From: a virus
Lineage: Duplodnaviria; Caudoviricetes
IMG/VR virus record: IMGVR_UViG_3300032305_000764
Coordinates: 1 to 63,973 of that record
Reading direction: 5' to 3' (one strand)
DNA length: 63,973 nucleotides
Shown: positions 1-63,973 of the stretch, piece by piece
Numbering within the stretch: the stretch's first letter is position 1
Layout of the letters: every line of letters begins with the position of its first letter
Made by a program: the position numbers and the translations under genes
Notes under the pieces: generated by a model
Database searches by the model: none
Seen by the model: only the letters and a program-made list of their open reading frames with translations
Told to the model about the DNA's origin: nothing

Positions 1-123
1 TGCAACGAACTGCAAAGCAGGAGGAACGATCAACTTACGTGGTTTAGCAGCGATCAACAGGCCGCGCTCGTCAGTCCAAGCAGCGATTTGAATAACGGCG
101 GCTTCCAAAGAAGTCTCGTTCAA
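1..123. repeat. 123-bp terminal direct repeat (left copy), assembly overlap of a circular contig
   Basis: Identical to 63851-63973; falls inside the capsid ORF, which reads through the junction. Confidence 0.95.
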
Positions 124-615
124 GTCGGCAGCAGTGGCTGGACGGTTGCTGTTGGTGCCACCGGAAACCAGTGGGTGAGCGGTGCTGAACAGGGGTACGC
201 CATCGCCGCCAATGTAGTTGGCAGAGAAACCGTTGTTGATAACGGCAGCGGCTTTAACCTGCTTGGTATAGGCCATAGCACGAGCCAAACCTTTGGTGTA
301 ACGAGCAGACAGGCTGTCGTACAGGTTGTCTTCGATTGCCTCTTCGGTAATCGAGAAACCCAAAGCGATGGTTTCGTGGTTATAGCGGGTAGTCCAAGCT
401 TCCTGCGCATTGTCATAAGCAATGGCAGCGCCCTCGTTCTTCACCGGAGCGGCGGAGAAGCCAGACAGCTTGGTTTCTTCTTCAAAGGAACGCTCAGAAG
501 ATTCGGTTTCATAAATTTCTTTATGCTCTTCACCGTAACGAGCGTACTCCATACCAAACAAAGCATTCAAGCCGGGCAGGAGTTCCTTAAGTAGTTGTGC
601 GCGTGAAATTGCCAT
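1..615 (-). CDS. Major capsid protein, 5' part (Mu gpT-like, HK97 fold); continues at 63850-63554, about 303 aa in total
   Basis: Not in the ORF track; ATG at 615 after GGAG gives MAISRAQLLKELLPGLNALFGMEY...; joins in frame with the 63554-63973 ORF. Confidence 0.9.
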   Translation of the reverse strand, partial: MAISRAQLLKELLPGLNALFGMEYARYGEEHKEIYETESSERSFEEETKLSGFSAAPVKNEGAAIAYDNAQEAWTTRYNHETIALGFSITEEAIEDNLYDSLSARYTKGLARAMAYTKQVKAAAVINNGFSANYIGGDGVPLFSTAHPLVSGGTNSNRPATAADLNETSLEAAVIQIAAWTDERGLLIAAKPRKLIVPPALQFVA

Positions 616-628
616 TTTTAGTTACTCC

Positions 629-1459
629 TTAAGCAATGCTGGTGGCAGCGTAATACTGGTGTTGACCGAAGTTCAACTTAACCAGCAACTCTGGGAACTG
701 GTTAAACACAAGCGTAGAGCTGGCAGCAAAAGCGGCCACAGGAGCTTGGTTCAACACAACGGAGGTAGCGCCAGCAGCGGCTGCGGTAGCAACAAACGAG
801 CCTGATGGGATGTACTGACCGTTAGCAGCCAACGAACCCACATCTGTACCTACGGGCAATGCGAAAGGCAAGGCCGAGCAAGTGATGGTGGCGGTAGAGA
901 TGCTAGAGAAAGTAGCAGTACCCAAAGCCACTTCGGTATCAGGCACGAGGCCCAAAACACGCACAGGCAGGGCGTCGGTTGTAGCTGGAGTAGCGCTAGG
1001 AGCCAACAAAGCGTTAGCAGAGTTGCCGGTATTCACGTTACCAGTGTTGTTGATCATAGCCAAGTTTTGGCCGATCATGGCGCGAGCGCCACCAGCAACA
1101 ACGGTAGTAGCAGAACACACAACAGCTTTAAACACGGTGTCGGGATCATCGCAAACGATAGCAACAGCGTCACCAGCCAGCGTAGAAGCGGGCCAGTACT
1201 GAGCAAATTGCTTTTGCTTGGTCAGAGGGTTGGTGTAAGAACAACCCAAGAACACACCTGTTACGGTGCCGAGAGTACCAGTAGTAACAGACAAACGCTG
1301 CACATTACCACGAGACAAACCAACGATGTCGCCGTAGAAAATGTTAGTCGAATATCCGTAGGGGATATCGTATTCACGAGTAGAACCCGCAAATACCTGT
1401 CCACCGATCAAATTGATCGGTTTTAGCCCGTATGGGGCATTGATAACGGGATAAGCCAT
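629..1459 (-). CDS. Conserved virion protein, possible head decoration/cement protein
   Basis: 276 aa, beta-rich, directly upstream of the capsid gene. Confidence 0.55.
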   Translation of the reverse strand: MAYPVINAPYGLKPINLIGGQVFAGSTREYDIPYGYSTNIFYGDIVGLSRGNVQRLSVTTGTLGTVTGVFLGCSYTNPLTKQKQFAQYWPASTLAGDAVAIVCDDPDTVFKAVVCSATTVVAGGARAMIGQNLAMINNTGNVNTGNSANALLAPSATPATTDALPVRVLGLVPDTEVALGTATFSSISTATITCSALPFALPVGTDVGSLAANGQYIPSGSFVATAAAAGATSVVLNQAPVAAFAASSTLVFNQFPELLVKLNFGQHQYYAATSIA

Positions 1460-1473
1460 ATAAGACTCCTTAT

Positions 1474-1944
1474 TTATTTAGAACCAGAACCGAAAGTCAC
1501 CTCTGTAGATCGTTCCGAAAACTTTCTCATGTGAGGATGATTTTCACGCATATAGTTTTGATCAACAGACTCCATCTGAGCTTGATTTTGCTTAGCGAAG
1601 TATTCTTCGCGCTGCTTCAAGTACTCTTCTGGAATTCTGCACAGTAGCAGACCTCCAATTTCAATACCGCCTTTAAACTGGCCGTCTGAGACCGGATTGG
1701 TCATTAACTCGGGGTAGTCTTCGGCCTTCACAGGCTCGTATCCCTCCCTGAGTTTCGATGAGATGTTTCTGGCATCTGATTGCCCCAAAGATTCCACACG
1801 TATATACCGATGTTTCCAACCCGGACGTTCATCCGGCATGGGCAACGTATCGGGAAGTCTCCACGATTCAATGCGTTTAAACGATGCTTCGCGGGTCTCT
1901 TGTGTACGTGCGTCGCGCTTTTGTGCTTTAAGATCTTCCATCAT
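1474..1944 (-). CDS. Hypothetical head-module protein
   Basis: 156 aa, overlaps the stop of the upstream gene. Confidence 0.6.
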   Translation of the reverse strand: MMEDLKAQKRDARTQETREASFKRIESWRLPDTLPMPDERPGWKHRYIRVESLGQSDARNISSKLREGYEPVKAEDYPELMTNPVSDGQFKGGIEIGGLLLCRIPEEYLKQREEYFAKQNQAQMESVDQNYMRENHPHMRKFSERSTEVTFGSGSK

Positions 1945-2906
1945 TCACCTCTATTAAGAATTGCTACCTGTTTTGCGTATTCCTCTGTCGATATCCCAAG
2001 CTTGCGAGCTAACGCAACTTGTGAAGCTTTCAGTTTGACACGATTAGGCGGGGTGCTTCGTGTTGCGGGCGCAACTACAGAAGCTGACTTTGCTCGGCGC
2101 GATGATTCTTCATCATCCGCTGGTCTGGCCCTTTTTGGTTCAGGGGGGTCATCCTGTTCGCTCTGAGTGTCAAAGTACTCAGGAAACCTTTTGCGCATAA
2201 CGCCGTCGATAGTTTTGAAATACTCATCACTGCCGACATAGTCGGCACCATACTCTTTTTGCAGCTTTTTGTCAAGCCCCATTGCAAGCATAGTCATCTC
2301 GTCGTCAGATCCAAACCAATCTGAGTTGTCTTTGACCCATTTTTGGGTTTTGGGACTTATTCTTTGCTCGGGTTGGCGCTCAGGAATTCTAAAATTATCC
2401 TGAACTTCTACCGGCCTCATGGTGCTTGCGCGATCCATTTCAAGCGCGGCTTGGGTAATTTCCCTTTGGGCGGTGGCTAATTTCTCTCCGTCACCCTGTT
2501 CAAAGGCTTCTTTCAACCTTTTTTCCGCAGCTTCCATTTTGATCTGCGCGGAGGATTTGGAGTTTTCAATTAGAACTTCGCTGCCAAATTTGATTTGCTC
2601 TTTGAGTTTTTTGTTTTCCTCATAAACTGCTCGGGCAAAATCTTCTGCGGCCAACCGTTCTTTTTCGGCGATTTCACGGGCGTTTTTAGCTTCGTGGTAA
2701 CCGTCCGCAAACTTTTTCATGCGGCGCTGAACGCGAGAGCCGTAGTCTTTTAGCTCATCGTCAGATGGCTCTACATCTTTTTCATCGACAGTATTCTGTC
2801 GAGCAGGAGGAAGATCGTTTTCTATTTCAATATCGATCTCTGGTTTTTCGACGGTTTCCACTTCATCTGGAAATTTAAATTCGTCGCCTTTGAATTCTGT
2901 AGTCAT
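1941..2906 (-). CDS. Putative scaffolding protein
   Basis: Acidic N-terminus, long coiled coil, C-terminal helix pair (QVALARKLGISTEEYAKQ); lies between portal and capsid genes. Confidence 0.6.
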   Translation of the reverse strand: MTTEFKGDEFKFPDEVETVEKPEIDIEIENDLPPARQNTVDEKDVEPSDDELKDYGSRVQRRMKKFADGYHEAKNAREIAEKERLAAEDFARAVYEENKKLKEQIKFGSEVLIENSKSSAQIKMEAAEKRLKEAFEQGDGEKLATAQREITQAALEMDRASTMRPVEVQDNFRIPERQPEQRISPKTQKWVKDNSDWFGSDDEMTMLAMGLDKKLQKEYGADYVGSDEYFKTIDGVMRKRFPEYFDTQSEQDDPPEPKRARPADDEESSRRAKSASVVAPATRSTPPNRVKLKASQVALARKLGISTEEYAKQVAILNRGE

Positions 2907-2915
2907 AGTTCCTCC

Positions 2916-3329
2916 TTATGCTGCGCGGGCGATTGCGCGTGGATCTTCAACAACCGCATCCACCGAATCATCATTAATGATTCTGAATTCGCGGCCATGA
3001 ATCTTTAGGCGGGTGCCCGAGTTTGGACGAACAATGACAAAGTCGCCCTCTTTACAGGACGGGCCGCTTGGGAAGCGGGTTTTGTCTTTATAACAATCCG
3101 GGCCAAGCTTGACGACAAAAAGCACTGGGGTCAGCACCTCTTCGTAATGCATGGTTTGGGTTGGTTTAATTAACGAACTATCCGCAAACTCTTCCATCGC
3201 TTCGGGTACGACCGTCAGGATGTGGTAAGTTTTTGGGTCTGGCAATTGTTTTGCCTTTTCCACCGCCTCTTGATTGAGAACGTTGGACAGATCGACCGCT
3301 AGGCCGAGGTTTACTTCACTCATCGTCAT
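2916..3329 (-). CDS. GroES/Cpn10-like co-chaperonin
   Basis: LPDPKTYHIL...VVKLGP...KEGDFVIV...GTRLKIHGREFRIINDDSVDAVV matches the GroES pattern. Confidence 0.8.
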   Translation of the reverse strand: MTMSEVNLGLAVDLSNVLNQEAVEKAKQLPDPKTYHILTVVPEAMEEFADSSLIKPTQTMHYEEVLTPVLFVVKLGPDCYKDKTRFPSGPSCKEGDFVIVRPNSGTRLKIHGREFRIINDDSVDAVVEDPRAIARAA

Positions 3330-3513
3330 GCTCCAGTTTCTTCACAAGGTCGTTAATTAACTCTATAGCGATGCCAAGACCTTGGAGCACACCGCATAGG
3401 CTTTTGTACTCAGCAAAGTCTTTCGCAGAACCGCGAGAGCACGCGAGTTCATACGTTTTTCTTTGCTGGGATAATTCATTGACCAAATGGTTCAATAGTT
3501 GCGTCTCGTTCAA
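3316..3513 (-). CDS. Small hypothetical protein
   Basis: 65 aa, helical, coupled to portal and GroES genes. Confidence 0.65.
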   Translation of the reverse strand: MNETQLLNHLVNELSQQRKTYELACSRGSAKDFAEYKSLCGVLQGLGIAIELINDLVKKLEHDDE

Positions 3514-5963
3514 GTTTTCTCCTTCTTGGGTTGAAATCTCTGCTGGGTTGATTGAGCTTTATGCTTGGCAATATCAATACCCAGCTTGGCTCCCTCAAAC
3601 TCCATTTGGTTTTTGAGCTTGTCTTTTGCCGCTGCGGCTGTGGCTGCGACTTGCATGGCTGCAATTTCCTTCTGGGCCTCAATACGGGATTCTTCAACTC
3701 GGATCCGGTCTGCTTTTTCGGCTGCCTCAATTTGCTGTTTCTGCATTTTGAGTTGCAGCTCCTGCTGTTTAAGCTGGAGTTCTTGCATTTGCATCTGGAC
3801 AACGGGATCCTGCATTTGCTGTTGGGCAGCTTGTTGTTGGGCCTGTTGTTGATCCCTTTGAAGAAGCTGCTGAGAAGCTTGTGCGGCTTTGATTGCGATT
3901 TGTTCCGCAACTTCATGTGGGACATGTTTGTTGTTTTCCTCGTCAGGAATAATCAAGCCCATCTCCTCTTGCACTTGCCTGCGGTATTCCAAAGCAATGT
4001 GTTCGTTGATATGGGTCATCGCCGCAGCCATAATTGCTTGAGCTTGCGGGTTCATCTGCATCAATTGCTGGATCTTGGGATTTTGGATAGCAGACATGTG
4101 AACCTGAATGTGAGCTTGGTGGTTTTGCTCAATAAAGGCTTTTACAGGCTTACCCGTAAGCACATTCTGGTTCTCTGTGATTGGGTCGGTTGGAACCATG
4201 TCATCTTCAATTGGAACCAATTTAGATGCGTTTTTGATCCCCAATACCTCAATCATCTGCCTGTGAAGTAGTGGCATGTCATAAAATTGGGGAGAGGACT
4301 GCGCCAACTGGAAGACGGCTTGGTACTGAACAATCTTTTGGGCCATCGTGGCAGCGTTAGGATCGCTGACGGGGATGACATCAACCAAGTTGTAATCGCT
4401 CTGTCTGGCTTTGCGACTTCCGGCTTCTGGCTCGTAGTCGTACTCCGTAGGGGCATAGTCGGCAATGATGGCTTTGAGCAGTTTAAACTCTTGCTTCATG
4501 CTGAAATGCATACGGGCCTGAACTGCGCCCATCACCTTCAGAGTTCTTTCCAAGATAGCCAAAGTCGTCCCCACGGGGGCTTGGCTTGACATGTCGGAAA
4601 CCTTCATATCCCCAGCCGAAGCAAACTGCCTTCCCTCTTGAACAATGTTTTGGAACAAAGCAAACAACACTTGGCTTGGTTCTTTGTACGGAAGTGGTAA
4701 AATGTTGTCACGGATCGATCCAGAAGGCACATCTACGTCCCTAAATTCCCCGGGCTGTATAGGCGTGTCGTCTCCCTTGATCCTCAAGCCCCTAGCTTTC
4801 AACCCGCCGGGCAGGTTGCTCAAGGTTCCTGCGTCCACCAACTGGCGAATCAGCATCGTGGCGGACTTTGCATATCCACCAATTAGGTGAATCAATCCAT
4901 ACCCATAGAACCCAAAACCGGGGATGTACTGGTAATGGACAAAATGTTGACGCTTTAGATGCAACTTGTCTTCTTCGTACCAATTCCTCCGAACGGCTAG
5001 GATGGTTCGGGTTCCCTTTTCGATGGTGACAACATAAGGTAGAGCGATACCTGTCACTTCCCCCTTTTTGTTTTTGTGCTCAAAACCTTTGAGGTTGATG
5101 TCCACATGCATCTCTAGGATGCGGTAGCGATCATCTTGAATAGCAGAAACGCCCATCTCCTCGGCTTTCTGTTTTTCGATGTCATCTAATTGATGGTAGG
5201 GCTCACCCAAGTCCACATCTAGGTAGAAACCCCCCTCTTGGAGCTTACGGATTTCGTTTTCATTTTTGCGCATGACATGGGTAACACGGGGAGAACTCTC
5301 AATCTCTGACTCACCATACGGAACCACGATGTCTTCTGCCGGGATAAAGACGGCTTTTTGTCTGCCCAAGTTGGGATCAAAGTAGATCTTTTTAAAAGCT
5401 GAACCTGAAATAGGCAGATTCCAAAGAAGCTTTTCATGCTCCGGGCGGTATTCCGACATCACCTCAGTCAACTGGAAGTTCATATCCTCCCGAACACGGG
5501 ATGCGGCTTCTTCAACTTCTGGAGTGTCTTTGCCAATAATGTGGGTTTTGACCGGCCCGGCAGCGGGGAAGGTCTCCATAATCCCTTCTGACTGGAACCT
5601 TACAACAGACTCCGTCAGCATAGGGTGAAACACTCCGCAGGCTCCCTGCCAAGGTTCTGTTCTCTCTTCATATCGCAGACCCAAAAGCTTTAAACCTTCT
5701 ACATAGGTTTGCATCCACTCCTTGCGATCCATGACATCTTTGTCAAAATCCTCAACCAAGTCTTCGGCAAGGCTTTGCAATTCGGATTCATCAATGTATT
5801 CGGCCAGATTGGCATCAAAATCTTCCTCGGTTTCGGGTGCCGGAGAAAGATCGATTTCCAAATCACCGATCCCAATGATGACCTCATCTGGGTTTTCGAT
5901 TTCTATCTCGATGGGTTCTGCCTGCAAACCGACCGGTGCTTGGTACAAAGATTTTTCTAACAT
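3510..5963 (-). CDS. Portal protein (P22-like, with Q-rich C-terminal barrel)
   Basis: 817 aa; downstream of TerL; GFGFYGYGLIHLIGG and GTLSNLPGGLK motifs; long C-terminal coiled coil. Confidence 0.85.
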   Translation of the reverse strand: MLEKSLYQAPVGLQAEPIEIEIENPDEVIIGIGDLEIDLSPAPETEEDFDANLAEYIDESELQSLAEDLVEDFDKDVMDRKEWMQTYVEGLKLLGLRYEERTEPWQGACGVFHPMLTESVVRFQSEGIMETFPAAGPVKTHIIGKDTPEVEEAASRVREDMNFQLTEVMSEYRPEHEKLLWNLPISGSAFKKIYFDPNLGRQKAVFIPAEDIVVPYGESEIESSPRVTHVMRKNENEIRKLQEGGFYLDVDLGEPYHQLDDIEKQKAEEMGVSAIQDDRYRILEMHVDINLKGFEHKNKKGEVTGIALPYVVTIEKGTRTILAVRRNWYEEDKLHLKRQHFVHYQYIPGFGFYGYGLIHLIGGYAKSATMLIRQLVDAGTLSNLPGGLKARGLRIKGDDTPIQPGEFRDVDVPSGSIRDNILPLPYKEPSQVLFALFQNIVQEGRQFASAGDMKVSDMSSQAPVGTTLAILERTLKVMGAVQARMHFSMKQEFKLLKAIIADYAPTEYDYEPEAGSRKARQSDYNLVDVIPVSDPNAATMAQKIVQYQAVFQLAQSSPQFYDMPLLHRQMIEVLGIKNASKLVPIEDDMVPTDPITENQNVLTGKPVKAFIEQNHQAHIQVHMSAIQNPKIQQLMQMNPQAQAIMAAAMTHINEHIALEYRRQVQEEMGLIIPDEENNKHVPHEVAEQIAIKAAQASQQLLQRDQQQAQQQAAQQQMQDPVVQMQMQELQLKQQELQLKMQKQQIEAAEKADRIRVEESRIEAQKEIAAMQVAATAAAAKDKLKNQMEFEGAKLGIDIAKHKAQSTQQRFQPKKEKT

Positions 5964-5971
5964 GTTGTTTC

Positions 5972-6520
5972 CTATCTAAATGCGGGGCCCATAGCCCAAG
6001 TGACTGCCGAATACCTAACGCCCCAAGTTACAGGGGTTACCCTATGTTCCAGAAACGAGGGAAACACCACAATGCTCCCCCGCTTGGTCAAAATGTTTTT
6101 ACTATCCACACCTTTAATCTGTAACTCGCCACCTTCAAACTCCGCAGGATCGTTCAACAAAATACTGATAGACAGTTTGCGCTGCATACCTTCTTCTGGT
6201 TCCGTCCCGTCTATATGCCAGTCATAGTGACCGCCGTCCTCAGCCAGATATCTACTTAGCTGCATCTCTTGCAGATAACTCAAAACAAAATTCCACTCTG
6301 CCTTCACGTTGGTGTCGGAGATGTAGGTCTGAGCAACACAGCCAATAGGCGAATATTTGCTCTGCCAAACCACGTCTGTGATCCTCGTCTCCGGCTCTTT
6401 TGTGGTGTTAGTCGCCACAAGCCCATCCTCATGCTTGTCCCAATCCACGCTGTTGATAACAAAATCACAGAAATCTAGGGTCAACTCGGATTCATAAAGC
6501 CAGCATTTGTTCTTAATCAT
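5972..6520 (-). CDS. 2OG-Fe(II) dioxygenase (prolyl-hydroxylase/PKHD-like)
   Basis: YDWHID (HxD), RKLSISILLND, FEGGEL, FPSFLEHRVTPV, RYSAV. Confidence 0.9.
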   Translation of the reverse strand: MIKNKCWLYESELTLDFCDFVINSVDWDKHEDGLVATNTTKEPETRITDVVWQSKYSPIGCVAQTYISDTNVKAEWNFVLSYLQEMQLSRYLAEDGGHYDWHIDGTEPEEGMQRKLSISILLNDPAEFEGGELQIKGVDSKNILTKRGSIVVFPSFLEHRVTPVTWGVRYSAVTWAMGPAFR

Positions 6521-6533
6521 CGTTGCTGATTCC

Positions 6534-7196
6534 CTAAATAAGTTTCCAATTGCCTTGGCTATAAGAGCTTGGCATCTGTATAGCCCCTCCCGCCGCCATC
6601 TTTAGCGGGTTTAGGCTGTGTTGAATTGTGTCTTGGCCCGGGCGAAAGCCGCCGCCGCCAATTGGTATAGGTAATGACCGCGATGGACTTGCGCCTTTGG
6701 GAATAACTTCTGTGATTTGATTACCAAAATGAATGTTGCGAGCCTTGCTTCCCTTGGGGCTTTCTGAACTTCCGTAAATTTCAACAGGATGCAGGCCCAC
6801 ATCTGGTTTTAATGAGACCGGGATCCGGGACACCGTTTCGCCAGCTTTTCTGTTTATCTCGGGGCCGTACTTGGATTTGGGAACATAGTGGTCTTCTGCC
6901 ATTTGAACCAAGGCATAGCCAGTAAACTTACCGTCTTTAATTTCCGGCGTCAGTCGTGTTGCCGTGGATTCATCTTGTAACCATGATCCAACCGCAGTTG
7001 CAGCCTTTGGATCCATGTACAAAGTTTTGGTAGATGCTGGCTGAATTCCGGTTGATGTATCGGTATGATTCGCACCGCTGCGATTGCGGATGGTGGTGCT
7101 GTTGGGCATGTGTGCATACGTAGAGCCACGGGATGTTCTGAACATATATTCAACATCCGGCATATCCCCAAAAACATCGTAGTTCATTTTGTCCAT
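6534..7196 (-). CDS. Hypothetical protein with C-terminal KMAAGG tag
   Basis: 220 aa; ends ...LKMAAGGAIQMPSSYSQGNWKLI. Confidence 0.7.
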   Translation of the reverse strand: MDKMNYDVFGDMPDVEYMFRTSRGSTYAHMPNSTTIRNRSGANHTDTSTGIQPASTKTLYMDPKAATAVGSWLQDESTATRLTPEIKDGKFTGYALVQMAEDHYVPKSKYGPEINRKAGETVSRIPVSLKPDVGLHPVEIYGSSESPKGSKARNIHFGNQITEVIPKGASPSRSLPIPIGGGGFRPGQDTIQHSLNPLKMAAGGAIQMPSSYSQGNWKLI

Positions 7197-7204
7197 ATGA
7201 TTCC

Positions 7205-8716
7205 TTAAACCGTGTAATACCTTTCAGATCTGCGTCCTTTGAAAATTGCAGGCTCGTCCGGCTCATCACTAGGGAGAGTGACTAAACCCCCTCGCCTAAA
7301 TCTCAAAATGGCCTGCGATGTCGAGTCAACCAAGTCATCATGGTCTCCGTTAGGGAAGGAGGCGCATTCATCCATCAACTCATCTGCCCACCTTGTGTCC
7401 GGGCACCAGACCAAACCAGACTCAAACAACGGCGCAGCAGCGTTTACACGCGCGATCTTATCGCTTCCCTTGCTGGGTGTATATTCCTGAATGGGAACAC
7501 CTATCGCCTTAAGCTCATAGATCAAGGGCGCTCCAGCGGCCTTCTTCTCAATCAGGACTAGATCGGGATTCCAGTCCTTGTAGTACCGAAGAGCGGTTTC
7601 CTTCAGTTCCGGGAACTCCATCCTCGCTTTAAACGAGTCTAGACAGATGATGTTGGCCTTGTAATTCCCCAAATCATCTGGATGTTGGAACACGCCCCAG
7701 ATGGTTAGGGCGGAATAGTCGGCACGATTGTTCTTTTCAAAGGCCGTGTCCCAAGATTGGATGATAAAATCGCATTGAGGAGGGCGATCTTCTTGCCAAA
7801 TTCTCCAATGCTCTCGCTTGATAATCGCCCCTTCCTCTGATGTGGGGTTTTGTTGGTACTGCGCATTCCATTTAGAGGTTGGAATCTCAGCCTTAATCGC
7901 TTCAAGCTCTTCTCTCTTCCAAAATCCGGGCCAAAGAGGGGTTCCTGACGGCAAAATCGCCGGGAATTCAATCACTTCCCAGCCATCTACGCCCTCTTTC
8001 TCGCTGTTTTTAAGAATTTGGCCTGTTAAATCTCTCTTAGCCCATCGGGTCATCACAATAATGATGCTCCCGCCCGGCTGTAAACGCTGCCTAGGCCCCG
8101 ATGTGTACCATTCATACACATTGTCATAGACTGCGGGATTGTTCTGCTTAGCTTCCTGCTCAGAATGCGGGTCATCAATGATCAAAAGATCTGCGCCCTT
8201 ACCAGTTACCGCTCCGCCGACACCAATAGCGAAGTAGTCACCTCCGGCGTTTGTGTTCCACCGCCCGGCAGCCTTAGAATCCGACGACAACTTGGTATCA
8301 AACACCTTCTCATACACGGGAGACTGGACAAGATTCCTAACTTTACGGCCAAAACCAACAGCCAACTCTGCGGTGTGTGCAGTCTGAATGATCTTCTTAC
8401 TGGGATGTATTCCCAAAAACCACGCAGGAAGCAAATAAGACGCAAACTCTGACTTGGTATGCCTAGGAGGCATGTTGATGATCAATCTCCTCAACTCTCC
8501 CTTAGCCACACGCTCAAACGCATCTGCCATGATCTGATGGTGTTTACCCGAAATAAACCCATCCCACATCTGTGACACAAAAAAGATAAAGGATTCATGG
8601 CATCTCTCCACCTTATCCAACTCCAACAACTGTTGGATCTTTCTGCGCTCATCCAGACCCACCATAGGGATCAAGGACTCATAGTCGGCAATCTCCTGCT
8701 TCGTTAGGAGCGTCAT
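7205..8716 (-). CDS. terL: Terminase large subunit
   Basis: Walker A INMPPRHTKSE, Walker B LLIIDD, nuclease SWDTA and HDDLVDS; start placed at the ATGA overlap at 8716. Confidence 0.95.
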   Translation of the reverse strand: MTLLTKQEIADYESLIPMVGLDERRKIQQLLELDKVERCHESFIFFVSQMWDGFISGKHHQIMADAFERVAKGELRRLIINMPPRHTKSEFASYLLPAWFLGIHPSKKIIQTAHTAELAVGFGRKVRNLVQSPVYEKVFDTKLSSDSKAAGRWNTNAGGDYFAIGVGGAVTGKGADLLIIDDPHSEQEAKQNNPAVYDNVYEWYTSGPRQRLQPGGSIIIVMTRWAKRDLTGQILKNSEKEGVDGWEVIEFPAILPSGTPLWPGFWKREELEAIKAEIPTSKWNAQYQQNPTSEEGAIIKREHWRIWQEDRPPQCDFIIQSWDTAFEKNNRADYSALTIWGVFQHPDDLGNYKANIICLDSFKARMEFPELKETALRYYKDWNPDLVLIEKKAAGAPLIYELKAIGVPIQEYTPSKGSDKIARVNAAAPLFESGLVWCPDTRWADELMDECASFPNGDHDDLVDSTSQAILRFRRGGLVTLPSDEPDEPAIFKGRRSERYYTV

Positions 8717-8937
8717 AGACCCAGATCCTCGGTCTTCTTCACAATCCGAATGGAGTTGCATTTATGGGGCTTGATGGTCAACAAGCCCTGATCCTGTAAT
8801 ACATGGATTACACGATGAACGTTGGACTTCGACTTCAACCCTATCCCACGGGCTATTACCGAGTAGGAAGGAGCCACCCCATGAATCTTCATGTAAGCCT
8901 TAATGAACTCAAAAATCAGTTTGTGTTTATCTGACAT
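8713..8937 (-). CDS. LexA-type winged-HTH DNA-binding protein (no protease domain)
   Basis: IFEFIKAYMKIHGVAPSYSVIARGIGLKSKSNVHRVIHVLQDQGLL resembles the LexA N-terminal domain. Confidence 0.8.
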   Translation of the reverse strand: MSDKHKLIFEFIKAYMKIHGVAPSYSVIARGIGLKSKSNVHRVIHVLQDQGLLTIKPHKCNSIRIVKKTEDLGL

Positions 8938-8990
8938 GATGCGAGTTTAAACGTAATTGTGAACGTTCGCAAGCGTTTAAATGTGAAAAT

Positions 8991-9141
8991 ATATAGGGGG
9001 GGGTGTTTTCTAAAAATTTATATAGGGGGGGGTGGTTTAGGAATGCGAACGTTCACAGAAGATAGGGGGAACATAATTGGGTGAGTGGAATACAGTGCAG
9101 GTCGGGGGAGGGGGCCCCAACTGGAATATGGGGGGTAGGGG
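8991..9141 (+). repeat. G-tract cluster with tandem ATATAGGGGGGGGTG repeats
   Basis: 15-mer at 8991-9005 and 9020-9034; seven G runs of 4 or more within 150 bp. Confidence 0.85.
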
Positions 9142-9312
9142 TGTCGCCCACGCCATCCCCGCCACTAGCAAGCCCACTCCCGCACCAGCGATGACCGTAG
9201 AGGCGGCGCGTTTACACGCTAGTGACGCTGGTTTACACACCACACACACACCATCAGCGCATGACGCTATGCATACGTGCTGGTGCATACATACATAGGT
9301 CACATACATACA

Positions 9313-9984
9313 TCAGACATTCACCACATCAGCCTCAATGACCTGAGTGCGAGTGAGTGGTCTTACGTTGTTGAGTAGGCGTAGATGCCCTGCTAGATCA
9401 CGCTTCAACTGGTCAGCACTTAGGCTGGTGTCTTCAGTCTTCTCTTCAGTCTTGTTGAACATGCCGACAGACTTGCCCATGAGTTCGAGAGCCTTGAGAC
9501 GTGAGCCCTCCTGTTTGCCTGACTTAGCATAGTGCAGCAACTGCTTTAGTACGAATCGTTTCGTGGCAGCCGTGTCTTCTGCGAGCGCCTCGACTGTCTC
9601 ACCCCAATGCTCTTGGAGCATAGATTGGATCCTGAGATCTTGGCTCAGCCTCCATGCATTTGACTTGATCACCTGTGGTTTTGCCTGTGCATCAGGGTAT
9701 GCGTCTCGGTATGCTTGTTCCTGTGTTTTTCCCTCTATGAGCCCTCTTGCAAAGTGGTATTGTTTTGGTGTCAGAGGTCTCTGCCTTTCAGTCCCTACAG
9801 GCTTACCATCTACTCGCATCCTAGGTGGCTCTGCGTGAGCAGCCAACCGTTCCGCTTCGCTATCGACCTCGGGCGAATCATGGTCTTGATCCAACCCCTC
9901 TTGGTCGTCCGCCTCAAGTGCTGCCAAGTACTCATCGCGTGACATCTTGCCCTGTCCACTATCCTGTACTGTACGTATACCCAT
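9313..9984 (-). CDS. terS: Terminase small subunit (true start may be 9945)
   Basis: LTPKQYHFARGLIEGKTQEQAYRDAY...AWRL...RLKALELMGKSVGMF, typical of TerS. Confidence 0.8.
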   Translation of the reverse strand: MGIRTVQDSGQGKMSRDEYLAALEADDQEGLDQDHDSPEVDSEAERLAAHAEPPRMRVDGKPVGTERQRPLTPKQYHFARGLIEGKTQEQAYRDAYPDAQAKPQVIKSNAWRLSQDLRIQSMLQEHWGETVEALAEDTAATKRFVLKQLLHYAKSGKQEGSRLKALELMGKSVGMFNKTEEKTEDTSLSADQLKRDLAGHLRLLNNVRPLTRTQVIEADVVNV

Positions 9985-10034
9985 GTAGTCACCTCATACT
10001 GTATGTTTAAACATGACGTTCGCATTCTAATGAG

Positions 10035-10354
10035 TTATCAACAGCATGTAAACAGGTTGTGGATATCTTTGTGTTATCCACAGGAAGTTGTCCACAGGTT
10101 GGTAGCCTTTGCCTACTGACCCCGTTTAAACCATAGCATTTAGGCTATTTACTGTATGTTTGTACATGCCTCTAGAATCGATTTAAACGCGTTTTGAGCG
10201 ATTTTCGGTCTTCAAGCCACTACCCCCTTGGCACCCTCGCGATCGCCTCACCTGATCGATTCTGATCGATTTGCCTATTTTTTAATCAGGTACTTATCCA
10301 CACCTGACAGTCTTTTATTCACACCCCCTAAATGAACATCTTGTGGATATCTTT
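10035..10354. promoter_or_regulatory. DnaA-box cluster, candidate replication origin
   Basis: TTATCCACA at 10074 and 10294; TTATTCACA at 10315; one-mismatch boxes at 10035, 10058, 10088, 10342. Confidence 0.7.
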
Positions 10355-10421
10355 TGGGCTGATGACATATATATATAGAGCACCTGACGGTCGTTCAATA
10401 CCCGACTAGATCACAGGGCTA

Positions 10422-10451
10422 TTGACATGCCCGTTTAAATCTCCCTACAAT
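10422..10451 (+). promoter_or_regulatory. Sigma70-type early promoter
   Basis: TTGACA-N18-TACAAT upstream of the + strand operon. Confidence 0.7.
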
Positions 10452-10723
10452 ATCAACATCAGCGCTGGTGCTGATATCAATAGGAGGTTAGTGTGAACAA
10501 GTTTAAAACCTACACCCGCGAGATGCTGGTGTTTGCTCTTGCTGATTGTTATGAGACCTTGAGGGTTGGCGGGTACGCAACTGACCATCCATATGGGCGC
10601 AAGCTGTGGGCAGAGATAGATGCAATCCGAGATGCGCAAATGGAACTGCGCCGCGCTTGACATATCAGCGGTATGCCCTAGTGGCATATCAGTGCTATGT
10701 CGCACTTTTACTGGAGGTGAATC

Positions 10724-11296
10724 GTGTTTAGTACTAGGGAAGAGTATCTGACTCAGGCGGTGCAGGAACTGCGCCCTGTTTTCGCGGCGGTCGGCAAACC
10801 ATTACCCGCCAAGATCCGAGTGGCTTGCGGTTTCCCGTTGGACGCCAAGCGGTCTAAGGCAATTGGTCAGTGTTGGGCAGACAAGAATTCTGCGGACGGC
10901 AGCGTGGAGATCCTGATATCCCCCCAATTGGCAGACCCCATCCAAGTCGTTGAGGTGCTGGTACATGAGTTGTGCCACGCCACGGCGGGGGCTATGAATC
11001 ACGGCGTCAACTTTCAAGCGGCTGCGCACCTGATGCACCTCGAGCCCATCGGCGGCGGTCGTGAGGCGTGGAAGTCAACGCGCGGCAGCGCCACATTCAT
11101 GCCCACATTCGGGGACATCATTGGGTCATTGGGTGACTATCCCCATGCAGCCCTGTCGTTTAGCACCCGCAAGACTCAGGGCACACGCATGCTCAAAGCC
11201 GAGTGCGGCTGCGGGTACACCATCAGGCTGACCAACAAGTGGGCAGCGCAGGGTTTGCCTACATGCGTTTGCGGCGGCACGTTTCAATTAACTTAA
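10724..11296 (+). CDS. SprT-like zinc metalloprotease with C-terminal Zn ribbon
   Basis: VLVHELCHA...HGVNF; CGCG...CVCG; GGAGGTG ribosome-binding site. Confidence 0.8.
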   Translation: MFSTREEYLTQAVQELRPVFAAVGKPLPAKIRVACGFPLDAKRSKAIGQCWADKNSADGSVEILISPQLADPIQVVEVLVHELCHATAGAMNHGVNFQAAAHLMHLEPIGGGREAWKSTRGSATFMPTFGDIIGSLGDYPHAALSFSTRKTQGTRMLKAECGCGYTIRLTNKWAAQGLPTCVCGGTFQLT

Positions 11297-11306
11297 GGGG
11301 GGTTTC

Positions 11307-12731
11307 ATGGATCGCACACATCTGACGGTAACGCTCTCGGTAATGCCCGAGGCGCGAATCATTGCGGCGTTTAAACAGTACAACGCACACCCTTGGCAGA
11401 CCGCCACAAAGGAGGAGGCTGTTGAGTGGCTAGTGGACTCGATGGTGTCGGGCAGAATCACCGCCACAATTGATGACATAAAAACTTTGCCCATCGATTA
11501 TCCATCACTCAAACAGGCGGTTGACAACCGCCAAGTGGATAAAACGGCGGCAGCGGCGGGTGCTCTCGCGGGTAAGGCGCATGATGCGGCGGTCGATGCC
11601 CTTGAAAAGGCAGACAAGTTGGCTGCCGAACTGTCCGCAAGTAAAGCGCAGGTAACGCGCCTTGCAAAGCAGGTCAGTGACATGTCCAGCGTGGACACCG
11701 ATAGCGTCAAGGTCGCGGTGGCTGCTGCCGTGGCTGCTGAGTTTGCACCGTTTAAACAGGCGGTTGTCGCGGCTGGTGCTCAGGCTGTGGTCGGGTCAAT
11801 GTCCGATGTCCGCTGCGAGGACTTCAAGACTGCGCTCGAGGTGTTCGGCGTGGACGTGCGAGACACTAAGGGTAAGCAGATGACCGTAAGCATTTGGAAT
11901 GACCCCTCTGCCCCCGCCGTGGATCCTGACTTCATTTGGACTGAGGGCATTTTGAAGCATTTGCTGTTGTCTGACCGGACGGGCGAAAATATTTGGTTTG
12001 GCGGCGAAAAGGGCACGGGTAAATCCGAGACCGCCCGTCAATTTGCGGCGCGTACAGGGCGCGGGTATGTCCGCATCAACTTTCACAAGCACACCTCTGC
12101 CGAGGAGTATCTTGGCGCGACCGGTCTTAAAAATGGTGAAACCGTTTTCGAGCCCCGTGATTTCCTGATGGCGTACACCTCACCCTCGACCGTCATTCTG
12201 CTGGATGAGGTGACCAATGCAGATGCGGGTGAACTTGCACCCCTCAATGGTTTCTTGGAGCCTATGGCTGCCGTCTCTTTTGGAGGTCGGGAGTGGGCTC
12301 GCGCTGCTGGTGTGCTGGTCTTCGCAGCCGACAATACATTTGGTTCGGGTGATGACACTGGTCGCTACACGGGAACACGCCAACAAAACGTGGCGCTGGT
12401 CGACCGTTTCAGCCGACTTGTGCCCTTTACTTTCCTGCCCCAATCACAGGAGATCGAGGCGATCTGCAAGCGCACGGGCTGCAACCGCGATGTGGCAGAG
12501 CACACCCATTCAGCCATTCGCGTGGCGCGTCAACGAGTGGCTGATGGGGATATCATCGATGCCCCATCCATCCGGTCGGTGATGGCGTTCATCCGAGCCC
12601 TGTCGGTTTTGGATGTGAATGAAGCATGGGAGACCGCTATCGTGTCCCGCCAACCATCCGAAAGTCATGCCATGCTGCGCGGCATTTTTGTTTCTCAAAT
12701 CAACCCCTCTTATTTACTGGACAACCTGTAA
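11307..12731 (+). CDS. MoxR/CbbQ/CobS-like AAA+ ATPase
   Basis: Walker A GEKGTGKS, Walker B ILLDE, ALVDRF; N-terminal coiled coil. Confidence 0.88.
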   Translation: MDRTHLTVTLSVMPEARIIAAFKQYNAHPWQTATKEEAVEWLVDSMVSGRITATIDDIKTLPIDYPSLKQAVDNRQVDKTAAAAGALAGKAHDAAVDALEKADKLAAELSASKAQVTRLAKQVSDMSSVDTDSVKVAVAAAVAAEFAPFKQAVVAAGAQAVVGSMSDVRCEDFKTALEVFGVDVRDTKGKQMTVSIWNDPSAPAVDPDFIWTEGILKHLLLSDRTGENIWFGGEKGTGKSETARQFAARTGRGYVRINFHKHTSAEEYLGATGLKNGETVFEPRDFLMAYTSPSTVILLDEVTNADAGELAPLNGFLEPMAAVSFGGREWARAAGVLVFAADNTFGSGDDTGRYTGTRQQNVALVDRFSRLVPFTFLPQSQEIEAICKRTGCNRDVAEHTHSAIRVARQRVADGDIIDAPSIRSVMAFIRALSVLDVNEAWETAIVSRQPSESHAMLRGIFVSQINPSYLLDNL

Positions 12732-14293
12732 TGAAAACCTACAAGGGCTACGTGTTTAAACGCGCGGTGCAGGATCTGATCTTGAAGTGCGCTGCCGAGT
12801 TGAACCTGTCGGTGCGAATCAAGTGGACTGACGCCATCACAACCGCTGGTATCAACACGCACGGTGACTTGTACTTGGCTGACGTGCTGGATGATGCGGC
12901 GCTCAAGCATAAGGATCTTGTCAAGTATTGCGGGTTTGGGGTGCATGAACTGCTCCATGCGAAGCATACGAACTTCAACGCAACAAGCAACACCGATTAC
13001 CTGCGCACTCTGCACAATGCGGTCGAGGATGCGTGGATCGAGCACAACGGCATTGCCCAATGTTTCACGGGCAACATCAGCAACCTGTTGGGTGAGTTGA
13101 TTGAAATGATGACCGCTGACGCCATCAAGAATGTGAAGTCATGGTCTGACCCCGCCCAATACCCGTTTGCGCTTGCCGTTTACCTGCGCAACCATGCCAA
13201 GACTAAAGTGCCCTTGGCTAAAGGTCTAAAGCCGATATTCGATGAGGCTGCCATCAGACTGAAAACCTGTCAATCCAGTTACCATACCTTGGGGGTTGCT
13301 GAGTGGGTCTTGGAGCAACTCAAGGGTTTGCCCAAAAAGCCTCCAGCAAAGCCGCCAAAACCCGCTAAGAGCGCCGATCAGGATCAGGGTAAGGGTGAGG
13401 GTAAGGGTGACGCCGAAAACGCGCCTGAGGACGCTCCTGACGATGGCGAGGCTGGTGACGCGACCGCTCCAAGTAAAGACACCGAGGCAATGCCTGTCGA
13501 GCCAACCCTCGATGCGGAAGAAAAGGGCGGACAGGGCGGCTACTGCGAATCAGGTGTGCGTGATGCTGATCGGGTGATTGGTGACAAGTGGCTTGAGCCT
13601 GACATTGTCGTACCCGCCAAGCTGCGCCATGAGATCAAGCGTCTGTTTGATAACAGCGGTCTTGATGAATTTCAGATGAACCGCAAAGCAGGGTCAATTA
13701 ATACCGCTGCCCTGTCCCGCGCTGGATTTTCTGCTGGTGTGTTTAAACGTAGGCATGAGGTGGACGGTATCGACTCTGCCGTGGCTATCGTGCTGGACAT
13801 CAGCGACTCGATGACTACTGACGGTGGACAGGATCCTAAGACGGGCAGGGGGCTGCGCTTACTCACCGCCACTCAGGCTTGCATTGCGCTGCTGGACACC
13901 CTAAACCGTGCGCAGGTGCAGACTGCTGTTCTCGCGTTTGCCCAATACACGGCGGTGATCAAGCCCTTTTCAATGTCTGCCAAAAAAGGTGTTGAGGCGC
14001 TGTGCAAGATCAGGACAAAGGGCAGCACCAACGATTACTTTGCGGTGCGCCATGCGCACAACATGCTGATGGATCGACCTGAGCGGCGCAAGATCACATT
14101 TGTGTTGACTGACGGGTATGGCAACACGGCAGACACCAAGACTCAGGTGCAGGTGGGTAATCGGATGGGCATCACAACCATAGGCATAGGCATCCAGCAT
14201 TCGGTCGAGCGCATTTACGACCAAGCCGTGCGCGTGGATGAGATCAGCCAATTGGGTAAGGTTTCGTTCAATCAAATCAAGTTGACTTTTTAA
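12731..14293 (+). CDS. CobT-like VWA protein with N-terminal zincin-like motif
   Basis: TAATG overlap with the AAA gene; HELLH...NAVED; acidic linker; MIDAS DISDS...T...LTDG. Confidence 0.85.
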   Translation: MKTYKGYVFKRAVQDLILKCAAELNLSVRIKWTDAITTAGINTHGDLYLADVLDDAALKHKDLVKYCGFGVHELLHAKHTNFNATSNTDYLRTLHNAVEDAWIEHNGIAQCFTGNISNLLGELIEMMTADAIKNVKSWSDPAQYPFALAVYLRNHAKTKVPLAKGLKPIFDEAAIRLKTCQSSYHTLGVAEWVLEQLKGLPKKPPAKPPKPAKSADQDQGKGEGKGDAENAPEDAPDDGEAGDATAPSKDTEAMPVEPTLDAEEKGGQGGYCESGVRDADRVIGDKWLEPDIVVPAKLRHEIKRLFDNSGLDEFQMNRKAGSINTAALSRAGFSAGVFKRRHEVDGIDSAVAIVLDISDSMTTDGGQDPKTGRGLRLLTATQACIALLDTLNRAQVQTAVLAFAQYTAVIKPFSMSAKKGVEALCKIRTKGSTNDYFAVRHAHNMLMDRPERRKITFVLTDGYGNTADTKTQVQVGNRMGITTIGIGIQHSVERIYDQAVRVDEISQLGKVSFNQIKLTF

Positions 14294-14302
14294 GGGGGTG
14301 TT

Positions 14303-14479
14303 ATGTATCGAGTGATGAAGAAGGATGATTGGTATGAGGTGGTGGAGGTTTTGTGTGAGGGCGATACCCCCATAGGGTATGCGCGAGTGGTACTGGAGGG
14401 CGAGGATATTGATGAGATCAGAGGGGAGTTATTGAAGATGACCGTAGCATTTAATAAACCAATTTTGGAGGTGGCGTAA
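14303..14479 (+). CDS. Small hypothetical protein (58 aa)
   Basis: Translated by hand (MYRVMKKDDWYEV...); AAGGGGG ribosome-binding site. Confidence 0.55.
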   Translation: MYRVMKKDDWYEVVEVLCEGDTPIGYARVVLEGEDIDEIRGELLKMTVAFNKPILEVA

Positions 14480-14622
14480 TGTATTTAGTTTTTAACCACA
14501 ATGGAACCCTGTTGGGGAAGTTCAAGTCCCGTAAAGCAGCCGAGCAGGAAGCTATTTTTTACAGGGATCAGACGGGCAATGGGGCATATGTACTTACAAG
14601 GAGGCAGTATGAAAACATCTGA
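14479..14622 (+). CDS. Small hypothetical protein (47 aa)
   Basis: TAATG coupling, GGAGG upstream; MYLVFNHNGTLLGKF... Confidence 0.55.
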   Translation: MYLVFNHNGTLLGKFKSRKAAEQEAIFYRDQTGNGAYVLTRRQYENI

Positions 14623-14941
14623 ATTGAAGGGAATAGCCCTTGATTGGGCGGTAGCGAAGTGCGAGGGATTTGGTGATTCGCCTAGGTCTATGGAAATATT
14701 TATGTATCAGCAATCGAGGGGCATGGGTTACTGTTACTCAACCGACTGGTCAAGGGGTGGCCCGATCATTGAACGAGAAATGATTGAGCTTGTGCCGCAA
14801 ACACCCAATTTGTGGGACGCCATGTACATGGGGCAGCACATTCCCTATGAGGGCTCTACGCCCCTTATTGCAGCGATGCGGTGCTTTGTGGCATCGAGGA
14901 TGGGTGACGACATCGAACTACCCGAAGAAATAGGAGGCTGA
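14609..14941 (+). CDS. NinX/DUF2591-family phage protein
   Basis: MKTSELKGIALDWAVAKCEG...YSTDWSRGGPIIERE...TPLIAAMRCFVAS. Confidence 0.75.
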   Translation: MKTSELKGIALDWAVAKCEGFGDSPRSMEIFMYQQSRGMGYCYSTDWSRGGPIIEREMIELVPQTPNLWDAMYMGQHIPYEGSTPLIAAMRCFVASRMGDDIELPEEIGG

Positions 14942-14943
14942 TC

Positions 14944-16194
14944 ATGGCTACATACAAAGGGATAGTTGCATACCGCGCATACCAAACGGTTTACGTAGAA
15001 GCAGACAACGGGGAGGAAGCCGCGCGGTTAATACAAGAAGAGTTTGACCTGAGTCGTGCAGATGCAGAGATGGACGTTTGCGACTTAGAGGAGATCAAGC
15101 ATGAAAAAATCTGACAACATTGTCGTCATCATTGACGGCGACATCAGGGGTGCGGAGGTCGTTGAGGTTTTGCCCAACGGGGACATTGTGACCAGTGTCA
15201 AAGATTACTACGGGGGCTACACGGCATTCCCGCGCAATAATGTTTTTACCGTTTCCGAGTGGGAGCAAGTCAAAGGAGAGTACGCATGAATGCAGCACGC
15301 AAAAAGAAACCAACGTTTAAACACCAATCGAGTTATAACCCGTACAACACGGGGAAGGTTTTGATCGGTTCAAATTATTTCCCCCGCAAGAATTATGTGT
15401 GCCGCGAGGGGGAGAAGGTTCAGGCTGCGCTCTTGGGGATCGAGTCTGAGACCAGTAGGAGAAGGGTCAGAGGGTACATTCTGTACATGCTGATGGTGTT
15501 TGCTTTGTTTACGATTGCAGCAAGTTTTTAAGGGGGTTGTATGTACATTGGTGCTTACGTTGAAATTGAATGGTGGGACAACAAGGAGCGCGAAAACTCC
15601 TACATTTCGCTGATGCAGTATGACGAGGAAAACAATGTAGACACGGCGGGGGTGCCCGATGACAACATTGTGTTCTATGCTGATTCTGTGGAACACTTGG
15701 AGAACATGCGGTTTAAAGGGTATGCGCCCTTTAGGCTGGTGAGTTACGAACTGGTGGAACAAGATGATTCATCGAATGTCTGAAACCCTGCGGGATCTCC
15801 TGCGGGTGTTGGAGAATTCTGATCTGCCTGTTGCGTATCAAGCGACAGTTGTTGCAAAGTTGTTGTGCATGTTTGCGGTCGAGAACATTTCAAAGGAGGA
15901 GTTTTTGTACGACCTTGAAACCATGTATGACTTTGAGATGGAGCCGAAGGGGGATATACATTGAAGCCAGCCCCCGTGCTGACATCAAATCACCCCACAT
16001 TTTTATTGGAAGTCAAGAAACAAGGAGAACATATAAGTTTAGTTTGTGATGTTAAAAAGATACCTATAGGTTCCAAATACATCGCATACCACGACCGACG
16101 CTTTGTTGTATTTAAACGCTCACAAGACTCGGATCGTTTTGTCAAGTCTTTTCCAAATGTATGTTCTGCGGTGTTTTGTGTCAGGAAAAAATAA
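14944..16194 (+). other. Run of six small hypothetical early genes (14944-15114, 15101-15289, 15286-15531, 15541-15783, 15776-15964, 15961-16194)
   Basis: Overlapping start/stop codons, each with a purine-rich ribosome-binding site. Confidence 0.6.
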
Positions 16195-16219
16195 GGGGGC
16201 TCATGCCCCCTTTTTCTTT
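16187..16219. terminator. Bidirectional intrinsic terminator between convergent operons
   Basis: AAGGGGGC-TCAT-GCCCCCTT with flanking A and T tracts. Confidence 0.8.
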
Positions 16220-17909
16220 AGAACGAATCCATGCATTCCGAGTAATTCCCTGCGGTCTTGTTGTAGAGCAGGGTCGTTTCCCCTTGAGCCCCCACCCAAC
16301 GGTATCTACATTTCCATACCGCAACTTCAACCACCGAACCCTGACCCCTGTGGACTGTGATGCCGCAGTCGGTCTTAGCCCACCAAGCCATTGATCCTGA
16401 GATCGCCATGCCATCAGGGCGCGGTTGTTCGTTACCTGAACGGGTCATCTTAGAAGGGTGAGCCACAAAGAATGTGTGTACATCATGCGCCTTGCAGAAC
16501 TTTTGGATCTTGGTCAGCATGTTGCTGATCGCCTCGGTTTCTGTACTGTCTTTGCGCTCTAGTTCAAGGTAGTTGTACGGGTCAATCAATAGACCCCTGA
16601 CACCCATTCGTTTAACGGCTGCGCGTGATCTGTCAAGGATCGATTCAAGGGTATTTGGATCCTCTCCGTTGGAGTCAATGAATAGAAAATGATCCTGCAC
16701 CCATTTAAACGCACGTTCTCTTTCGGGCTCGGACATCCTGTCTTTGCCGTCAAAGAATCTCTTGCCCGTATAGATCTCCATGAGACGGGTGATGTGGATC
16801 TCGGGCTGGTTCTCAAACGAGCACAACGCAAACTTCCAGTCGTGGGCACGGGCGAGGTTCACCATGATTTGATCCACAAAGTTGGACTTGCCCATTGAGG
16901 GGTAACCCGTCACAACTGTGAGTTGACCAGTAGCAACTGTATAGATCTCATCTAGGGATTTGTATCCCGTGCTGAATCCTTTGCCCGTGCCTTTTGCGTA
17001 GAGGTCGTTGATCCTGTCGAGGTAGGTCTGCGCCTCGCTGATGCCCGAAATGGGATAGGGCTGCGCGTTCTGAATGATGTCGATGACCGTATCCTGTGTC
17101 GGGTCATCCTCCATGTGGATTTCGTTTAAATCCTTTTTGGCAAACTTGGCAAGTCGGCACTTTTCTTTTCCGATGCGTCTTGCAAGCTCTTCAGCCAATG
17201 CCTGACCGGGGGTGTCCTGATCGGTCGCTAGAACGATATAAGGTGCAGCGTCAATGATCTCCCGAGCATTCCACACATAGGAAAACTTTTTATCCTCAGA
17301 GGGGTGAACCTTGCCATCTGCCACCTTGACTGGTGCGCCCGACGGGACGGACACGACGTTGTTTAAACCTATCTCTACCGCAGTCAGGTAATCCATTTCC
17401 CCCTCTACGATAACGAGGGGCTCACCCTTGATAACGTTCTCTATTCCGAAAAAATCATGCGCCCCACCCATCTCTTGAGTGAAGTCTTTGTCTTCAATGG
17501 ATCTGTACTTAGCGGAGACGAGCGCCCCGTTCCGGTAGTAGGGGAACCCGATAGCTTCGGTCTCCCTGTTTAACTTCCGAAAGAATTTTCTTGCGGAAAA
17601 CAATTGCGTTTTGTCTGCGGTCTCCTTGGATATTCCCCTTGTTTTTAAGAATGCGTAATGCTCCGCTCTCAATGCGTTGCTCAAGATCGTTGGGTTTGGT
17701 ACAGCGGACAAAAATCTGCCCTTCCTTTCTGTTGGTTGTACTGAACCACTAGCCATGCAATGATGGCAGTGGTAGACGATAGCGCCGTCACCCTTGCGGG
17801 TAAGGGTCATGTCTTTTGCTCTCTTCTTGCGTTCAGGTTCGCAGAATGGACATACAACACGAGTTGTATCCCCAAAATGTGTAACGCCGATGATGTCTTC
17901 AATGAGCAT
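16218..17909 (-). CDS. T7 gp4/Twinkle-like primase-helicase
   Basis: Zn finger CPFC...CHHC, TOPRIM VEGEMD and ATDQD, Walker A GYPSMGKS, LLIDPY, FVAHP. Confidence 0.92.
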   Translation of the reverse strand: MLIEDIIGVTHFGDTTRVVCPFCEPERKKRAKDMTLTRKGDGAIVYHCHHCMASGSVQPTERKGRFLSAVPNPTILSNALRAEHYAFLKTRGISKETADKTQLFSARKFFRKLNRETEAIGFPYYRNGALVSAKYRSIEDKDFTQEMGGAHDFFGIENVIKGEPLVIVEGEMDYLTAVEIGLNNVVSVPSGAPVKVADGKVHPSEDKKFSYVWNAREIIDAAPYIVLATDQDTPGQALAEELARRIGKEKCRLAKFAKKDLNEIHMEDDPTQDTVIDIIQNAQPYPISGISEAQTYLDRINDLYAKGTGKGFSTGYKSLDEIYTVATGQLTVVTGYPSMGKSNFVDQIMVNLARAHDWKFALCSFENQPEIHITRLMEIYTGKRFFDGKDRMSEPERERAFKWVQDHFLFIDSNGEDPNTLESILDRSRAAVKRMGVRGLLIDPYNYLELERKDSTETEAISNMLTKIQKFCKAHDVHTFFVAHPSKMTRSGNEQPRPDGMAISGSMAWWAKTDCGITVHRGQGSVVEVAVWKCRYRWVGAQGETTLLYNKTAGNYSECMDSF

Positions 17910-17910
17910 C

Positions 17911-18147
17911 TTATTTGTTGTCTGCTTGATTAGCTGATTTGTCTCTTAATCTTAAGTTTCCTTTCGTTGTTTTCCCGCCTTTGCGTAGCGGAATCTTGTG
18001 ATCAATGTCTTTACCAGAACGATCTATACCTTTTTTATCGTATAGCCTACGCGCCTTTTGTCTTTCAAGTTGATCTTTTGTTTCCCCAGATTCCTTTTGT
18101 AATTTGTATGCGTGTTTGTAATCACGCTTTCCATTTGCCTGCGTCAT
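17911..18147 (-). CDS. Small HNH-like protein
   Basis: GKDIDHKIPLRKGG...NLRL...N. Confidence 0.7.
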   Translation of the reverse strand: MTQANGKRDYKHAYKLQKESGETKDQLERQKARRLYDKKGIDRSGKDIDHKIPLRKGGKTTKGNLRLRDKSANQADNK

Positions 18148-18584
18148 GTGATCTCCAACTGTTTAAACCTATTAGTATTCAAGAGAACGCATGGCTCAAT
18201 GTCTTGCCAATCACCCCTATCGGTGCGCCCCCTCACCAAAACATCATCAGGCTTGAAGTCCCTGAACGTTGCATGGTACAGCCCATCAGTGGCTTTTACA
18301 ACTAGAACAAACGGAAGACCACTTGCCCTTGTCAAACTTTCTGCGCTCGACCATTTGCCGATGCTCATCAGATACCCCCCAAAAGAGTCAATCTGCGCCA
18401 TTGTGTAGTTGCGTGTTTTCACCTCGCAGAAAGCCACAGCTTTGCTGTTACGTTGAATGACAAAATCAAGGTGATATCGGATGGGCAATTTAGACATGGT
18501 GCAATTCCATGCCTTTTCCAAAACCTGTACGACAGAGGTTTCCCTGTCAAGGTCTGAGCCCGTTTCGTAGAGGGGTCGTCCCAT
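18144..18584 (-). CDS. PD-(D/E)xK-like nuclease, hypothetical
   Basis: LDFVI...FCEVKTR; start chosen after GAGGAG. Confidence 0.6.
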   Translation of the reverse strand: MGRPLYETGSDLDRETSVVQVLEKAWNCTMSKLPIRYHLDFVIQRNSKAVAFCEVKTRNYTMAQIDSFGGYLMSIGKWSSAESLTRASGLPFVLVVKATDGLYHATFRDFKPDDVLVRGRTDRGDWQDIEPCVLLNTNRFKQLEIT

Positions 18585-18852
18585 CACTCTCCTCATGCCC
18601 CTTATCGGGGCTGTTGATAAATTCCACCCAAAGACCCCCCTTCCCCACACAGAGAAAAAAGATCAGGATGGTTCCACCGCCTCACGGCATCTGCATGTTA
18701 ATTAATTAACCCCTATGCTTGCAGACTCGACCAGCACCACGGATTCTTGGGAGTAGTTGCTCCGCGCCACAACGCTTACCGTGTAACCCTTTTCTTCCGC
18801 GCAGTCAGGTTGAACTCTTGCTATCGTGCGGAGTACGTCAGGCGTAGAAAAC

Positions 18853-18946
18853 AAAAAAGCCGTTAGAACAGAACCCGGTGGAAACGCATCAATCCTTGTG
18901 GGACGAATGGGCACCCCAGTCGGGGTCGGGATCTGATCTAACGGCT
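18853..18946 (-). ncRNA. C4/CI-like antisense RNA (multi-stem junction with U-tract)
   Basis: Closing stem AGCCGTTAGA/TCTAACGGCT, two inner hairpins, unpaired GUUUCCAC complementary to upstream and downstream GUGGAA sites. Confidence 0.65.
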
Positions 18947-18970
18947 CTCTAGGTTTCCACACCTGCTTGA

Positions 18971-18998
18971 ACTATACACAATTCAAATAGAAATGCAA
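18971..18998 (-). promoter_or_regulatory. Sigma70-type promoter of the replication operon leader
   Basis: TTGCAT-N16-TATAGT just upstream of the RNA element. Confidence 0.55.
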
Positions 18999-19036
18999 GA
19001 ACTTTTTGATTGCAATTTGAGAACGATTGATTTAAA

Positions 19037-19516
19037 CTACGTTCGCAACTTCTCCTGTTGCACTGTTTCATACAGTTGCCTCTCCTTGCCCCCAGCCTTG
19101 CGCTGGGGTTTTTTTGGGGCAATCTCAGGGATGCATTGAACGATGATCTCTGACCTAGGGTTGTCGGGATCTAGCCCCCAGTAGGTGTGTCTTTCTTTGA
19201 CCTGACGGTCGTTCTCATAAACAAACCCCTGCATCAGATCCAAGATCAATGACTCATCCAAATCAGGACGGCGGGATGCGTAATAAATATGCATCGTCAC
19301 CCGAAGATCTCCCTGCATCAATGGTTGCAGCGGCTTCAATTGCAGTTTAAACGCATCAGAATACTTGAGTGCTTTGTCGGACTTTATCAGTCGAGACATG
19401 TTGCCAAACCTCACAACCCTCCTGCTGTTTGCCTTTGATGCAGGTTCTCCAAAAATAATTAAAGATAGGGATTGCAATTCTTGATTGATTGCACTATCAT
19501 TCATTTTGTCAGTCAT
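19037..19516 (-). CDS. rusA: RusA-like Holliday junction resolvase
   Basis: GEPASKANSRR...RPDLD...ILDLMQGFVYENDRQV. Confidence 0.8.
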   Translation of the reverse strand: MTDKMNDSAINQELQSLSLIIFGEPASKANSRRVVRFGNMSRLIKSDKALKYSDAFKLQLKPLQPLMQGDLRVTMHIYYASRRPDLDESLILDLMQGFVYENDRQVKERHTYWGLDPDNPRSEIIVQCIPEIAPKKPQRKAGGKERQLYETVQQEKLRT

Positions 19517-19535
19517 AAAGATCCTTGGAGAAGGC

Positions 19536-20405
19536 ATGAAAATTACGAACGTTCACAAAGTCCCAGAGCCACTGATGACCTTGGCTAAGGGACAGTATTA
19601 CAGCAAGGGCGAAGCCGACTATAGCGTAACCGAACTGATGTCGCCACCCCGTGTGCAGCGTCTGAAGTCTAAGCACAACGCAGACATGGTTCAGGATGTA
19701 TCTCAAATGCTTTGGTCTCTCTTGGGTTCTGCGCTGCATGTGGTGATGGAGCGCGGTCAAACCGAGGGCTGGATCACTGAGGAAAGATTGTTCACCAAAG
19801 TTGATGACGTGGTGATTTCGGGAGGGGTTGACCTCCAAGAAGAAACGCCCGATGGAATCATCATCTATGACTATAAGTTCACGTCTGCATGGGCAGTGAT
19901 GAACGAGAAGGTTGAGTGGGAACAACAACTGAATATCTACAAATGGTTGGTTGAGACCGTCAAACGGAAAAAGGTTGTGGGTCTAAAGATTTGCTCATTG
20001 ATCAGAGACTTCAGCCGCCACGAGACAGGAAGGGCTGGCTATCCGCAGTCCACTATCCACATGGTAGATGTGCCGATGTGGGACACATTCAAAGCGGAGT
20101 CCTATGTGCGTGAGCGTTTAAACATGCACAGGGATGCCAAGCTTGCAGCAGACTTTGAGGAGGAGCTACCCCAGTGTTCCTCCGACGAGCGGTGGATGTC
20201 AGAAACGACATACGCTGTAAAAAGGGACGGACGCAAAACAGCGATCCGTGTTTTAAAAGATGCCGAAGAGGCTAATGAACTTGCTTTAAAGGAGAAGGGC
20301 TATGTCGAAACGAGACTTGGAGAACCCAAACGTTGTACCGGAAACTACTGCGGAGTCGCTGAATTCTGTAACCAATACAAAGGAGAAGCCAGTGACCCCA
20401 TCTGA
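19536..20405 (+). CDS. PD-(D/E)xK (RecB/Cas4-like) exonuclease
   Basis: SVTEL, GSALH, ISGGVD, DYKFT, QLNIY, C-terminal RCxxxYCxxxxFC. Confidence 0.8.
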   Translation: MKITNVHKVPEPLMTLAKGQYYSKGEADYSVTELMSPPRVQRLKSKHNADMVQDVSQMLWSLLGSALHVVMERGQTEGWITEERLFTKVDDVVISGGVDLQEETPDGIIIYDYKFTSAWAVMNEKVEWEQQLNIYKWLVETVKRKKVVGLKICSLIRDFSRHETGRAGYPQSTIHMVDVPMWDTFKAESYVRERLNMHRDAKLAADFEEELPQCSSDERWMSETTYAVKRDGRKTAIRVLKDAEEANELALKEKGYVETRLGEPKRCTGNYCGVAEFCNQYKGEASDPI

Positions 20406-21042
20406 TTTACTGGCTATCAACGTCAACAAACATACAGAAAAGAAAAACAATTTAACCTATTTGTCGTGGGCATGGGCGTGGGATCAGATCCTACGAGCCG
20501 ACCCGCAAGCCAACTACGACGTGAAAACATTTGATGGTCTGCCTTATATGCGGATTGGAGAATCTGCAATGGTTTGGGTGACCGTAGTTGCCCTAGGGAA
20601 ATCCGTCACGGTGCAGTTGCCCGTGTTGGACTACCGCAATAAATGTATTGCCAACCCCAATGCGTTTGACATCAATACATCCATCATGCGATGCCTTGTT
20701 AAGGGGATTGCGATGCATGGTCTAGGTCTTTACATCTATGCGGGTGAGGATCTACCTGCGGAAACGGTGGAGCCCGTCAAGATTATCCCCGTAAGCGAAG
20801 AGGGGGAGGTGTCTGCGTCAGTAGATGTGACAACCGAAAGCGATGAGGAAAACGCCAAACTGTTTGCGGAGTCCATGATCAGGTTTACCAACCACTGCCA
20901 AGACTTGGCGGGTTTAAACAGCTACTGGAAGAACAACCAAGGCGAGCTAGATAAGTTAAAGGTTAACTACCCCGACTTGTTTAAAACCATCAGAGATGAG
21001 TTCTCTGAACTGAAGAAATCTTTTTCAAAACCAAAGGAGTAA
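20392..21042 (+). CDS. Sak3/DUF1071-like single-strand annealing protein
   Basis: EKKNNLTYLSWAWAW...LPVLDYRNK...IMRCLVKGIAMHGLGLYIYAGEDLP. Confidence 0.85.
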   Translation: MTPSDLLAINVNKHTEKKNNLTYLSWAWAWDQILRADPQANYDVKTFDGLPYMRIGESAMVWVTVVALGKSVTVQLPVLDYRNKCIANPNAFDINTSIMRCLVKGIAMHGLGLYIYAGEDLPAETVEPVKIIPVSEEGEVSASVDVTTESDEENAKLFAESMIRFTNHCQDLAGLNSYWKNNQGELDKLKVNYPDLFKTIRDEFSELKKSFSKPKE

Positions 21043-21045
21043 ATC

Positions 21046-21327
21046 ATGGAAAAGCAATACAAACCCTACCCCGATTCCGGCTCACTACGAGCTACCGGAA
21101 CCAAGAGGACTCAAATGTCCCCCGACTATTGGGGAAACATTGCGATCAACCTCAAGGATTTAAAGAACATCAAGACAGAAGATGGCTTGACCATTGTGAA
21201 GTTGAGTGGCTGGAAAAAGGTGGACTCCGCCGGTAAGACCTACCTCTCTATCGCAGTGGATCGTTATGTCCCCGAAGAGAAGCCACAAGGTGGTAGCGGC
21301 TTTGATGACATGGATTCGGAGTTCTAA
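21046..21327 (+). CDS. Small SSB-like protein
   Basis: PDYWGNI...LSGWKK...YLSIAV, acidic tail FDDMDSEF; follows the annealase. Confidence 0.6.
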   Translation: MEKQYKPYPDSGSLRATGTKRTQMSPDYWGNIAINLKDLKNIKTEDGLTIVKLSGWKKVDSAGKTYLSIAVDRYVPEEKPQGGSGFDDMDSEF

Positions 21328-21732
21328 GTGGCACTTCAATTTGAAGCCCGCAAGGTGTCTTTGAAGCAGGATAGGACGGGTTATGTTTTAACCCTGTCCC
21401 TGCACCCCGATGAAATCCCAGTGGAGCTTCTCAGGGATTTTGTCGGGACGAGATACGCCTGTGCAATTGTTCGCATTCAAGATGATGAAACGCCGACCGC
21501 TTACAACAACCGAGTGCAGAAGGCTGGGATGTTATGCCGTCAAGAAAAGTTTCAGGCTTTCATGTCTGACTTTATTGATGGGTTTGTGGACGAGGACAGC
21601 ACTGCGGACGAGTTGTGTAAACAGTGCGGCATTGAGTCACGAAGCGAATTAAATGGAAACCTATCGGCGCAGAATAAATTTGATGAGCTTGTAGCCGAGT
21701 ATGAAAACTGGAGTAAGAATGACCAATTCTAA
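21328..21732 (+). CDS. Hypothetical protein
   Basis: 134 aa; CGIESRSELNGN motif. Confidence 0.65.
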   Translation: MALQFEARKVSLKQDRTGYVLTLSLHPDEIPVELLRDFVGTRYACAIVRIQDDETPTAYNNRVQKAGMLCRQEKFQAFMSDFIDGFVDEDSTADELCKQCGIESRSELNGNLSAQNKFDELVAEYENWSKNDQF

Positions 21733-22039
21733 AAATTACAAACCTTACATGACCTACTTGTTGCCCGAGGAACATGCAGGACTGAAGAAGTTTTCAAAGA
21801 CTTACAAAGTTCCTATGGCGCAACTGGTTAGAGAAGGTGTTGCTGCGAGATTGTCATCTAACAATCCTTATGTTTCGGGTTTTAACGATGGTTTAAACAA
21901 GGCCATCGAGATGACCAAAAGTCTTAAGGCTTCTGAGATGAGGTTCCCGTCCGGTCAATCATTTGGTGAGTTGGTAGAGGATGCTTTGTTAAGTCAACGA
22001 ATCGTGGAGGTTAAGAATGAATCTAACGGGACAACGTAA
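21719..22039 (+). CDS. Ribbon-helix-helix-like DNA-binding protein
   Basis: YMTYLLPEEHAGLKKFSKTYKVPMAQLVREGV. Confidence 0.5.
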   Translation: MTNSKNYKPYMTYLLPEEHAGLKKFSKTYKVPMAQLVREGVAARLSSNNPYVSGFNDGLNKAIEMTKSLKASEMRFPSGQSFGELVEDALLSQRIVEVKNESNGTT

Positions 22040-22241
22040 CCAGTGTCCAACTTGTGGCGAGTATTTCAACAGCAACACTGCTTTTGATAAACATCGTTCG
22101 GGCCCATTTACAAATAGACGATGCATCTCCCATCAAGAGATGCGAGACAAAGGAATGAGTTTAAACAGCTCAGGATTTTGGATTTCAGAATCTTGGCAGG
22201 GATGGCAAGGAGCCCGAGATGAGTCACCAGCAGTTTTATGA
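22017..22241 (+). CDS. FDxHR-type Zn-binding phage protein
   Basis: CPTCGEYFNSNTAFDKHR...RC. Confidence 0.7.
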   Translation: MNLTGQRNQCPTCGEYFNSNTAFDKHRSGPFTNRRCISHQEMRDKGMSLNSSGFWISESWQGWQGARDESPAVL

Positions 22242-22706
22242 AACTGTGCAGAGGCAGGAGAGTTTGTTGGACAAGCGTCTAGCAAAGCTTGCATATGACG
22301 CAGGGTTTGTATTTTTTGAGGGCGGCGAAGAGATTGATTGGTCTCGAGATTACACAGAGCAACTGATCAAGTTCGCAGAATTGGTTCATGGGAAGGGGTG
22401 GAAATGAAACCTAAAGAGCTGGCAGTACTTGAGATGTGCATAGAGAACGGCATTGCCTACGGCATGACCCGCGCCTACAAACACACGGATGAGCCGACAG
22501 ACGATCAAATTAAGTTCGTTCTGCGGGATGCAATCATGCATGAAATATATGAATGGTTTTACTTTGAAGAAACCGAGGTGTGGGACAAATGAAGATACTT
22601 TTAATGTGTTATTTGGTAATGTTCTTGGTGGCGCTGGGCCCCCTCATCACTATCGGCACCATTTACCTGTTAGGCAAATTAATACCATTTACCTTTTAGG
22701 AGAGTT

Positions 22707-23243
22707 ATGAAAGTCTACATCAGCAGCTATCGAGACCACTGGGTCTCACCTTGCACGATCTTAGAGAAGGTTTTCTTCTGGAGGGAAATTGACTACGACG
22801 AGCCAAAGATAGAAAAGTGGGCTGACAAACTGCGCCCATTGTGTGAGGGTCTTAAGAGTTTTTTAGATCGCATCCATCCTAGGATTACTTACGTCAAGAT
22901 AGACAGGTGGGACATATGGAGCATGGATACCACCTTGGCTCTTATTATCCTACCCATGCTCAAGCAGCTACATGCGGATAAGCATGGCGCTCCCAACGTT
23001 GATGATGAAGACGTTCCTGAAGAGCTTAGGTCTACGTCCGCTCCGCCAAAAGAAAATATATGGGAAACCGACGCCAACCACTTTAAACGGTGGGACTGGG
23101 TAATGGAGGAGATGATCTGGTCTTTTGAGCACAAACTAAAAGATACAGATCTTGACGACATTGATATATGGGAAGCTGATGGGGTCAGGGCGCAGAACGG
23201 CTTCCGACTGTTTGGTAAGTACTTTCAATCACTATGGGACTAA
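22707..23243 (+). CDS. Hypothetical phage protein
   Basis: 178 aa; WSMDTTLALIILPML...RWDWVMEEMIWSF...GFRLFGKYFQSLWD. Confidence 0.75.
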   Translation: MKVYISSYRDHWVSPCTILEKVFFWREIDYDEPKIEKWADKLRPLCEGLKSFLDRIHPRITYVKIDRWDIWSMDTTLALIILPMLKQLHADKHGAPNVDDEDVPEELRSTSAPPKENIWETDANHFKRWDWVMEEMIWSFEHKLKDTDLDDIDIWEADGVRAQNGFRLFGKYFQSLWD

Positions 23244-25867
23244 CATGAAACTAACTATTGAAATTGACAGCGACACTATAGACAACATCTTCATCGAGCG
23301 TTTGATAGAAGACCTTGAGCGGCTGGAGACGGAGACTATTGCCGTTTTCTCGCACGAACCTGAGATCGAGAAGCAGCACATCGGCGCATTGAAGGGCGCT
23401 TACAAACAAATACTTTCCTACTACGGAGAAATGGTATGACTATCCAATCAGACTTAAAAGCAAAGCTCAGAGAATCAGAGCTGACCTTTGAGAAAAACTG
23501 GCGGCGGCACCAGAACCTACAGATCGTCAAGGGTCTGTTTGCCGTGGCTTGCTTCATGGCGTTTATTGTGTTTGCTGGTTTCTATATACAAAGGTAAAGC
23601 ATGACACAAGATGAAATCATGGAGATGGCACAAAAATGCAGGTTGATAGGAAGTGACCCGCGCCTTTATGGCATTTATATGGACGCCCTGTTGTCTTTTG
23701 CCAAACTGGTAGCAGAAGCAGAGCGTGAGGCGTGTGCGAAGGTGGCTGACGCATACGCAGATGGTTTGGAGCGCAACTATTCTGAAATCACTGCAGACAT
23801 AATCCGAGCACGGGGGCAAGCATGACATGGGATGAATACAACCTACTATTCCACAAACAACAGCTAAACCTTGTTGCGTTTAAACGTTTAATGGATTGTG
23901 ATGAAGAGGTTTTGCGGTTGGTTAACAGTGCAATCGAAGCAGAGCGCGAAGCCTGTGCAAAGTTGTGCGATGACCTTGTAAATGACGAAAACACCATTGA
24001 ATATGCAAACGCAGCATATCGTTGTTCGGTACTAATTAGATCAAGGGAGTAGATATGGATTTAAATCAAGGCAAAGTAGCTGGCGGGTTGGTGGAAGAAA
24101 TGCTGGAGTTAATTTATAAGTACGACGAATCTCTTTACATGCCAACGGTTATTGGTTGTTTGGAGGTGGTAAAGCAAATACTTCTTAATGGTAGTTTAAA
24201 GAATTTAGAGAGAGAGCATGACTAAAGACGAAATCTGCGGGTTGCTTAGACAAATCCACGATGTCTTAGCTATGCAATCAGAAACAAATCAGGTTAAGTT
24301 TACCTCGGATTATGAGCGAGGAGTCATTGATGGCATGCTGAAGCAGGTGCAGTCCAGCGTAGACAAGGCGGTCAATGCAATGGCAAAGCGCCCTTGGGCG
24401 GGGCTGACGGATGAGGAAGTAGATGAAATATACACCTCTGTGCAGTTGGAGGTTAACGACCATTGGGACAAGGGTGGCACAACCAAGATGTTTCCATTGA
24501 CGTTGTATAAAGCCATAGAAGCCAAGCTAAGGAGTAAGAACGCATGAGCGCAAAACCAATCCCAGCAAAAGAAGTAGCCGCAAGCATCATGAAAATCATG
24601 GATGACGTTGCATTGCAGTACCCCGAAGAAGAGCGAGAGCGTTTAAAAGCGGTCATGCTTGGTCAGTTGGGCATGGCTATGTTTAACAGGCCAATGGTTG
24701 TTGAAGACAAACTCAAGGAGAAGAACGCATGAGACTCATCAGTTTGAACTGGAACGACATCAAGGGACAAGGTAGTGTTTCTTACTCCAAGGTGTTCAGC
24801 GAAGCGCACATCGTCGTGCAATTGGATATGTTGCAAGACTGCATCGCTGATTTGCAAGACAAGTACGACGCATTGTTGGCTCAACCTGAATCGGAGAAGA
24901 ACACATGAGGCAATGCATTCAATGCTCGGATTGCGAATATTTTGGATCAAGATTTACAGACGAAACATTGCCCGGAGCATTTGACCCGGGCGCATGTAAC
25001 GTTGTTGTGCCTTCATGGTTGAACGCAATGGCATGTTTAAACCCAAACGGGGTTGATCGTCGCGTTTATCCTGACAACGGATGTGATTTGGGGAAATTAA
25101 AACTTAAGGAGAAGAACATATGAAACAGGTCAAACTTTTTGTTGGCGTTGACGACTACGAAGTTGGTCTGGTGTTTACATGGAGTGAATCTGAAAACGCA
25201 TGGGTCTGCAAGATGGATGATGATTTTATGCAAGAACTTGGCGCATTGCCATTTGAGGAGAAGAACGATGTCTGATAGATTTGATTTAGAACAAGCGATC
25301 CTGCGGGCGGACATGGAGGGTGATTTAAACCTGCTCTTTGATCGTGTATGCAACGGGCCGGAACTGTCTCAGGACGACATGGCTAATGCCCTGCTGGGAC
25401 TCATCACCCTCAACGCATTGCGGCACGAGAAGCTGTGGAATATCTTTGAAGACATGTGCCACCAACGAATGTTTAAGGACAAATATGAAAAAGTGGATTG
25501 ATCCACCTAGTGGATGGAAGTATGGATTCCCTAGAGTCTTTGATAGCGAGAAGGACGGGAATATGCGCGAATGGTTGGTCGCTAATGGATATCCTCAGGA
25601 AGAAATTGAGGATTTGGGTAATCATTTTTATGTGCGTCAATGGTTAACTGATGAGGAGGAAGAGAAATGTCGAACGTCATAAGGATGGGTAAAAGCTCCC
25701 ACGAACTTTTAGATGAGGTCAGGGAGATGATGACTGAAGATTCAAGCTGCATGGTGGTGTTCTTTGATGAGGAGGACACCTTGCAGGTCGCCTACGCTAA
25801 CGTATCTGCGGAACGAAGTGTGTTTATGTTGGAAGCCGCCAAGCTGGATATATTGGATAGCGTTTAA

Positions 25868-26053
25868 ATGAAATGTAGCTGCGGCGCACCTAGTGAAATT
25901 TTAGAAACCCGCACTTATAAATCTTCTGTCTACCGCAGAAGGATTTGTTTCAACGGGCATAGATTTTCAACCGACGAAAGAGCCAGAAAGGAGAGCAACA
26001 AGGAACCGTTTAAACATGAAAACAATCATACATGTCAACCAACACGTAGTTAA
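25868..26053 (+). CDS. NrdR-N/Ogr-like zinc-ribbon protein
   Basis: CSCG...ILETR...RRRIC..GHRFSTDE. Confidence 0.6.
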   Translation: MKCSCGAPSEILETRTYKSSVYRRRICFNGHRFSTDERARKESNKEPFKHENNHTCQPTRS

Positions 26054-26974
26054 AGCCAATACGAAAAATGGCACACAAGACCCAGTCCTTACGGTAAAAA
26101 CCTATAAGGAAAACAAGTATGCAAAGCGCGTACTTATAAACGGCCCGAGTAAGGTTGTTTACAGCCCGGACAAACCGCTCTCATGCGGAGCTAGGGTGTG
26201 GATTGAAACAGAATCAGAGGTGATTACAGATGAACAAGTTTGATAGTTTTGTGAGGAAAACCTTTTTTTACGTTGAGACAACTCTTGTAGGAATTGGTGC
26301 TTTTTTTGTATTGGTTGTATTCGGATTCTTCTCCGGATACATTTTTGAAAAACTTCCTATGTGGATGGAGGCATTGAAATGACTGACGACTTTAAACTGA
26401 CCATGACGCACATATCAGACAACGAAGACGGATCCGCTAACGTCAATCTTGATATGGATGCCAACGCAGTAAGATGTTTAATCAACTATGGCTTTGTGAG
26501 CCTACTCAGAGATGCAATCCGAGACGGCAAGATTCTAAAAGCCGACGAAGAGAAAGCCGGTGGAACAGAATGAAGTGCTGCCACTGCGATAAACCAGTAG
26601 ACACGGATGCGGATGTAGATGCGTTTTTCGGTAGGTATTGGCATTCGGAGTGTGCGACATTTGAAAACATCAACGCCTTGTTTCGCAAGGGGACAAATCC
26701 CCTTGTTGAAATACAAAAACTAGAGCGTGAACGCATTTATGGCAAGGATACACCGGACGTACACAGCAACTTTTAAGCGTCACAAAAATGGATTAAGATC
26801 TTAATCCGGAGGTGTTTATGTACACATTGATGATCGCGTTAGATTGCGGCGGGTCTGCTCAGATTGAGACCGAGAACATGGAAAGACTGCAAGAATTTGC
26901 ATCTTTAGTTGAGGCTTGGCAGTCAAATCAAATTGACGAAGAGCCCGTCATCCCAGTTTTTGGAGAAGAGTAGT

Positions 26975-27118
26975 CTATTTAGCCATGAAGTAAAGCCCTA
27001 TGTTGGAGAATGCGTACCCTGCGTACATCATTCCCACATAGGGATTACCCTTGAAGAATTGCTCTAACGATATAAAAGCATATATCGCGCCCGTCACGAT
27101 GATTAGATATGGACTCAT
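26975..27118 (-). CDS. Small membrane protein (47 aa)
   Basis: Translated by hand: MSPYLIIVTGAIYAFISLEQFFKGNPYVGMMYAGYAFSNIGLYFMAK. Confidence 0.55.
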   Translation of the reverse strand: MSPYLIIVTGAIYAFISLEQFFKGNPYVGMMYAGYAFSNIGLYFMAK

Positions 27119-27120
27119 GT

Positions 27121-28089
27121 TTAATCCGCAAATAAACGGCCTCTGAAATAGGCTTTCTCATTGTCCCGAACTGCACAAAATTCTGGGTGCAGCAACATAC
27201 CATCCACCCACGTTAAAACTGCAAAACCCGATTGCCAGTTTAAACCGGGCTTGCCTTGACGGTATGAAAACTCATCCTGATCCTCATCTGCCAACATGCC
27301 CGTCTTAATCCCGTAATGGGTGTTCTTAAATCCTCTGTGGGCTTTGGCTGAGAGTTCATGGGTGTGACCCGTTACAACGTTACATCCACCCTTTAAGGTG
27401 TCATTCCAACCTGAGTGGACGCCTGAGTGCCAGTCATGGATCACAACCGTGTCGTCGTTGATGTCAATTCTTTCGGAGTCCGTCCAGAAGGGGAGGTGGT
27501 CTTTTAAAGTAAAGCCTCCTATGCCCTCATACTGGGGAACCATGCCCGAGAGCTTTGTCTCAAATCGGGCGCAGTGATTTCCGTAGGTTCTTAGAAGCTG
27601 GCATCCTGCGGGCCGAAGCTTTTCTATATCGTTTAAACGAGCTTGCACTGCCTCAAGTTCATCTTTAACGGTGACGGCTGGCTTCCATCGGATTCGACCA
27701 TGTCGGCTAATGCTTCCGCCGTCCAAAATGTCCCCGTTTAAAATGACTGCCCTTACTTCTTTTCCAAGCTCTGCCATCACATTGCAGAAAGCTTTGTGTG
27801 CAATCGGTATAACGCCGGGCGAGTAGTGGGCATCCGACCCAACCAAGATAACACCATTCTGTATCTCAAGCCTGTTTACATCCTTGCGTTTAGACATGAT
27901 GACTCTCACGTCTTCGGGCGTATACTTTGAGTTCTGACCGTGAGCGGGCAAAAGGATTTTGTGTTTTGCTTCTATAGCCAATCTTCTTTTGTAGATTGAC
28001 CTCTCACCAATCCCAAGAACCACCGCCAACTCTGATGGACTCGGGCAGTTCTTCCAAGCATCAATAAAATCCTTGTCACTTATTCGCAT
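27121..28089 (-). CDS. Calcineurin-like metallophosphoesterase with N-terminal HTH-like region
   Basis: GSDAH, NGDILD, GNH, IH, GHTH motifs. Confidence 0.85.
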   Translation of the reverse strand: MRISDKDFIDAWKNCPSPSELAVVLGIGERSIYKRRLAIEAKHKILLPAHGQNSKYTPEDVRVIMSKRKDVNRLEIQNGVILVGSDAHYSPGVIPIAHKAFCNVMAELGKEVRAVILNGDILDGGSISRHGRIRWKPAVTVKDELEAVQARLNDIEKLRPAGCQLLRTYGNHCARFETKLSGMVPQYEGIGGFTLKDHLPFWTDSERIDINDDTVVIHDWHSGVHSGWNDTLKGGCNVVTGHTHELSAKAHRGFKNTHYGIKTGMLADEDQDEFSYRQGKPGLNWQSGFAVLTWVDGMLLHPEFCAVRDNEKAYFRGRLFAD

Positions 28090-28441
28090 AGTCTTTACCC
28101 AGTAGTTTTTCAAGCACATTGATAACACGATGTTCTTCGGCCTCAAGCCGTTCACAACCCTTTTCTTGGGCGGCGGTTAGAAAGTCGTGCAGGAAAACAT
28201 GAAGCGTCTCATGGAGAGCGGTCATGGAGAGTGAGTGGGTAGTTATAGGAGTGCTGGCAAAATCCCCCAATCTCAGAGTTGCCAACCTTGCCCCGTTATC
28301 AAATTCAACGGAGGCCATAGCGTTTTTTGCGGGTCTAGGCACCCGCTCCATCCGCCAATCCTGTACATTAAGAACTGTCTGCCAATGAGTTATATGCTCA
28401 TCGAATTCTTGTGCTTGTTCTTGGTTAGGTATGTTTTTCAT
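28076..28441 (-). CDS. Small HExxH zincin-like protein
   Basis: ALHETLHVFL...EEH. Confidence 0.6.
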   Translation of the reverse strand: MKNIPNQEQAQEFDEHITHWQTVLNVQDWRMERVPRPAKNAMASVEFDNGARLATLRLGDFASTPITTHSLSMTALHETLHVFLHDFLTAAQEKGCERLEAEEHRVINVLEKLLGKDYANK

Positions 28442-28515
28442 GCCGTTGCCTATTCTCTAGCCAGCACATGAAAGATATATGAATTTATTGGTTTTATTTT
28501 CATTTAAGGATCTTT

Positions 28516-28803
28516 ATGTACCGGAATCAAAAATTACTTGAGGCCGTCAGAGAAGCGCCTTGTATGCACTGTGGCGCAGAAGACGGGACTGTAGTTGCAG
28601 CTCACTCCAATCAACTGAGAGATGGAAAAGGCAAGGGCATTAAAGCCGAGGATTACCGCATCGCCGCTCTTTGCTACATATGCCATCATCAGGTCGATCA
28701 GGGGTTTATGTGGGATAAAGCACAGAAACGTGAGGTATGGGAAGATGCCCATCGAAAAACCATAGGCTGGTTATTCGATAATAATGTTATTTCAATTCGC
28801 TGA
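28516..28803 (+). CDS. DUF1364-like His-Me finger Zn protein
   Basis: PCMHCG...VVAAHSN...GKGIK...LCYICHHQVD. Confidence 0.65.
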   Translation: MYRNQKLLEAVREAPCMHCGAEDGTVVAAHSNQLRDGKGKGIKAEDYRIAALCYICHHQVDQGFMWDKAQKREVWEDAHRKTIGWLFDNNVISIR

Positions 28804-31800
28804 TTGCTCTTTTAACAGTTTGAATGTTCTGTGTCAAATTACTTTCGGCTTGACCAATTGCAGTAATTGCATCGCGCTTTTCATCTGACTTCATGGGAGA
28901 GCCTTGAATGGTTCTCTTCATGTCTCTTAGATCCTTCATGGATTTTTCTAAGTCTGAAACGTAATCTTTGACCGCCAAAACTCCAACGTTCTTTTGCAGA
29001 TATTCCGCAAACTCTTGTGGCTTGGCGCTTCTTTCCAAAAGATTCATAGTCCTCACGGCGGTGTCTACCGAATCTTTAAGTTCGTAGTAGTTGGTTACGC
29101 TGCCCCGCGCTTCCGGGTCTAATGCAAACCGTTTAATAACGGGCATCTGTTCAAACCGTTTAGACGGTTTAGGACTATCTCCAAATTGATCCATGACGGA
29201 ATCCATCATGTCAATTGCATACATACCCATTGTTCCGGTGTACCCTTTGAGCATGTGATCCACCTTCATGGGGGATAGACCCAATGTCTTTCCAACAAAC
29301 TGCGACATCGCAGATGTGCCGGGGCCAACTTGGAATTCTGGATCCACATCCTTTAAACCCGAGTTCACAATTTCCCGCTGGGTGAAGAAGCTGTAATTGG
29401 TCATCACCTCTAGCAAAGGCTTCAACGTCTGGGGGATATATGCAGCCGGGCTCATTGGAATGAATCCATTCGCAGCCCTCCACATGGCCTTCTTGAAATC
29501 CTCCCCGGTATCGGTTCCAAAGTAGTAGGCAAGAATTCTTTCCGGAACTGTTTTAAACAGTGTTCCCACCTCAAACGGGATCGGGATTTTTATTCCAACG
29601 CCCGGGATGAGCCAGTTGTTGTCTTTTGTTTCCTGCTCTTGTTTTTCGTAGTCCGGGCTACCTGCCACTGCAAAGTAATACAGCGCACTTAGGCCCATCA
29701 TAGTCATGCCGCGAACAAAGAACTTCCTCTGTATTTCTTTGGCATCTGCGGTGTTCATTCTGCCAAATGATGCTCTATAGAAGATGTCCAGACCCTGCAT
29801 ACGGGCGTTCAAAAATGGCACCGCCGCCGTCAGAATCCGCACTACGGCAGAGCTTCCCTTGCGGTTGAAGTTCATCACCTCTAAAGCACGGTACAAAGCT
29901 TCCGCTTCGTTACCCGTTTCCTGTAACACTCGGTCGTAAACAGCCATACGGGTGGCGGCATCAGAAGCTGTACTTGCTTTTTCCAAACCTTCCCACAATG
30001 ATGTAAACGGGGTTAGGATGCCGCCGCCTTTGCCGGATTTTCTAGCAAGATCCTTAGCCAATGTCGCGCCCGACTGCTCTACGTTGGCGCTGAACTCATA
30101 CCCACCGATAATGCCCGCATCCATCAAAGCTTCAAACGACGGGCTGTTGCCTTTCATTGCTTTGGCAAAATTGATGACCGTACCTGCTATTGGGGTGGCG
30201 TTTGTACCGCTTGTTACGTATGCCGACAATGAGTCACGCAACAAGTTGGTCATGATAAACCCGGGATCTTTGGTCACGAGGTTTCTCAACAAGTTAGCGG
30301 GCGCTGACAAAATGCTCATAAAAGGAAGTTCAGGCATGTTTAAACTCTTCACCGCATCGACAAAGAGTTGATCGTTAGCCTGATAAGCCGTTTTAACGCC
30401 ATTCTCCAGAACCACAATCTGCTCCAGCGCAGACACGGCGTGGCCCGGTTGTATGTCTTGGACAATACCTACGTCCTTACCCACAGACACCGCCCTTTGA
30501 GCGGCTACATTCTTCATCCCCGCGCCTATGGCAGCATGTGTATTCCTAACCACCGTCTCCAAGAAATCGGCAAGAGGAGCCTCTCCTCCTTTAAGAGCTT
30601 TGGGCTTTTTAACTCCGGAGATAGATTGGAAGATGTTCGGGCCTAGGGTTCTTTCTCCGTCCATCTGACGGTAGAAGGGGATGTAGTCCGAGTACATCGT
30701 GTAAACGTCGGCATCTTTTTTGGATAGAACACCAGTATCTACCTGATATTTAACCAAAGCATTGTTGAAGCTTACCCATTCCTTACGAATTCCCTCAAAC
30801 TCAGGGAACTTCTGACCCAACTCCTGAGCGTGTTTTACGTCTTGAGGAGTAATAACTCTTTCTCTGCCCTCTTGAAGGAGACGGGCTCCACGTTTTACGG
30901 CGGAGTAGAACTGGAAGTACTGGTAGACCTTGGGGTCTTGGTATTGGGCAAGGGGTGCAAAGATGGCTGTGACGCCCTTTTGCGAATGATCTACAGTGGT
31001 AATTCCATTTCTAAGGATAGGAATTCCGCCCCGGCGGTCTCCCACACCCATGACGGAAGCCACCACGCCCGAATGTAAATCTGACATCAAGGCGGCAGAT
31101 TCTGCGCTGTTGCTTGCAAGAAGGGCCGCGCCGCCCATTTTCTCGGCTCGTAACTTATCTGCCTCGCCCAATCGGTTGTATCTATTGAGTGCCTGTTGTC
31201 GATAGGAAGAATAATTCTCCTGACCCAAAGCCCCGACCAATCGTTCTGCCCAACCTTTTGTTTCTCTAGTAGTAGTGACTCGTCCTACTGCTGCGTTAGC
31301 GGATGCGGAAATGTTAGGGAGACTGTATCGAATGTCGCGCTTTTCACTAAAGTCACCAAAGTTCCCTGTGGCGGACTTGACCTGATTGGCTTTAAACACG
31401 GCAAGGTTTTTCTTGACCTGACCAGTGTCATCTCTTAGCTCGTTTACATAGAAGGAATCAAAACCTAATTGCTTGAGGGCCTTTTGGACAGGCGCTCCCT
31501 CAATAGTTCGCCAATCTCCCTCGCGCATCTTTTCAAGGATTTTGTCATCTCCGACAAGCTGAACGACAGAATCCACATGTACGGGATTCTCAAAATCAAA
31601 TGGCGTCTCAGCTCTTACCCAGAGGGGGTAGATTTGATTTGGAACGGCAGAGGCTTTAGTCCGCATTCCTTTATCGCGGGCAAAATACTCCGCAGAATCT
31701 GCGTCTTCAGCTACAAAAATGGGATCGTTGTCGCGGAATGTAAAGAAGATGTTCTTTGAGCCGTGGAACATCAGCTTGGGTTTGCCGTCTTCTTTGAGCG

Positions 31801-34800
31801 TGCTTGCTCCTTGGAAGAGTTTAAACTCTCTGGTGTCGGGCGCAGTGATATCTTTGGTTGCTTCTACGGCGGCAGCAGCCGTGGGGAATGAGGTCTTTAA
31901 GCTATAGCGGACATCGCCAGTCTGCTGGCTGTATTTCTCAACAACTTTGACCTCATCTGGGTTGTAGCCTTGTCCATAATCCACAACAAGCTCAAGCTCT
32001 CCGGGATGACCAATCATGGCAACATGCTCAGGAGTCAAGTCCATCTCAACCACTGACATGCCCGTCTTTTTTGCGTTGGCTGGAATGTTTTTAAACGCGC
32101 GAGCGACGTCGGGATTTAATGTGAAAGAAGCAAACTGACTGCCCATTGAACCAGTTTGTATCTCTTCCAACTCTTCATTGGACATTAATCGGTAGCCCTT
32201 AAAGGCATCTCCAAGTTCTTTGCGAATAAAATCTTGAACGTCTTGGATATATTTCTTGCTTCCATCTACACGGTATAGGTCATACATGGCATTGCGGTCT
32301 CCAATGCCAGAAACGCCGCCAATCCATTGCTCTCTAATTGATTCAACGCCGGGCGGTTCAGAAATTTTTTCTGCTCTGTCAAATATTTCTTTGACTTGAC
32401 GCAAGCTATAGCGGACATCGCCAGTCTTGCCATAAGCCCCTGTGTTTCCAAGAACAGATTTCACTTGGTTTGGTTTAAACACAATGTAACTGTCGCCGCC
32501 GCCCTCAAACTTATTGTCGTACACAATGCTGTCGTAGCCTAGCTGTTGCAAGAATACATTGAGTAAATCAGAGCGTTCGCCATCTTTCCAGTCTTGATGG
32601 TCTTGCCATACTCTTGGTTCTGCGTCAAATTCATCCATCCCAACCTCTGCCTCAATATCAAACCGATCATTGAAGTAGTCGTTGATGGCTTCATCGCTGA
32701 TGCCTTTGATTTCGCCTTTATCGGCCTTGTCCATGACGGATTGCATGATGTCATCGACACCCCAGCGGCCCGAGCGGGTTTCTTCTAAGCGCAAAGGCTT
32801 CTCCGCCCTCACCCAGAAGGGCATCACATTGGGGCTTGCATTTCCACTACGCTCACGGTTGGCTTCATCTTCAGCACCTTTGACATCAATGCGTGATTCT
32901 GCTGCTTCCAGTGGGCCAACATGGAAACCCCAGCGGCGGTATTCATCCTTGCCATAGTTAACTCGTGGCGTATCAAAGTCTGAATATGTGGAATGAAACA
33001 ATGGCTTTGGTTTTCCATCATTGTCAACAACTACACTGTTTCCAAAGAACCGTTTAAACTCAGGCGTATTAGGTGCTGCACGCAGGCTATAGCGGATATC
33101 TGGGTTTTTGATATCGTATGTACCTACATTTCCAGTAGCTGACTTGATCTGCTCGGGCTTGATGGCAATCCAGTGTGAGCCGTCTTTAAACCCATCGTAG
33201 CCACCAGCTTGCAGCACGCGCGTCATTGCTGCTGGGGTAAAAGCGATGTTGGGGAAAATTCCCGGGAAATTGTTCCTTGAAGCCTTATCTTTGAAGATTT
33301 CCATTTTTTCAGAAATCCAATCTTCGTTAAGGTTAGGATTCTCTGCACGCAATTCTTTTTCAAACTGCCCCAACATCCGGTTATCAACATTACTGCCGCG
33401 CAGGAAGGGGTTCTCTATTTTTAGATAGACAGGCATGACGTTGCCGTCATCGGCCCCGTCTCCGCGATCAGCGTAGCCGGATGCTTCTTGTGCATCTGGA
33501 GTAAAGTAGAACCCGTCAGGATTTCCAGTGCGGTTGGCCTTTTCTCCAAGTTTAAATTCGCTAATGTCTTTGTATGTGCCGTGATACACCACCAACGGAT
33601 CACCATTCTTATCGACTACCTTGCTATTACCAAACCAACGTTTAAATTCTGGCGTATTAGGAGCCGCACGCAGGCTTAATTTACCCTTGGCAATCGGTAT
33701 GACCTTCTGTTTAAATTCTGCCTGATTGGGGACAACTATGGTGTCGCCATCTGTCTTAGGGTCATACTGAACAAAGAAGCCGCCAGTTTTTTCTACTGCA
33801 TTCTTTTCGCTCAGATTGCCAGCTTTGTTTCTCAATCCAACAATCACGCCCAAACCGTTGGACTCTTGTTTAGTTTGACTGCTCTCATCAAGGAATCGGG
33901 CGTCATAGTCATCGCCGTCCAAAACCCTGTATGTGGTTCCGGTCTCCTCGTCTTGTAAGAACTTAGGCAATGCGGATTTACTGGAAAACGCCATCGCAAC
34001 GTTCTGGCCTTTGTTTAAACGACGATCACGCATGGTGGCCCAGTTGTGGTCGTACCGGCCAGCCTTGTCCTTGAAGAAAACCTTTTCACCTTTAATGATC
34101 TGACCAAACCCTGTAGAAGAGAAGGTTAGGTGATGGTTGGGCGCTATCGGATCACTGCCCAACTTGGTGTAGTCATAGAAAGTTACATCCGGATTTGCTG
34201 CCATCAAGCCTTTAAACATGTCTGGCTTGAAGTCAGATGTAACATTTAAACGAATTGCTGGCGCGTAAATTTCTTTCTCAATGTTTAAGAAAGCCTTTGT
34301 AACCGGGTCGCGTTTTCTTTCTGTTGGTGAGTTGGCCCACTTAGAGAAAGAATCAATTTCACCCTGCAACAGGGTTGTGAACTCTTCTGGATGTACGATT
34401 AAGGCTTCAGTCTTTAAGTACTGCATCATGCGAGCAGCCGCACGGAATGAACTCTTCTTGATGTCGCCCACATCTTCTTGAGCCGCGCCGCCAAACATAA
34501 AGTTGCCGCCGGATGTTTCGCCCAAACACAAACCTTCGCAGATTGCTGAACGAGGACAGGTTGATACTTTCTCAGAGATCTGTTGGGCCGAAGCCAATCC
34601 CAATCCTAAAGAAGCAACGCTGTTTCCGTCATAGGTAAGGTTGTAGTCCCCCACCCGGGTTTTTTCTAGCTTGCCGTTTTCGGAAAGCAAAGAACTAACG
34701 TTGTGTTCTTTCTTCAAAAACTTACGCGCTGCTGCCACCATCTTCTTGCGCTCGGCGGGCGTGGCTTGTTGATACGCCGTGACCGCCGATGTGATGCGTC

Positions 34801-37800
34801 CCTCATGGTCGCCATAACTAAATTCTTCAACAATAGCCTCCCCCCGACCTTTTTGGATCGATTGGAGCTTCATCTTCTTGTTAAAGTAATCGCCTTGAGT
34901 TATGGGGATAAAGAAGTCTCTACGCCCGTTGTCATACTCTTTATCAAGCTGTAACAGTTCCGGATTGGCATAAATCAAGACGGTACTTCCATCTAAATCC
35001 TGCTCAAAGTTTCCGCGATTCCTTAGAATATCTGCGCCTACAGATTCGTTGGTAAGGTAAACCCTATTACGTCCTTCAGACGGCACAACTTTTTGGTTGC
35101 CAATCTTGACGGCTTTTTCTTTTGTGGTGTGGTAATAGAGGGTAACCGTGCCGTCTTTGTTGATTGGGACACCCAGCGCAGGATTGAACTCCAAATGTTT
35201 TTCTGGGTTGAACCTCTGTATGGAGTATTTCTCAGTGGAGACCTTGACCGGCCCCTCTGAAACATAAGGAAGAATGCCATTAGCCTCTTCGTAAGCTATA
35301 GCTTGTTCTTCTTCTGTAGGAGTTGCCTTCCAAGCATTCCGTTCTTGGGGAGCTTGTGGGCCGACCTTGGCTTGGGTGATTGGCTTCTCAGCTTTTGCTG
35401 TCTCTTTTTTAGCCCTAGCCTCTGGTTGGGGGAGGCTTAATTTTTCGTCTTCGGCAGCACGTTCCCTCCTGCCGGATTCCTCATTCATTTTCACCATGAA
35501 GTCAAGTTGGGCTTGCTCATCATTGGGGATGTGTTGTTCAACAGCCCTTAATAAATTTCTGACTGCTTTGGTTGCGTTGGCTTTTGTTTGGCCCACATTC
35601 CATGTAAGCGCAGCTTTGTCGGCGGCTGCCGATTTCTCATGCAGATCCCAAATGTTTTGAGGTACACCCGCTGGGGCTTGGCTGAATTTAACTTCGCCCG
35701 TAGCCTCTTTTGTCGGCTTAAGCTTTCCGGACTCAATCTGTTTAAAGATGTCATCCGCAGTTTGGAAGCCTGCACCCCTGAAAGAATTACGTAACGCCTC
35801 AAAGAACGCCTTAATGCGTTTAAACAAAGAAGCAATCATCCCCGGAGGAGGTTTTGCTCCTGCGTCAAAATCACCAAAAGCATCCGCAATAGCTTCTTCG
35901 ATGATCTCATCTTCAGACAAGCCCATCTGACGGTAGCCTTCTAAGCGGCTCATGCGCTTTCCGTCGATCTCTGTTTGTTGTGAGCCTAGGTATTTGTTTA
36001 CCCATTCTTTGCTGGCTCGGTCGTTTAAAACCTTAATCTGTTGGGGCGTGAAAAATCCCAAATCTTTTAAAGCATGAATGGATTCATGCTTCATAACCCG
36101 AACCGGATCAGGCTCGTCCATCGCCACGCTAATCAGCTTGTTGACATATTTGCCGCCAGCACCCTTTTCTAATTGGTCAACTATGTCTAAACCCACATCC
36201 TGTAGGTTAAACTTTTTAAGCATTGGCGCAAGTTGCGCTTTTAAGGTTTCCCTGCCCTGTTGAGCTGCGTATTGCTTTTGATACTCTTCTGGGCCGACTT
36301 GTTCTGCAACCATAGCCTCAGCCTGCCCGGGGGTCGGGAATCGCCCGATAACCTCATCCCCCTTGGTCAGAACATACTCATTCTGTATCTTTGTCTTAAG
36401 AGGCATCGCCACCGAGGTTAGGGGTGCAGACAGAGTTTGCACCTTATCCATCAACTCTTGTGTCTGGGTAGTTCCCTGTTCTTCCTTGACACGCAGGGTT
36501 TCTTGAGCCTGCATGTATTGTTCTGTTTGGGTCTGGCCCGTAGCCTCTAAAGTCTCGACAGTTGTGCGAGCCTTGTTGATGTCTTCGGAAATCTTGTCAA
36601 TCTGTTCTAAGGCTTTTTCTGCCTCAGCTTTACGAATATTGTTTAAACGCTCTAGCTTGGGCTGTACATCCTCTTCCTTCTCAACTTGAGTAAGGGGAGT
36701 CTCTGAACCTTCTGCGTATATTTGATAGCCTTCGGGAACTTCGGATCTGCCAACCTCTTCTGCGGTCGCTGTGTATCCTCCGGGAAATTCATAGGTCTCA
36801 GGCTCAAGTGCTTTCTGAGCTTCCTGCTCGGCTTGGAGTTGTTGCTCTGCCGCTAGTTCTTCTTGTTGCTCTCTTTCAACTTGTTGTCTGTATTCGGCTT
36901 GGGCTCCAGATCTTCCCAATGTGCGGGCTCCAGCACCAAACGGGCCACCAACCAGACCAGCGCCGTAAGCTGCTTCGCCATATTCTTTTAGAGCATCGTC
37001 GGTGGTTAAAGAAAGTCCGGCCTGTAAACGCTCCAACATTTGTTGAGCAACTTCAGTAGGAATCTCTGTGGCAAGACCCGTAATACCGCCACGGGTAACA
37101 GATCCCAGTATGCTTTCTTTAGCGGCTTTTTCCACCGCTTCACTAGCGCCTCTTTTGAGGAACTCTTCTGCCTGCGGGCCAAGTATTTTACCCAAGAGAC
37201 CACGGCCCAAAGGAATAAACTGCGACGCAACCTCAAGAGCCGCGCCGGGAACAGCCGCACCCAAGGCCCCCGCCCGAGAAATTTCAGGAGCTTTTTCTTC
37301 CGCCTGACGCTGAATATTCTGCGCGTACAACTGAGGAAGAGAAGCCAATCCAGCGCCAGCAACACCACCGATCACAGTTCCAACGCCCGGAGCAATAGCA
37401 CTACCCGCCATCGCGCCAAGACGAGCGCCACCCAAAGCGGCTGCGGTGTTGGGGAATTGTTCAGCTAAAGCAGATGGGATTTGAGAGATTGCTTCTCCGG
37501 CGGCAGGAAAGATTCCCCGCTCTTTATAAGCTTGAATAACCTTATCTAAGCTCGCTCCCGGGGCGTACTGTTCACCAATCTTTTGGGTGCGCTCCACACC
37601 CCTCTCTGCGGCCAGCTTGGGGTTGATAATGGATTCAAGCGCAGTCTCTAAATCGGAGCCATAACGCTTAACACCACCCATAAAGGCAGCGCCAACGCCT
37701 TCTTTGGGCTTAGGCTCAGCCCCCATTTGCTGATTTACAAAAGCAAAGATCTGATCTTCTGCCGTGCCCTCGGGAGCTTCAACGGAATAAATCTTCCCGT

Positions 37801-37828
37801 TGGGGGCCTGAACATCAAAAATAGGCAT
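28787..37828 (-). CDS. Giant polyvalent virion/ejection protein (HExxH peptidase-like region, several ART-like modules, GP88-like domain, LPD38-like C-terminus)
   Basis: 3013 aa; HESIH; repeated TPEFKR(W/F)FGNS..VD..G.P...H(G/S)T...KS..GN; C-terminal KDNNWLIP...IPIPFEVG...P.KVDHML.GYTGTMG. Confidence 0.85.
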   Translation of the reverse strand: MPIFDVQAPNGKIYSVEAPEGTAEDQIFAFVNQQMGAEPKPKEGVGAAFMGGVKRYGSDLETALESIINPKLAAERGVERTQKIGEQYAPGASLDKVIQAYKERGIFPAAGEAISQIPSALAEQFPNTAAALGGARLGAMAGSAIAPGVGTVIGGVAGAGLASLPQLYAQNIQRQAEEKAPEISRAGALGAAVPGAALEVASQFIPLGRGLLGKILGPQAEEFLKRGASEAVEKAAKESILGSVTRGGITGLATEIPTEVAQQMLERLQAGLSLTTDDALKEYGEAAYGAGLVGGPFGAGARTLGRSGAQAEYRQQVEREQQEELAAEQQLQAEQEAQKALEPETYEFPGGYTATAEEVGRSEVPEGYQIYAEGSETPLTQVEKEEDVQPKLERLNNIRKAEAEKALEQIDKISEDINKARTTVETLEATGQTQTEQYMQAQETLRVKEEQGTTQTQELMDKVQTLSAPLTSVAMPLKTKIQNEYVLTKGDEVIGRFPTPGQAEAMVAEQVGPEEYQKQYAAQQGRETLKAQLAPMLKKFNLQDVGLDIVDQLEKGAGGKYVNKLISVAMDEPDPVRVMKHESIHALKDLGFFTPQQIKVLNDRASKEWVNKYLGSQQTEIDGKRMSRLEGYRQMGLSEDEIIEEAIADAFGDFDAGAKPPPGMIASLFKRIKAFFEALRNSFRGAGFQTADDIFKQIESGKLKPTKEATGEVKFSQAPAGVPQNIWDLHEKSAAADKAALTWNVGQTKANATKAVRNLLRAVEQHIPNDEQAQLDFMVKMNEESGRRERAAEDEKLSLPQPEARAKKETAKAEKPITQAKVGPQAPQERNAWKATPTEEEQAIAYEEANGILPYVSEGPVKVSTEKYSIQRFNPEKHLEFNPALGVPINKDGTVTLYYHTTKEKAVKIGNQKVVPSEGRNRVYLTNESVGADILRNRGNFEQDLDGSTVLIYANPELLQLDKEYDNGRRDFFIPITQGDYFNKKMKLQSIQKGRGEAIVEEFSYGDHEGRITSAVTAYQQATPAERKKMVAAARKFLKKEHNVSSLLSENGKLEKTRVGDYNLTYDGNSVASLGLGLASAQQISEKVSTCPRSAICEGLCLGETSGGNFMFGGAAQEDVGDIKKSSFRAAARMMQYLKTEALIVHPEEFTTLLQGEIDSFSKWANSPTERKRDPVTKAFLNIEKEIYAPAIRLNVTSDFKPDMFKGLMAANPDVTFYDYTKLGSDPIAPNHHLTFSSTGFGQIIKGEKVFFKDKAGRYDHNWATMRDRRLNKGQNVAMAFSSKSALPKFLQDEETGTTYRVLDGDDYDARFLDESSQTKQESNGLGVIVGLRNKAGNLSEKNAVEKTGGFFVQYDPKTDGDTIVVPNQAEFKQKVIPIAKGKLSLRAAPNTPEFKRWFGNSKVVDKNGDPLVVYHGTYKDISEFKLGEKANRTGNPDGFYFTPDAQEASGYADRGDGADDGNVMPVYLKIENPFLRGSNVDNRMLGQFEKELRAENPNLNEDWISEKMEIFKDKASRNNFPGIFPNIAFTPAAMTRVLQAGGYDGFKDGSHWIAIKPEQIKSATGNVGTYDIKNPDIRYSLRAAPNTPEFKRFFGNSVVVDNDGKPKPLFHSTYSDFDTPRVNYGKDEYRRWGFHVGPLEAAESRIDVKGAEDEANRERSGNASPNVMPFWVRAEKPLRLEETRSGRWGVDDIMQSVMDKADKGEIKGISDEAINDYFNDRFDIEAEVGMDEFDAEPRVWQDHQDWKDGERSDLLNVFLQQLGYDSIVYDNKFEGGGDSYIVFKPNQVKSVLGNTGAYGKTGDVRYSLRQVKEIFDRAEKISEPPGVESIREQWIGGVSGIGDRNAMYDLYRVDGSKKYIQDVQDFIRKELGDAFKGYRLMSNEELEEIQTGSMGSQFASFTLNPDVARAFKNIPANAKKTGMSVVEMDLTPEHVAMIGHPGELELVVDYGQGYNPDEVKVVEKYSQQTGDVRYSLKTSFPTAAAAVEATKDITAPDTREFKLFQGASTLKEDGKPKLMFHGSKNIFFTFRDNDPIFVAEDADSAEYFARDKGMRTKASAVPNQIYPLWVRAETPFDFENPVHVDSVVQLVGDDKILEKMREGDWRTIEGAPVQKALKQLGFDSFYVNELRDDTGQVKKNLAVFKANQVKSATGNFGDFSEKRDIRYSLPNISASANAAVGRVTTTRETKGWAERLVGALGQENYSSYRQQALNRYNRLGEADKLRAEKMGGAALLASNSAESAALMSDLHSGVVASVMGVGDRRGGIPILRNGITTVDHSQKGVTAIFAPLAQYQDPKVYQYFQFYSAVKRGARLLQEGRERVITPQDVKHAQELGQKFPEFEGIRKEWVSFNNALVKYQVDTGVLSKKDADVYTMYSDYIPFYRQMDGERTLGPNIFQSISGVKKPKALKGGEAPLADFLETVVRNTHAAIGAGMKNVAAQRAVSVGKDVGIVQDIQPGHAVSALEQIVVLENGVKTAYQANDQLFVDAVKSLNMPELPFMSILSAPANLLRNLVTKDPGFIMTNLLRDSLSAYVTSGTNATPIAGTVINFAKAMKGNSPSFEALMDAGIIGGYEFSANVEQSGATLAKDLARKSGKGGGILTPFTSLWEGLEKASTASDAATRMAVYDRVLQETGNEAEALYRALEVMNFNRKGSSAVVRILTAAVPFLNARMQGLDIFYRASFGRMNTADAKEIQRKFFVRGMTMMGLSALYYFAVAGSPDYEKQEQETKDNNWLIPGVGIKIPIPFEVGTLFKTVPERILAYYFGTDTGEDFKKAMWRAANGFIPMSPAAYIPQTLKPLLEVMTNYSFFTQREIVNSGLKDVDPEFQVGPGTSAMSQFVGKTLGLSPMKVDHMLKGYTGTMGMYAIDMMDSVMDQFGDSPKPSKRFEQMPVIKRFALDPEARGSVTNYYELKDSVDTAVRTMNLLERSAKPQEFAEYLQKNVGVLAVKDYVSDLEKSMKDLRDMKRTIQGSPMKSDEKRDAITAIGQAESNLTQNIQTVKRAISELK
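31899..32427. repeat. 25-bp perfect direct repeat flanking one module of the giant gene
   Basis: AAGCTATAGCGGACATCGCCAGTCT at 31899-31923 and 32403-32427, 504 bp (168 codons) apart. Confidence 0.9.
33043..33676. repeat. 46-bp imperfect direct repeat at module junctions of the giant gene
   Basis: 33043-33088 vs 33631-33676, 39/46 identical, encoding SLRAAPNTPEFKR(W/F)F. Confidence 0.85.
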
Positions 37829-40800
37829 TACGGTTGTCTCACGCCAACTATCTTCATTTGAGGAGCGGCGGTTTTCTCTGGGGCAGACTCTTGACCGCCG
37901 CCAAGTTCAGCTATTCTACGACGTTTTTCCTCTTGTCTTCGTTTAAACAAATCACTGTCTGGGGGCAGGAATGCATCAATTGCGTATTCTTTTTCAATCT
38001 TTTGCAGTTGTTCCATGCGTTTTGTATTAGCCGCGCCCTCAGATCTAAACGAATACCCAGAAATTTTAGAAGCTTCTTGAAGAGCCGTTTTCCTGTCTAA
38101 AGATGGGTCTGCACGCATCAAATCATCTGCGATCTTTTGTAGAGATGTAGTCCCAGCCTGTGAATAGTAAGATGCCATCTGAGCCAGCTTCCTGCGCTCA
38201 AGCTCAATCATCTGCTGATCTTTCTTGTCTTGACGCATCACATTGGCGTATTCCAAAGCTGACTTCATGTCATTGCGTTTGACTGCCATATTGAACTGGG
38301 CATCGTCCCTCTTAAGTTTCGCCATGTTTTCAAGGGAGGCCATTTCAAGTTTCTTACCCTGCTCCAACACATCCGCAACCACGGGAGATGCTTTACCTGC
38401 GCTGCCAAATAAAGTGGCTCCGGGCGCGGATGCATTAGCAGCCATTTGGAATCCGAACCTTGTCAGAGCTTCCATTCCAACCTGTTTTTTACGCTCTTCC
38501 ATTAGGCGCTTTTGTTCTTCGCGCTCAGCTTTTTGTTCAGCCCGATAGGCATCCAAATCTTCTTTGTTTGTCTTTAAGAATTTTTCATAGATATCAGCAA
38601 TACCATCTTGCTTGGGAGCTTCAACGGGTGGTTGGGATGTAGATACCCTTGTTGAAGTGGCTTTTAGCTGAGGTTTTTGCTGTGGCTTTTCTGCTTCGGC
38701 CATTTTCTTAGCCGCTTCTTCTAAAAGCTTTTGATCATTTTGCGCTTTTTTGGTTGGCTCCGAAACTGGCATATCAACTGCGTATTTAGATGGAATAAGC
38801 GTTTCCAATAAATCGGATTCTTTGTATTTTTTAAACTCTTCTCCGGCAATTCGTGGAGGACGGCGAACGCCAAAATATGGTTTTTTTGCGGCCTCAATTT
38901 CTTCTGCGGTTGGAACCCCCCCACCATCGTCAAACGCAATGATGCCGCCTTTAGCCATCATCTGTTGTTGTTCTTCTGGGAGTTGGTTAAACGCGCCAGC
39001 CATACCGCCGCGCTCGGAAGCGCGCATTGCCCTTTCCGCTTGGATGATTTGTAATTGGGCTACATCTCCACGGGCTTGAGCAGCCTTCTCGGCTTGGTTT
39101 AGTTGTTCATCACTAAGCTTGCTGACAATCGAGCTTATGTTGGATTCAGACTCCACACTGCCGCCGTCAGCATAAGACTTGGTTAGACCGCCTTCTGCTT
39201 TTAGAAGCTGGCTTAACCCGTATGCACCTGTCCCGAGACCTGCTAACTGCCCCGCAATACTTGGAGGGGCTTGATAGATAGCGGATGTAGACTGTTGACC
39301 CAACGGCATACCGCGAATCATGTCGGACATGAATCCAAGTTGTTTGTATGGGTAGTTCTGTTGGTTCAGGAAATTCTGATAAGCCATCTCATTGGCTTGT
39401 TGCTGGAGAGCCTGTTGTTGCGCTCCGTACTGAGACTGCAACTGATTAATGCCCATCTGCTGGCCGTACTGAGTCTGACCGAGTTGCCCCAACTGACCCG
39501 CAGCTTGCAGACCTGTTTGAAGACCTTGCATACCAAGACCCGCACCATATTGACGAGATTGTTCGCCAAGTTGTTGAGCGGACTGACCGTATTGAGCACC
39601 AAGACTTGCAGCTTGTAATCCTTGACCAGCGCCAAACTGACGAGATTGTTCCCCTGCTGTTTGAGCTTGTTGGAATGCCTGTTGGTTTGCCAACTGCGCT
39701 TGGAGGTTTTGTCCTGCGCCCAATTGCTGTACGCCGAGTGCAGCCTGTAGATTCTGCCCGCCGACCTGTAAGCCAGCCTGCTGGTTAGCCAGCGCAGCTT
39801 GCATTGCCTGTTGGGCATTCATGCCCTGAGTCTGAAGCTGAGCAGCTTGATTCTGTACGTTCGCTTGTTGGGCGGAACTGAGATTTGCCAAACTTGTTTG
39901 CAAACCTGTTTGTGTACCCAACTGCTGAACCCCAAGAGCAGCTTGTAAGTTCTGACCGCCAATTTGAAGGCCAGCCTGTTGATTTGCCAGTTGAGCTTGC
40001 AACCTAGCTTGTTGCTCAGCATTAAATTGACCCTGAGCTTGCTGGTATGCCGACTGCAATCCCGCAGCTTGAATATCACCTTTTTGGGTTGCTAAGTTAC
40101 GAGCAGCCTCTGCATTCTCAATAGCTTGTCTAGAACCACCAAATGCACCAGCTTGTGTCGCCCGTGCAGCCCTTTGAGTACCCGCAATGTCTGCGCTACG
40201 CTGGGCTTCACGTTGCTGAGCCTCTACCACGTTCTGCATGTACGGAGACATGTACGCGCTTGCGGAGTATGGATTGGCAAAAGATTGTGTCCTGACCCGC
40301 TCGGCGGGCCCCATTTGGAATGTCTGTAAATCTGGACGATACGCAGTCTGAGCAGCATCCATTAGAGGCGTTCCAACCTGCTGAGCCGATATTCTCTCGG
40401 CGGGCCCCATTTGATAGGACTGCAAATTAGGAGCTTGAGCGCTCAACATGCCAAACTGACTTGGCTGATAAGCTTGCGGAGCTTGGAATTGATTGGTAAA
40501 TTGACCCGGTTGATATTCCGTGTTTAAAGCACCCAAACCAGCCAACGACGCAATACCAGTTCCTGTGCCCAATTGAGCAGAGGGCTGCATGTTTTGGGCT
40601 TGCTGTTGAGCCTGTTGCTGCATGGGTGTAAACCCAGCGATACGCTGCGCACCGTAAGTTTGATACGGATTTGCATTTATGTCGGTTAACGCCGCACCTT
40701 TGGCAAGAGTTTCCTTGGCATACGGACGCGCCCACTCGGGCAGTTCTGCCGTTTGGGTTTGGGAAGTTGTAGCTGGGGCGGGCGACGGGGATGGTGGATC

Positions 40801-40902
40801 GCCGCCTTGAGGCTTGATCCTGCGATCACCATAGTGTTTAAACGCTTCTGGTGGAAGGTCTGGTATATCCAGAAGTGCTCGTGTGCGGTTATTAAATCTC
40901 AT
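37828..40902 (-). CDS. Q/A/G-rich ejection (DNA pilot-like) protein
   Basis: 1024 aa; GAFGGSRQA motif, long Q-rich helical repeats, four xxxGG tags. Confidence 0.7.
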   Translation of the reverse strand: MRFNNRTRALLDIPDLPPEAFKHYGDRRIKPQGGDPPSPSPAPATTSQTQTAELPEWARPYAKETLAKGAALTDINANPYQTYGAQRIAGFTPMQQQAQQQAQNMQPSAQLGTGTGIASLAGLGALNTEYQPGQFTNQFQAPQAYQPSQFGMLSAQAPNLQSYQMGPAERISAQQVGTPLMDAAQTAYRPDLQTFQMGPAERVRTQSFANPYSASAYMSPYMQNVVEAQQREAQRSADIAGTQRAARATQAGAFGGSRQAIENAEAARNLATQKGDIQAAGLQSAYQQAQGQFNAEQQARLQAQLANQQAGLQIGGQNLQAALGVQQLGTQTGLQTSLANLSSAQQANVQNQAAQLQTQGMNAQQAMQAALANQQAGLQVGGQNLQAALGVQQLGAGQNLQAQLANQQAFQQAQTAGEQSRQFGAGQGLQAASLGAQYGQSAQQLGEQSRQYGAGLGMQGLQTGLQAAGQLGQLGQTQYGQQMGINQLQSQYGAQQQALQQQANEMAYQNFLNQQNYPYKQLGFMSDMIRGMPLGQQSTSAIYQAPPSIAGQLAGLGTGAYGLSQLLKAEGGLTKSYADGGSVESESNISSIVSKLSDEQLNQAEKAAQARGDVAQLQIIQAERAMRASERGGMAGAFNQLPEEQQQMMAKGGIIAFDDGGGVPTAEEIEAAKKPYFGVRRPPRIAGEEFKKYKESDLLETLIPSKYAVDMPVSEPTKKAQNDQKLLEEAAKKMAEAEKPQQKPQLKATSTRVSTSQPPVEAPKQDGIADIYEKFLKTNKEDLDAYRAEQKAEREEQKRLMEERKKQVGMEALTRFGFQMAANASAPGATLFGSAGKASPVVADVLEQGKKLEMASLENMAKLKRDDAQFNMAVKRNDMKSALEYANVMRQDKKDQQMIELERRKLAQMASYYSQAGTTSLQKIADDLMRADPSLDRKTALQEASKISGYSFRSEGAANTKRMEQLQKIEKEYAIDAFLPPDSDLFKRRQEEKRRRIAELGGGQESAPEKTAAPQMKIVGVRQP

Positions 40903-41303
40903 AGTTTTACCCCAACAATCCGGAATTTTTCTTCAAACCCATATCTGTGCCATAGCCTTGCTATGGCTTCTCTAGCTGAACCCTCTATTACAGTGGCCCC
41001 CATAGACGTAGCGTAATTCTTTAGCTGTTGAAACGTATCACGATTGCTAATTAATCTGCCGCCGATAGTCGTAATGAAAGCAACCCGATCATTCGGGCGG
41101 TTATAAAAATTAACAGTGGCTGCGCCTTGTATACCGTTTTCATCAACAGCAACCAACAAAACCCACTGCCCCTGCATGACCAAAGACTTAACTTGGTCTA
41201 CGGTATAGTCTCCCTGTGCGTGTTCTAGTGCGGATGCTATGTACTTCTCGACCGACGGCCAAGTTCTGTTCACCCACTCCAGCGACACGTACTGTATGTT
41301 CAT
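40899..41303 (-). CDS. GNAT-fold-like protein
   Basis: 134 aa; ...IEGSAREAIARLWHRYGFEE resembles the GNAT C-terminal motif. Confidence 0.5.
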   Translation of the reverse strand: MNIQYVSLEWVNRTWPSVEKYIASALEHAQGDYTVDQVKSLVMQGQWVLLVAVDENGIQGAATVNFYNRPNDRVAFITTIGGRLISNRDTFQQLKNYATSMGATVIEGSAREAIARLWHRYGFEEKFRIVGVKL

Positions 41304-42544
41304 GCTGGCAAATGTTTGTCGGCCTTAGAGTTCTTAGCCACCTTGCCTTTTCCAACGGTAGAGGCACGAGCGCCCTGAACTCTATCCATCATTGCATAAA
41401 GCTTACGAGCGCCAGCTTCTGTAGAGCCGTTGCCCAACTCCGAAACAATACGAGCGGGCACCACAAACTCACCGTCGGCTAAACGAGCGGGTTGTTTTTC
41501 CCCTATGGTTGCGGGGATGGAATCAGACACTCCATCACCGGGGCCGCGCAAAAGACGACCGCCGTCAGAATAACCACCTAAATTGTAATGGGCGTCGGAA
41601 ATGCCACCATCTGCCATACGCATAACAGACTCACCTGCGGGCCAACCAACTGCTCCGCCGTCCGCCATCATTCTGCCAGCATCGTTTAAACCAAAAGGAT
41701 TTGGCATTGCAGTTGTTGTTGGTGTTGTTGTCTTTGGTCTATATCCGCCCGAATAATAAGCATTTTCTCTGCCCTGAATGTTTGGTTCTGGGGTTGGTAA
41801 TGCAGCGCCGGGGTAGTAGGTATATTGTTGTCCGGGGTCTCTATCCACTTGGGGCACGGGGACGGTTCTATCTTCACTCTGCATAACCAAGGGTGCCGCC
41901 ACTTGTGCGCCAGTCATTGCGGCTTTCATCGGGCCTCCAAGATTACCTACAAGCCCAGTCATTCCGCCTTCTTGACCCAAAGATGCAATTCCTTTGCCCA
42001 TAGTTCCGGCGTTAGCCATAAGGTCACCACCGCGAAACGCAGTTTGGGCGGCGGATGTTTTTGCGGCTGCCTCCGCAGCGGCTTGCTGTGCCGCCGCAAC
42101 TTGTGCTGATGTTGATTCTGCGGTTAAAGCTCCAACTTGTTTTGCGGCCTCGGGAACCCCCGCCGCAGCCATCATGCCTTGTTGGGCCAAAGCTTGACCA
42201 AGACCCGCTCCACTGTATGCGCTAAGTCCAGCCATCAATCCCTGACCTAAACTTTGTCTAGGGTTAAGCAACATACTTCCGCCGCCAACCAACAAACCCG
42301 CCGTCATTGGATTAATAGCGCCGCCACTTACACCCATCAAGGCAGCTCCTGCCACCATAGGCAAAATAGACGACAAAAACCCAGCTTCAGGCAAACCTGT
42401 GCTAGGATTGACAGTCAGAGAACCTCCGTGAGCTTTGGCAATATCCTGTAAGCTCTTAACTTCTCCATGAGACATATGGACAAGCGTTGTATCGGGGCCA
42501 CGACCTTTCGATGCTAAATGTTCCGCTGCAATTTGTAGGCTCAT
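41300..42544 (-). CDS. Ejection protein with C-terminal GG..GPGDGVSDSIPA...GEFV domain
   Basis: N-terminal GRGPDTTLVHM...NPSTGLPEA; G/A-rich hydrophobic middle; tape-measure-type C-terminal module. Confidence 0.7.
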   Translation of the reverse strand: MSLQIAAEHLASKGRGPDTTLVHMSHGEVKSLQDIAKAHGGSLTVNPSTGLPEAGFLSSILPMVAGAALMGVSGGAINPMTAGLLVGGGSMLLNPRQSLGQGLMAGLSAYSGAGLGQALAQQGMMAAAGVPEAAKQVGALTAESTSAQVAAAQQAAAEAAAKTSAAQTAFRGGDLMANAGTMGKGIASLGQEGGMTGLVGNLGGPMKAAMTGAQVAAPLVMQSEDRTVPVPQVDRDPGQQYTYYPGAALPTPEPNIQGRENAYYSGGYRPKTTTPTTTAMPNPFGLNDAGRMMADGGAVGWPAGESVMRMADGGISDAHYNLGGYSDGGRLLRGPGDGVSDSIPATIGEKQPARLADGEFVVPARIVSELGNGSTEAGARKLYAMMDRVQGARASTVGKGKVAKNSKADKHLPA

Positions 42545-42593
42545 AATTGCCTCTTGAAATATGGGTTGATATATGTTATCACGTTAAGGCCAA

Positions 42594-42941
42594 TTAACCA
42601 ACTTTCCAGTTGGTTCCGTCCGAATACACGGGCACGTTTACAGCACCGCCGCCGACCACAGTTGAGCCGAAAGTTGGCAACAAAGCATCAGTTACAAAAG
42701 CTAGAGTTCCTGCGCCCGAAGTTACTGCGTTGGGGAGAGTGCTTACCGTGTAAACATTGAGCTTTATGTTGGACGCTGCTTGTAGCTGGCGGATGGTGTT
42801 GTCAAGCTGATTGAAATACAAACGCAGAATACTGTTTAAACCATCTATGTACCGCTGTTCGTACTCTGTGGGGGCGTTCGGTAACCGTGGAGCAACAATG
42901 GGGTTTATGGGGTTTGCTGATGTGATTACATACGTCATCAA
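42594..42941 (-). CDS. Small tail protein (needle/plug-like)
   Basis: Short coiled coil plus small beta domain (YTVSTLP...VYSDGTNW); follows the tail nozzle gene. Confidence 0.5.
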   Translation of the reverse strand: MMTYVITSANPINPIVAPRLPNAPTEYEQRYIDGLNSILRLYFNQLDNTIRQLQAASNIKLNVYTVSTLPNAVTSGAGTLAFVTDALLPTFGSTVVGGGAVNVPVYSDGTNWKVG

Positions 42942-45031
42942 CGTCTCCCGTCTGGTCGAATATCTATCCTAGGTGCGCCCAACTGCCAAGTCGTACCTAT
43001 CTGATCAGACTCCACTTTAAAGGACATCTGTCTGCCCCGCACTCGGGTGTTGATCTGACCCGTAAACTGCTCAATGGTGTAAGTACCCACTCTAGCCACG
43101 GTGCCGCTATCTACACCGCCCACGGAAGGAGGCACGTTGTATCCCGAACCGGAGTTTTGTAACGGCAGTAGCGTCATGGTGACCTGCGGCGTACCAGAGT
43201 CTGAACCCCTGAATGTGATGTCAGGCAGCATCCTCCACACAAAACCAAAGTTGTGCCCGTCGCCAATATCAAACTCGGACGATGTGATGTAGGCGTTAAT
43301 AGGCAAGGCAGTACCGGTTTCGTTGTCGTCCACGCCGGATTCTTGATTAACCAAGTTGTACGTGTAGGTGGCTGCAATCGGGAACTGACGCAAGCCGGAA
43401 TCCAACCAAGCCGTTCTAGCCATCGTGCCGTAATACCAAGCATCCTCTAGATAGTTGTACACCACGTACTTGTCCACGGTTGTGGAGTTGGCTGAACAAT
43501 AGAACCACCAGACCTCGTTAAAACCTTCGTTGGTGCTGGCAAAAATCTGCTCTGCTTGAGACGTGTTGATGTCTTGGAAAATGTACTGCCTCAGATCGCA
43601 GCGCAAGGTATTGGTGCGTCCATCATATTTGTAGAACTTGTCGATACCCATCCAGTACACCACGCCCGAAGCAATAGCGGAGGCATTAGGCCCTGCAATA
43701 GACACGTTGTCCGCCAAAAGCTGATGACCCCACACAAAAGGAGGGCCTAGATACTGAAGGGAGTACATGGACGAATCCGTCCATATCAAAATCTCCTGAC
43801 GACTCTGCATTGCGGTAACAATTTCGGAGCCGTGAGAAAGCCGGATACTACCTGCCTGATTGGTGATTGCGGGTGTCCAATTGGTTACAGATTCTTGGTC
43901 TGACCAGCGCACCAGCATGGGGTCAAATGCGGTGGATAAATAGTCGTTTGTGCCAAAACAAATCGTGAATCTGCTGGCGTCTGAGACCAAGAAAAAGTTT
44001 TGCGTTAAAGGCACATCCGATGCCCCGGTCAAGGACGATACTAGGACGCCTCTTGGAGAAATGCTGTGTGTCGGAGTCTGCGTTCCGGTGGTGTTGATCA
44101 ACGCCCCAGATGGCGTTGCGGACAAGTTAAAAACCGTGCCGACTACGTTACGAGCGTAGTATGTAGTACCCACAACCAAGCCCGTCGGCAAAGAACCTGT
44201 TGTAGTCAGTGTAAACGCATCGCCCTCAGACAAAGAGATTGTAGATGTGACGACCGCCGGGGATGCGATGGTGATTGTAAATGTTGCACCTGTAAGACCC
44301 ACACTGGCATTCCAGTAATAGAGAGGGCCTCCACGGGGGCCGTAAATCAGGTCTTCACCAAAGTTGTTTTGGTTCCATATCCGCAAAGGATCGGTAGAAG
44401 TAGAGCCGATACCCCAAGCACCTGCGCCCCAAGCACCTGCGCCCCATCCAGTTAACGGTTGTGCAGTCGCGGGGCCGGTGTTGACTTGATAAACCGCATA
44501 GACTGTGCCGCCACCCGTGGCGTTGGAAGATGCAGTTCCTAGAACTTGGATGGTGTAAGTTGTACCGCTTGTGTATGCTATTTGATACTCGCCATTTACC
44601 GTTACGCCACCAACAGCGGTGGCCCCATAAAAGGTTACATACGCTCCGTTCCTATACCCTAGCGCTGCGTCCGTTACTGTAACGGTTGTATATCCGCCCG
44701 AATTGGTTGCGGTATTGGTTGTAAATGGGTTGGTTAATGTAACCTCTGCGCGTATGGGCGTGATGTCGTAGTAGACCCCGCCGTTTTCAATGTAGAACTT
44801 CTGATCAGTGCCGACGCCGACAAGATTCTGAAACCCCAGTGTGACCCAAGCCCACAAAGACCGGCACACCCCAATAAAGGTCGAGGAAGATATACGCTGC
44901 CAGCCGCCTACTTTCTCAGGCGTGCCTTGTCTAAACCGGATTTTGTCGCAGTCGTACCAACCCCCCTCAGTGGTGTACCGAGTATTCTCCCGGTTAACTC
45001 CGGGTTTAAACAGTATTTTTTGTAGAGGCAC
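42938..45031 (-). CDS. Tail nozzle/stabilisation protein (P22 gp10/T7 gp12-like)
   Basis: 697 aa, beta-propeller-like (VRWSDQE..NW, FYKYDG, NEVWWFY); position in the tail block. Confidence 0.7.
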   Translation of the reverse strand: MPLQKILFKPGVNRENTRYTTEGGWYDCDKIRFRQGTPEKVGGWQRISSSTFIGVCRSLWAWVTLGFQNLVGVGTDQKFYIENGGVYYDITPIRAEVTLTNPFTTNTATNSGGYTTVTVTDAALGYRNGAYVTFYGATAVGGVTVNGEYQIAYTSGTTYTIQVLGTASSNATGGGTVYAVYQVNTGPATAQPLTGWGAGAWGAGAWGIGSTSTDPLRIWNQNNFGEDLIYGPRGGPLYYWNASVGLTGATFTITIASPAVVTSTISLSEGDAFTLTTTGSLPTGLVVGTTYYARNVVGTVFNLSATPSGALINTTGTQTPTHSISPRGVLVSSLTGASDVPLTQNFFLVSDASRFTICFGTNDYLSTAFDPMLVRWSDQESVTNWTPAITNQAGSIRLSHGSEIVTAMQSRQEILIWTDSSMYSLQYLGPPFVWGHQLLADNVSIAGPNASAIASGVVYWMGIDKFYKYDGRTNTLRCDLRQYIFQDINTSQAEQIFASTNEGFNEVWWFYCSANSTTVDKYVVYNYLEDAWYYGTMARTAWLDSGLRQFPIAATYTYNLVNQESGVDDNETGTALPINAYITSSEFDIGDGHNFGFVWRMLPDITFRGSDSGTPQVTMTLLPLQNSGSGYNVPPSVGGVDSGTVARVGTYTIEQFTGQINTRVRGRQMSFKVESDQIGTTWQLGAPRIDIRPDGRR

Positions 45032-45034
45032 AAT

Positions 45035-45478
45035 TCATCCTAGCAACGTCACCTCGGCTTGGCGTCTTTTTAGCAATCCGGGCAATACCTTACCACCGCC
45101 TTTTGTCCAAAGCATCAGTTGTTCTTTGGCTCCATCCCAGTCTTGGGCGTTAATTTTGCGCTTTAACGTGCTGGTTTGCAACCTGCCCACACCCAAATTG
45201 TAACAAAAATCCACTATAGCATTGCATTTGCGCTCGTTCGTGGCTAGGACGGGGCAGTTTCTTAAAGCGCCGGGCAGGTACGTGTGCTGTAGTTCGTACA
45301 TTAATAGATCATTAGCGGCTTTTTGGCTTATTAATGCGTCATTCAATGTGACTTTCTTACCATCAGCGTAGTAAGTCGATCCATACCCAATGGTGGGAAT
45401 TCCAGCAGGGCAAAGATAGGGCTTTGCCCTGAAGCCCTCAAACCGCTTACAAAGCTCTGCGGCAATCTCTAGGTTCAT
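45035..45478 (-). CDS. Endolysin, GH24 phage lysozyme
   Basis: FEGFRAKPYLCPAGIPTIGYGST...YNLG...LPGLLKRRQAE. Confidence 0.92.
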   Translation of the reverse strand: MNLEIAAELCKRFEGFRAKPYLCPAGIPTIGYGSTYYADGKKVTLNDALISQKAANDLLMYELQHTYLPGALRNCPVLATNERKCNAIVDFCYNLGVGRLQTSTLKRKINAQDWDGAKEQLMLWTKGGGKVLPGLLKRRQAEVTLLG

Positions 45479-45972
45479 TACAAACCTCGTTTAGCCAATG
45501 TGCGGTCAAGTATCCAGTAGTTAACTACACCAGAGAGCAAAGCCATGTCATCCACAGACCATGCATTCTTCAGCAATTCAGGGACGGGTTGTCCACTAGC
45601 ATACCCAATGGCGATTGTGGCGGTCTTAAACACGCCGTATAGCAACAGGAGGTAGTAGGTCATTACAGGGCGCACAGAAGCGGATAGAGAGGCTACCCAG
45701 CCCCCTGCTGATTTGACCATTTCGGTTTGTTGGTTGATGGCGGCATTGAAAGCATCCATCACACCTGAATCTACGGTGGCTTCTCTTTGTGCGCCAATCT
45801 CGGCTAACTTTTGTGAGCCTCTGACCTTTTCTAGTTCGCATTGTTTGTCGAACATAGCCAATTCATGTTCGCGCTCGTTCTTCTTGTCCAAAAACTTAAA
45901 TGTTTCGGGCACTAAACGAAAAATGCCCCCGAGAAGGGAGCCGACAATACCGCCACCGAGAAAATCAAACAT
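45478..45972 (-). CDS. Holin-like membrane protein
   Basis: N-terminal amphipathic segment, SVRPVMTY plus TM helix, YWILDR; adjacent to the lysozyme. Confidence 0.55.
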   Translation of the reverse strand: MFDFLGGGIVGSLLGGIFRLVPETFKFLDKKNEREHELAMFDKQCELEKVRGSQKLAEIGAQREATVDSGVMDAFNAAINQQTEMVKSAGGWVASLSASVRPVMTYYLLLLYGVFKTATIAIGYASGQPVPELLKNAWSVDDMALLSGVVNYWILDRTLAKRGL

Positions 45973-45975
45973 ACG

Positions 45976-46125
45976 TCACCCTTTCTTGTTATACAGCTCA
46001 AACAAGACTTTTACCTTTTCCTCAAGGACTGCGACTCGGTTATCAAGCTTTGCAAGGACAATCACAAGGCTAACAAAGGCTAGTAAGAGAGGCCAAACTT
46101 TAGCTAGGATGTCGATGGTGTCCAT
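45976..46125 (-). CDS. Small TM plus coiled-coil protein (49 aa)
   Basis: Translated by hand: MDTIDILAKVWPLLLAFVSLVIVLAKLDNRVAVLEEKVK... Confidence 0.6.
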   Translation of the reverse strand: MDTIDILAKVWPLLLAFVSLVIVLAKLDNRVAVLEEKVKVLFELYNKKG

Positions 46126-46358
46126 TACTTATCCTGCTTCAGTTCTAGCTTGTCCATGATCTTATTGAACATTTCCTTGATATCGCGCATGTCTTCTCTG
46201 TAGTCATCGCGTTGTACGTAGACTTTAGGAATCTCTTCACGCAGCTTGGCAAGGTCAGACTTTAAGTCTTTCACAGCCGCCCAAAGCTCACGAGCAAACC
46301 ATCCGCAAACTGCCATGCAGAATCCGAGACCAATGTTAATGAGTAGTTGGGCGTCCAT
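46125..46358 (-). CDS. Small TM plus coiled-coil protein
   Basis: 77 aa with N-terminal TM helix. Confidence 0.65.
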   Translation of the reverse strand: MDAQLLINIGLGFCMAVCGWFARELWAAVKDLKSDLAKLREEIPKVYVQRDDYREDMRDIKEMFNKIMDKLELKQDK

Positions 46359-46362
46359 GTTT

Positions 46363-46596
46363 TTACCAAGTTACGGGTTGATTTGTAATCTTACGCAGAC
46401 CAAGGTTGATTGCTGTAAGCGCTAGAGCTTGCAGTTCAGCACCGATCACAAAGCCGTAGCGCATTTGAAGACCGAGCGCGGCGGCGCAGACTACGTTCAC
46501 CCAAAAGGTCTTAGAAAGATAGAACTTCTTTCCAGTCACTTGGCTTACTAATGCGTCTGATGCCGCTGCGGCGATGGCTGAATTTACATCGCTCAT
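46363..46596 (-). CDS. Small two-TM holin-like protein
   Basis: KKFYLSKTFWVN...INLGLRKITNQPV. Confidence 0.55.
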   Translation of the reverse strand: MSDVNSAIAAAASDALVSQVTGKKFYLSKTFWVNVVCAAALGLQMRYGFVIGAELQALALTAINLGLRKITNQPVTW

Positions 46597-46823
46597 TCTT
46601 TTACCTCTGCTTCGGCAGGTTGCTCTTTTAATGCTTCTTTCAGCATAGTCAAGAAGGCATCCTTACCGACGTTCAATTGTTGCAGTTGGAATTGAGTCGA
46701 GCCGATCTTACGATCCAAGTCCACCACATGATGAAACAGTACGGTCTGTTGCTCCGTAAAGTCAGCGGCGTCGTACTCAACTCCATCTATCGTAACAATC
46801 TGAGGGCTATTAGGTTTGCTCAT
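46593..46823 (-). CDS. Hypothetical fibre-associated protein
   Basis: VTIDGVEYD followed by a coiled coil. Confidence 0.65.
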   Translation of the reverse strand: MSKPNSPQIVTIDGVEYDAADFTEQQTVLFHHVVDLDRKIGSTQFQLQQLNVGKDAFLTMLKEALKEQPAEAEVKE

Positions 46824-46870
46824 TTTGTTTTCCTTTCAATGTGCCGCCAAGGTCGGGTGGCGACTTCCCG

Positions 46871-47092
46871 TTATTTAGCTGCGTCTTGCAGAGGCTTGAG
46901 GTTTTCTGTTGTCCAGAAGTCTTTTGCCAACATCAAAATGAGGTGCTCTTTATTACGCTCCAAGCAGTCTGCCCAGTCAGCATCTTCCATTCCTTCGGGT
47001 TGACCTGCGTTGATCAGGTTTACGGAATCCATGCATGCCGAGAGATGGCGAGCAATTTCTTCTGCGGTGATTTGTTCAATGATTTCAGACAT
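46871..47092 (-). CDS. Hypothetical fibre-associated protein
   Basis: 73 aa acidic protein directly after the fibre gene. Confidence 0.65.
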   Translation of the reverse strand: MSEIIEQITAEEIARHLSACMDSVNLINAGQPEGMEDADWADCLERNKEHLILMLAKDFWTTENLKPLQDAAK

Positions 47093-47107
47093 GATATTTC
47101 CTTTAGG

Positions 47108-49531
47108 TTATTTGGCTTCTAGTGCTGCCAAGCGGGTGGTAAGGTCTTGGATAAGGGCTTGTTGTTCTTGAATAGCCTTGATAAGCATTGGAACAAACAC
47201 GCTGTATTTCACGGCTTTGGTTGTTGTGCCAAGGTCATTGCCTTCCATATCCCTGTCAGGTGACTCATCAACCATTGCAGGGAATACAGTTTCCAATTCT
47301 TGAGCAACAACACCAATTTGTTTTGTTGTATCACCAATCAAGTTGTAGTTACGCACTTTAACTTGCATTAGGTCAGCAAGTTTTGGCGTAGCGTCAATAA
47401 TGTTTTCTTTTATTTTTGCATCAGAAATTGAGCCATAACTGTTGTTGGTGTTTTGGACATTACCATTGTTATAAACTCTAAACTGCAAAGAACCAGAATA
47501 ACCCTCAATAAATCTGCAAGAAGTTCCTGCCGTTGTCGTTGTATCAAGAATTAAAATAGAGTCTGTGTAAGAAGAAGTGTCAGCCCTTAAATATCCAACT
47601 CGACTGTTTGTAGTTGTTCTTGATACAACGAATGGGTATGCATAACTCGTAGACCCCACCAGCAAGTTACCGCTGGAGTCGATACGCATGCGTTCTGCTG
47701 ATGCACCCGCTAAACTTGTCCAAAATGCCAATGCGCCATTAGTTCCCGCACCTTCTCGAATGCCTTTAATTTGAGCCGCAGTTGAACCAGCATCGCCTTC
47801 CGTCCCTGCTGATGCCTCAAAATTTAAAACGGCAGCCGAGCCAACAGTTCCATTTGAATTTCGTAATGTCAACGCTTTAAAATCGGTTGCTGAACTTCCT
47901 GAAGCAGAAATCTTTGAAACTTGAGTAGTCGTCCCAACCCCCAAATTCCCACTTGCATCCAGCGTCATTGCATCAACAAATGTAATTGCGTTACCCGCTG
48001 TTCCAGAAACCGCATTAGACCAAACATGAGAACCAGCGCTTTGGTTGTACAAAGTTGCGGTTGTTGTTCTGGCGTATTTAAATCCCGAATTAAACGACAC
48101 ATTGTTACTCACCCAAATATTGGATGAATTACCCAAAACACCATTACCAGTTTGGGCAACATTTATGCCTAAAACCCCGCTTCCAGTATATGTTGCAGGT
48201 GTAACCCCCAAGCCGAGGTTACCGCTATAGTCGATGACCATGCGGGTCGTAGTTGGGTCTGCTCCTTGTGTTGCGCCCGTTCTAAACGACAACGCGCCCT
48301 GTCCATCAATGTTGTTTGAAATTTCCCAGTTTCTTTCAAGAGCATTAGGGTCTGTAGTGTTCCAACGAATTGCTACTACGTTAGACCCACTCATAGCTAT
48401 CTGACCACGTTGGGTAGTGCTGTAAACATCTAGCTTCTTTGTAGGCGAACTTGTACCAATACCCACGTTACCGCTGGCGTTGATACGCATCTTTTCAGTT
48501 GGGGCAGCATTAGCACCGCCAGATGCAGTAGAGAAAACCAAATCCCCAGCCCAGTTAGAAGTCCATGAGCCTCCACTAGAAATACAAGAAATTAATGCTT
48601 GTGGTTGTTGAATTCCACCTTCTGGTGTATTGCTGTTTGTAAATGCAAGACCGTAATGTTGACCGTTGACAGCATCATTGCTATTAAAGATAGCGGCATA
48701 CGCTGCGGGGGTGTTAAGCGTTGCATTGCCAACAACAGAAACAGTTAATTTGTTGGCAGGACTATTTGTACCAATACCCAGCCCTGTGCTGGTTAGGCGC
48801 ATACCTTCTGTGCCGCCATTAGCAAAAGTTATTGCGTTTGATGCTGATAAAGCAAAATTGGCTGAGCCATCTAAAGAAAAGTTAGCTCTCGCACTACCGC
48901 CGCCTGTGCCTTCGTAAAAATTAATTAAGTTGCGAGTTCCTGAAGAACCTTCGTTTTTTACAGAAAGCGCATAATTAGCCGCTGTCGTATTTGTAAGCAT
49001 AAAACCAACAGCACCATTACTATAAACCTCACCAGACTGAGAAGATGAAGTTGTAGCCGCAGTTGTTCCAACAAAAAATCTAGAACCATCAAATTGCAGC
49101 GCACTACCAGAGGTCAGTACTTTGGAGCCGTTGAGGTAGGTCACTCCGTTGGCTGTGCCGCCCGATAGGGTTACGTTGCCCGAAGCAGAAACAGTAGTAA
49201 ATGCACCAGTATTAGCAGTAGTAGCACCCACAGTACCGTTCAATGGGCCAGCAAAGCCCGAAGAGGTCAATACTGTACCGCTCCATGTCAGAGAAGCAGA
49301 GCCAGCCAATACGCCAGAATTGTTGAACTGAACTTGGGTAGTAGAACCACCGATAGAACCTGTGGCTTTAGAGGCCATAGTCTGAACAACGCCAGCGCTG
49401 TCCTTGTAGAATAATTTTCCATCTGCGGTGTTAACTGCCAACTCGCCTTGTGCAAGGTTAGCCGCCAGAGGAACAGCAGAAGCTGTTGCGCTCGAATAAT
49501 TTAGGATGGGGGTGTAGCCTGTTTGTGCCAT
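47108..49531 (-). CDS. Tail fibre with C-terminal S74 intramolecular chaperone
   Basis: N-terminal GELAVNTADGKLFYKD; repeated MRI..SGNVGIGT; SDAKIKENI...IGVVAQE...LIKAIQEQQ. Confidence 0.88.
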   Translation of the reverse strand: MAQTGYTPILNYSSATASAVPLAANLAQGELAVNTADGKLFYKDSAGVVQTMASKATGSIGGSTTQVQFNNSGVLAGSASLTWSGTVLTSSGFAGPLNGTVGATTANTGAFTTVSASGNVTLSGGTANGVTYLNGSKVLTSGSALQFDGSRFFVGTTAATTSSSQSGEVYSNGAVGFMLTNTTAANYALSVKNEGSSGTRNLINFYEGTGGGSARANFSLDGSANFALSASNAITFANGGTEGMRLTSTGLGIGTNSPANKLTVSVVGNATLNTPAAYAAIFNSNDAVNGQHYGLAFTNSNTPEGGIQQPQALISCISSGGSWTSNWAGDLVFSTASGGANAAPTEKMRINASGNVGIGTSSPTKKLDVYSTTQRGQIAMSGSNVVAIRWNTTDPNALERNWEISNNIDGQGALSFRTGATQGADPTTTRMVIDYSGNLGLGVTPATYTGSGVLGINVAQTGNGVLGNSSNIWVSNNVSFNSGFKYARTTTATLYNQSAGSHVWSNAVSGTAGNAITFVDAMTLDASGNLGVGTTTQVSKISASGSSATDFKALTLRNSNGTVGSAAVLNFEASAGTEGDAGSTAAQIKGIREGAGTNGALAFWTSLAGASAERMRIDSSGNLLVGSTSYAYPFVVSRTTTNSRVGYLRADTSSYTDSILILDTTTTAGTSCRFIEGYSGSLQFRVYNNGNVQNTNNSYGSISDAKIKENIIDATPKLADLMQVKVRNYNLIGDTTKQIGVVAQELETVFPAMVDESPDRDMEGNDLGTTTKAVKYSVFVPMLIKAIQEQQALIQDLTTRLAALEAK

Positions 49532-49543
49532 GTTAAATACTCC

Positions 49544-51640
49544 TTAGAATGTGCCGCCGGAGATGGAGGTAACTCCGTATCCCGATAGTGTAGTGGGTTT
49601 GCTTGTTAAATCTGCAAATGAACCAGAAAAAAGTGTTGGCTTACCAGTCAGATCGCCGTAATCCCCAGAGGTTGCAACTGTAGCCAAGCTGGGCTTACCA
49701 GACAGGTCAGAGTACGCGCCAGAGAATAGGGTAGGCTTGCCAGACAAGTCAGCGTAAGAGCCGCTTGTAGCCACTGTAGCGAGGCTGGAGGTGTTAGCTT
49801 TACCAGCGATAGCGGTAGTGACGTGAGCCTCGGTAGCCAAAGCAACTTCTTGGGTTGTGGGGCCAGCCATCCACTTGCCTACGGACTCTTTCCAGATCAG
49901 ACGCTGACGGGCCAAATCGCCACGATCCACGTCCAAACCAGCTACGTCCAAGCTAACGCCAGAACCAGCTTCATCTTTGTTTACGGTGATGATGTTGTCT
50001 TTAACGGTCAACACTGTGGAATTAACGGTAGTAGGAGTACCTGCCACGGTGAAGTTACCAGAAACAGTCAAGTTGCCCGAAACGGTTTGGTCACCCACGG
50101 TAGCCACGGTAGGGGCAGTCATGGTGATTTGTGTAGCAGAACTCAAGCGAGTCAAGCCGCCTGTACCAGTAGACTGAACCACTACGTCAGCGTTAGCGCC
50201 GCTAGAACCGATGGTTGTAGAAGCTACAGAGTCAAGCACCAAAGTACCAGAACCTGTGGTAGCAATACGCATACCTTGGTTGGTGTCTGCGGTGAAAGTA
50301 ATGGTGTTAGCAGAAGAACCCAAAACTGGAACTCCGTCTACGTACAGAGTGTTTGCATCAATGTGCATCTCTTCTGTGTAGATAGCGTTGAACTTCTTGG
50401 TAGGTGAGCCGATGTTAGAAACACCAGTCACGGCAGGAAGGATGTCGCCAGTCAGCGAAGCTACGTTAGCAGGAGCAAAACCCAGAGCAGTCTGGATAGA
50501 GCTAGAGGTTACCGATGCGTCAGAACCTGCGGGGCCTGTATTGCCTGTATCACCTTTAGGGCCTTGAGCACCAGTCGCTCCTGTTGGGCCTTGGGGGCCA
50601 GTAGCACCCGTAGCACCCTGTGGGCCTGTATCTCCAGTGTCGCCTTTATCGCCTTTCAGGCCCTGAATACCCTGTGCGCCAGTAACACCTGTTGGGCCAG
50701 TAGAACCTGTGTCTCCCTTGTCGCCCTTCAAGCCTTGGGGGCCTTGAGCACCAGCAGGGCCTGTAGCACCGTCAGCACCAGCCGATCCAGTGTCCCCCTT
50801 AAGACCTTGAGGGCCTTGAGCGCCTGTGGCACCTGTAGTACCTTGGATACCTTGTGGGCCTTGTGCACCTGTTGCACCAGTAGCGCCGTTAGGGCCAGCA
50901 GGGCCTTGAGCACCAGTGGCTCCGGTATCGCCTTTGTCACCCTTGTCGCCCTTTAACTGAGCCACTACGCCAGCGGGGAGTGTGGTGACGTTAGAGAGGT
51001 CAGAATTGGCTTTATTGGAAACGACTGTTGTCAATGCGGAAACAGCAGACTGGTCATTAGCTAACTGGTCTGCGATTTCTTTCAGAGTATCTAAAGCGGC
51101 GGGAGCAGCACCCACTACAACAGCGATAGAAGCGTCAATCTGTGGCTGGATGCTTGCACCAGTCAGAGCAGGAGAGCCGTTGATGTACACGCCAGAAGTG
51201 TTGATCTCGACGGCCTGACCCACTTGGATCAAGCTGGCCTTCAACAGGGGAACGTCCACTGTATCAGGAGCCACCACCATTACTGTTCCGCGCACAGCGC
51301 TAGTGAATGTCAAGCGGAAAGAGTTAGCGTTGATGTCTTCTTTACCAACCGACAAGATGTTGCCAGTTTGGTCTTTAACCTGAATCCACAAGTTAGTGCT
51401 GTTCAAGTTGTGAGTCACAACCCAAGTGGAAGAATCCAAACCTTGGCTGTGAATGTACGAATTTGTCTTAGATGCAAAGGGATACCAAGTCTCCAGATCA
51501 CCCACCTTGATGTAGGCAAACAGGCACTTGTCCTTGATCATGATGGTGCCAATTTTGGGGTTGGCGGGGAAGCCAGACTCGTTGACTTCCATAACCAAAG
51601 CGCCGTACAGCGCTAGGTCGTTATAGATTCTTGATTCCAT
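49544..51640 (-). CDS. Collagen-like fibre protein
   Basis: About 45 Gly-X-Y triplets; [12 protein letters not shown]; [10 protein letters not shown] repeats; ends SGGTF. Confidence 0.85.
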
Positions 51641-51844
51641 TTAAATTCCTTTCGGGGTAATGCCCCTCATATATGCCGTGCCATGAGCAACCTTTTTCAT
51701 CACTAAGAGCGTGTCGTAAGACTGGCTAATGAAATCCAATAGTTCTTGTTTTTTGACGACGCCGATTTTGTACATTTCATATTTCTCTTGTACGTCATCA
51801 GCAACGCGGATTAGCCATTCACGAATTCTCTCAGCTTCGGTCAC
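51641..51844 (-). CDS. Small hypothetical protein
   Basis: 67 aa, abuts the collagen gene. Confidence 0.55.
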   Translation of the reverse strand: MTEAERIREWLIRVADDVQEKYEMYKIGVVKKQELLDFISQSYDTLLVMKKVAHGTAYMRGITPKGI

Positions 51845-52040
51845 TCTCTAATATCCTCGTCTCAGCAGTTTCGTAAAACCGCTTTATCCATTCGATATTC
51901 TCAGACAACTGATCCCTGTCATCTTCGCCAAGTGGGTCTTCAATCAAATCCGCAAGATCACGAATCTCACTTTCAAGTTTTGAAAATGCGTCGTCCACGG
52001 TCTTTATGGAATCAAAATTAAAGTTTGGCAGAGCTTTCAT
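51831..52040 (-). CDS. Small hypothetical protein
   Basis: 69 aa, acidic and helical. Confidence 0.55.
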   Translation of the reverse strand: MKALPNFNFDSIKTVDDAFSKLESEIRDLADLIEDPLGEDDRDQLSENIEWIKRFYETAETRILESDRS

Positions 52041-52068
52041 AAGAACGGGGGGTGATTAGCCCCCCTCC
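52041..52068 (-). terminator. Intergenic hairpin, possible terminator
   Basis: G6-TGATTAG-C6 followed by GTTCTT on the minus strand (weak U-tract). Confidence 0.45.
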
Positions 52069-52072
52069 TTAA

Positions 52073-53851
52073 TTACAGGCTAGCAGCGCTACGGCAGATC
52101 ACTTTGACCTTGAGAGCGGTAGACAAGTACACTTTAACGGTGTTGCTGTCTTGCTCTTCAACGGACACGATGTCGTTGTAGTACTTACCGTTGGCACGCT
52201 CAACTTGCACGCCCACGTCCACGAAACCGTTGTTCAGGTTGTGGGTGATGGTGTGCACGGTAGCAGCAGCGGATGCTTGGAAGGTGTGCACAGTAGCGTT
52301 GTAGTCACTACGGATTGCGGTGTCGGCGGCTGCACGAGCAGAGGCTTCGGCAGTTACAGCAGCTTGACGATCAGAAATCTCTGTAGAGATACGTCCATCC
52401 AAAGCAACTTCAGCAGCTTGAGCGCGGCTGATTTCGCTGTTCAGGTCGCTACGCAGGGAAGCGTCAGCGGCAGAACGGGCAGATGCTTCGGCTGTATCGG
52501 CAGCAGCGCGGGCTGTAGCTTCAGCAGTAACGGCAGCTTGACGGTCAGCAATCTCAGTGTTTAAGTCAGCACGGAGACCAGCTTCAACACCTTCTGCGCG
52601 AGTCTTTTCAGTAGCAATCGCGGTAGCGTTGGTTTGGTCGCCAGTTTGACGAGCAGAGATTTCTGCGTTCAGGTCAGAACGCAAAGACGAATCAGCAGCG
52701 ATACGTGCAGACTCTTCAGCAGTAACAGCGGCTGCGCGAGCGGCAGACTCAGCAGTCAGATCAGAACGCAGACCAGCTTCTACGCCTTCAGCACGAGTTT
52801 TCTCAGTGGCGATTGCAGTAGCGTTGGCTTGCTCAGCAGCTTGTGCACGAGCAATTTCAGCGGTCAGATCGGTGCGGAGGCCAGCCTCAACGCCTTCAGC
52901 GCGTGACTTCTCGGTAGCGATAGCGGCTGCATTGGTAGCATCACCAGCGGCGCGAGCAGTAGCTTCGGCAGAGTCAGCGGCAGTACGTGCAGCAGTTTCA
53001 GCAGTCAGGTCTGTACGCAAGCCAGCTTCCACGCCAGTAGCGCGGGTAACTTCAGCAGCCAGATCGGTAGTCAGGGTCTGCTCTGCGGCTTGAGCACGAG
53101 AGATTTCGCTAGACAGGCCAGAGTTAACTTCGTTGATAGCACCAACCAAGTCAGACTTGTAGGTGGTGTTCAGGTTGTTCAGGTTACCGATCTTGCCGCT
53201 GGACTGTGCTTCCAAGCTGGTAATACGGCCATCCAAAGCTGTGTCAGCAGCAGCGCGGGTAGAGGCTTCTGCGCTAACAGCGGCTTGGCGATCCGAAACT
53301 TCAGTAGTGATACGGCCAGACAGAGCGGCTTCAGCGGCAGCAGCACGGGTCTCTTCAGCGTCAACTTCAGCTTGAGTTGCGGCAATCATGCCTTCCAACA
53401 CGTTGATGATGTTGGGGTCGTTTTCCAGAGCGTTAGCTAATTCGGTGATGGTGTCCAAAACCGAAGGAGGGATACCGCCGAGCAGGTCAGCTTTAGTCTG
53501 GTCAATTTTAGCGTCCAGAGCAGCTTCAGCAGCAGTAGCGCGTGTGATCTCAGCAGACAGGTTAGAAGCGATGGTGCCTTCAGCGGCAGTAGCGCGAGTT
53601 ACTTCGGCAGAGATAGACTGCTCGATAGCCAACTTCTCTTGAGCAGCAGACTCAGCGTCCTTGATGGTGCGAACAACAACTGAACCAGAGCTGTTCAGGC
53701 CGGAATAGCGGAGTACCTTGTCGGTAGTGTTGAACCAAATGCGACCAGCATCAAGTGGGGATGGGTCGGAAGCTAAACGCTCAATGTTGAGGTTTTCTAC
53801 GTAGGCACCAGCCGCGAGGGTAATGCCGTGAAATACTGGAAAATTAGCCAT
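52073..53851 (-). CDS. Ala-rich repetitive coiled-coil fibre protein
   Basis: Many AE..RA.A(A/V)E repeats; LDTITELANAL; C-terminal ITHNLN beta domain. Confidence 0.8.
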   Translation of the reverse strand: MANFPVFHGITLAAGAYVENLNIERLASDPSPLDAGRIWFNTTDKVLRYSGLNSSGSVVVRTIKDAESAAQEKLAIEQSISAEVTRATAAEGTIASNLSAEITRATAAEAALDAKIDQTKADLLGGIPPSVLDTITELANALENDPNIINVLEGMIAATQAEVDAEETRAAAAEAALSGRITTEVSDRQAAVSAEASTRAAADTALDGRITSLEAQSSGKIGNLNNLNTTYKSDLVGAINEVNSGLSSEISRAQAAEQTLTTDLAAEVTRATGVEAGLRTDLTAETAARTAADSAEATARAAGDATNAAAIATEKSRAEGVEAGLRTDLTAEIARAQAAEQANATAIATEKTRAEGVEAGLRSDLTAESAARAAAVTAEESARIAADSSLRSDLNAEISARQTGDQTNATAIATEKTRAEGVEAGLRADLNTEIADRQAAVTAEATARAAADTAEASARSAADASLRSDLNSEISRAQAAEVALDGRISTEISDRQAAVTAEASARAAADTAIRSDYNATVHTFQASAAATVHTITHNLNNGFVDVGVQVERANGKYYNDIVSVEEQDSNTVKVYLSTALKVKVICRSAASL

Positions 53852-53908
53852 GTGTCACTCCAAAAAATGAATTAGTTTGTAGGTCTCGACACATCCGGTT
53901 GTGGGGCA

Positions 53909-54118
53909 CTATACCACCACGAATCGCCTTAGTGTAAGCAATTCTTGATCAACTTTCAAGGCATCGCTTGCTGCATGTTGTACACGCCACTCCATCTCAG
54001 GAGTGTCGCTCTCTAAAAAAAATTTATTGTCTTTAAAAGCCAACAAAGTCGCCCCGTGTGCCTTCATAAAAGCGGCAAGGTGGATGTCTCTTTTAGGAAC
54101 CGCGATCTTGTAAGTCAT
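53909..54118 (-). CDS. Small hypothetical protein
   Basis: 69 aa, RDIHLAAFMKAHG. Confidence 0.55.
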   Translation of the reverse strand: MTYKIAVPKRDIHLAAFMKAHGATLLAFKDNKFFLESDTPEMEWRVQHAASDALKVDQELLTLRRFVVV

Positions 54119-54127
54119 GTGAGTACT

Positions 54128-54424
54128 TTATAGGATAAATGTGACAATTGCTGTGCCCGCGACAGGGGCTGTAAAATAAATTTTTATTTCACTATCTGTT
54201 GTAGCTTCGACACCCGCATAGATTGCGCGTCCGGTGCTGTCTAACAAGGCAACACTCACCTTGTTCGTTTCGTATTCGTGTGGCAGTACCCAAGAAAGTT
54301 GAGCCGTCTCAAACGTGAAAACTTTCGTTCTCGTTGTTGCTGCGCCTGTTGCCGCAGAACCGTTTGTCGTCCCGTAAACTTGCCCGTACACACCACCTGC
54401 TGAAATGCGGGTGTATGAGATCAT
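54128..54424 (-). CDS. Small beta-sandwich virion protein
   Basis: SWVLPH...VSVALLDSTG...IKIYFTAPVAGTAIV, similar to modules in the two neighbouring fibres. Confidence 0.6.
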   Translation of the reverse strand: MISYTRISAGGVYGQVYGTTNGSAATGAATTRTKVFTFETAQLSWVLPHEYETNKVSVALLDSTGRAIYAGVEATTDSEIKIYFTAPVAGTAIVTFIL

Positions 54425-54425
54425 G

Positions 54426-54746
54426 TCAGTTTACACCTGCTTGTATTACTTGTAGCGTCGCACTCCCGGAGGTGTACGACGTCAGGGTCAATCGGACTGC
54501 GGTGATGGGATAGCCGTAGTAACCGTCTTGCGTAGTGGTTTCTCCTGTTAGAAACTGAAACCAGAACTCTTCGTTCGGCACGCGAGTCAAGATGTCTTGA
54601 TACATGTGCTCTACGTTATACGTTAATACAGACCCAGCCGACACTAAAACCGCTACACCTACGTTAATCGGGATTACATTAAGATTAATCGGAAGCGGCT
54701 TACTACTCCCCACCGACGCTAAGGTGGTTGACATAATACGCGCCAT
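54426..54746 (-). CDS. Small beta-rich virion protein
   Basis: MARIMST...LTYNVEH...YPITAVRL...LQVIQAG; AAGGAG ribosome-binding site. Confidence 0.65.
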   Translation of the reverse strand: MARIMSTTLASVGSSKPLPINLNVIPINVGVAVLVSAGSVLTYNVEHMYQDILTRVPNEEFWFQFLTGETTTQDGYYGYPITAVRLTLTSYTSGSATLQVIQAGVN

Positions 54747-54757
54747 CTCTACTCCTT

Positions 54758-55189
54758 CTAAAAAGTACCGCCACTCACTCCCGGCCCCTGTGCGATAGAC
54801 ACAAAATCCGACCCGTTCCAAGCTACAATTACAGTTCGACCGGCGGGGATTGTAACCCCTGTTGTCGGCCCTGCGCCTCGTATCACAATGCTTTGTATGC
54901 CAGCAGTAGCATTACAAACCACATAAATCTTTGACTGCGCCGGGGCAGTTATGCTCCGTGTCGTGGAGCCATTTGCCGTCCACAAAATAACCGCTTGTCG
55001 GGCTTGGTTGGAAGCACCAGTTGTGGTGGTCAATGTCACATCTGCGTCTGTGCTGATGGTTGTTGTACCCGCCACGGCGGTATCAAGAAGAGATGTGATG
55101 GCGTTGTTAACCGTGTCGCCCCAAGTCCCTTGGAGTTCACCCTGAACGGGCAGTGCTAAGCCCAATAACGATGTGTATGCTGTAGTCAT
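54758..55189 (-). CDS. Tail fibre anchor/adaptor protein
   Basis: MTTAYTSLLGLALP..GELQGTWGDTVN; ends SGGTF. Confidence 0.7.
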   Translation of the reverse strand: MTTAYTSLLGLALPVQGELQGTWGDTVNNAITSLLDTAVAGTTTISTDADVTLTTTTGASNQARQAVILWTANGSTTRSITAPAQSKIYVVCNATAGIQSIVIRGAGPTTGVTIPAGRTVIVAWNGSDFVSIAQGPGVSGGTF

Positions 55190-55198
55190 GTGTTATCC

Positions 55199-55981
55199 TT
55201 ACTGGGAAATCAAATTCCAAGTGGTTGAGGCTCCGTCGTTAATAGTAGTCCAACTGGGGGTTTGCCCGTCATTGATATTTTGCCAGTTTGGCGTCTGGTT
55301 GTCATTAATAACTTCCCAAAGCAGCCGAACAATGAACTGATCCGCCGCCGTTGCGTTTTCCAATATCGTGCTGTAAAAAATAGCCGCCGCCGTAGCGGCA
55401 TCAACCGCAGAAGCCGACTCTGCTATAGAAACCCCGAAATTCTGCTTGCACGCAATAGCATCCACCCCAGAGGCAGATTCTGACACAACCGTGTTAAACG
55501 CACCCGAGGGACTTGAAACATCTAATCCTGCGGCGTTTTCACTAACCGCCCCAAAGAACACAAAGCTAGAACCTGTGGTGTCTAAACCCGAGGCGGCTTC
55601 AGCTATTTCGGAGTCAAAAGTCTGGGCTACTACCGTGATGTCTATGCCACTTGCAGCCTCACCTATGTTGCAGGCGAAGTTCTGTTGTGCGGATGTACTG
55701 TCAACCCCAGATGCGCCATCTGAGAAATTGAGCCTGTAAACAGCAGACGCACTTGTGGCGTCAACTCCTGACGCTGCTTCATTTACAGAGTTGTTTAGGA
55801 TTACTAGAGCGTTGGAGAAATCAAGTCCGCTGGCGGCTTCAACAATGGCTACATTAAACCCGCTAGACGCTACGGCGTCAGTATCGGATGTGGAGGCAGC
55901 ATCAGACACGCCCCTGTAATAGACGGAACCGCCCCAAGCAGCTTCACCCCATGTGCCGGAACCCCAGCCGCCCTCGGCCAT
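55199..55981 (-). CDS. Virion protein with about 20-aa E.ASG.D repeats
   Basis: GWGSGTWGEAAWG start; about 10 periodic repeats; W..INDG tail. Confidence 0.7.
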   Translation of the reverse strand: MAEGGWGSGTWGEAAWGGSVYYRGVSDAASTSDTDAVASSGFNVAIVEAASGLDFSNALVILNNSVNEAASGVDATSASAVYRLNFSDGASGVDSTSAQQNFACNIGEAASGIDITVVAQTFDSEIAEAASGLDTTGSSFVFFGAVSENAAGLDVSSPSGAFNTVVSESASGVDAIACKQNFGVSIAESASAVDAATAAAIFYSTILENATAADQFIVRLLWEVINDNQTPNWQNINDGQTPSWTTINDGASTTWNLISQ

Positions 55982-55982
55982 A

Positions 55983-56162
55983 TCACGCCTCGTCTAATTC
56001 ATCTTCGGTAAACCAACGCTCTTGTTCAACGCCGTTTACATCTGCCCATTTAACCAAGTAGGTTATTTCGCCCTCTTCACTCATGTTCAATTTAGTGATA
56101 GGGCCCTCTGGAATGACGGCTTTCAGTTTTACAAGATCGCCACGTACGAATTTTGTTGGCAT
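55983..56162 (-). CDS. Small SH3-like protein (59 aa)
   Basis: Translated by hand: MPTKFVRGDLVKLK...YLVKW...ERWFTEDEL. Confidence 0.6.
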   Translation of the reverse strand: MPTKFVRGDLVKLKAVIPEGPITKLNMSEEGEITYLVKWADVNGVEQERWFTEDELDEA

Positions 56163-56171
56163 GTTAGCTCC

Positions 56172-56753
56172 TTAAGTCGCAGTCAAGCTGAATGTATAGG
56201 TCACGTTCAATGTGTCGCCAGAGGCCACAACACGGTCACCGGGGGCTGAAAAATCAGAAGCCGAGAACAACACGCCGGTAGTTCCGTTCTTGGTGTTGTT
56301 GCTGATCAGGAAAGCCCCGCCCACTGTAGCTGTTGCATTAATGGTGTATGAAGCGGGTGAAGCAGAGTTAGAAGCCACTGAAGGATTCGCTGTAGTGGGT
56401 GTCCCAAAAGTACAAACAGGTCGAGTGGCATTGCTATAGGGTACGATTTCTGTAAATCCGGGATGGGATGCTGCGGTGTCGGTGGCAGTTGGGTTGTTGC
56501 TGGCCGCTGCGCCGTACAAACCAATATACCATGCGGCGGTGTAAGAACTGCCGGTGAAGTACTTGGCGTTCATGTCTTGCAGACCTTCGTTAACCACGAG
56601 GTTGTGAAGCTCTTGAGACCATTTGACTTGACCGTCTGCGCCCACACACTCAAGCGTGTAAACGCCGCATGCAGAAGCTTTGTCTGCATTGCCAGCCGCA
56701 CGGGTCAGAGATGCTGCTACAACATCAACTCCAGAAGATTTATCTAACATCAT
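56172..56753 (-). CDS. Hypothetical tail protein
   Basis: HNLVVNEG...WYIGL...GDTLNVTYTFS; start after AAGGAG. Confidence 0.7.
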   Translation of the reverse strand: MMLDKSSGVDVVAASLTRAAGNADKASACGVYTLECVGADGQVKWSQELHNLVVNEGLQDMNAKYFTGSSYTAAWYIGLYGAAASNNPTATDTAASHPGFTEIVPYSNATRPVCTFGTPTTANPSVASNSASPASYTINATATVGGAFLISNNTKNGTTGVLFSASDFSAPGDRVVASGDTLNVTYTFSLTAT

Positions 56754-56763
56754 GTTTCGCTCC

Positions 56764-57189
56764 TTATGCGATACGTATAATTGCCGAAGTATTGGTAACA
56801 GCGGGAAACTGCACCGTGAAAGTGGTGGTAGAGGTTTTGTCGTTACCAAAATCTAAAACACAAACCGTTGGGTTGCCGCCGCCGCTCTTATAAATCAAAG
56901 CCCCGCGAGCGGTTAAAGCAGCCGTCCAGACTGCGTTAGCAAAAGACAAATAAGCAACGTCTCCGGAATTTCCTATTGTAGGCGTTTGATCTACCGTGAG
57001 AGTGTAACCTCCGGCGGTGTATCCACTAGCCACAACTTCCCCGATAGGCGTGTAAACGCTCGTTGTCTGATCCAATGTGGCTTGGTTTGTGTACAAAGCA
57101 ATCTTGAATGTGTCGGTCGTAAAGTTGTATTGACCATTCGCAAGGCCAGTCTTGAACACATTGCAGGAAAAATTTCCAGTAAACGCCAT
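56764..57189 (-). CDS. Hypothetical tail protein
   Basis: DTFKIALYT...GYTAGG...ARGALIY...LDFGNDK. Confidence 0.7.
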   Translation of the reverse strand: MAFTGNFSCNVFKTGLANGQYNFTTDTFKIALYTNQATLDQTTSVYTPIGEVVASGYTAGGYTLTVDQTPTIGNSGDVAYLSFANAVWTAALTARGALIYKSGGGNPTVCVLDFGNDKTSTTTFTVQFPAVTNTSAIIRIA

Positions 57190-57848
57190 TACGTCACCGC
57201 CTGTCTAAACTGACCAGAACGATAAGCATCTTGACGCTCCATACCATCGCCAAGGCGTTTCGCAAGAGCAAGGGCTTCGGTGTACTTTCCGTTGTACAAA
57301 GTGACCATGTCGGCCTCACCCTTCATGTAGGTGATAGCCTCTACCAGAGTGCCGTACAACAAAACGCTGTCAAAATTGTCGCCAAGCCATGTAGTGGCGG
57401 CTGTCACAATTGATTCTGGATAGTAATAATAGTGTAACTCTACGTTGTAGACCGCATCTGGGGTTGGGCCTAGGATAAACGAAAGTTCGTTTGTAATCAC
57501 GTTGGACACCACTGTCGGGCCAAATAAGGCGTAATACTTGGGGATGGCGGTATCTGTCGGGCTTGGGTACGCCTGTCTTATGAAGTTGACATCCTTGTTC
57601 AACAAATACTCGTACATCCCAGTGCCGTCAATCACAGCCATCGAGTAAACCGCTAAGAAATCATTTGGGCAAGCTAGATATTTGTTGTTTGTAGATGTAA
57701 CACCTGTTACGTTTTTACGTATAGAGGGAAACTGAACGGAGTTGTAGATGCGCTGCTCCGCCTGCTTAATGAACGTATTCATGTCAGCAGTGGGGAACGT
57801 GTTCTCTGTGTAATCAGAGACGGCAGTTACAAGCTCCGTGTAGTTCAC
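57189..57848 (-). CDS. Head-tail adaptor / tail tubular protein A-like
   Basis: MNYTELVTAV...FIKQAEQRI...PKYYA...GPTPD...LLYGTLVEA. Confidence 0.7.
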   Translation of the reverse strand: MNYTELVTAVSDYTENTFPTADMNTFIKQAEQRIYNSVQFPSIRKNVTGVTSTNNKYLACPNDFLAVYSMAVIDGTGMYEYLLNKDVNFIRQAYPSPTDTAIPKYYALFGPTVVSNVITNELSFILGPTPDAVYNVELHYYYYPESIVTAATTWLGDNFDSVLLYGTLVEAITYMKGEADMVTLYNGKYTEALALAKRLGDGMERQDAYRSGQFRQAVT

Positions 57849-58102
57849 GCCATTGGCCCCCGAGCCATCACGCCTTTAGTGGCTGCGCCTGTTCCACGAA
57901 TCTTAATTCCGTCCGTCTTTACGGGTTGGTTAGATTCTTTTTTCATGAACGCAACACTTGGATTAAGCGTGTTGAGGTTGCTCTTGTCCACGCGAGTGTC
58001 TTTAACTTCGCCGCCGCTCATGGTGTGTGGCTCGGCATAGACGCTGGCTTGACCAACTTCTTTACCCATAAGTTTTTTGCTGAATGTAGCCATCTTAGCC
58101 AC
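57845..58102 (-). CDS. Small basic protein
   Basis: Ends IRGTGAATKGVMARGPMA. Confidence 0.7.
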   Translation of the reverse strand: MAKMATFSKKLMGKEVGQASVYAEPHTMSGGEVKDTRVDKSNLNTLNPSVAFMKKESNQPVKTDGIKIRGTGAATKGVMARGPMA

Positions 58103-58289
58103 CTCTGCCTGAACCGCGCTGATTCATCACGCGAGCCATATTACGACCATGCTTCATCAGCATTTCGTTGGTTACACCGCCTTTAGCCATTTTCTTGGCT
58201 CCGGGGTGCATACGTGATTCGTGACCCTTAACTATTTTTTTAGCTTCGGTGTCGGCAATCTTTTTCATTTCGCCCTTGTCCATGTTCAA
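58095..58289 (-). CDS. Small basic protein with KMAKGG tag
   Basis: 64 aa. Confidence 0.7.
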   Translation of the reverse strand: MNMDKGEMKKIADTEAKKIVKGHESRMHPGAKKMAKGGVTNEMLMKHGRNMARVMNQRGSGRGG

Positions 58290-58292
58290 CTC

Positions 58293-58721
58293 CTACGTAG
58301 TTACAACCGTTACTGTACCAAGTTCTACAGTTAACACCAAATTATTTGGGGTTAATACCGCATCACTACCCTGAGACCCTCCGACGGGGTTCCATCCCCA
58401 CTGGAAGATCCTACTTCCGCCCTCGTTGGTTCCGGATCCATCGGGGCCTGTCCCGCCGTTTACATTTGTCTGCAAACCGTTATTACCAGATAAATAATAA
58501 CTTCTGTCTGGCCGAGGATTCCTTAAACCTTGCGGATCATCAACCGGGAACATGCCCAACTGAAGCTGGGGGTGATCCGGATCCCAGCATTCCGGACAAA
58601 CGAGCAAATCATATCTTTTAAGCTTGACAATCTCCGTTTTAAGAACCTTAAGCTTAAACCTTTGACCACACCGATCACATTCGGCAATAGCGTGTTTGCC
58701 AGCGGCAAATCTGTTACCCAC
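58293..58721 (-). CDS. Zn-finger protein
   Basis: CDRCG...VCPECWDPDHPQL. Confidence 0.7.
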   Translation of the reverse strand: MGNRFAAGKHAIAECDRCGQRFKLKVLKTEIVKLKRYDLLVCPECWDPDHPQLQLGMFPVDDPQGLRNPRPDRSYYLSGNNGLQTNVNGGTGPDGSGTNEGGSRIFQWGWNPVGGSQGSDAVLTPNNLVLTVELGTVTVVTT

Positions 58722-58723
58722 CG

Positions 58724-59650
58724 CTATCTCCCAATATAAGTCTGTCTAGGCACCAAACGCAATGCAGCTTTTTCGTGGTCTTCGTATGCGGCTAACTCCC
58801 AAGCTTCGTCATATTGTTGCTTTAGAACTATCAGTCTTTCCATGCCGTTGGGCACTTTCATGGCAATTTGATACGCCAGACCAGCAGCCATACATGGGAT
58901 AAACCGGAATGGCACGTCCATGATGTTTACACCGCCTCCGGCGTCTTGAGTTCTGCGCAGTCTCCAGTAAACGAATTGGTACTGTTGTGCATTGTCTGGT
59001 GTGGGCCATACGGTTATGGCTGGAACTTGCTGCCAATAAGCTATGGCATTGTCTGCGTGTGCGGCTGCGGTTGTGTTTTGTTGTCCACGGAAACAGTTGT
59101 ACAAAACGTTTCCTTCAATGTATCCGTAATTGATGATTTCGGAGTCTATCTTGACAAACCCAGAAGCAGGTAGCCCGACGGTCGAATCAAGGGTAATCGT
59201 GGTGGCGGTACTTGTGATCGCCCCGTCAAGAGTTAAACCTGTTGGCGATGTCTGTCCGTTATAACGTTGAATCCAAACCTGAATAGGTCTGGCTTGCTGA
59301 ATCTTGTTCGGAATTGTGGCATACGTACTCACACTAATTCGGGTGATGGTTAAATCAGCCTGAGTTGCGGTATTGTTAGCGCCTGTACGTATGACGTGTT
59401 CCAGCAGATCAATGGTGTCATTGGGCAAAGCATAAGTGTTCTGCCCCTGAACAAAGTCAATTGTGCCCTGTTCAATTGTCCACAGATTGATGCCTCGGTT
59501 TGCCCAGTCGGCAAACATGATGTTTAAACTGCGTCTGGCTGTACGCAGGTCGTAACCTGTACGAAGTTCAGAACCCGCCCGCTCAAATGCCTCCTCGACC
59601 AACTCAGTTAGGTCTAGGTTAAACGCATTAGCGCCGGAAGTTGTTGCCAT
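58724..59650 (-). CDS. Second connector/adaptor-like protein with an inserted beta domain
   Basis: LVEEAFERAG...ARRSLN...WANRGINLW...VWPTPD...VPFRF.PC..AGLAY. Confidence 0.7.
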   Translation of the reverse strand: MATTSGANAFNLDLTELVEEAFERAGSELRTGYDLRTARRSLNIMFADWANRGINLWTIEQGTIDFVQGQNTYALPNDTIDLLEHVIRTGANNTATQADLTITRISVSTYATIPNKIQQARPIQVWIQRYNGQTSPTGLTLDGAITSTATTITLDSTVGLPASGFVKIDSEIINYGYIEGNVLYNCFRGQQNTTAAAHADNAIAYWQQVPAITVWPTPDNAQQYQFVYWRLRRTQDAGGGVNIMDVPFRFIPCMAAGLAYQIAMKVPNGMERLIVLKQQYDEAWELAAYEDHEKAALRLVPRQTYIGR

Positions 59651-59857
59651 TACAGTTTTTCTGCGGTTCGGTAAGCTTGAAGTTCGGCTCTAAGCCGAGA
59701 TATTTCCTCGTCACGTTCTTCCAATTTCTTGATCAAACTGGCGCTTGTATCGCACATCATAGACATGCATTCCGTACGCTCCTTATGATCTCTCACCATC
59801 ATCTCATATAGTCTCTCAGACATCTCAATTTGTCTGTGCATCCACGTCTCAACCATG
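59650..59857 (-). CDS. Small coiled-coil protein (start approximate)
   Basis: MVETWMHRQ...LEERDEEISRLRAEL. Confidence 0.45.
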
Positions 59858-59860
59858 TTT

Positions 59861-60112
59861 TCACCTCGCTGCCCACATGTTGTCAATCAAATTAGGGTAC
59901 GCCCGTCCAGCCCTACGTGCGCGGGACTTGGCTTGCGCTTTCCTATCCTCGGTTAACTCTTTAGGTTTGCCCAATTTCTTTGGGCGCTTCTTATCCCACA
60001 CCTCGCCACCTTCAGCAAATTGCTCAAAGTCCGTGTTGTCGCGGCGAGCCTTTTTGGTTCCTTTGGGCATTTTCTTGGGGTTGATATCCCCCATACCGCG
60101 ACTTGCCATCAT
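59861..60112 (-). CDS. Small basic protein with FAEGG tag
   Basis: K/R-rich; ends YPNLIDNMWAAR. Confidence 0.7.
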   Translation of the reverse strand: MMASRGMGDINPKKMPKGTKKARRDNTDFEQFAEGGEVWDKKRPKKLGKPKELTEDRKAQAKSRARRAGRAYPNLIDNMWAAR

Positions 60113-60360
60113 ATGATTGTCCCTTTCGTTTTGCCCTTAACGGCGCATCCATCAGCACGAGCGGAAGCGGAGCCGCCCTTAGCCATTTTCTTGGTCGCGG
60201 GTTTTTCTACAGGCTTTTCTACGGGCTTCTTCTCTTCCTTTGGTTTTGAAGGAGCAAAGGTGGTGTCAGGTGTAGGCATAATTTTGTCGTAAATTTTCCC
60301 CGCCTTTTCCATGTACTCATCCTGCTTGGCGTCTTTAACCATTTGATCTGTGGTAGCCAT
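60109..60360 (-). CDS. Small basic protein with MAKGG and RADG..KGKTKG motifs
   Basis: 83 aa. Confidence 0.75.
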   Translation of the reverse strand: MATTDQMVKDAKQDEYMEKAGKIYDKIMPTPDTTFAPSKPKEEKKPVEKPVEKPATKKMAKGGSASARADGCAVKGKTKGTII

Positions 60361-60369
60361 AATAATTCC

Positions 60370-61320
60370 TTAGTAAATCTTTCCTTTGGTCTTGCCTTTG
60401 GAGGCAATGCCATCACCCCTAGAAGAGGCGGAAGATGATTTTGTAACACCACCCTTAGCCATCTTTTTAACTGCGCCGCCACGTTTCATGCCTAAGCTGA
60501 AATCTTTGCCGCCCATTCTTTGACGGATTGCGTTGGCTACATCTGCATTGATGTTGTCTGGATCAAGGCCCGACCGGCGGGCGTTTTCACGCAACATCTC
60601 TGTTTGGCGTTCGGCTGAACGAGCTGCTCTGTCCCTAGCCATAAGATCGGCTTTAGATGGGCCTGTCAATTGACGGGTTGGGTTGTTGGCAATTTGTTTA
60701 GGCGCATCAATTGTGTTGAGGGTGCGTCTATTTGCTAAATTTTTGGCTAATGAGGCAATGCTTTTAACGCCGCCAAACGGCAAGAAATCTGCGCCCATGT
60801 TGTCAATGGCCTGAGATTCGGCTTGTTTTCTGCGCTTCTCAACAGCCTCTGGTGTGCTGGCTTCTTTTTTAGCCTTCTCGTATTCTTCTTCTTTGGTGCT
60901 TGGCTTGCTTGCTGTTGTTTGGGGTATATCAGTATCAAAATCCCTAGGCGGTCTAGTTTTTTTCGCCGGGGAGCTAGGCTTACTAGGGGTTTTAGATGCA
61001 AAAGAACGGGTAATCGGCTCGTCTGGGCTGTACATCTCACCCGTTTCGGTGTTGCGTCTAAGTTTAGACAAAGAGCCATCTTCTGAGCGGATTTCAGACA
61101 AGTCCTTTTTGGGAGCTTCTGGTACAGCATTCTCCGCCTCAACCTCTGCGCGAGTTTTGGGCTTTACGCTGTCCACTACAGGAGCTTTTTTATTTGGGAC
61201 GGCACGTTCCATCCGAGCCAAGATATAAGGATCGGTGCGGTCTGCACCTCCCAGCCAAGCCTCTTGCTCAGCGGAGAATGTTCTGCCGCCGCCTTCGTAT
61301 CTCTTTACTTTCTTCTTCAT
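60370..61320 (-). CDS. Low-complexity basic protein with tags at both ends
   Basis: 316 aa; RYEGGG at the start; MKRGG..MAKGG..RGDGIASKGKTKG at the end. Confidence 0.75.
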   Translation of the reverse strand: MKKKVKRYEGGGRTFSAEQEAWLGGADRTDPYILARMERAVPNKKAPVVDSVKPKTRAEVEAENAVPEAPKKDLSEIRSEDGSLSKLRRNTETGEMYSPDEPITRSFASKTPSKPSSPAKKTRPPRDFDTDIPQTTASKPSTKEEEYEKAKKEASTPEAVEKRRKQAESQAIDNMGADFLPFGGVKSIASLAKNLANRRTLNTIDAPKQIANNPTRQLTGPSKADLMARDRAARSAERQTEMLRENARRSGLDPDNINADVANAIRQRMGGKDFSLGMKRGGAVKKMAKGGVTKSSSASSRGDGIASKGKTKGKIY

Positions 61321-61329
61321 GGTGAATCC

Positions 61330-61800
61330 TTAGCAGGCCATTCCGCCTTTGTTCAGCATTTTGCCCTTGGTTTTACCCTTTTGAGCAACGCCATCTGCGC
61401 GGGAAGAGGCTGAACCCGAAGAGGGTTTGGCTGTTTTAACAGCGCCCATCTTGGTCATTCCACCTTTTTTCATGCCCATCATCTCAGCTTTTTCATGCTT
61501 AATCATAGACTTGGGAGCGCCCTTCTTTTTCATGAAGTCCACTTCTTTTTTAACCATTGCTTTGGATTCTTTCATTTCACCACCTTTAGAAAAAAGTTCT
61601 GTTTTACCCTGCCGAGTTTCGGGTTTGTTTACACGCTGCAAGTCGGCTCTTGAGCGCCCTTCGCCTTTAAACTTCGTACCTTTATCGGCTTTACTAAACT
61701 CTTGCCCCACGGATTGTGGGACTCCGACTTTCTTGGCAAACGATGCATTGTGTGCAACGGCCTCCATGAAATTATGCTGCTTTTTGCTAGTGCTCGGCAT
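61330..61800 (-). CDS. Basic protein with multiple xKGG tags and a KGKTKG motif
   Basis: 156 aa; MPSTSKKQHNFMEAVAHN. Confidence 0.75.
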   Translation of the reverse strand: MPSTSKKQHNFMEAVAHNASFAKKVGVPQSVGQEFSKADKGTKFKGEGRSRADLQRVNKPETRQGKTELFSKGGEMKESKAMVKKEVDFMKKKGAPKSMIKHEKAEMMGMKKGGMTKMGAVKTAKPSSGSASSRADGVAQKGKTKGKMLNKGGMAC

Positions 61801-61803
61801 GGC

Positions 61804-62127
61804 TTAACACATCCTTCCTTTGGTTTTGCCCTTTTGGGCTATACCATCAGCTTCCTTTATGTATCCACCTTCAGCGCAGTTCCAAGCCCTCAAACTTTTG
61901 TTAATCCGGGAGTTTGGGTCTTTCGCGGTCTTCTCGCTGGTCAGCTTCTTCTTCATTCCACTCATCCTCGCGCAGAAAGAGTCGCGCCTTGAGCCTCCCC
62001 CGGGTTGAGGAGGCTTTAACCCGGGCTTCCCCGGATTGGCTGCGTTGTAAGAAGCCCGACCTTTGGCGTTCAAGCCGCCCTTTGGGTTCTTGCCTTCTTT
62101 CCTCGTCCATGCTTCAGATTTAGCCAT
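61804..62127 (-). CDS. Basic protein with AEGG and KGKTKG motifs
   Basis: MAKSEAWTRKEGKNPKGGLNAKGRASYN...RRDSFCARMSG; TAATG coupling at 62127. Confidence 0.75.
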   Translation of the reverse strand: MAKSEAWTRKEGKNPKGGLNAKGRASYNAANPGKPGLKPPQPGGGSRRDSFCARMSGMKKKLTSEKTAKDPNSRINKSLRAWNCAEGGYIKEADGIAQKGKTKGRMC

Positions 62128-62891
62128 TACTGCATATGGTTTTGGATTAAGTAACCGCCAGCATACATGCTGCACGTTAGCGGGCCACCAGAACTAGACT
62201 TGACACAAAACTGAATGTCCATTTTTTCTGGATGAGCAATTGCAAGAGTAAATGGAATCTCTTGCTTTTGCACGAATACAGTTTGGTGCGTCACAGTTAT
62301 TTGACCTGTTGTATTGTCTTTATTGTATTCTTGAGCCGTCATATAGGCGCTTGAAGTAAAACCAATTGCAGCGTCGTACTGTATATAAGATAAGTAAAAC
62401 GTATAGCCAGCGGGCACGGTATAGATCGACATCTGCGTCTGACCAATACCGGGGTTAATCTGAGCATACGTCGTAGAACTTATCTTGGCTGTAATGGTTC
62501 CAGTATTGGTGCTGGTAGCCATTGCCATGCTGTTTATACGCAAGAAAGACTGAGTAGTAGTGACGTTGGTTGTACCGTTCAACGCAATAGTTTCTGTAAT
62601 CGGAGCAAAGTTTGCATCCAAACCATTAATAATTACTGCGCGTGTCGTATCATCCGTGGCGGAGGAGCTTACAAGAACCAATGGTGCGGCAGACGAAGGT
62701 GGCGTATACAAACCGCCAGATTGAGTCTGCCCCTCCCACATGGGGCCAAAAGCAGTGTTTGCGATATTAGGCGAATACCCAAATATCTCCAAACCAGAGT
62801 GACCGCCCACTTGATTGCGAACCACTTGCAACTCAAATGGCTCAAACAACCCCATGCGGGTTATGGACGACCATATGCCTAAATTAGACAT
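62127..62891 (-). CDS. Hypothetical virion protein
   Basis: 254 aa, beta-rich. Confidence 0.7.
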   Translation of the reverse strand: MSNLGIWSSITRMGLFEPFELQVVRNQVGGHSGLEIFGYSPNIANTAFGPMWEGQTQSGGLYTPPSSAAPLVLVSSSATDDTTRAVIINGLDANFAPITETIALNGTTNVTTTQSFLRINSMAMATSTNTGTITAKISSTTYAQINPGIGQTQMSIYTVPAGYTFYLSYIQYDAAIGFTSSAYMTAQEYNKDNTTGQITVTHQTVFVQKQEIPFTLAIAHPEKMDIQFCVKSSSGGPLTCSMYAGGYLIQNHMQ

Positions 62892-63381
62892 TTTGTTGGC
62901 CCAGCAAAGGATCGGCTACAAAATAAAGGATAGTACCGACTACAGTACCGCCAGTGGGAGCGTCGCCAGTGTTTGCACCGCCGGTGATGTACACCAATTC
63001 GGTAGAAGACATAACAGCGCCCAAAGAAGCGCCAGTGCCGCTATCGCCCCAAACAATTTGCTTTTTGCCAGCATCAGCAGCGTAGTTGTCTACCAGAGCG
63101 GTAGGGCTAGTTGTGCCGGTGCCGTACAGGGTAAAGCCCATATCCATAGTAGGAGTGGTGCCGCCTGTACCGGTAGCGTTAAATTGAATAGCCGTAATGA
63201 TCGCGCCAGCGGGCAGGATAACGGGGGTGGTGTCAGTTGAAGAAACTTGAACGCGAGTGGTGTTTACTAAGGTAGGGTCAAAGTAAAACTGAGCAGCCAT
63301 AACGCCAGAACCGCAATAAGCAGTACGTGTTTGATCGCCGCCACCAGAACGCCAGATTGATTGGGTGGTTGAGAGTGCCAT
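62884..63381 (-). CDS. Hypothetical virion protein (possible decoration protein)
   Basis: 165 aa; LPAGAIITAI motif; first gene after the capsid gene. Confidence 0.65.
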   Translation of the reverse strand: MALSTTQSIWRSGGGDQTRTAYCGSGVMAAQFYFDPTLVNTTRVQVSSTDTTPVILPAGAIITAIQFNATGTGGTTPTMDMGFTLYGTGTTSPTALVDNYAADAGKKQIVWGDSGTGASLGAVMSSTELVYITGGANTGDAPTGGTVVGTILYFVADPLLGQQNV

Positions 63382-63391
63382 TAAATTTTCC

Positions 63392-63462
63392 TTACATACA
63401 AGATCAGCGCATCAATCGGTATGTCGTCTGCCGGGTCAGTTTGATGCACCGGGTTTCCCGGG
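63392..63462 (-). ncRNA. Structured RNA downstream of the gpT-like capsid gene (Mu-gpT-DE-like motif)
   Basis: GTGCATCAA/TTGATGCGC stem, CTG-ACCCGG-CAG hairpin, ACATAC/GTATGT pseudoknot next to the ribosome-binding site. Confidence 0.6.
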
Positions 63463-63470
63463 ACGTTCCC

Positions 63471-63498
63471 AATATACACCAATTTAAACGCATGTCAA
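63471..63498 (-). promoter_or_regulatory. Sigma70-type promoter
   Basis: TTGACA-N16-TATATT with GTTTAAAT in the spacer. Confidence 0.6.
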
Positions 63499-63513
63499 TG
63501 AAAAAATGAAAAT

Positions 63514-63540
63514 AAAAAAGGGGGCCGAAGCCCCCTCTTT
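63514..63540 (-). terminator. Intrinsic terminator after the capsid gene
   Basis: AGGGGGC-TTCG-GCCCCCT-TTTTT. Confidence 0.9.
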
Positions 63541-63553
63541 CGCTACTAATTGC

Positions 63554-63973
63554 TTAGTTGCTACCGGGTGAACCAAACATGCCGAGCGGGTCAGACCAGC
63601 CGAACGAATAACGCTCGCGGGCCTTGTAACGCACGTTGCCTGTATCAAAATCCCCGTCCATGCTGTTTTGCAGGGGTGAACGAACGAAATGCTTCAAACC
63701 GTTAGGCACATCAGTACACAGATACCAGCCGTTTGTGTCGGTCAGGTAATGGTTGATGCTGTAGCCTTCAGGGATAGAACCATTGTTCTTCAGGGCGTTG
63801 ATATCGTTGTCATTGGTGCCAACACGGAGGCTGGTTTCCAACAAACGAGTTGCAACGAACTGCAAAGCAGGAGGAACGATCAACTTACGTGGTTTAGCAG
63901 CGATCAACAGGCCGCGCTCGTCAGTCCAAGCAGCGATTTGAATAACGGCGGCTTCCAAAGAAGTCTCGTTCAA
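63554..63973 (-). CDS. Major capsid protein, 3' part
   Basis: PRKLIVPPALQF...DFDTGNVRYKARERYSFGWSDP. Confidence 0.9.
   Translation of the reverse strand: MNETSLEAAVIQIAAWTDERGLLIAAKPRKLIVPPALQFVATRLLETSLRVGTNDNDINALKNNGSIPEGYSINHYLTDTNGWYLCTDVPNGLKHFVRSPLQNSMDGDFDTGNVRYKARERYSFGWSDPLGMFGSPGSN
63851..63973. repeat. 123-bp terminal direct repeat (right copy)
   Basis: Identical to 1-123. Confidence 0.95.

Follow-up and report, generated by a model that had tools for sequence, protein, structure and literature searches.

In Cluster A mycobacteriophages one short word, the stoperator, is repeated dozens of times, also within genes, and these copies are bound by the repressor gp71 of L5, a phage protein that controls its own promoter as well; stoperators are asymmetric 13-bp sites that point in the direction of transcription and function in silencing during lysogeny. 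HIP1 (GCGATCGC) of cyanobacteria, an 8-bp palindrome that is hugely over-represented and occurs within genes in more than one frame, is a property of the host chromosome and is linked to methyltransferases. The NBS of Noc, the SBS of SlmA, the matS of MatP and the OB of KorB are short palindromes, each read by one protein and distributed replicon-wide with one region left free, and their readers have ParB, TetR or RHH folds and act in cell division or partition. The proteases SPRTN and Wss1 respond to DNA structure and are not known to be activated by a sequence word. SPRTN is described as a DNA-binding protease in the abstract of PMC5127644.

The word GTTTAAAC in the window (the whole 63,973-nt stretch of phage DNA that was analysed) resembles the stoperators in being one short word with dozens of copies, found genome-wide and also inside genes. 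It differs from them in being 8 bp long, palindromic or used in both orientations, and evenly spaced, while its proposed reader is a zinc ribbon that is usually fused to a protease; no integrase or repressor match was found in the window phage. Like HIP1, it is an over-represented 8-bp palindrome that occurs in more than one frame, but it is a trait of a phage lineage and goes with a phage gene, and no encoded methyltransferase accompanies it. It shares with NBS, SBS, matS and OB the form of a dispersed short palindrome with a site-free region, although that region is here probably explained by module exchange and nothing observed points to a role in cell division or partition. The proposed reader and the promoters that carry near-sites are as follows.

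10724..11296, + strand: proposed reader gene; product of 190 aa, a SprT/SPRTN-like zinc metalloprotease that ends in a zinc-ribbon tail; HELCH at residues 81-85
11150..11293, + strand: reader tail, about residues 143-190; K-x-Q-G-T-R-M-L-K ... C-x-C-G-Y-x-I-R-L-T-x-K-W ... C-x-C
10422..10451, + strand: sigma-70-like promoter driving the rightward early operon, which includes the reader gene; TTGACA-N18-TACAAT, near-site GTTTAAAT at 10433-10440 in the spacer
63471..63498, - strand: second TTGACATGC promoter, just downstream of the capsid-gene terminator; near-site in the spacer (ATTTAAAC on the + strand, 63482-63489)

Both TTGACATGC promoters with GTTTAAAT in the spacer had been pointed out in an initial annotation of this DNA and were found again at 10422-10451 (+) and from 63498 to about 63471 (-). 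The reader has the HExxH zincin core of SPRTN and Wss1 and passes the Pfam SprT-like cut-off (26.2 bits against 25.6). Human SPRTN 6mdw, abylysin and Wss1 are its best structural matches: the N-terminal domain matched 6mdw at a Foldseek E of 7.4e-4, and the AF2 model (pLDDT 86) aligned with it over 99 residues (Z 8.0, rmsd 3.8). In both SPRTN and the reader a small zinc-binding domain comes after the protease, and in the reader this domain is predicted to contact DNA. The phage tail differs from SPRTN and Wss1 in tracking an exact 8-mer and in occurring also without a protease, and it is not aligned to the SPRTN zinc-binding domain because the alignment stops at residue 123. No Pfam family matched the tail at significance and its model gave no informative match among solved folds (best Z 2.8); a profile search with the tail found 2470 cluster representatives. 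Lizalica gp46, from the Cluster AZ Arthrobacter phages (bioRxiv 10.1101/2025.05.26.655371), belongs to the same SprT-like family, and the SprT-like proteins of the Cluster AZ members Crewmate and Snek are 38-39% identical to the reader. The passages of that preprint on SprT, motifs, repeats and palindromes give no genome-wide word, and neither 'GTTTACA' nor 'GTGTAAA' occurs in its available text. Our literature searches returned no description of a pairing of GTTTAAAC with the tail.

The initial annotation had claimed 35 exact copies of GTTTAAAC with about one expected by chance. A count over the whole window gave exactly 35 copies, all at the listed coordinates, against a mean of 1.15 and a maximum of 4 in 100 dinucleotide-preserving shuffles. 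GTTTAAAC is the most frequent 8-mer of the window genome, and its reversal CAAATTTG, with the same composition, occurs once. The enrichment also survives a codon shuffle and a Markov 8-mer model, both of which had been proposed as controls. Synonymous-codon shuffling within genes (n=200) gave a mean of 6.33 copies (sd 1.75, maximum 11), which counts 3 intergenic sites that stayed fixed, against the 35 observed; with the sites masked, a third-order Markov model expected 4.8 against 70 observed, both strands counted. The many one-mismatch variants that had been reported held for four classes, namely GTTTAAAT (14 observed, 3.9 expected), GTTTAAAG (15 and 4.7), GTTTACAC (13 and 2.5) and GTTTAGAC (7 and 2.0), again by the third-order model on both strands, while the remaining eight classes stood at the Markov expectation. 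The doubly altered word GTGTACAC is absent, and within 40 bases the flanks of the sites show no conservation (information content at most 0.11 bit per position). The exact sites, to which no strand is assigned, and the zone in which they are dense are listed below.

1875..1882: F-K frame
4481..4488: F-K frame, portal gene; exact in G012, ATTTAAAC in G010 and G014
8945..8952: intergenic, 8 nt upstream of the wHTH start
10005..10012: intergenic, 21 nt upstream of the TerS start
10124..10131: intergenic, between two DnaA-box groups
11369..11376: F-K frame
11750..11757: F-K frame; exact in G009 and G011
12754..12761: F-K frame
13741..13748: F-K frame; exact in G009-G012
15315..15322: F-K frame
17361..17368: L-N frame, primase-helicase; exact in G009 and G010
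18161..18168: F-K frame
19345..19352: F-K frame, RusA-like gene; exact in G009-G012
20116..20123: L-N frame
20912..20919: L-N frame, Sak-like gene; exact in G010-G012
21891..21898: L-N frame
22159..22166: L-N frame
23878..23885: F-K frame
25035..25042: L-N frame
26008..26015: F-K frame, adjoins the next ATG
27238..27245: L-N frame
27631..27638: L-N frame
30338..30345: L-N frame, polyvalent protein; exact in G011 and G012
31819..31826: F-K frame, polyvalent protein; synonymous GTTCAAG- in G009, G010 and G014
32473..32480: F-K frame
33052..33059: F-K frame; exact in G011 and G012, ATTTAAAC in G014
34013..34020: L-N frame
35818..35825: F-K frame
36641..36648: L-N frame
37941..37948: F-K frame
40836..40843: F-K frame
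41684..41691: L-N frame
42834..42841: L-N frame
45004..45011: F-K frame, last before the gap
59522..59529: L-N frame, sole site in 45012-63973; exact in G011
8945..45011: dense zone holding 32 of the 35 exact sites, one every 1.1 kb or so across 36 kb

Inside genes the word is read in the two frames that had been claimed, as F-K (xxG-TTT-AAA-Cxx) at 18 sites and as L-N (xGT-TTA-AAC) at 14, and three sites (8945, 10005 and 10124) are intergenic; in the third frame a TAA stop would arise. In the rich zone 31 of the 39 peptide contexts able to encode GTTTAAAC actually do so, and the 39 contexts themselves stand against 14.7 +/- 3.8 expected from residue shuffling (n=300, maximum 25). The protein sequence itself is thus bent to make encoding contexts. 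The cause of the enrichment acts on DNA and not on protein, as had been proposed at the outset: both stop-free frames are used, the contexts are largely filled and synonymous shuffling does not approach the observed count. The preservation of sites in related phages, also suggested as a check, was evident in the relatives G009-G012, where an exact copy stood at the aligned position in 25 of 81 pairs. Among 787 aligned pairs for control 8-mers taken 30-150 nt from the sites, 22 matched, so that sites are kept 11 times more often, and where a relative misses a site the identical F-K is often spelled GTTCAAG. These alignments indicate that the sites are under purifying selection. The spacing in the dense zone is more even (CV 0.55) than in any of 5000 random placements, and across genomes the word is likewise spaced more evenly than random (CV 0.49-0.61; p <=0.03 in 7 of 8). 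The asymmetric form of the word occurs in both orientations (14:7, 18:8, 16:23, 4:9 and 10:6) in genomes transcribed mostly one way, which points to double-stranded DNA rather than RNA.

Comparison with other phages shows that word and tail domain are tightly linked, whichever of the two the test starts from and across host phyla. Eight TerL relatives with the SprT-like gene hold 18-101 matches to GTTTAMAC on both strands, against 0-5 in eight near-complete TerL relatives without it (four of these at least 98% complete), and in 51 of the 52 loci retrieved through the SprT protein no 8-mer is more frequent than GTTTAAAC. The compared genomes are not phylogenetically independent and may amount to 8-10 lineages; the figure for how often the word occurs in phages without the reader came from 8 + 5 + 7 records and 65 short loci. 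In 14 isolated phages with a reader homologue, the SprT-like protein is the only window protein that these genomes have in common with the window. When their 8-mers were ranked by Markov score, GTTTAAAC came top in three (Dinoroseobacter R5C, Pseudanabaena Pan1 and Pseudomonas Persinger) and GTTTACAC in five (Arthrobacter Crewmate and Snek, Streptomyces UNTPL, phage 4A and Microbacterium Floof), and the hosts of the word-bearing isolates span Actinobacteria, Cyanobacteria, Alpha- and Gammaproteobacteria. Six isolates (Quenya, Eden, Brahms, Epa5, CN1 and ep3) lack a top-ranked word. The Cys-containing tails of Quenya, Eden and Brahms have altered residues, which may account for their missing word, and the Epa5 and CN1 homologues have no Cys tail; counts are modest despite a conserved tail in ep3 (4), Alexa (8) and KA2-1 (7). 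Among the isolates, it appears to be the tail that decides whether the word is present.

For the reverse test, contigs were chosen solely by a triple GTTTAAAC array and 26 large records were searched. Seventeen of them hold 21-54 sites, and 14 of these 17 carry the SprT-like gene; the other three have no SprT domain and each encodes a stand-alone tail homologue of 50-70 aa. No SprT was found in the nine records with 5-12 sites, and neither SprT nor tail matched in the seven of these nine that were searched by local tblastn (E <= 0.01). The tail is present in 17/17 word-rich versus 0/7 word-poor records (Fisher p = 3e-6), and it is the part of the reader protein that tracks GTTTAAAC. In Persinger, Alexa, KA2-1, ep3, Crewmate, Snek, Floof and the three stand-alone-tail records, the reader gene is closely preceded by a site. 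The suggestion that the copies are binding sites of a phage protein agrees with a word that tracks a phage gene across host phyla and is kept in relatives.

The gap of 14.5 kb noticed initially is real, with no exact copy in 45012-59521, and much of it is one module.

45035..54118, - strand: site-free lysis and tail-fibre module, shared with the complete record G044

The module proteins are 91-94% identical to those of G044. TerL and portal of G044 share only 31-32% identity with their window counterparts. No SprT or tail was found in G044, which has 2 GTTTAAAC sites in 55.8 kb, and loci that share the lysis/fibre module have 0-1 site each. The module appears to have been exchanged with a phage lineage without reader or word, in line with the original suggestion of more recently acquired DNA, and the gap would still be site-free because the exchange is recent and sites have not yet been gained.

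We consider it reasonably probable that GTTTAAAC, with GTTTACAC as a minor form, is the cognate DNA word of the small zinc-ribbon tail, which would use it to dock on the phage's own DNA. Physical reading of the word by the tail is inferred from their co-occurrence, and the protease would act on proteins seated on phage DNA because the SPRTN/Wss1 family does so. Three word-rich genomes lack the protease; the sites consequently cannot depend on a protease in cis, and the protease half of the model is weakened. The monomer-sized tail domain also fits poorly with a palindromic word.

Other explanations were weighed against docking by the tail. It is unlikely that the sites spread by molecular drive, through biased gene conversion or homing by phage nucleases, with the zinc-ribbon protein as passenger or guide. 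The nucleases that could take part are these.

17911..18147: HNH
18144..18650: PD-(D/E)XK
also exonuclease, Sak and RusA

Synonymous opportunities are nearly saturated, sites turn over among relatives and the phage encodes a full recombination set, all as drive would have it. Drive does not, however, predict the even spacing or the site that many lineages have ahead of the reader gene, the nucleases are not common to the other word-rich phages, and near-variants are enriched where a conversion drive predicts depletion. The word may also be a packaging or recombination signal.

Quite improbable, too, is a 74-aa LexA-like wHTH (8716-8937, - strand, just upstream of TerL) as the reader, with the sites as operators of a global regulator. 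This gene co-varies with the word within the clade as well as SprT does, being present in word-rich relatives wherever the region is covered and absent from L016-L079. A site stands 8 nt upstream of its start, the TerS-wHTH spacer of relatives holds arrays of 3-5 sites, and a small dimeric wHTH would suit a palindrome. Its link to the word is confined to the clade, however: none of the 14 isolated phages has a homologue, although eight of them have the word as top 8-mer. L010 has the gene and no site in 4.7 kb. The wHTH also has a conserved palindrome of its own, GAACGTTC, of which two copies lie no more than 90 bp from its start; L001 has this palindrome as well. The initial annotation had put forward this protein and that of 21701-22039 for EMSA, and the latter has no family match and is absent from unrelated word-rich phages; the 10724-11293 protein appears to be a better candidate than either.

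A signal dictated by the host, such as Chi-like protection, methyltransferase or repair drive of the kind proposed for HIP1, or a nucleoid-protein site, to which the phage adapted, is very improbable. An 8-bp palindrome in both frames is the pattern of HIP1, and the word is also the PmeI recognition site. Against this, the word or a one-base variant occurs in phages of Actinobacteria, Cyanobacteria and Alpha-/Gammaproteobacteria, and phages of one strain, Microbacterium foliorum NRRL B-24224, differ, Floof having 16 copies of GTTTACAC and Quenya, Eden and Brahms none. The site-poor G044, moreover, probably shares the host of the window phage, because the fibre and lysis module is common to both. 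No methyltransferase was found among the 89 window ORFs. The first interpretation is supported as to a DNA-level cause, phage-protein sites and an exchanged gap; its EMSA candidates are not the best ones, and a host-protein, methylation-mark or HIP1-like origin is unlikely. Finally, bias in codon pairs, dipeptides or low-order k-mers as the source of the enrichment, in favour of which the codons TTT, AAA and AAC are frequent in the window, was rejected as next to impossible on the codon shuffle, the Markov model, the composition-matched reversed word and the conservation at aligned positions.

Under the docking model, the zinc-ribbon domain would here form the C-terminal end of a SprT/SPRTN-like metalloprotease that is expressed early, and GTTTACAC, with 13 further copies in the window, would be accepted as the minor form. 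Selection on DNA would have set one copy per 1.1 kb or so along 36 kb, through synonymous codons and through residue changes to F-K or L-N, so that the reader could dock at regular intervals on phage DNA and hardly on foreign DNA. The near-sites in two sigma-70-type promoter spacers, one of which drives the reader operon, would allow feedback control. The pairing of the word with the tail recurs in unrelated phages.

All 35 coordinates that the initial annotation listed for the palindrome GTTTAAAC (hereafter the word) proved correct, and the word is the most frequent 8-mer of the window genome. Dinucleotide shuffles produced a mean of 1.15 copies and a maximum of 4, and the reversed word of matched composition occurs once in the window. 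The excess, for which a DNA-level cause had been proposed, persisted under controls for codon use and for shorter-word bias. Synonymous shuffling within each gene returned 6.3 +/- 1.75 copies with a maximum of 11 (n = 200), a mean that includes three intergenic sites left unshuffled, and a third-order Markov model expected 4.8 copies against 70 observed when both strands were counted. The edges of the word are sharp, with at most 0.11 bit at every flanking position, and its sites are read as F-K (18) or L-N (14) or are intergenic (3), the third reading frame being closed by TAA. The word is thus an 8-bp palindrome that occurs in coding DNA, in several frames, at tens of times its expected frequency. 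The best-enriched inner variant in the window is GTTTACAC (13 copies against 2.5 expected). Five window sites lie 56-62 nt past a start codon, but distances to ORF starts pooled over 11 genomes matched expectation, and a tie between sites and gene starts was rejected.

Analysis of the coding constraints and of related genomes indicated that the sites are under selection. In the rich zone (8945-45011) the word is present at 31 of the 39 positions where the protein sequence permits it, and the permissive contexts are themselves in excess (39 against 14.7 +/- 3.8 after within-protein residue shuffling; maximum 25, n = 300), while the poor zone holds 5 such contexts against 6.8 expected. These values suggest that synonymous choice is near saturation and that residues too have been altered for site creation. 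The initial annotation had made its proposal depend on conservation in related phages. When the window was aligned with four complete relatives (G009-G012, proteins mostly 40-80% identical), the homologous position held the exact word in 25 of 81 site-relative pairs, compared with 22 of 787 pairs for control 8-mers taken 30-150 nt away in the same genes (odds ratio 15.5), which marks the word as a real, selected signal. At 13741 and 19345 each of the four relatives keeps the exact word. Despite this conservation sites turn over between relatives, and where one is lost F-K is frequently kept as GTTCAAG. Spacing in the dense zone is more even than random placement (CV 0.55), with none of 5000 simulations equally even.

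The window, a complete IMG/VR virus record, spans 63,973 bp and has a terminal repeat of 123 bp. Podovirus-like genes (TerS, TerL, portal, SU10-type adaptor, tail fibres and endolysin) are accompanied by a polyvalent protein, a primase-helicase, a RusA/exonuclease/Sak recombination set and a CobS/CobT-like pair. Comparison of its ORFs with Pfam (89 ORFs) and PHROGs (59 ORFs) revealed neither a DNA polymerase nor an integrase or methyltransferase, and since no polymerase gene was detected the phage may depend on the host replisome. The closest isolated phages by TerL, at 59% identity or less, are 023Pt_psg01, DSL-LC04 and the Pelagibacter phages HTVC027P and HTVC023P; a megablast comparison of 20 kb of the window with isolated phages returned no match. 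The features referred to below are as follows.

8716-8937 (-), 74-aa LexA-like winged-helix protein (wHTH), immediately upstream of TerL
8961-8968, 9047-9054 and 19547-19554, palindrome GAACGTTC within TGTGAACGTTCGCA-like sequence
about 8990-9037, two direct repeats, A/T-rich and then TATATAGGGGGGGG, upstream of the wHTH-TerL genes
10035-10350, two clusters of DnaA boxes, seven boxes in total (TTATCCACA, up to 1 mismatch), flanked by the TerS gene and the rightward early promoter
10724-11293 (+), 190-aa SprT-like protein with a C-terminal zinc ribbon, the tail (about residues 143-190)
11307-14293 (+), MoxR/CobS-like AAA+ gene and then CobT-like vWA gene, downstream of the SprT-like gene
22489-23597 and 25338-25682, early genes
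28790-37828 (-), 3013-aa polyvalent virion protein with ART-PolyVal (ADP-ribosyltransferase), LPD38 and GP88 domains
45035-54118, genes of the site-free gap
63554-63973 and 1-422 (-), major capsid gene (Mu gpT-like), spanning both record ends

The position of the capsid gene fits a circularly assembled genome. The DnaA-box region is probably a replication origin, and the 9-mer TTATCCACA also ranks among the most frequent words of the related loci L003, L006, L011 and L013. The direct repeats, which have an inverted counterpart in the related locus L001, might serve as a late promoter or as a pac element. Two of the GAACGTTC palindromes flank the wHTH start region, where L001 has two copies at the corresponding place, and the third lies between the divergent RusA and exonuclease genes; they are probably operators of the wHTH protein. 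The SprT-like, CobS-like and CobT-like genes form a trio that is syntenic in the relatives G009-G014.

Inside the clade two genes co-vary with the word, namely those for the wHTH and the SprT-like protein. The wHTH gene is present in every word-rich TerL relative whose contig covers the locus and is missing from 64 of 65 more distant loci; the 65 together hold 7 sites. All 52 loci fetched through the SprT-like protein are word-rich, and in 51 of them GTTTAAAC ranks first among 8-mers, alone or jointly. GTTTAMAC, the pattern covering the word and one asymmetric form, matches 0-5 times in relatives that lack the SprT-like gene (n = 8, of which four are at least 98% complete), compared with 18-101 times in those that have it (n = 8). 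The exception among the 52 loci, L127 (genome G014), favours ATTTAAAC (21 copies against 1.8 expected), which is found also at positions homologous to the window's sites. Its tail reads Q-P-T-R where other tails read Q-[GST]-T-R, and this apparent co-variation of word and residue is a hint and no more. A switched word GCTAAACA in locus L010 was rejected, as its 4 copies share a single orientation and A-K-Q codons.

Comparison beyond the clade separates the two candidates, because the SprT-like protein is shared there and the wHTH is not. A tblastn search located SprT-like homologues in 164 of 50,697 isolated phage records, and in 14 such isolates from different hosts every 8-mer was scored against a third-order Markov model. 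Of the window proteins only the SprT-like one is common to the 14 (E 1e-4), barring an endolysin match in ep3, and no wHTH homologue was found in any of them at the same threshold. GTTTAAAC scored highest in three of them, with 17 sites in Dinoroseobacter phage R5C, 16 in Pseudanabaena phage Pan1 and 4 in Pseudomonas phage Persinger. In five others, namely Arthrobacter phages Crewmate and Snek, Streptomyces phage UNTPL, phage 4A and Microbacterium phage Floof, the highest scorer is GTTTACAC/GTGTAAAC, which has 13-39 copies where 0.4-2 are expected. Another 8-mer ranks first in the remaining 6 (Quenya, Eden, Brahms, Epa5, CN1 and ep3). By pattern count only, Acinetobacter phage Alexa has 8 sites and Klebsiella phage KA2-1 has 7, with 1 reversed word each; three tail-bearing isolates have as few as 4-8 sites. 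Spacing is again more even than random in R5C, Pan1, Crewmate, Snek, UNTPL and Floof (p <= 0.03), and phage 4A gave p = 0.055. The asymmetric GTTTACAC form is present in both orientations in genomes with mainly one-way transcription, which fits reading of duplex DNA and not of RNA. A model of independent, symmetric GTKT half-sites was rejected, since GTGTACAC has 0 copies in five actinophages.

The tails of these phages differ along with their words. Tails of word-bearing genomes follow the consensus K-x-Q-[GST]-T-R-[ML]-x-K, Cys, [CS]-G-[YF]-x-[VI]-R-x-[TS]-x-x-W, C-P-x-C; those of Quenya, Eden and Brahms read K-S-R-S-G-[RK]-S-I-K ... V-V-S-I-S-K, and the tail region of Epa5 and CN1 is without cysteines. 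Floof, Quenya, Eden and Brahms have one common host strain of Microbacterium foliorum, and that they differ in the word argues against a host factor. Quenya, Eden and Brahms (loci L155-L157 and L161-L165) have the cyanobacterial HIP1 word GCGATCGC among their most enriched 8-mers, and CGATCG occurs 43-58 times in these three phages against 2 in Floof. As a replacement word GCGATCGC was rejected, for its 11-14 copies show spacing no more even than random (CV 0.81-0.91) and are missing from the region upstream of the gene. The most frequent 8-mers of Escherichia phage ep3 (L134) include GCTGGTGG, the Chi word of E. coli (20 copies, both strands).

Choice of genomes by the protein was avoided by picking them by the word. 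Viral contigs were scanned for three GTTTAAAC spaced 15-45 bases, which returned at least 124 stretches, 80 of them among the matches listed; 28 of these 80 loci (contigs of at least 32 kb) were sampled and 26 records were examined. Genome-wide the word occurs 21-54 times in 17 records and 5-12 times in 9. The SprT-like gene is present in 14 of the 17 word-rich and 0 of the 9 word-poor records. The three word-rich exceptions (G020, G032 and G036) have no SprT domain even at E 1, and each encodes a stand-alone tail homologue of 50-70 residues (tblastn 1e-5 to 1e-6) with sites just upstream. Local tblastn of 7 of the 9 word-poor records gave no SprT or tail match at E 0.01, and the few sites they hold form local tandem arrays; for G030 and G034 the search used the A1 profile only. 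The tail is thus present in 17/17 word-rich and 0/7 word-poor records (p = 3e-6, for lineages that are not independent), and the protease-less genomes indicate that the word accompanies the tail and not the protease. In G038 (L364-L366), which is without the reader, GTTTAAAC forms a tandem array of 22-bp period inside the terminal repeat (29-117 and 49346-49412), so local word arrays exist without a genome-wide system.

In the SprT-like protein the sequence HELCH (residues 81-85) is an HExxH zinc-binding motif whose H81, E82 and H85 are invariant in 18 sequences. The protein matches PF10263 (Pfam SprT-like) by a narrow margin (26.2 bits against a cut-off of 25.6; E 7.8e-6). The AF2 model (pLDDT 86) best matches human SPRTN 6mdw over residues 2-123, to which the alignment is limited (Foldseek E 7.4e-4; Z 8.0, rmsd 3.8, 99 aligned), followed by abylysin, Wss1 (5xbv, Z 7.5) and selecase, Z values of a size that can be common. 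In its model the tail forms two short hairpins plus one helix, and its cysteines are paired. It has no significant family in Pfam or NCBIfam, and against solved folds its best Z is 2.8, to generic zinc knuckles. A word-index search with the tail gave 16 close relatives only, and a profile built from 26 tails was used instead; it matched 2470 cluster representatives at E 1e-3, of which 918 remained at E 1e-10. These matches are often short (48-140 residues), and a Pfam scan of 42 of the best 150 assigned 11 to SprT-like, 1 to DnaJ, 1 to a terminase ATPase fragment, 1 to YnfU and 28 to none. The tail domain lies C-terminal to the DnaJ domain in one protein and to the terminase ATPase fragment in another (P0115 and P0083), the latter fusion being one that may be a gene-calling artefact.

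The initial annotation had suggested that the site-free gap marks more recently acquired DNA, and comparison of its genes upheld this. Orthologues of the genes at 45035-54118 are absent or weak in G009-G014, and the nearest relatives of the gap genes lie on contigs with 0-1 site. Among them G044, a complete 55.8-kb phage genome with 2 sites and no SprT or tail found, shares with the window the endolysin, adjoining small genes and a 592-aa fibre protein at 91-94% protein identity, although its TerL and portal are only 31-32% identical to the window's. This combination argues that the module moved recently between lineages with and without the system and has still to acquire sites. Over the rest of the poor zone, which holds conserved head and tail genes (54.7-64 kb and 0-8.9 kb), site density is lower by a factor of about three in G009 too, and in the actinophages, R5C and Pan1 sites are spread evenly across structural genes. 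A few early genes at 22489-23597 and 25338-25682, which have no exact site, are common to the window and the otherwise distant, near word-free phage G044 at 54-100% protein identity.

As judged from co-occurrence, these results best support a reading in which the tail acts as a sequence-specific reader, with the words as its docking sites. Known word systems resemble this arrangement in part. The likeness to HIP1 drawn in the initial annotation holds for a palindrome read in several frames and breaks down where phages of one host strain differ in word. HIP1-type words are a property of the host chromosome, whereas the present word tracks a phage gene across host phyla, and the cognate methyltransferase of HIP1 has no counterpart among the window ORFs compared with Pfam and PHROGs, although a host enzyme could serve. 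A phage-encoded reader that also regulates its own promoter is a stoperator trait that may have a parallel here. The near-site GTTTAAAT, as first annotated, does sit in the spacers of two similar promoters, that of the candidate reader's operon and one at 63498, and the reader gene is preceded by a site, at a distance of about 10-80 nt, in Persinger, Alexa, KA2-1, ep3, Crewmate, Snek, Floof, UNTPL and the three stand-alone-tail genomes; such a layout would be expected if a DNA-binding protein also restrained its own production. Stoperators are asymmetric and in one orientation, however, unlike the palindromic word and its GTTTACAC form in both orientations, and they belong with an immunity repressor and a temperate cycle, while the window has no integrase or CI-type repressor match. 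Chi is host-specific and orientation-dependent, whereas the word is palindromic, extends across host phyla and is absent as a system from the fibre-sharing G044.

With the tail as reader, the zinc ribbon would dock every 1-5 kb on the DNA of phages from many bacterial phyla. By analogy with the SPRTN/Wss1 family, the fused protease would clear proteins from that DNA, and a SPRTN-like DNA-dependent protease might patrol phage DNA only, removing clamped or cross-linked proteins; its targets could include host nucleoid silencers, stalled translocases and defence proteins. The clearance idea is weakened by the three genomes that keep words without the protease. As the reader can lose the protease or gain other partners, a DnaJ domain among them, word and reader together would form the basic unit. 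That an 8-bp address word on the virus's own DNA and a portable zinc-ribbon reader, mostly with a SPRTN-like protease, form a virus-side, sequence-addressed self/non-self system is a speculative proposal that we consider rather unlikely at present.

To our knowledge, genome-wide words under DNA-level selection are rare and most are without a known reader. Here a candidate reader of about 50 residues can be named, and its occurrence in phages that can be cultured on harmless hosts (Arthrobacter, Microbacterium and laboratory E. coli) makes the idea directly testable. The portions of the literature covered by our search describe neither the word nor a connection between it and SprT-like proteins, and the relevant passages of the Cluster AZ preprint (bioRxiv 10.1101/2025.05.26.655371) describe the protein and make no mention of the word. 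Word density could act as a clock for recently exchanged modules, as in the 45-54 kb gap. Should the tail indeed read the word, it would represent a new, compact module for sequence-specific DNA binding, its protein would be the first SprT-family protease aimed by sequence and not by DNA structure, and the pair would offer a viral means of distinguishing own from host DNA.
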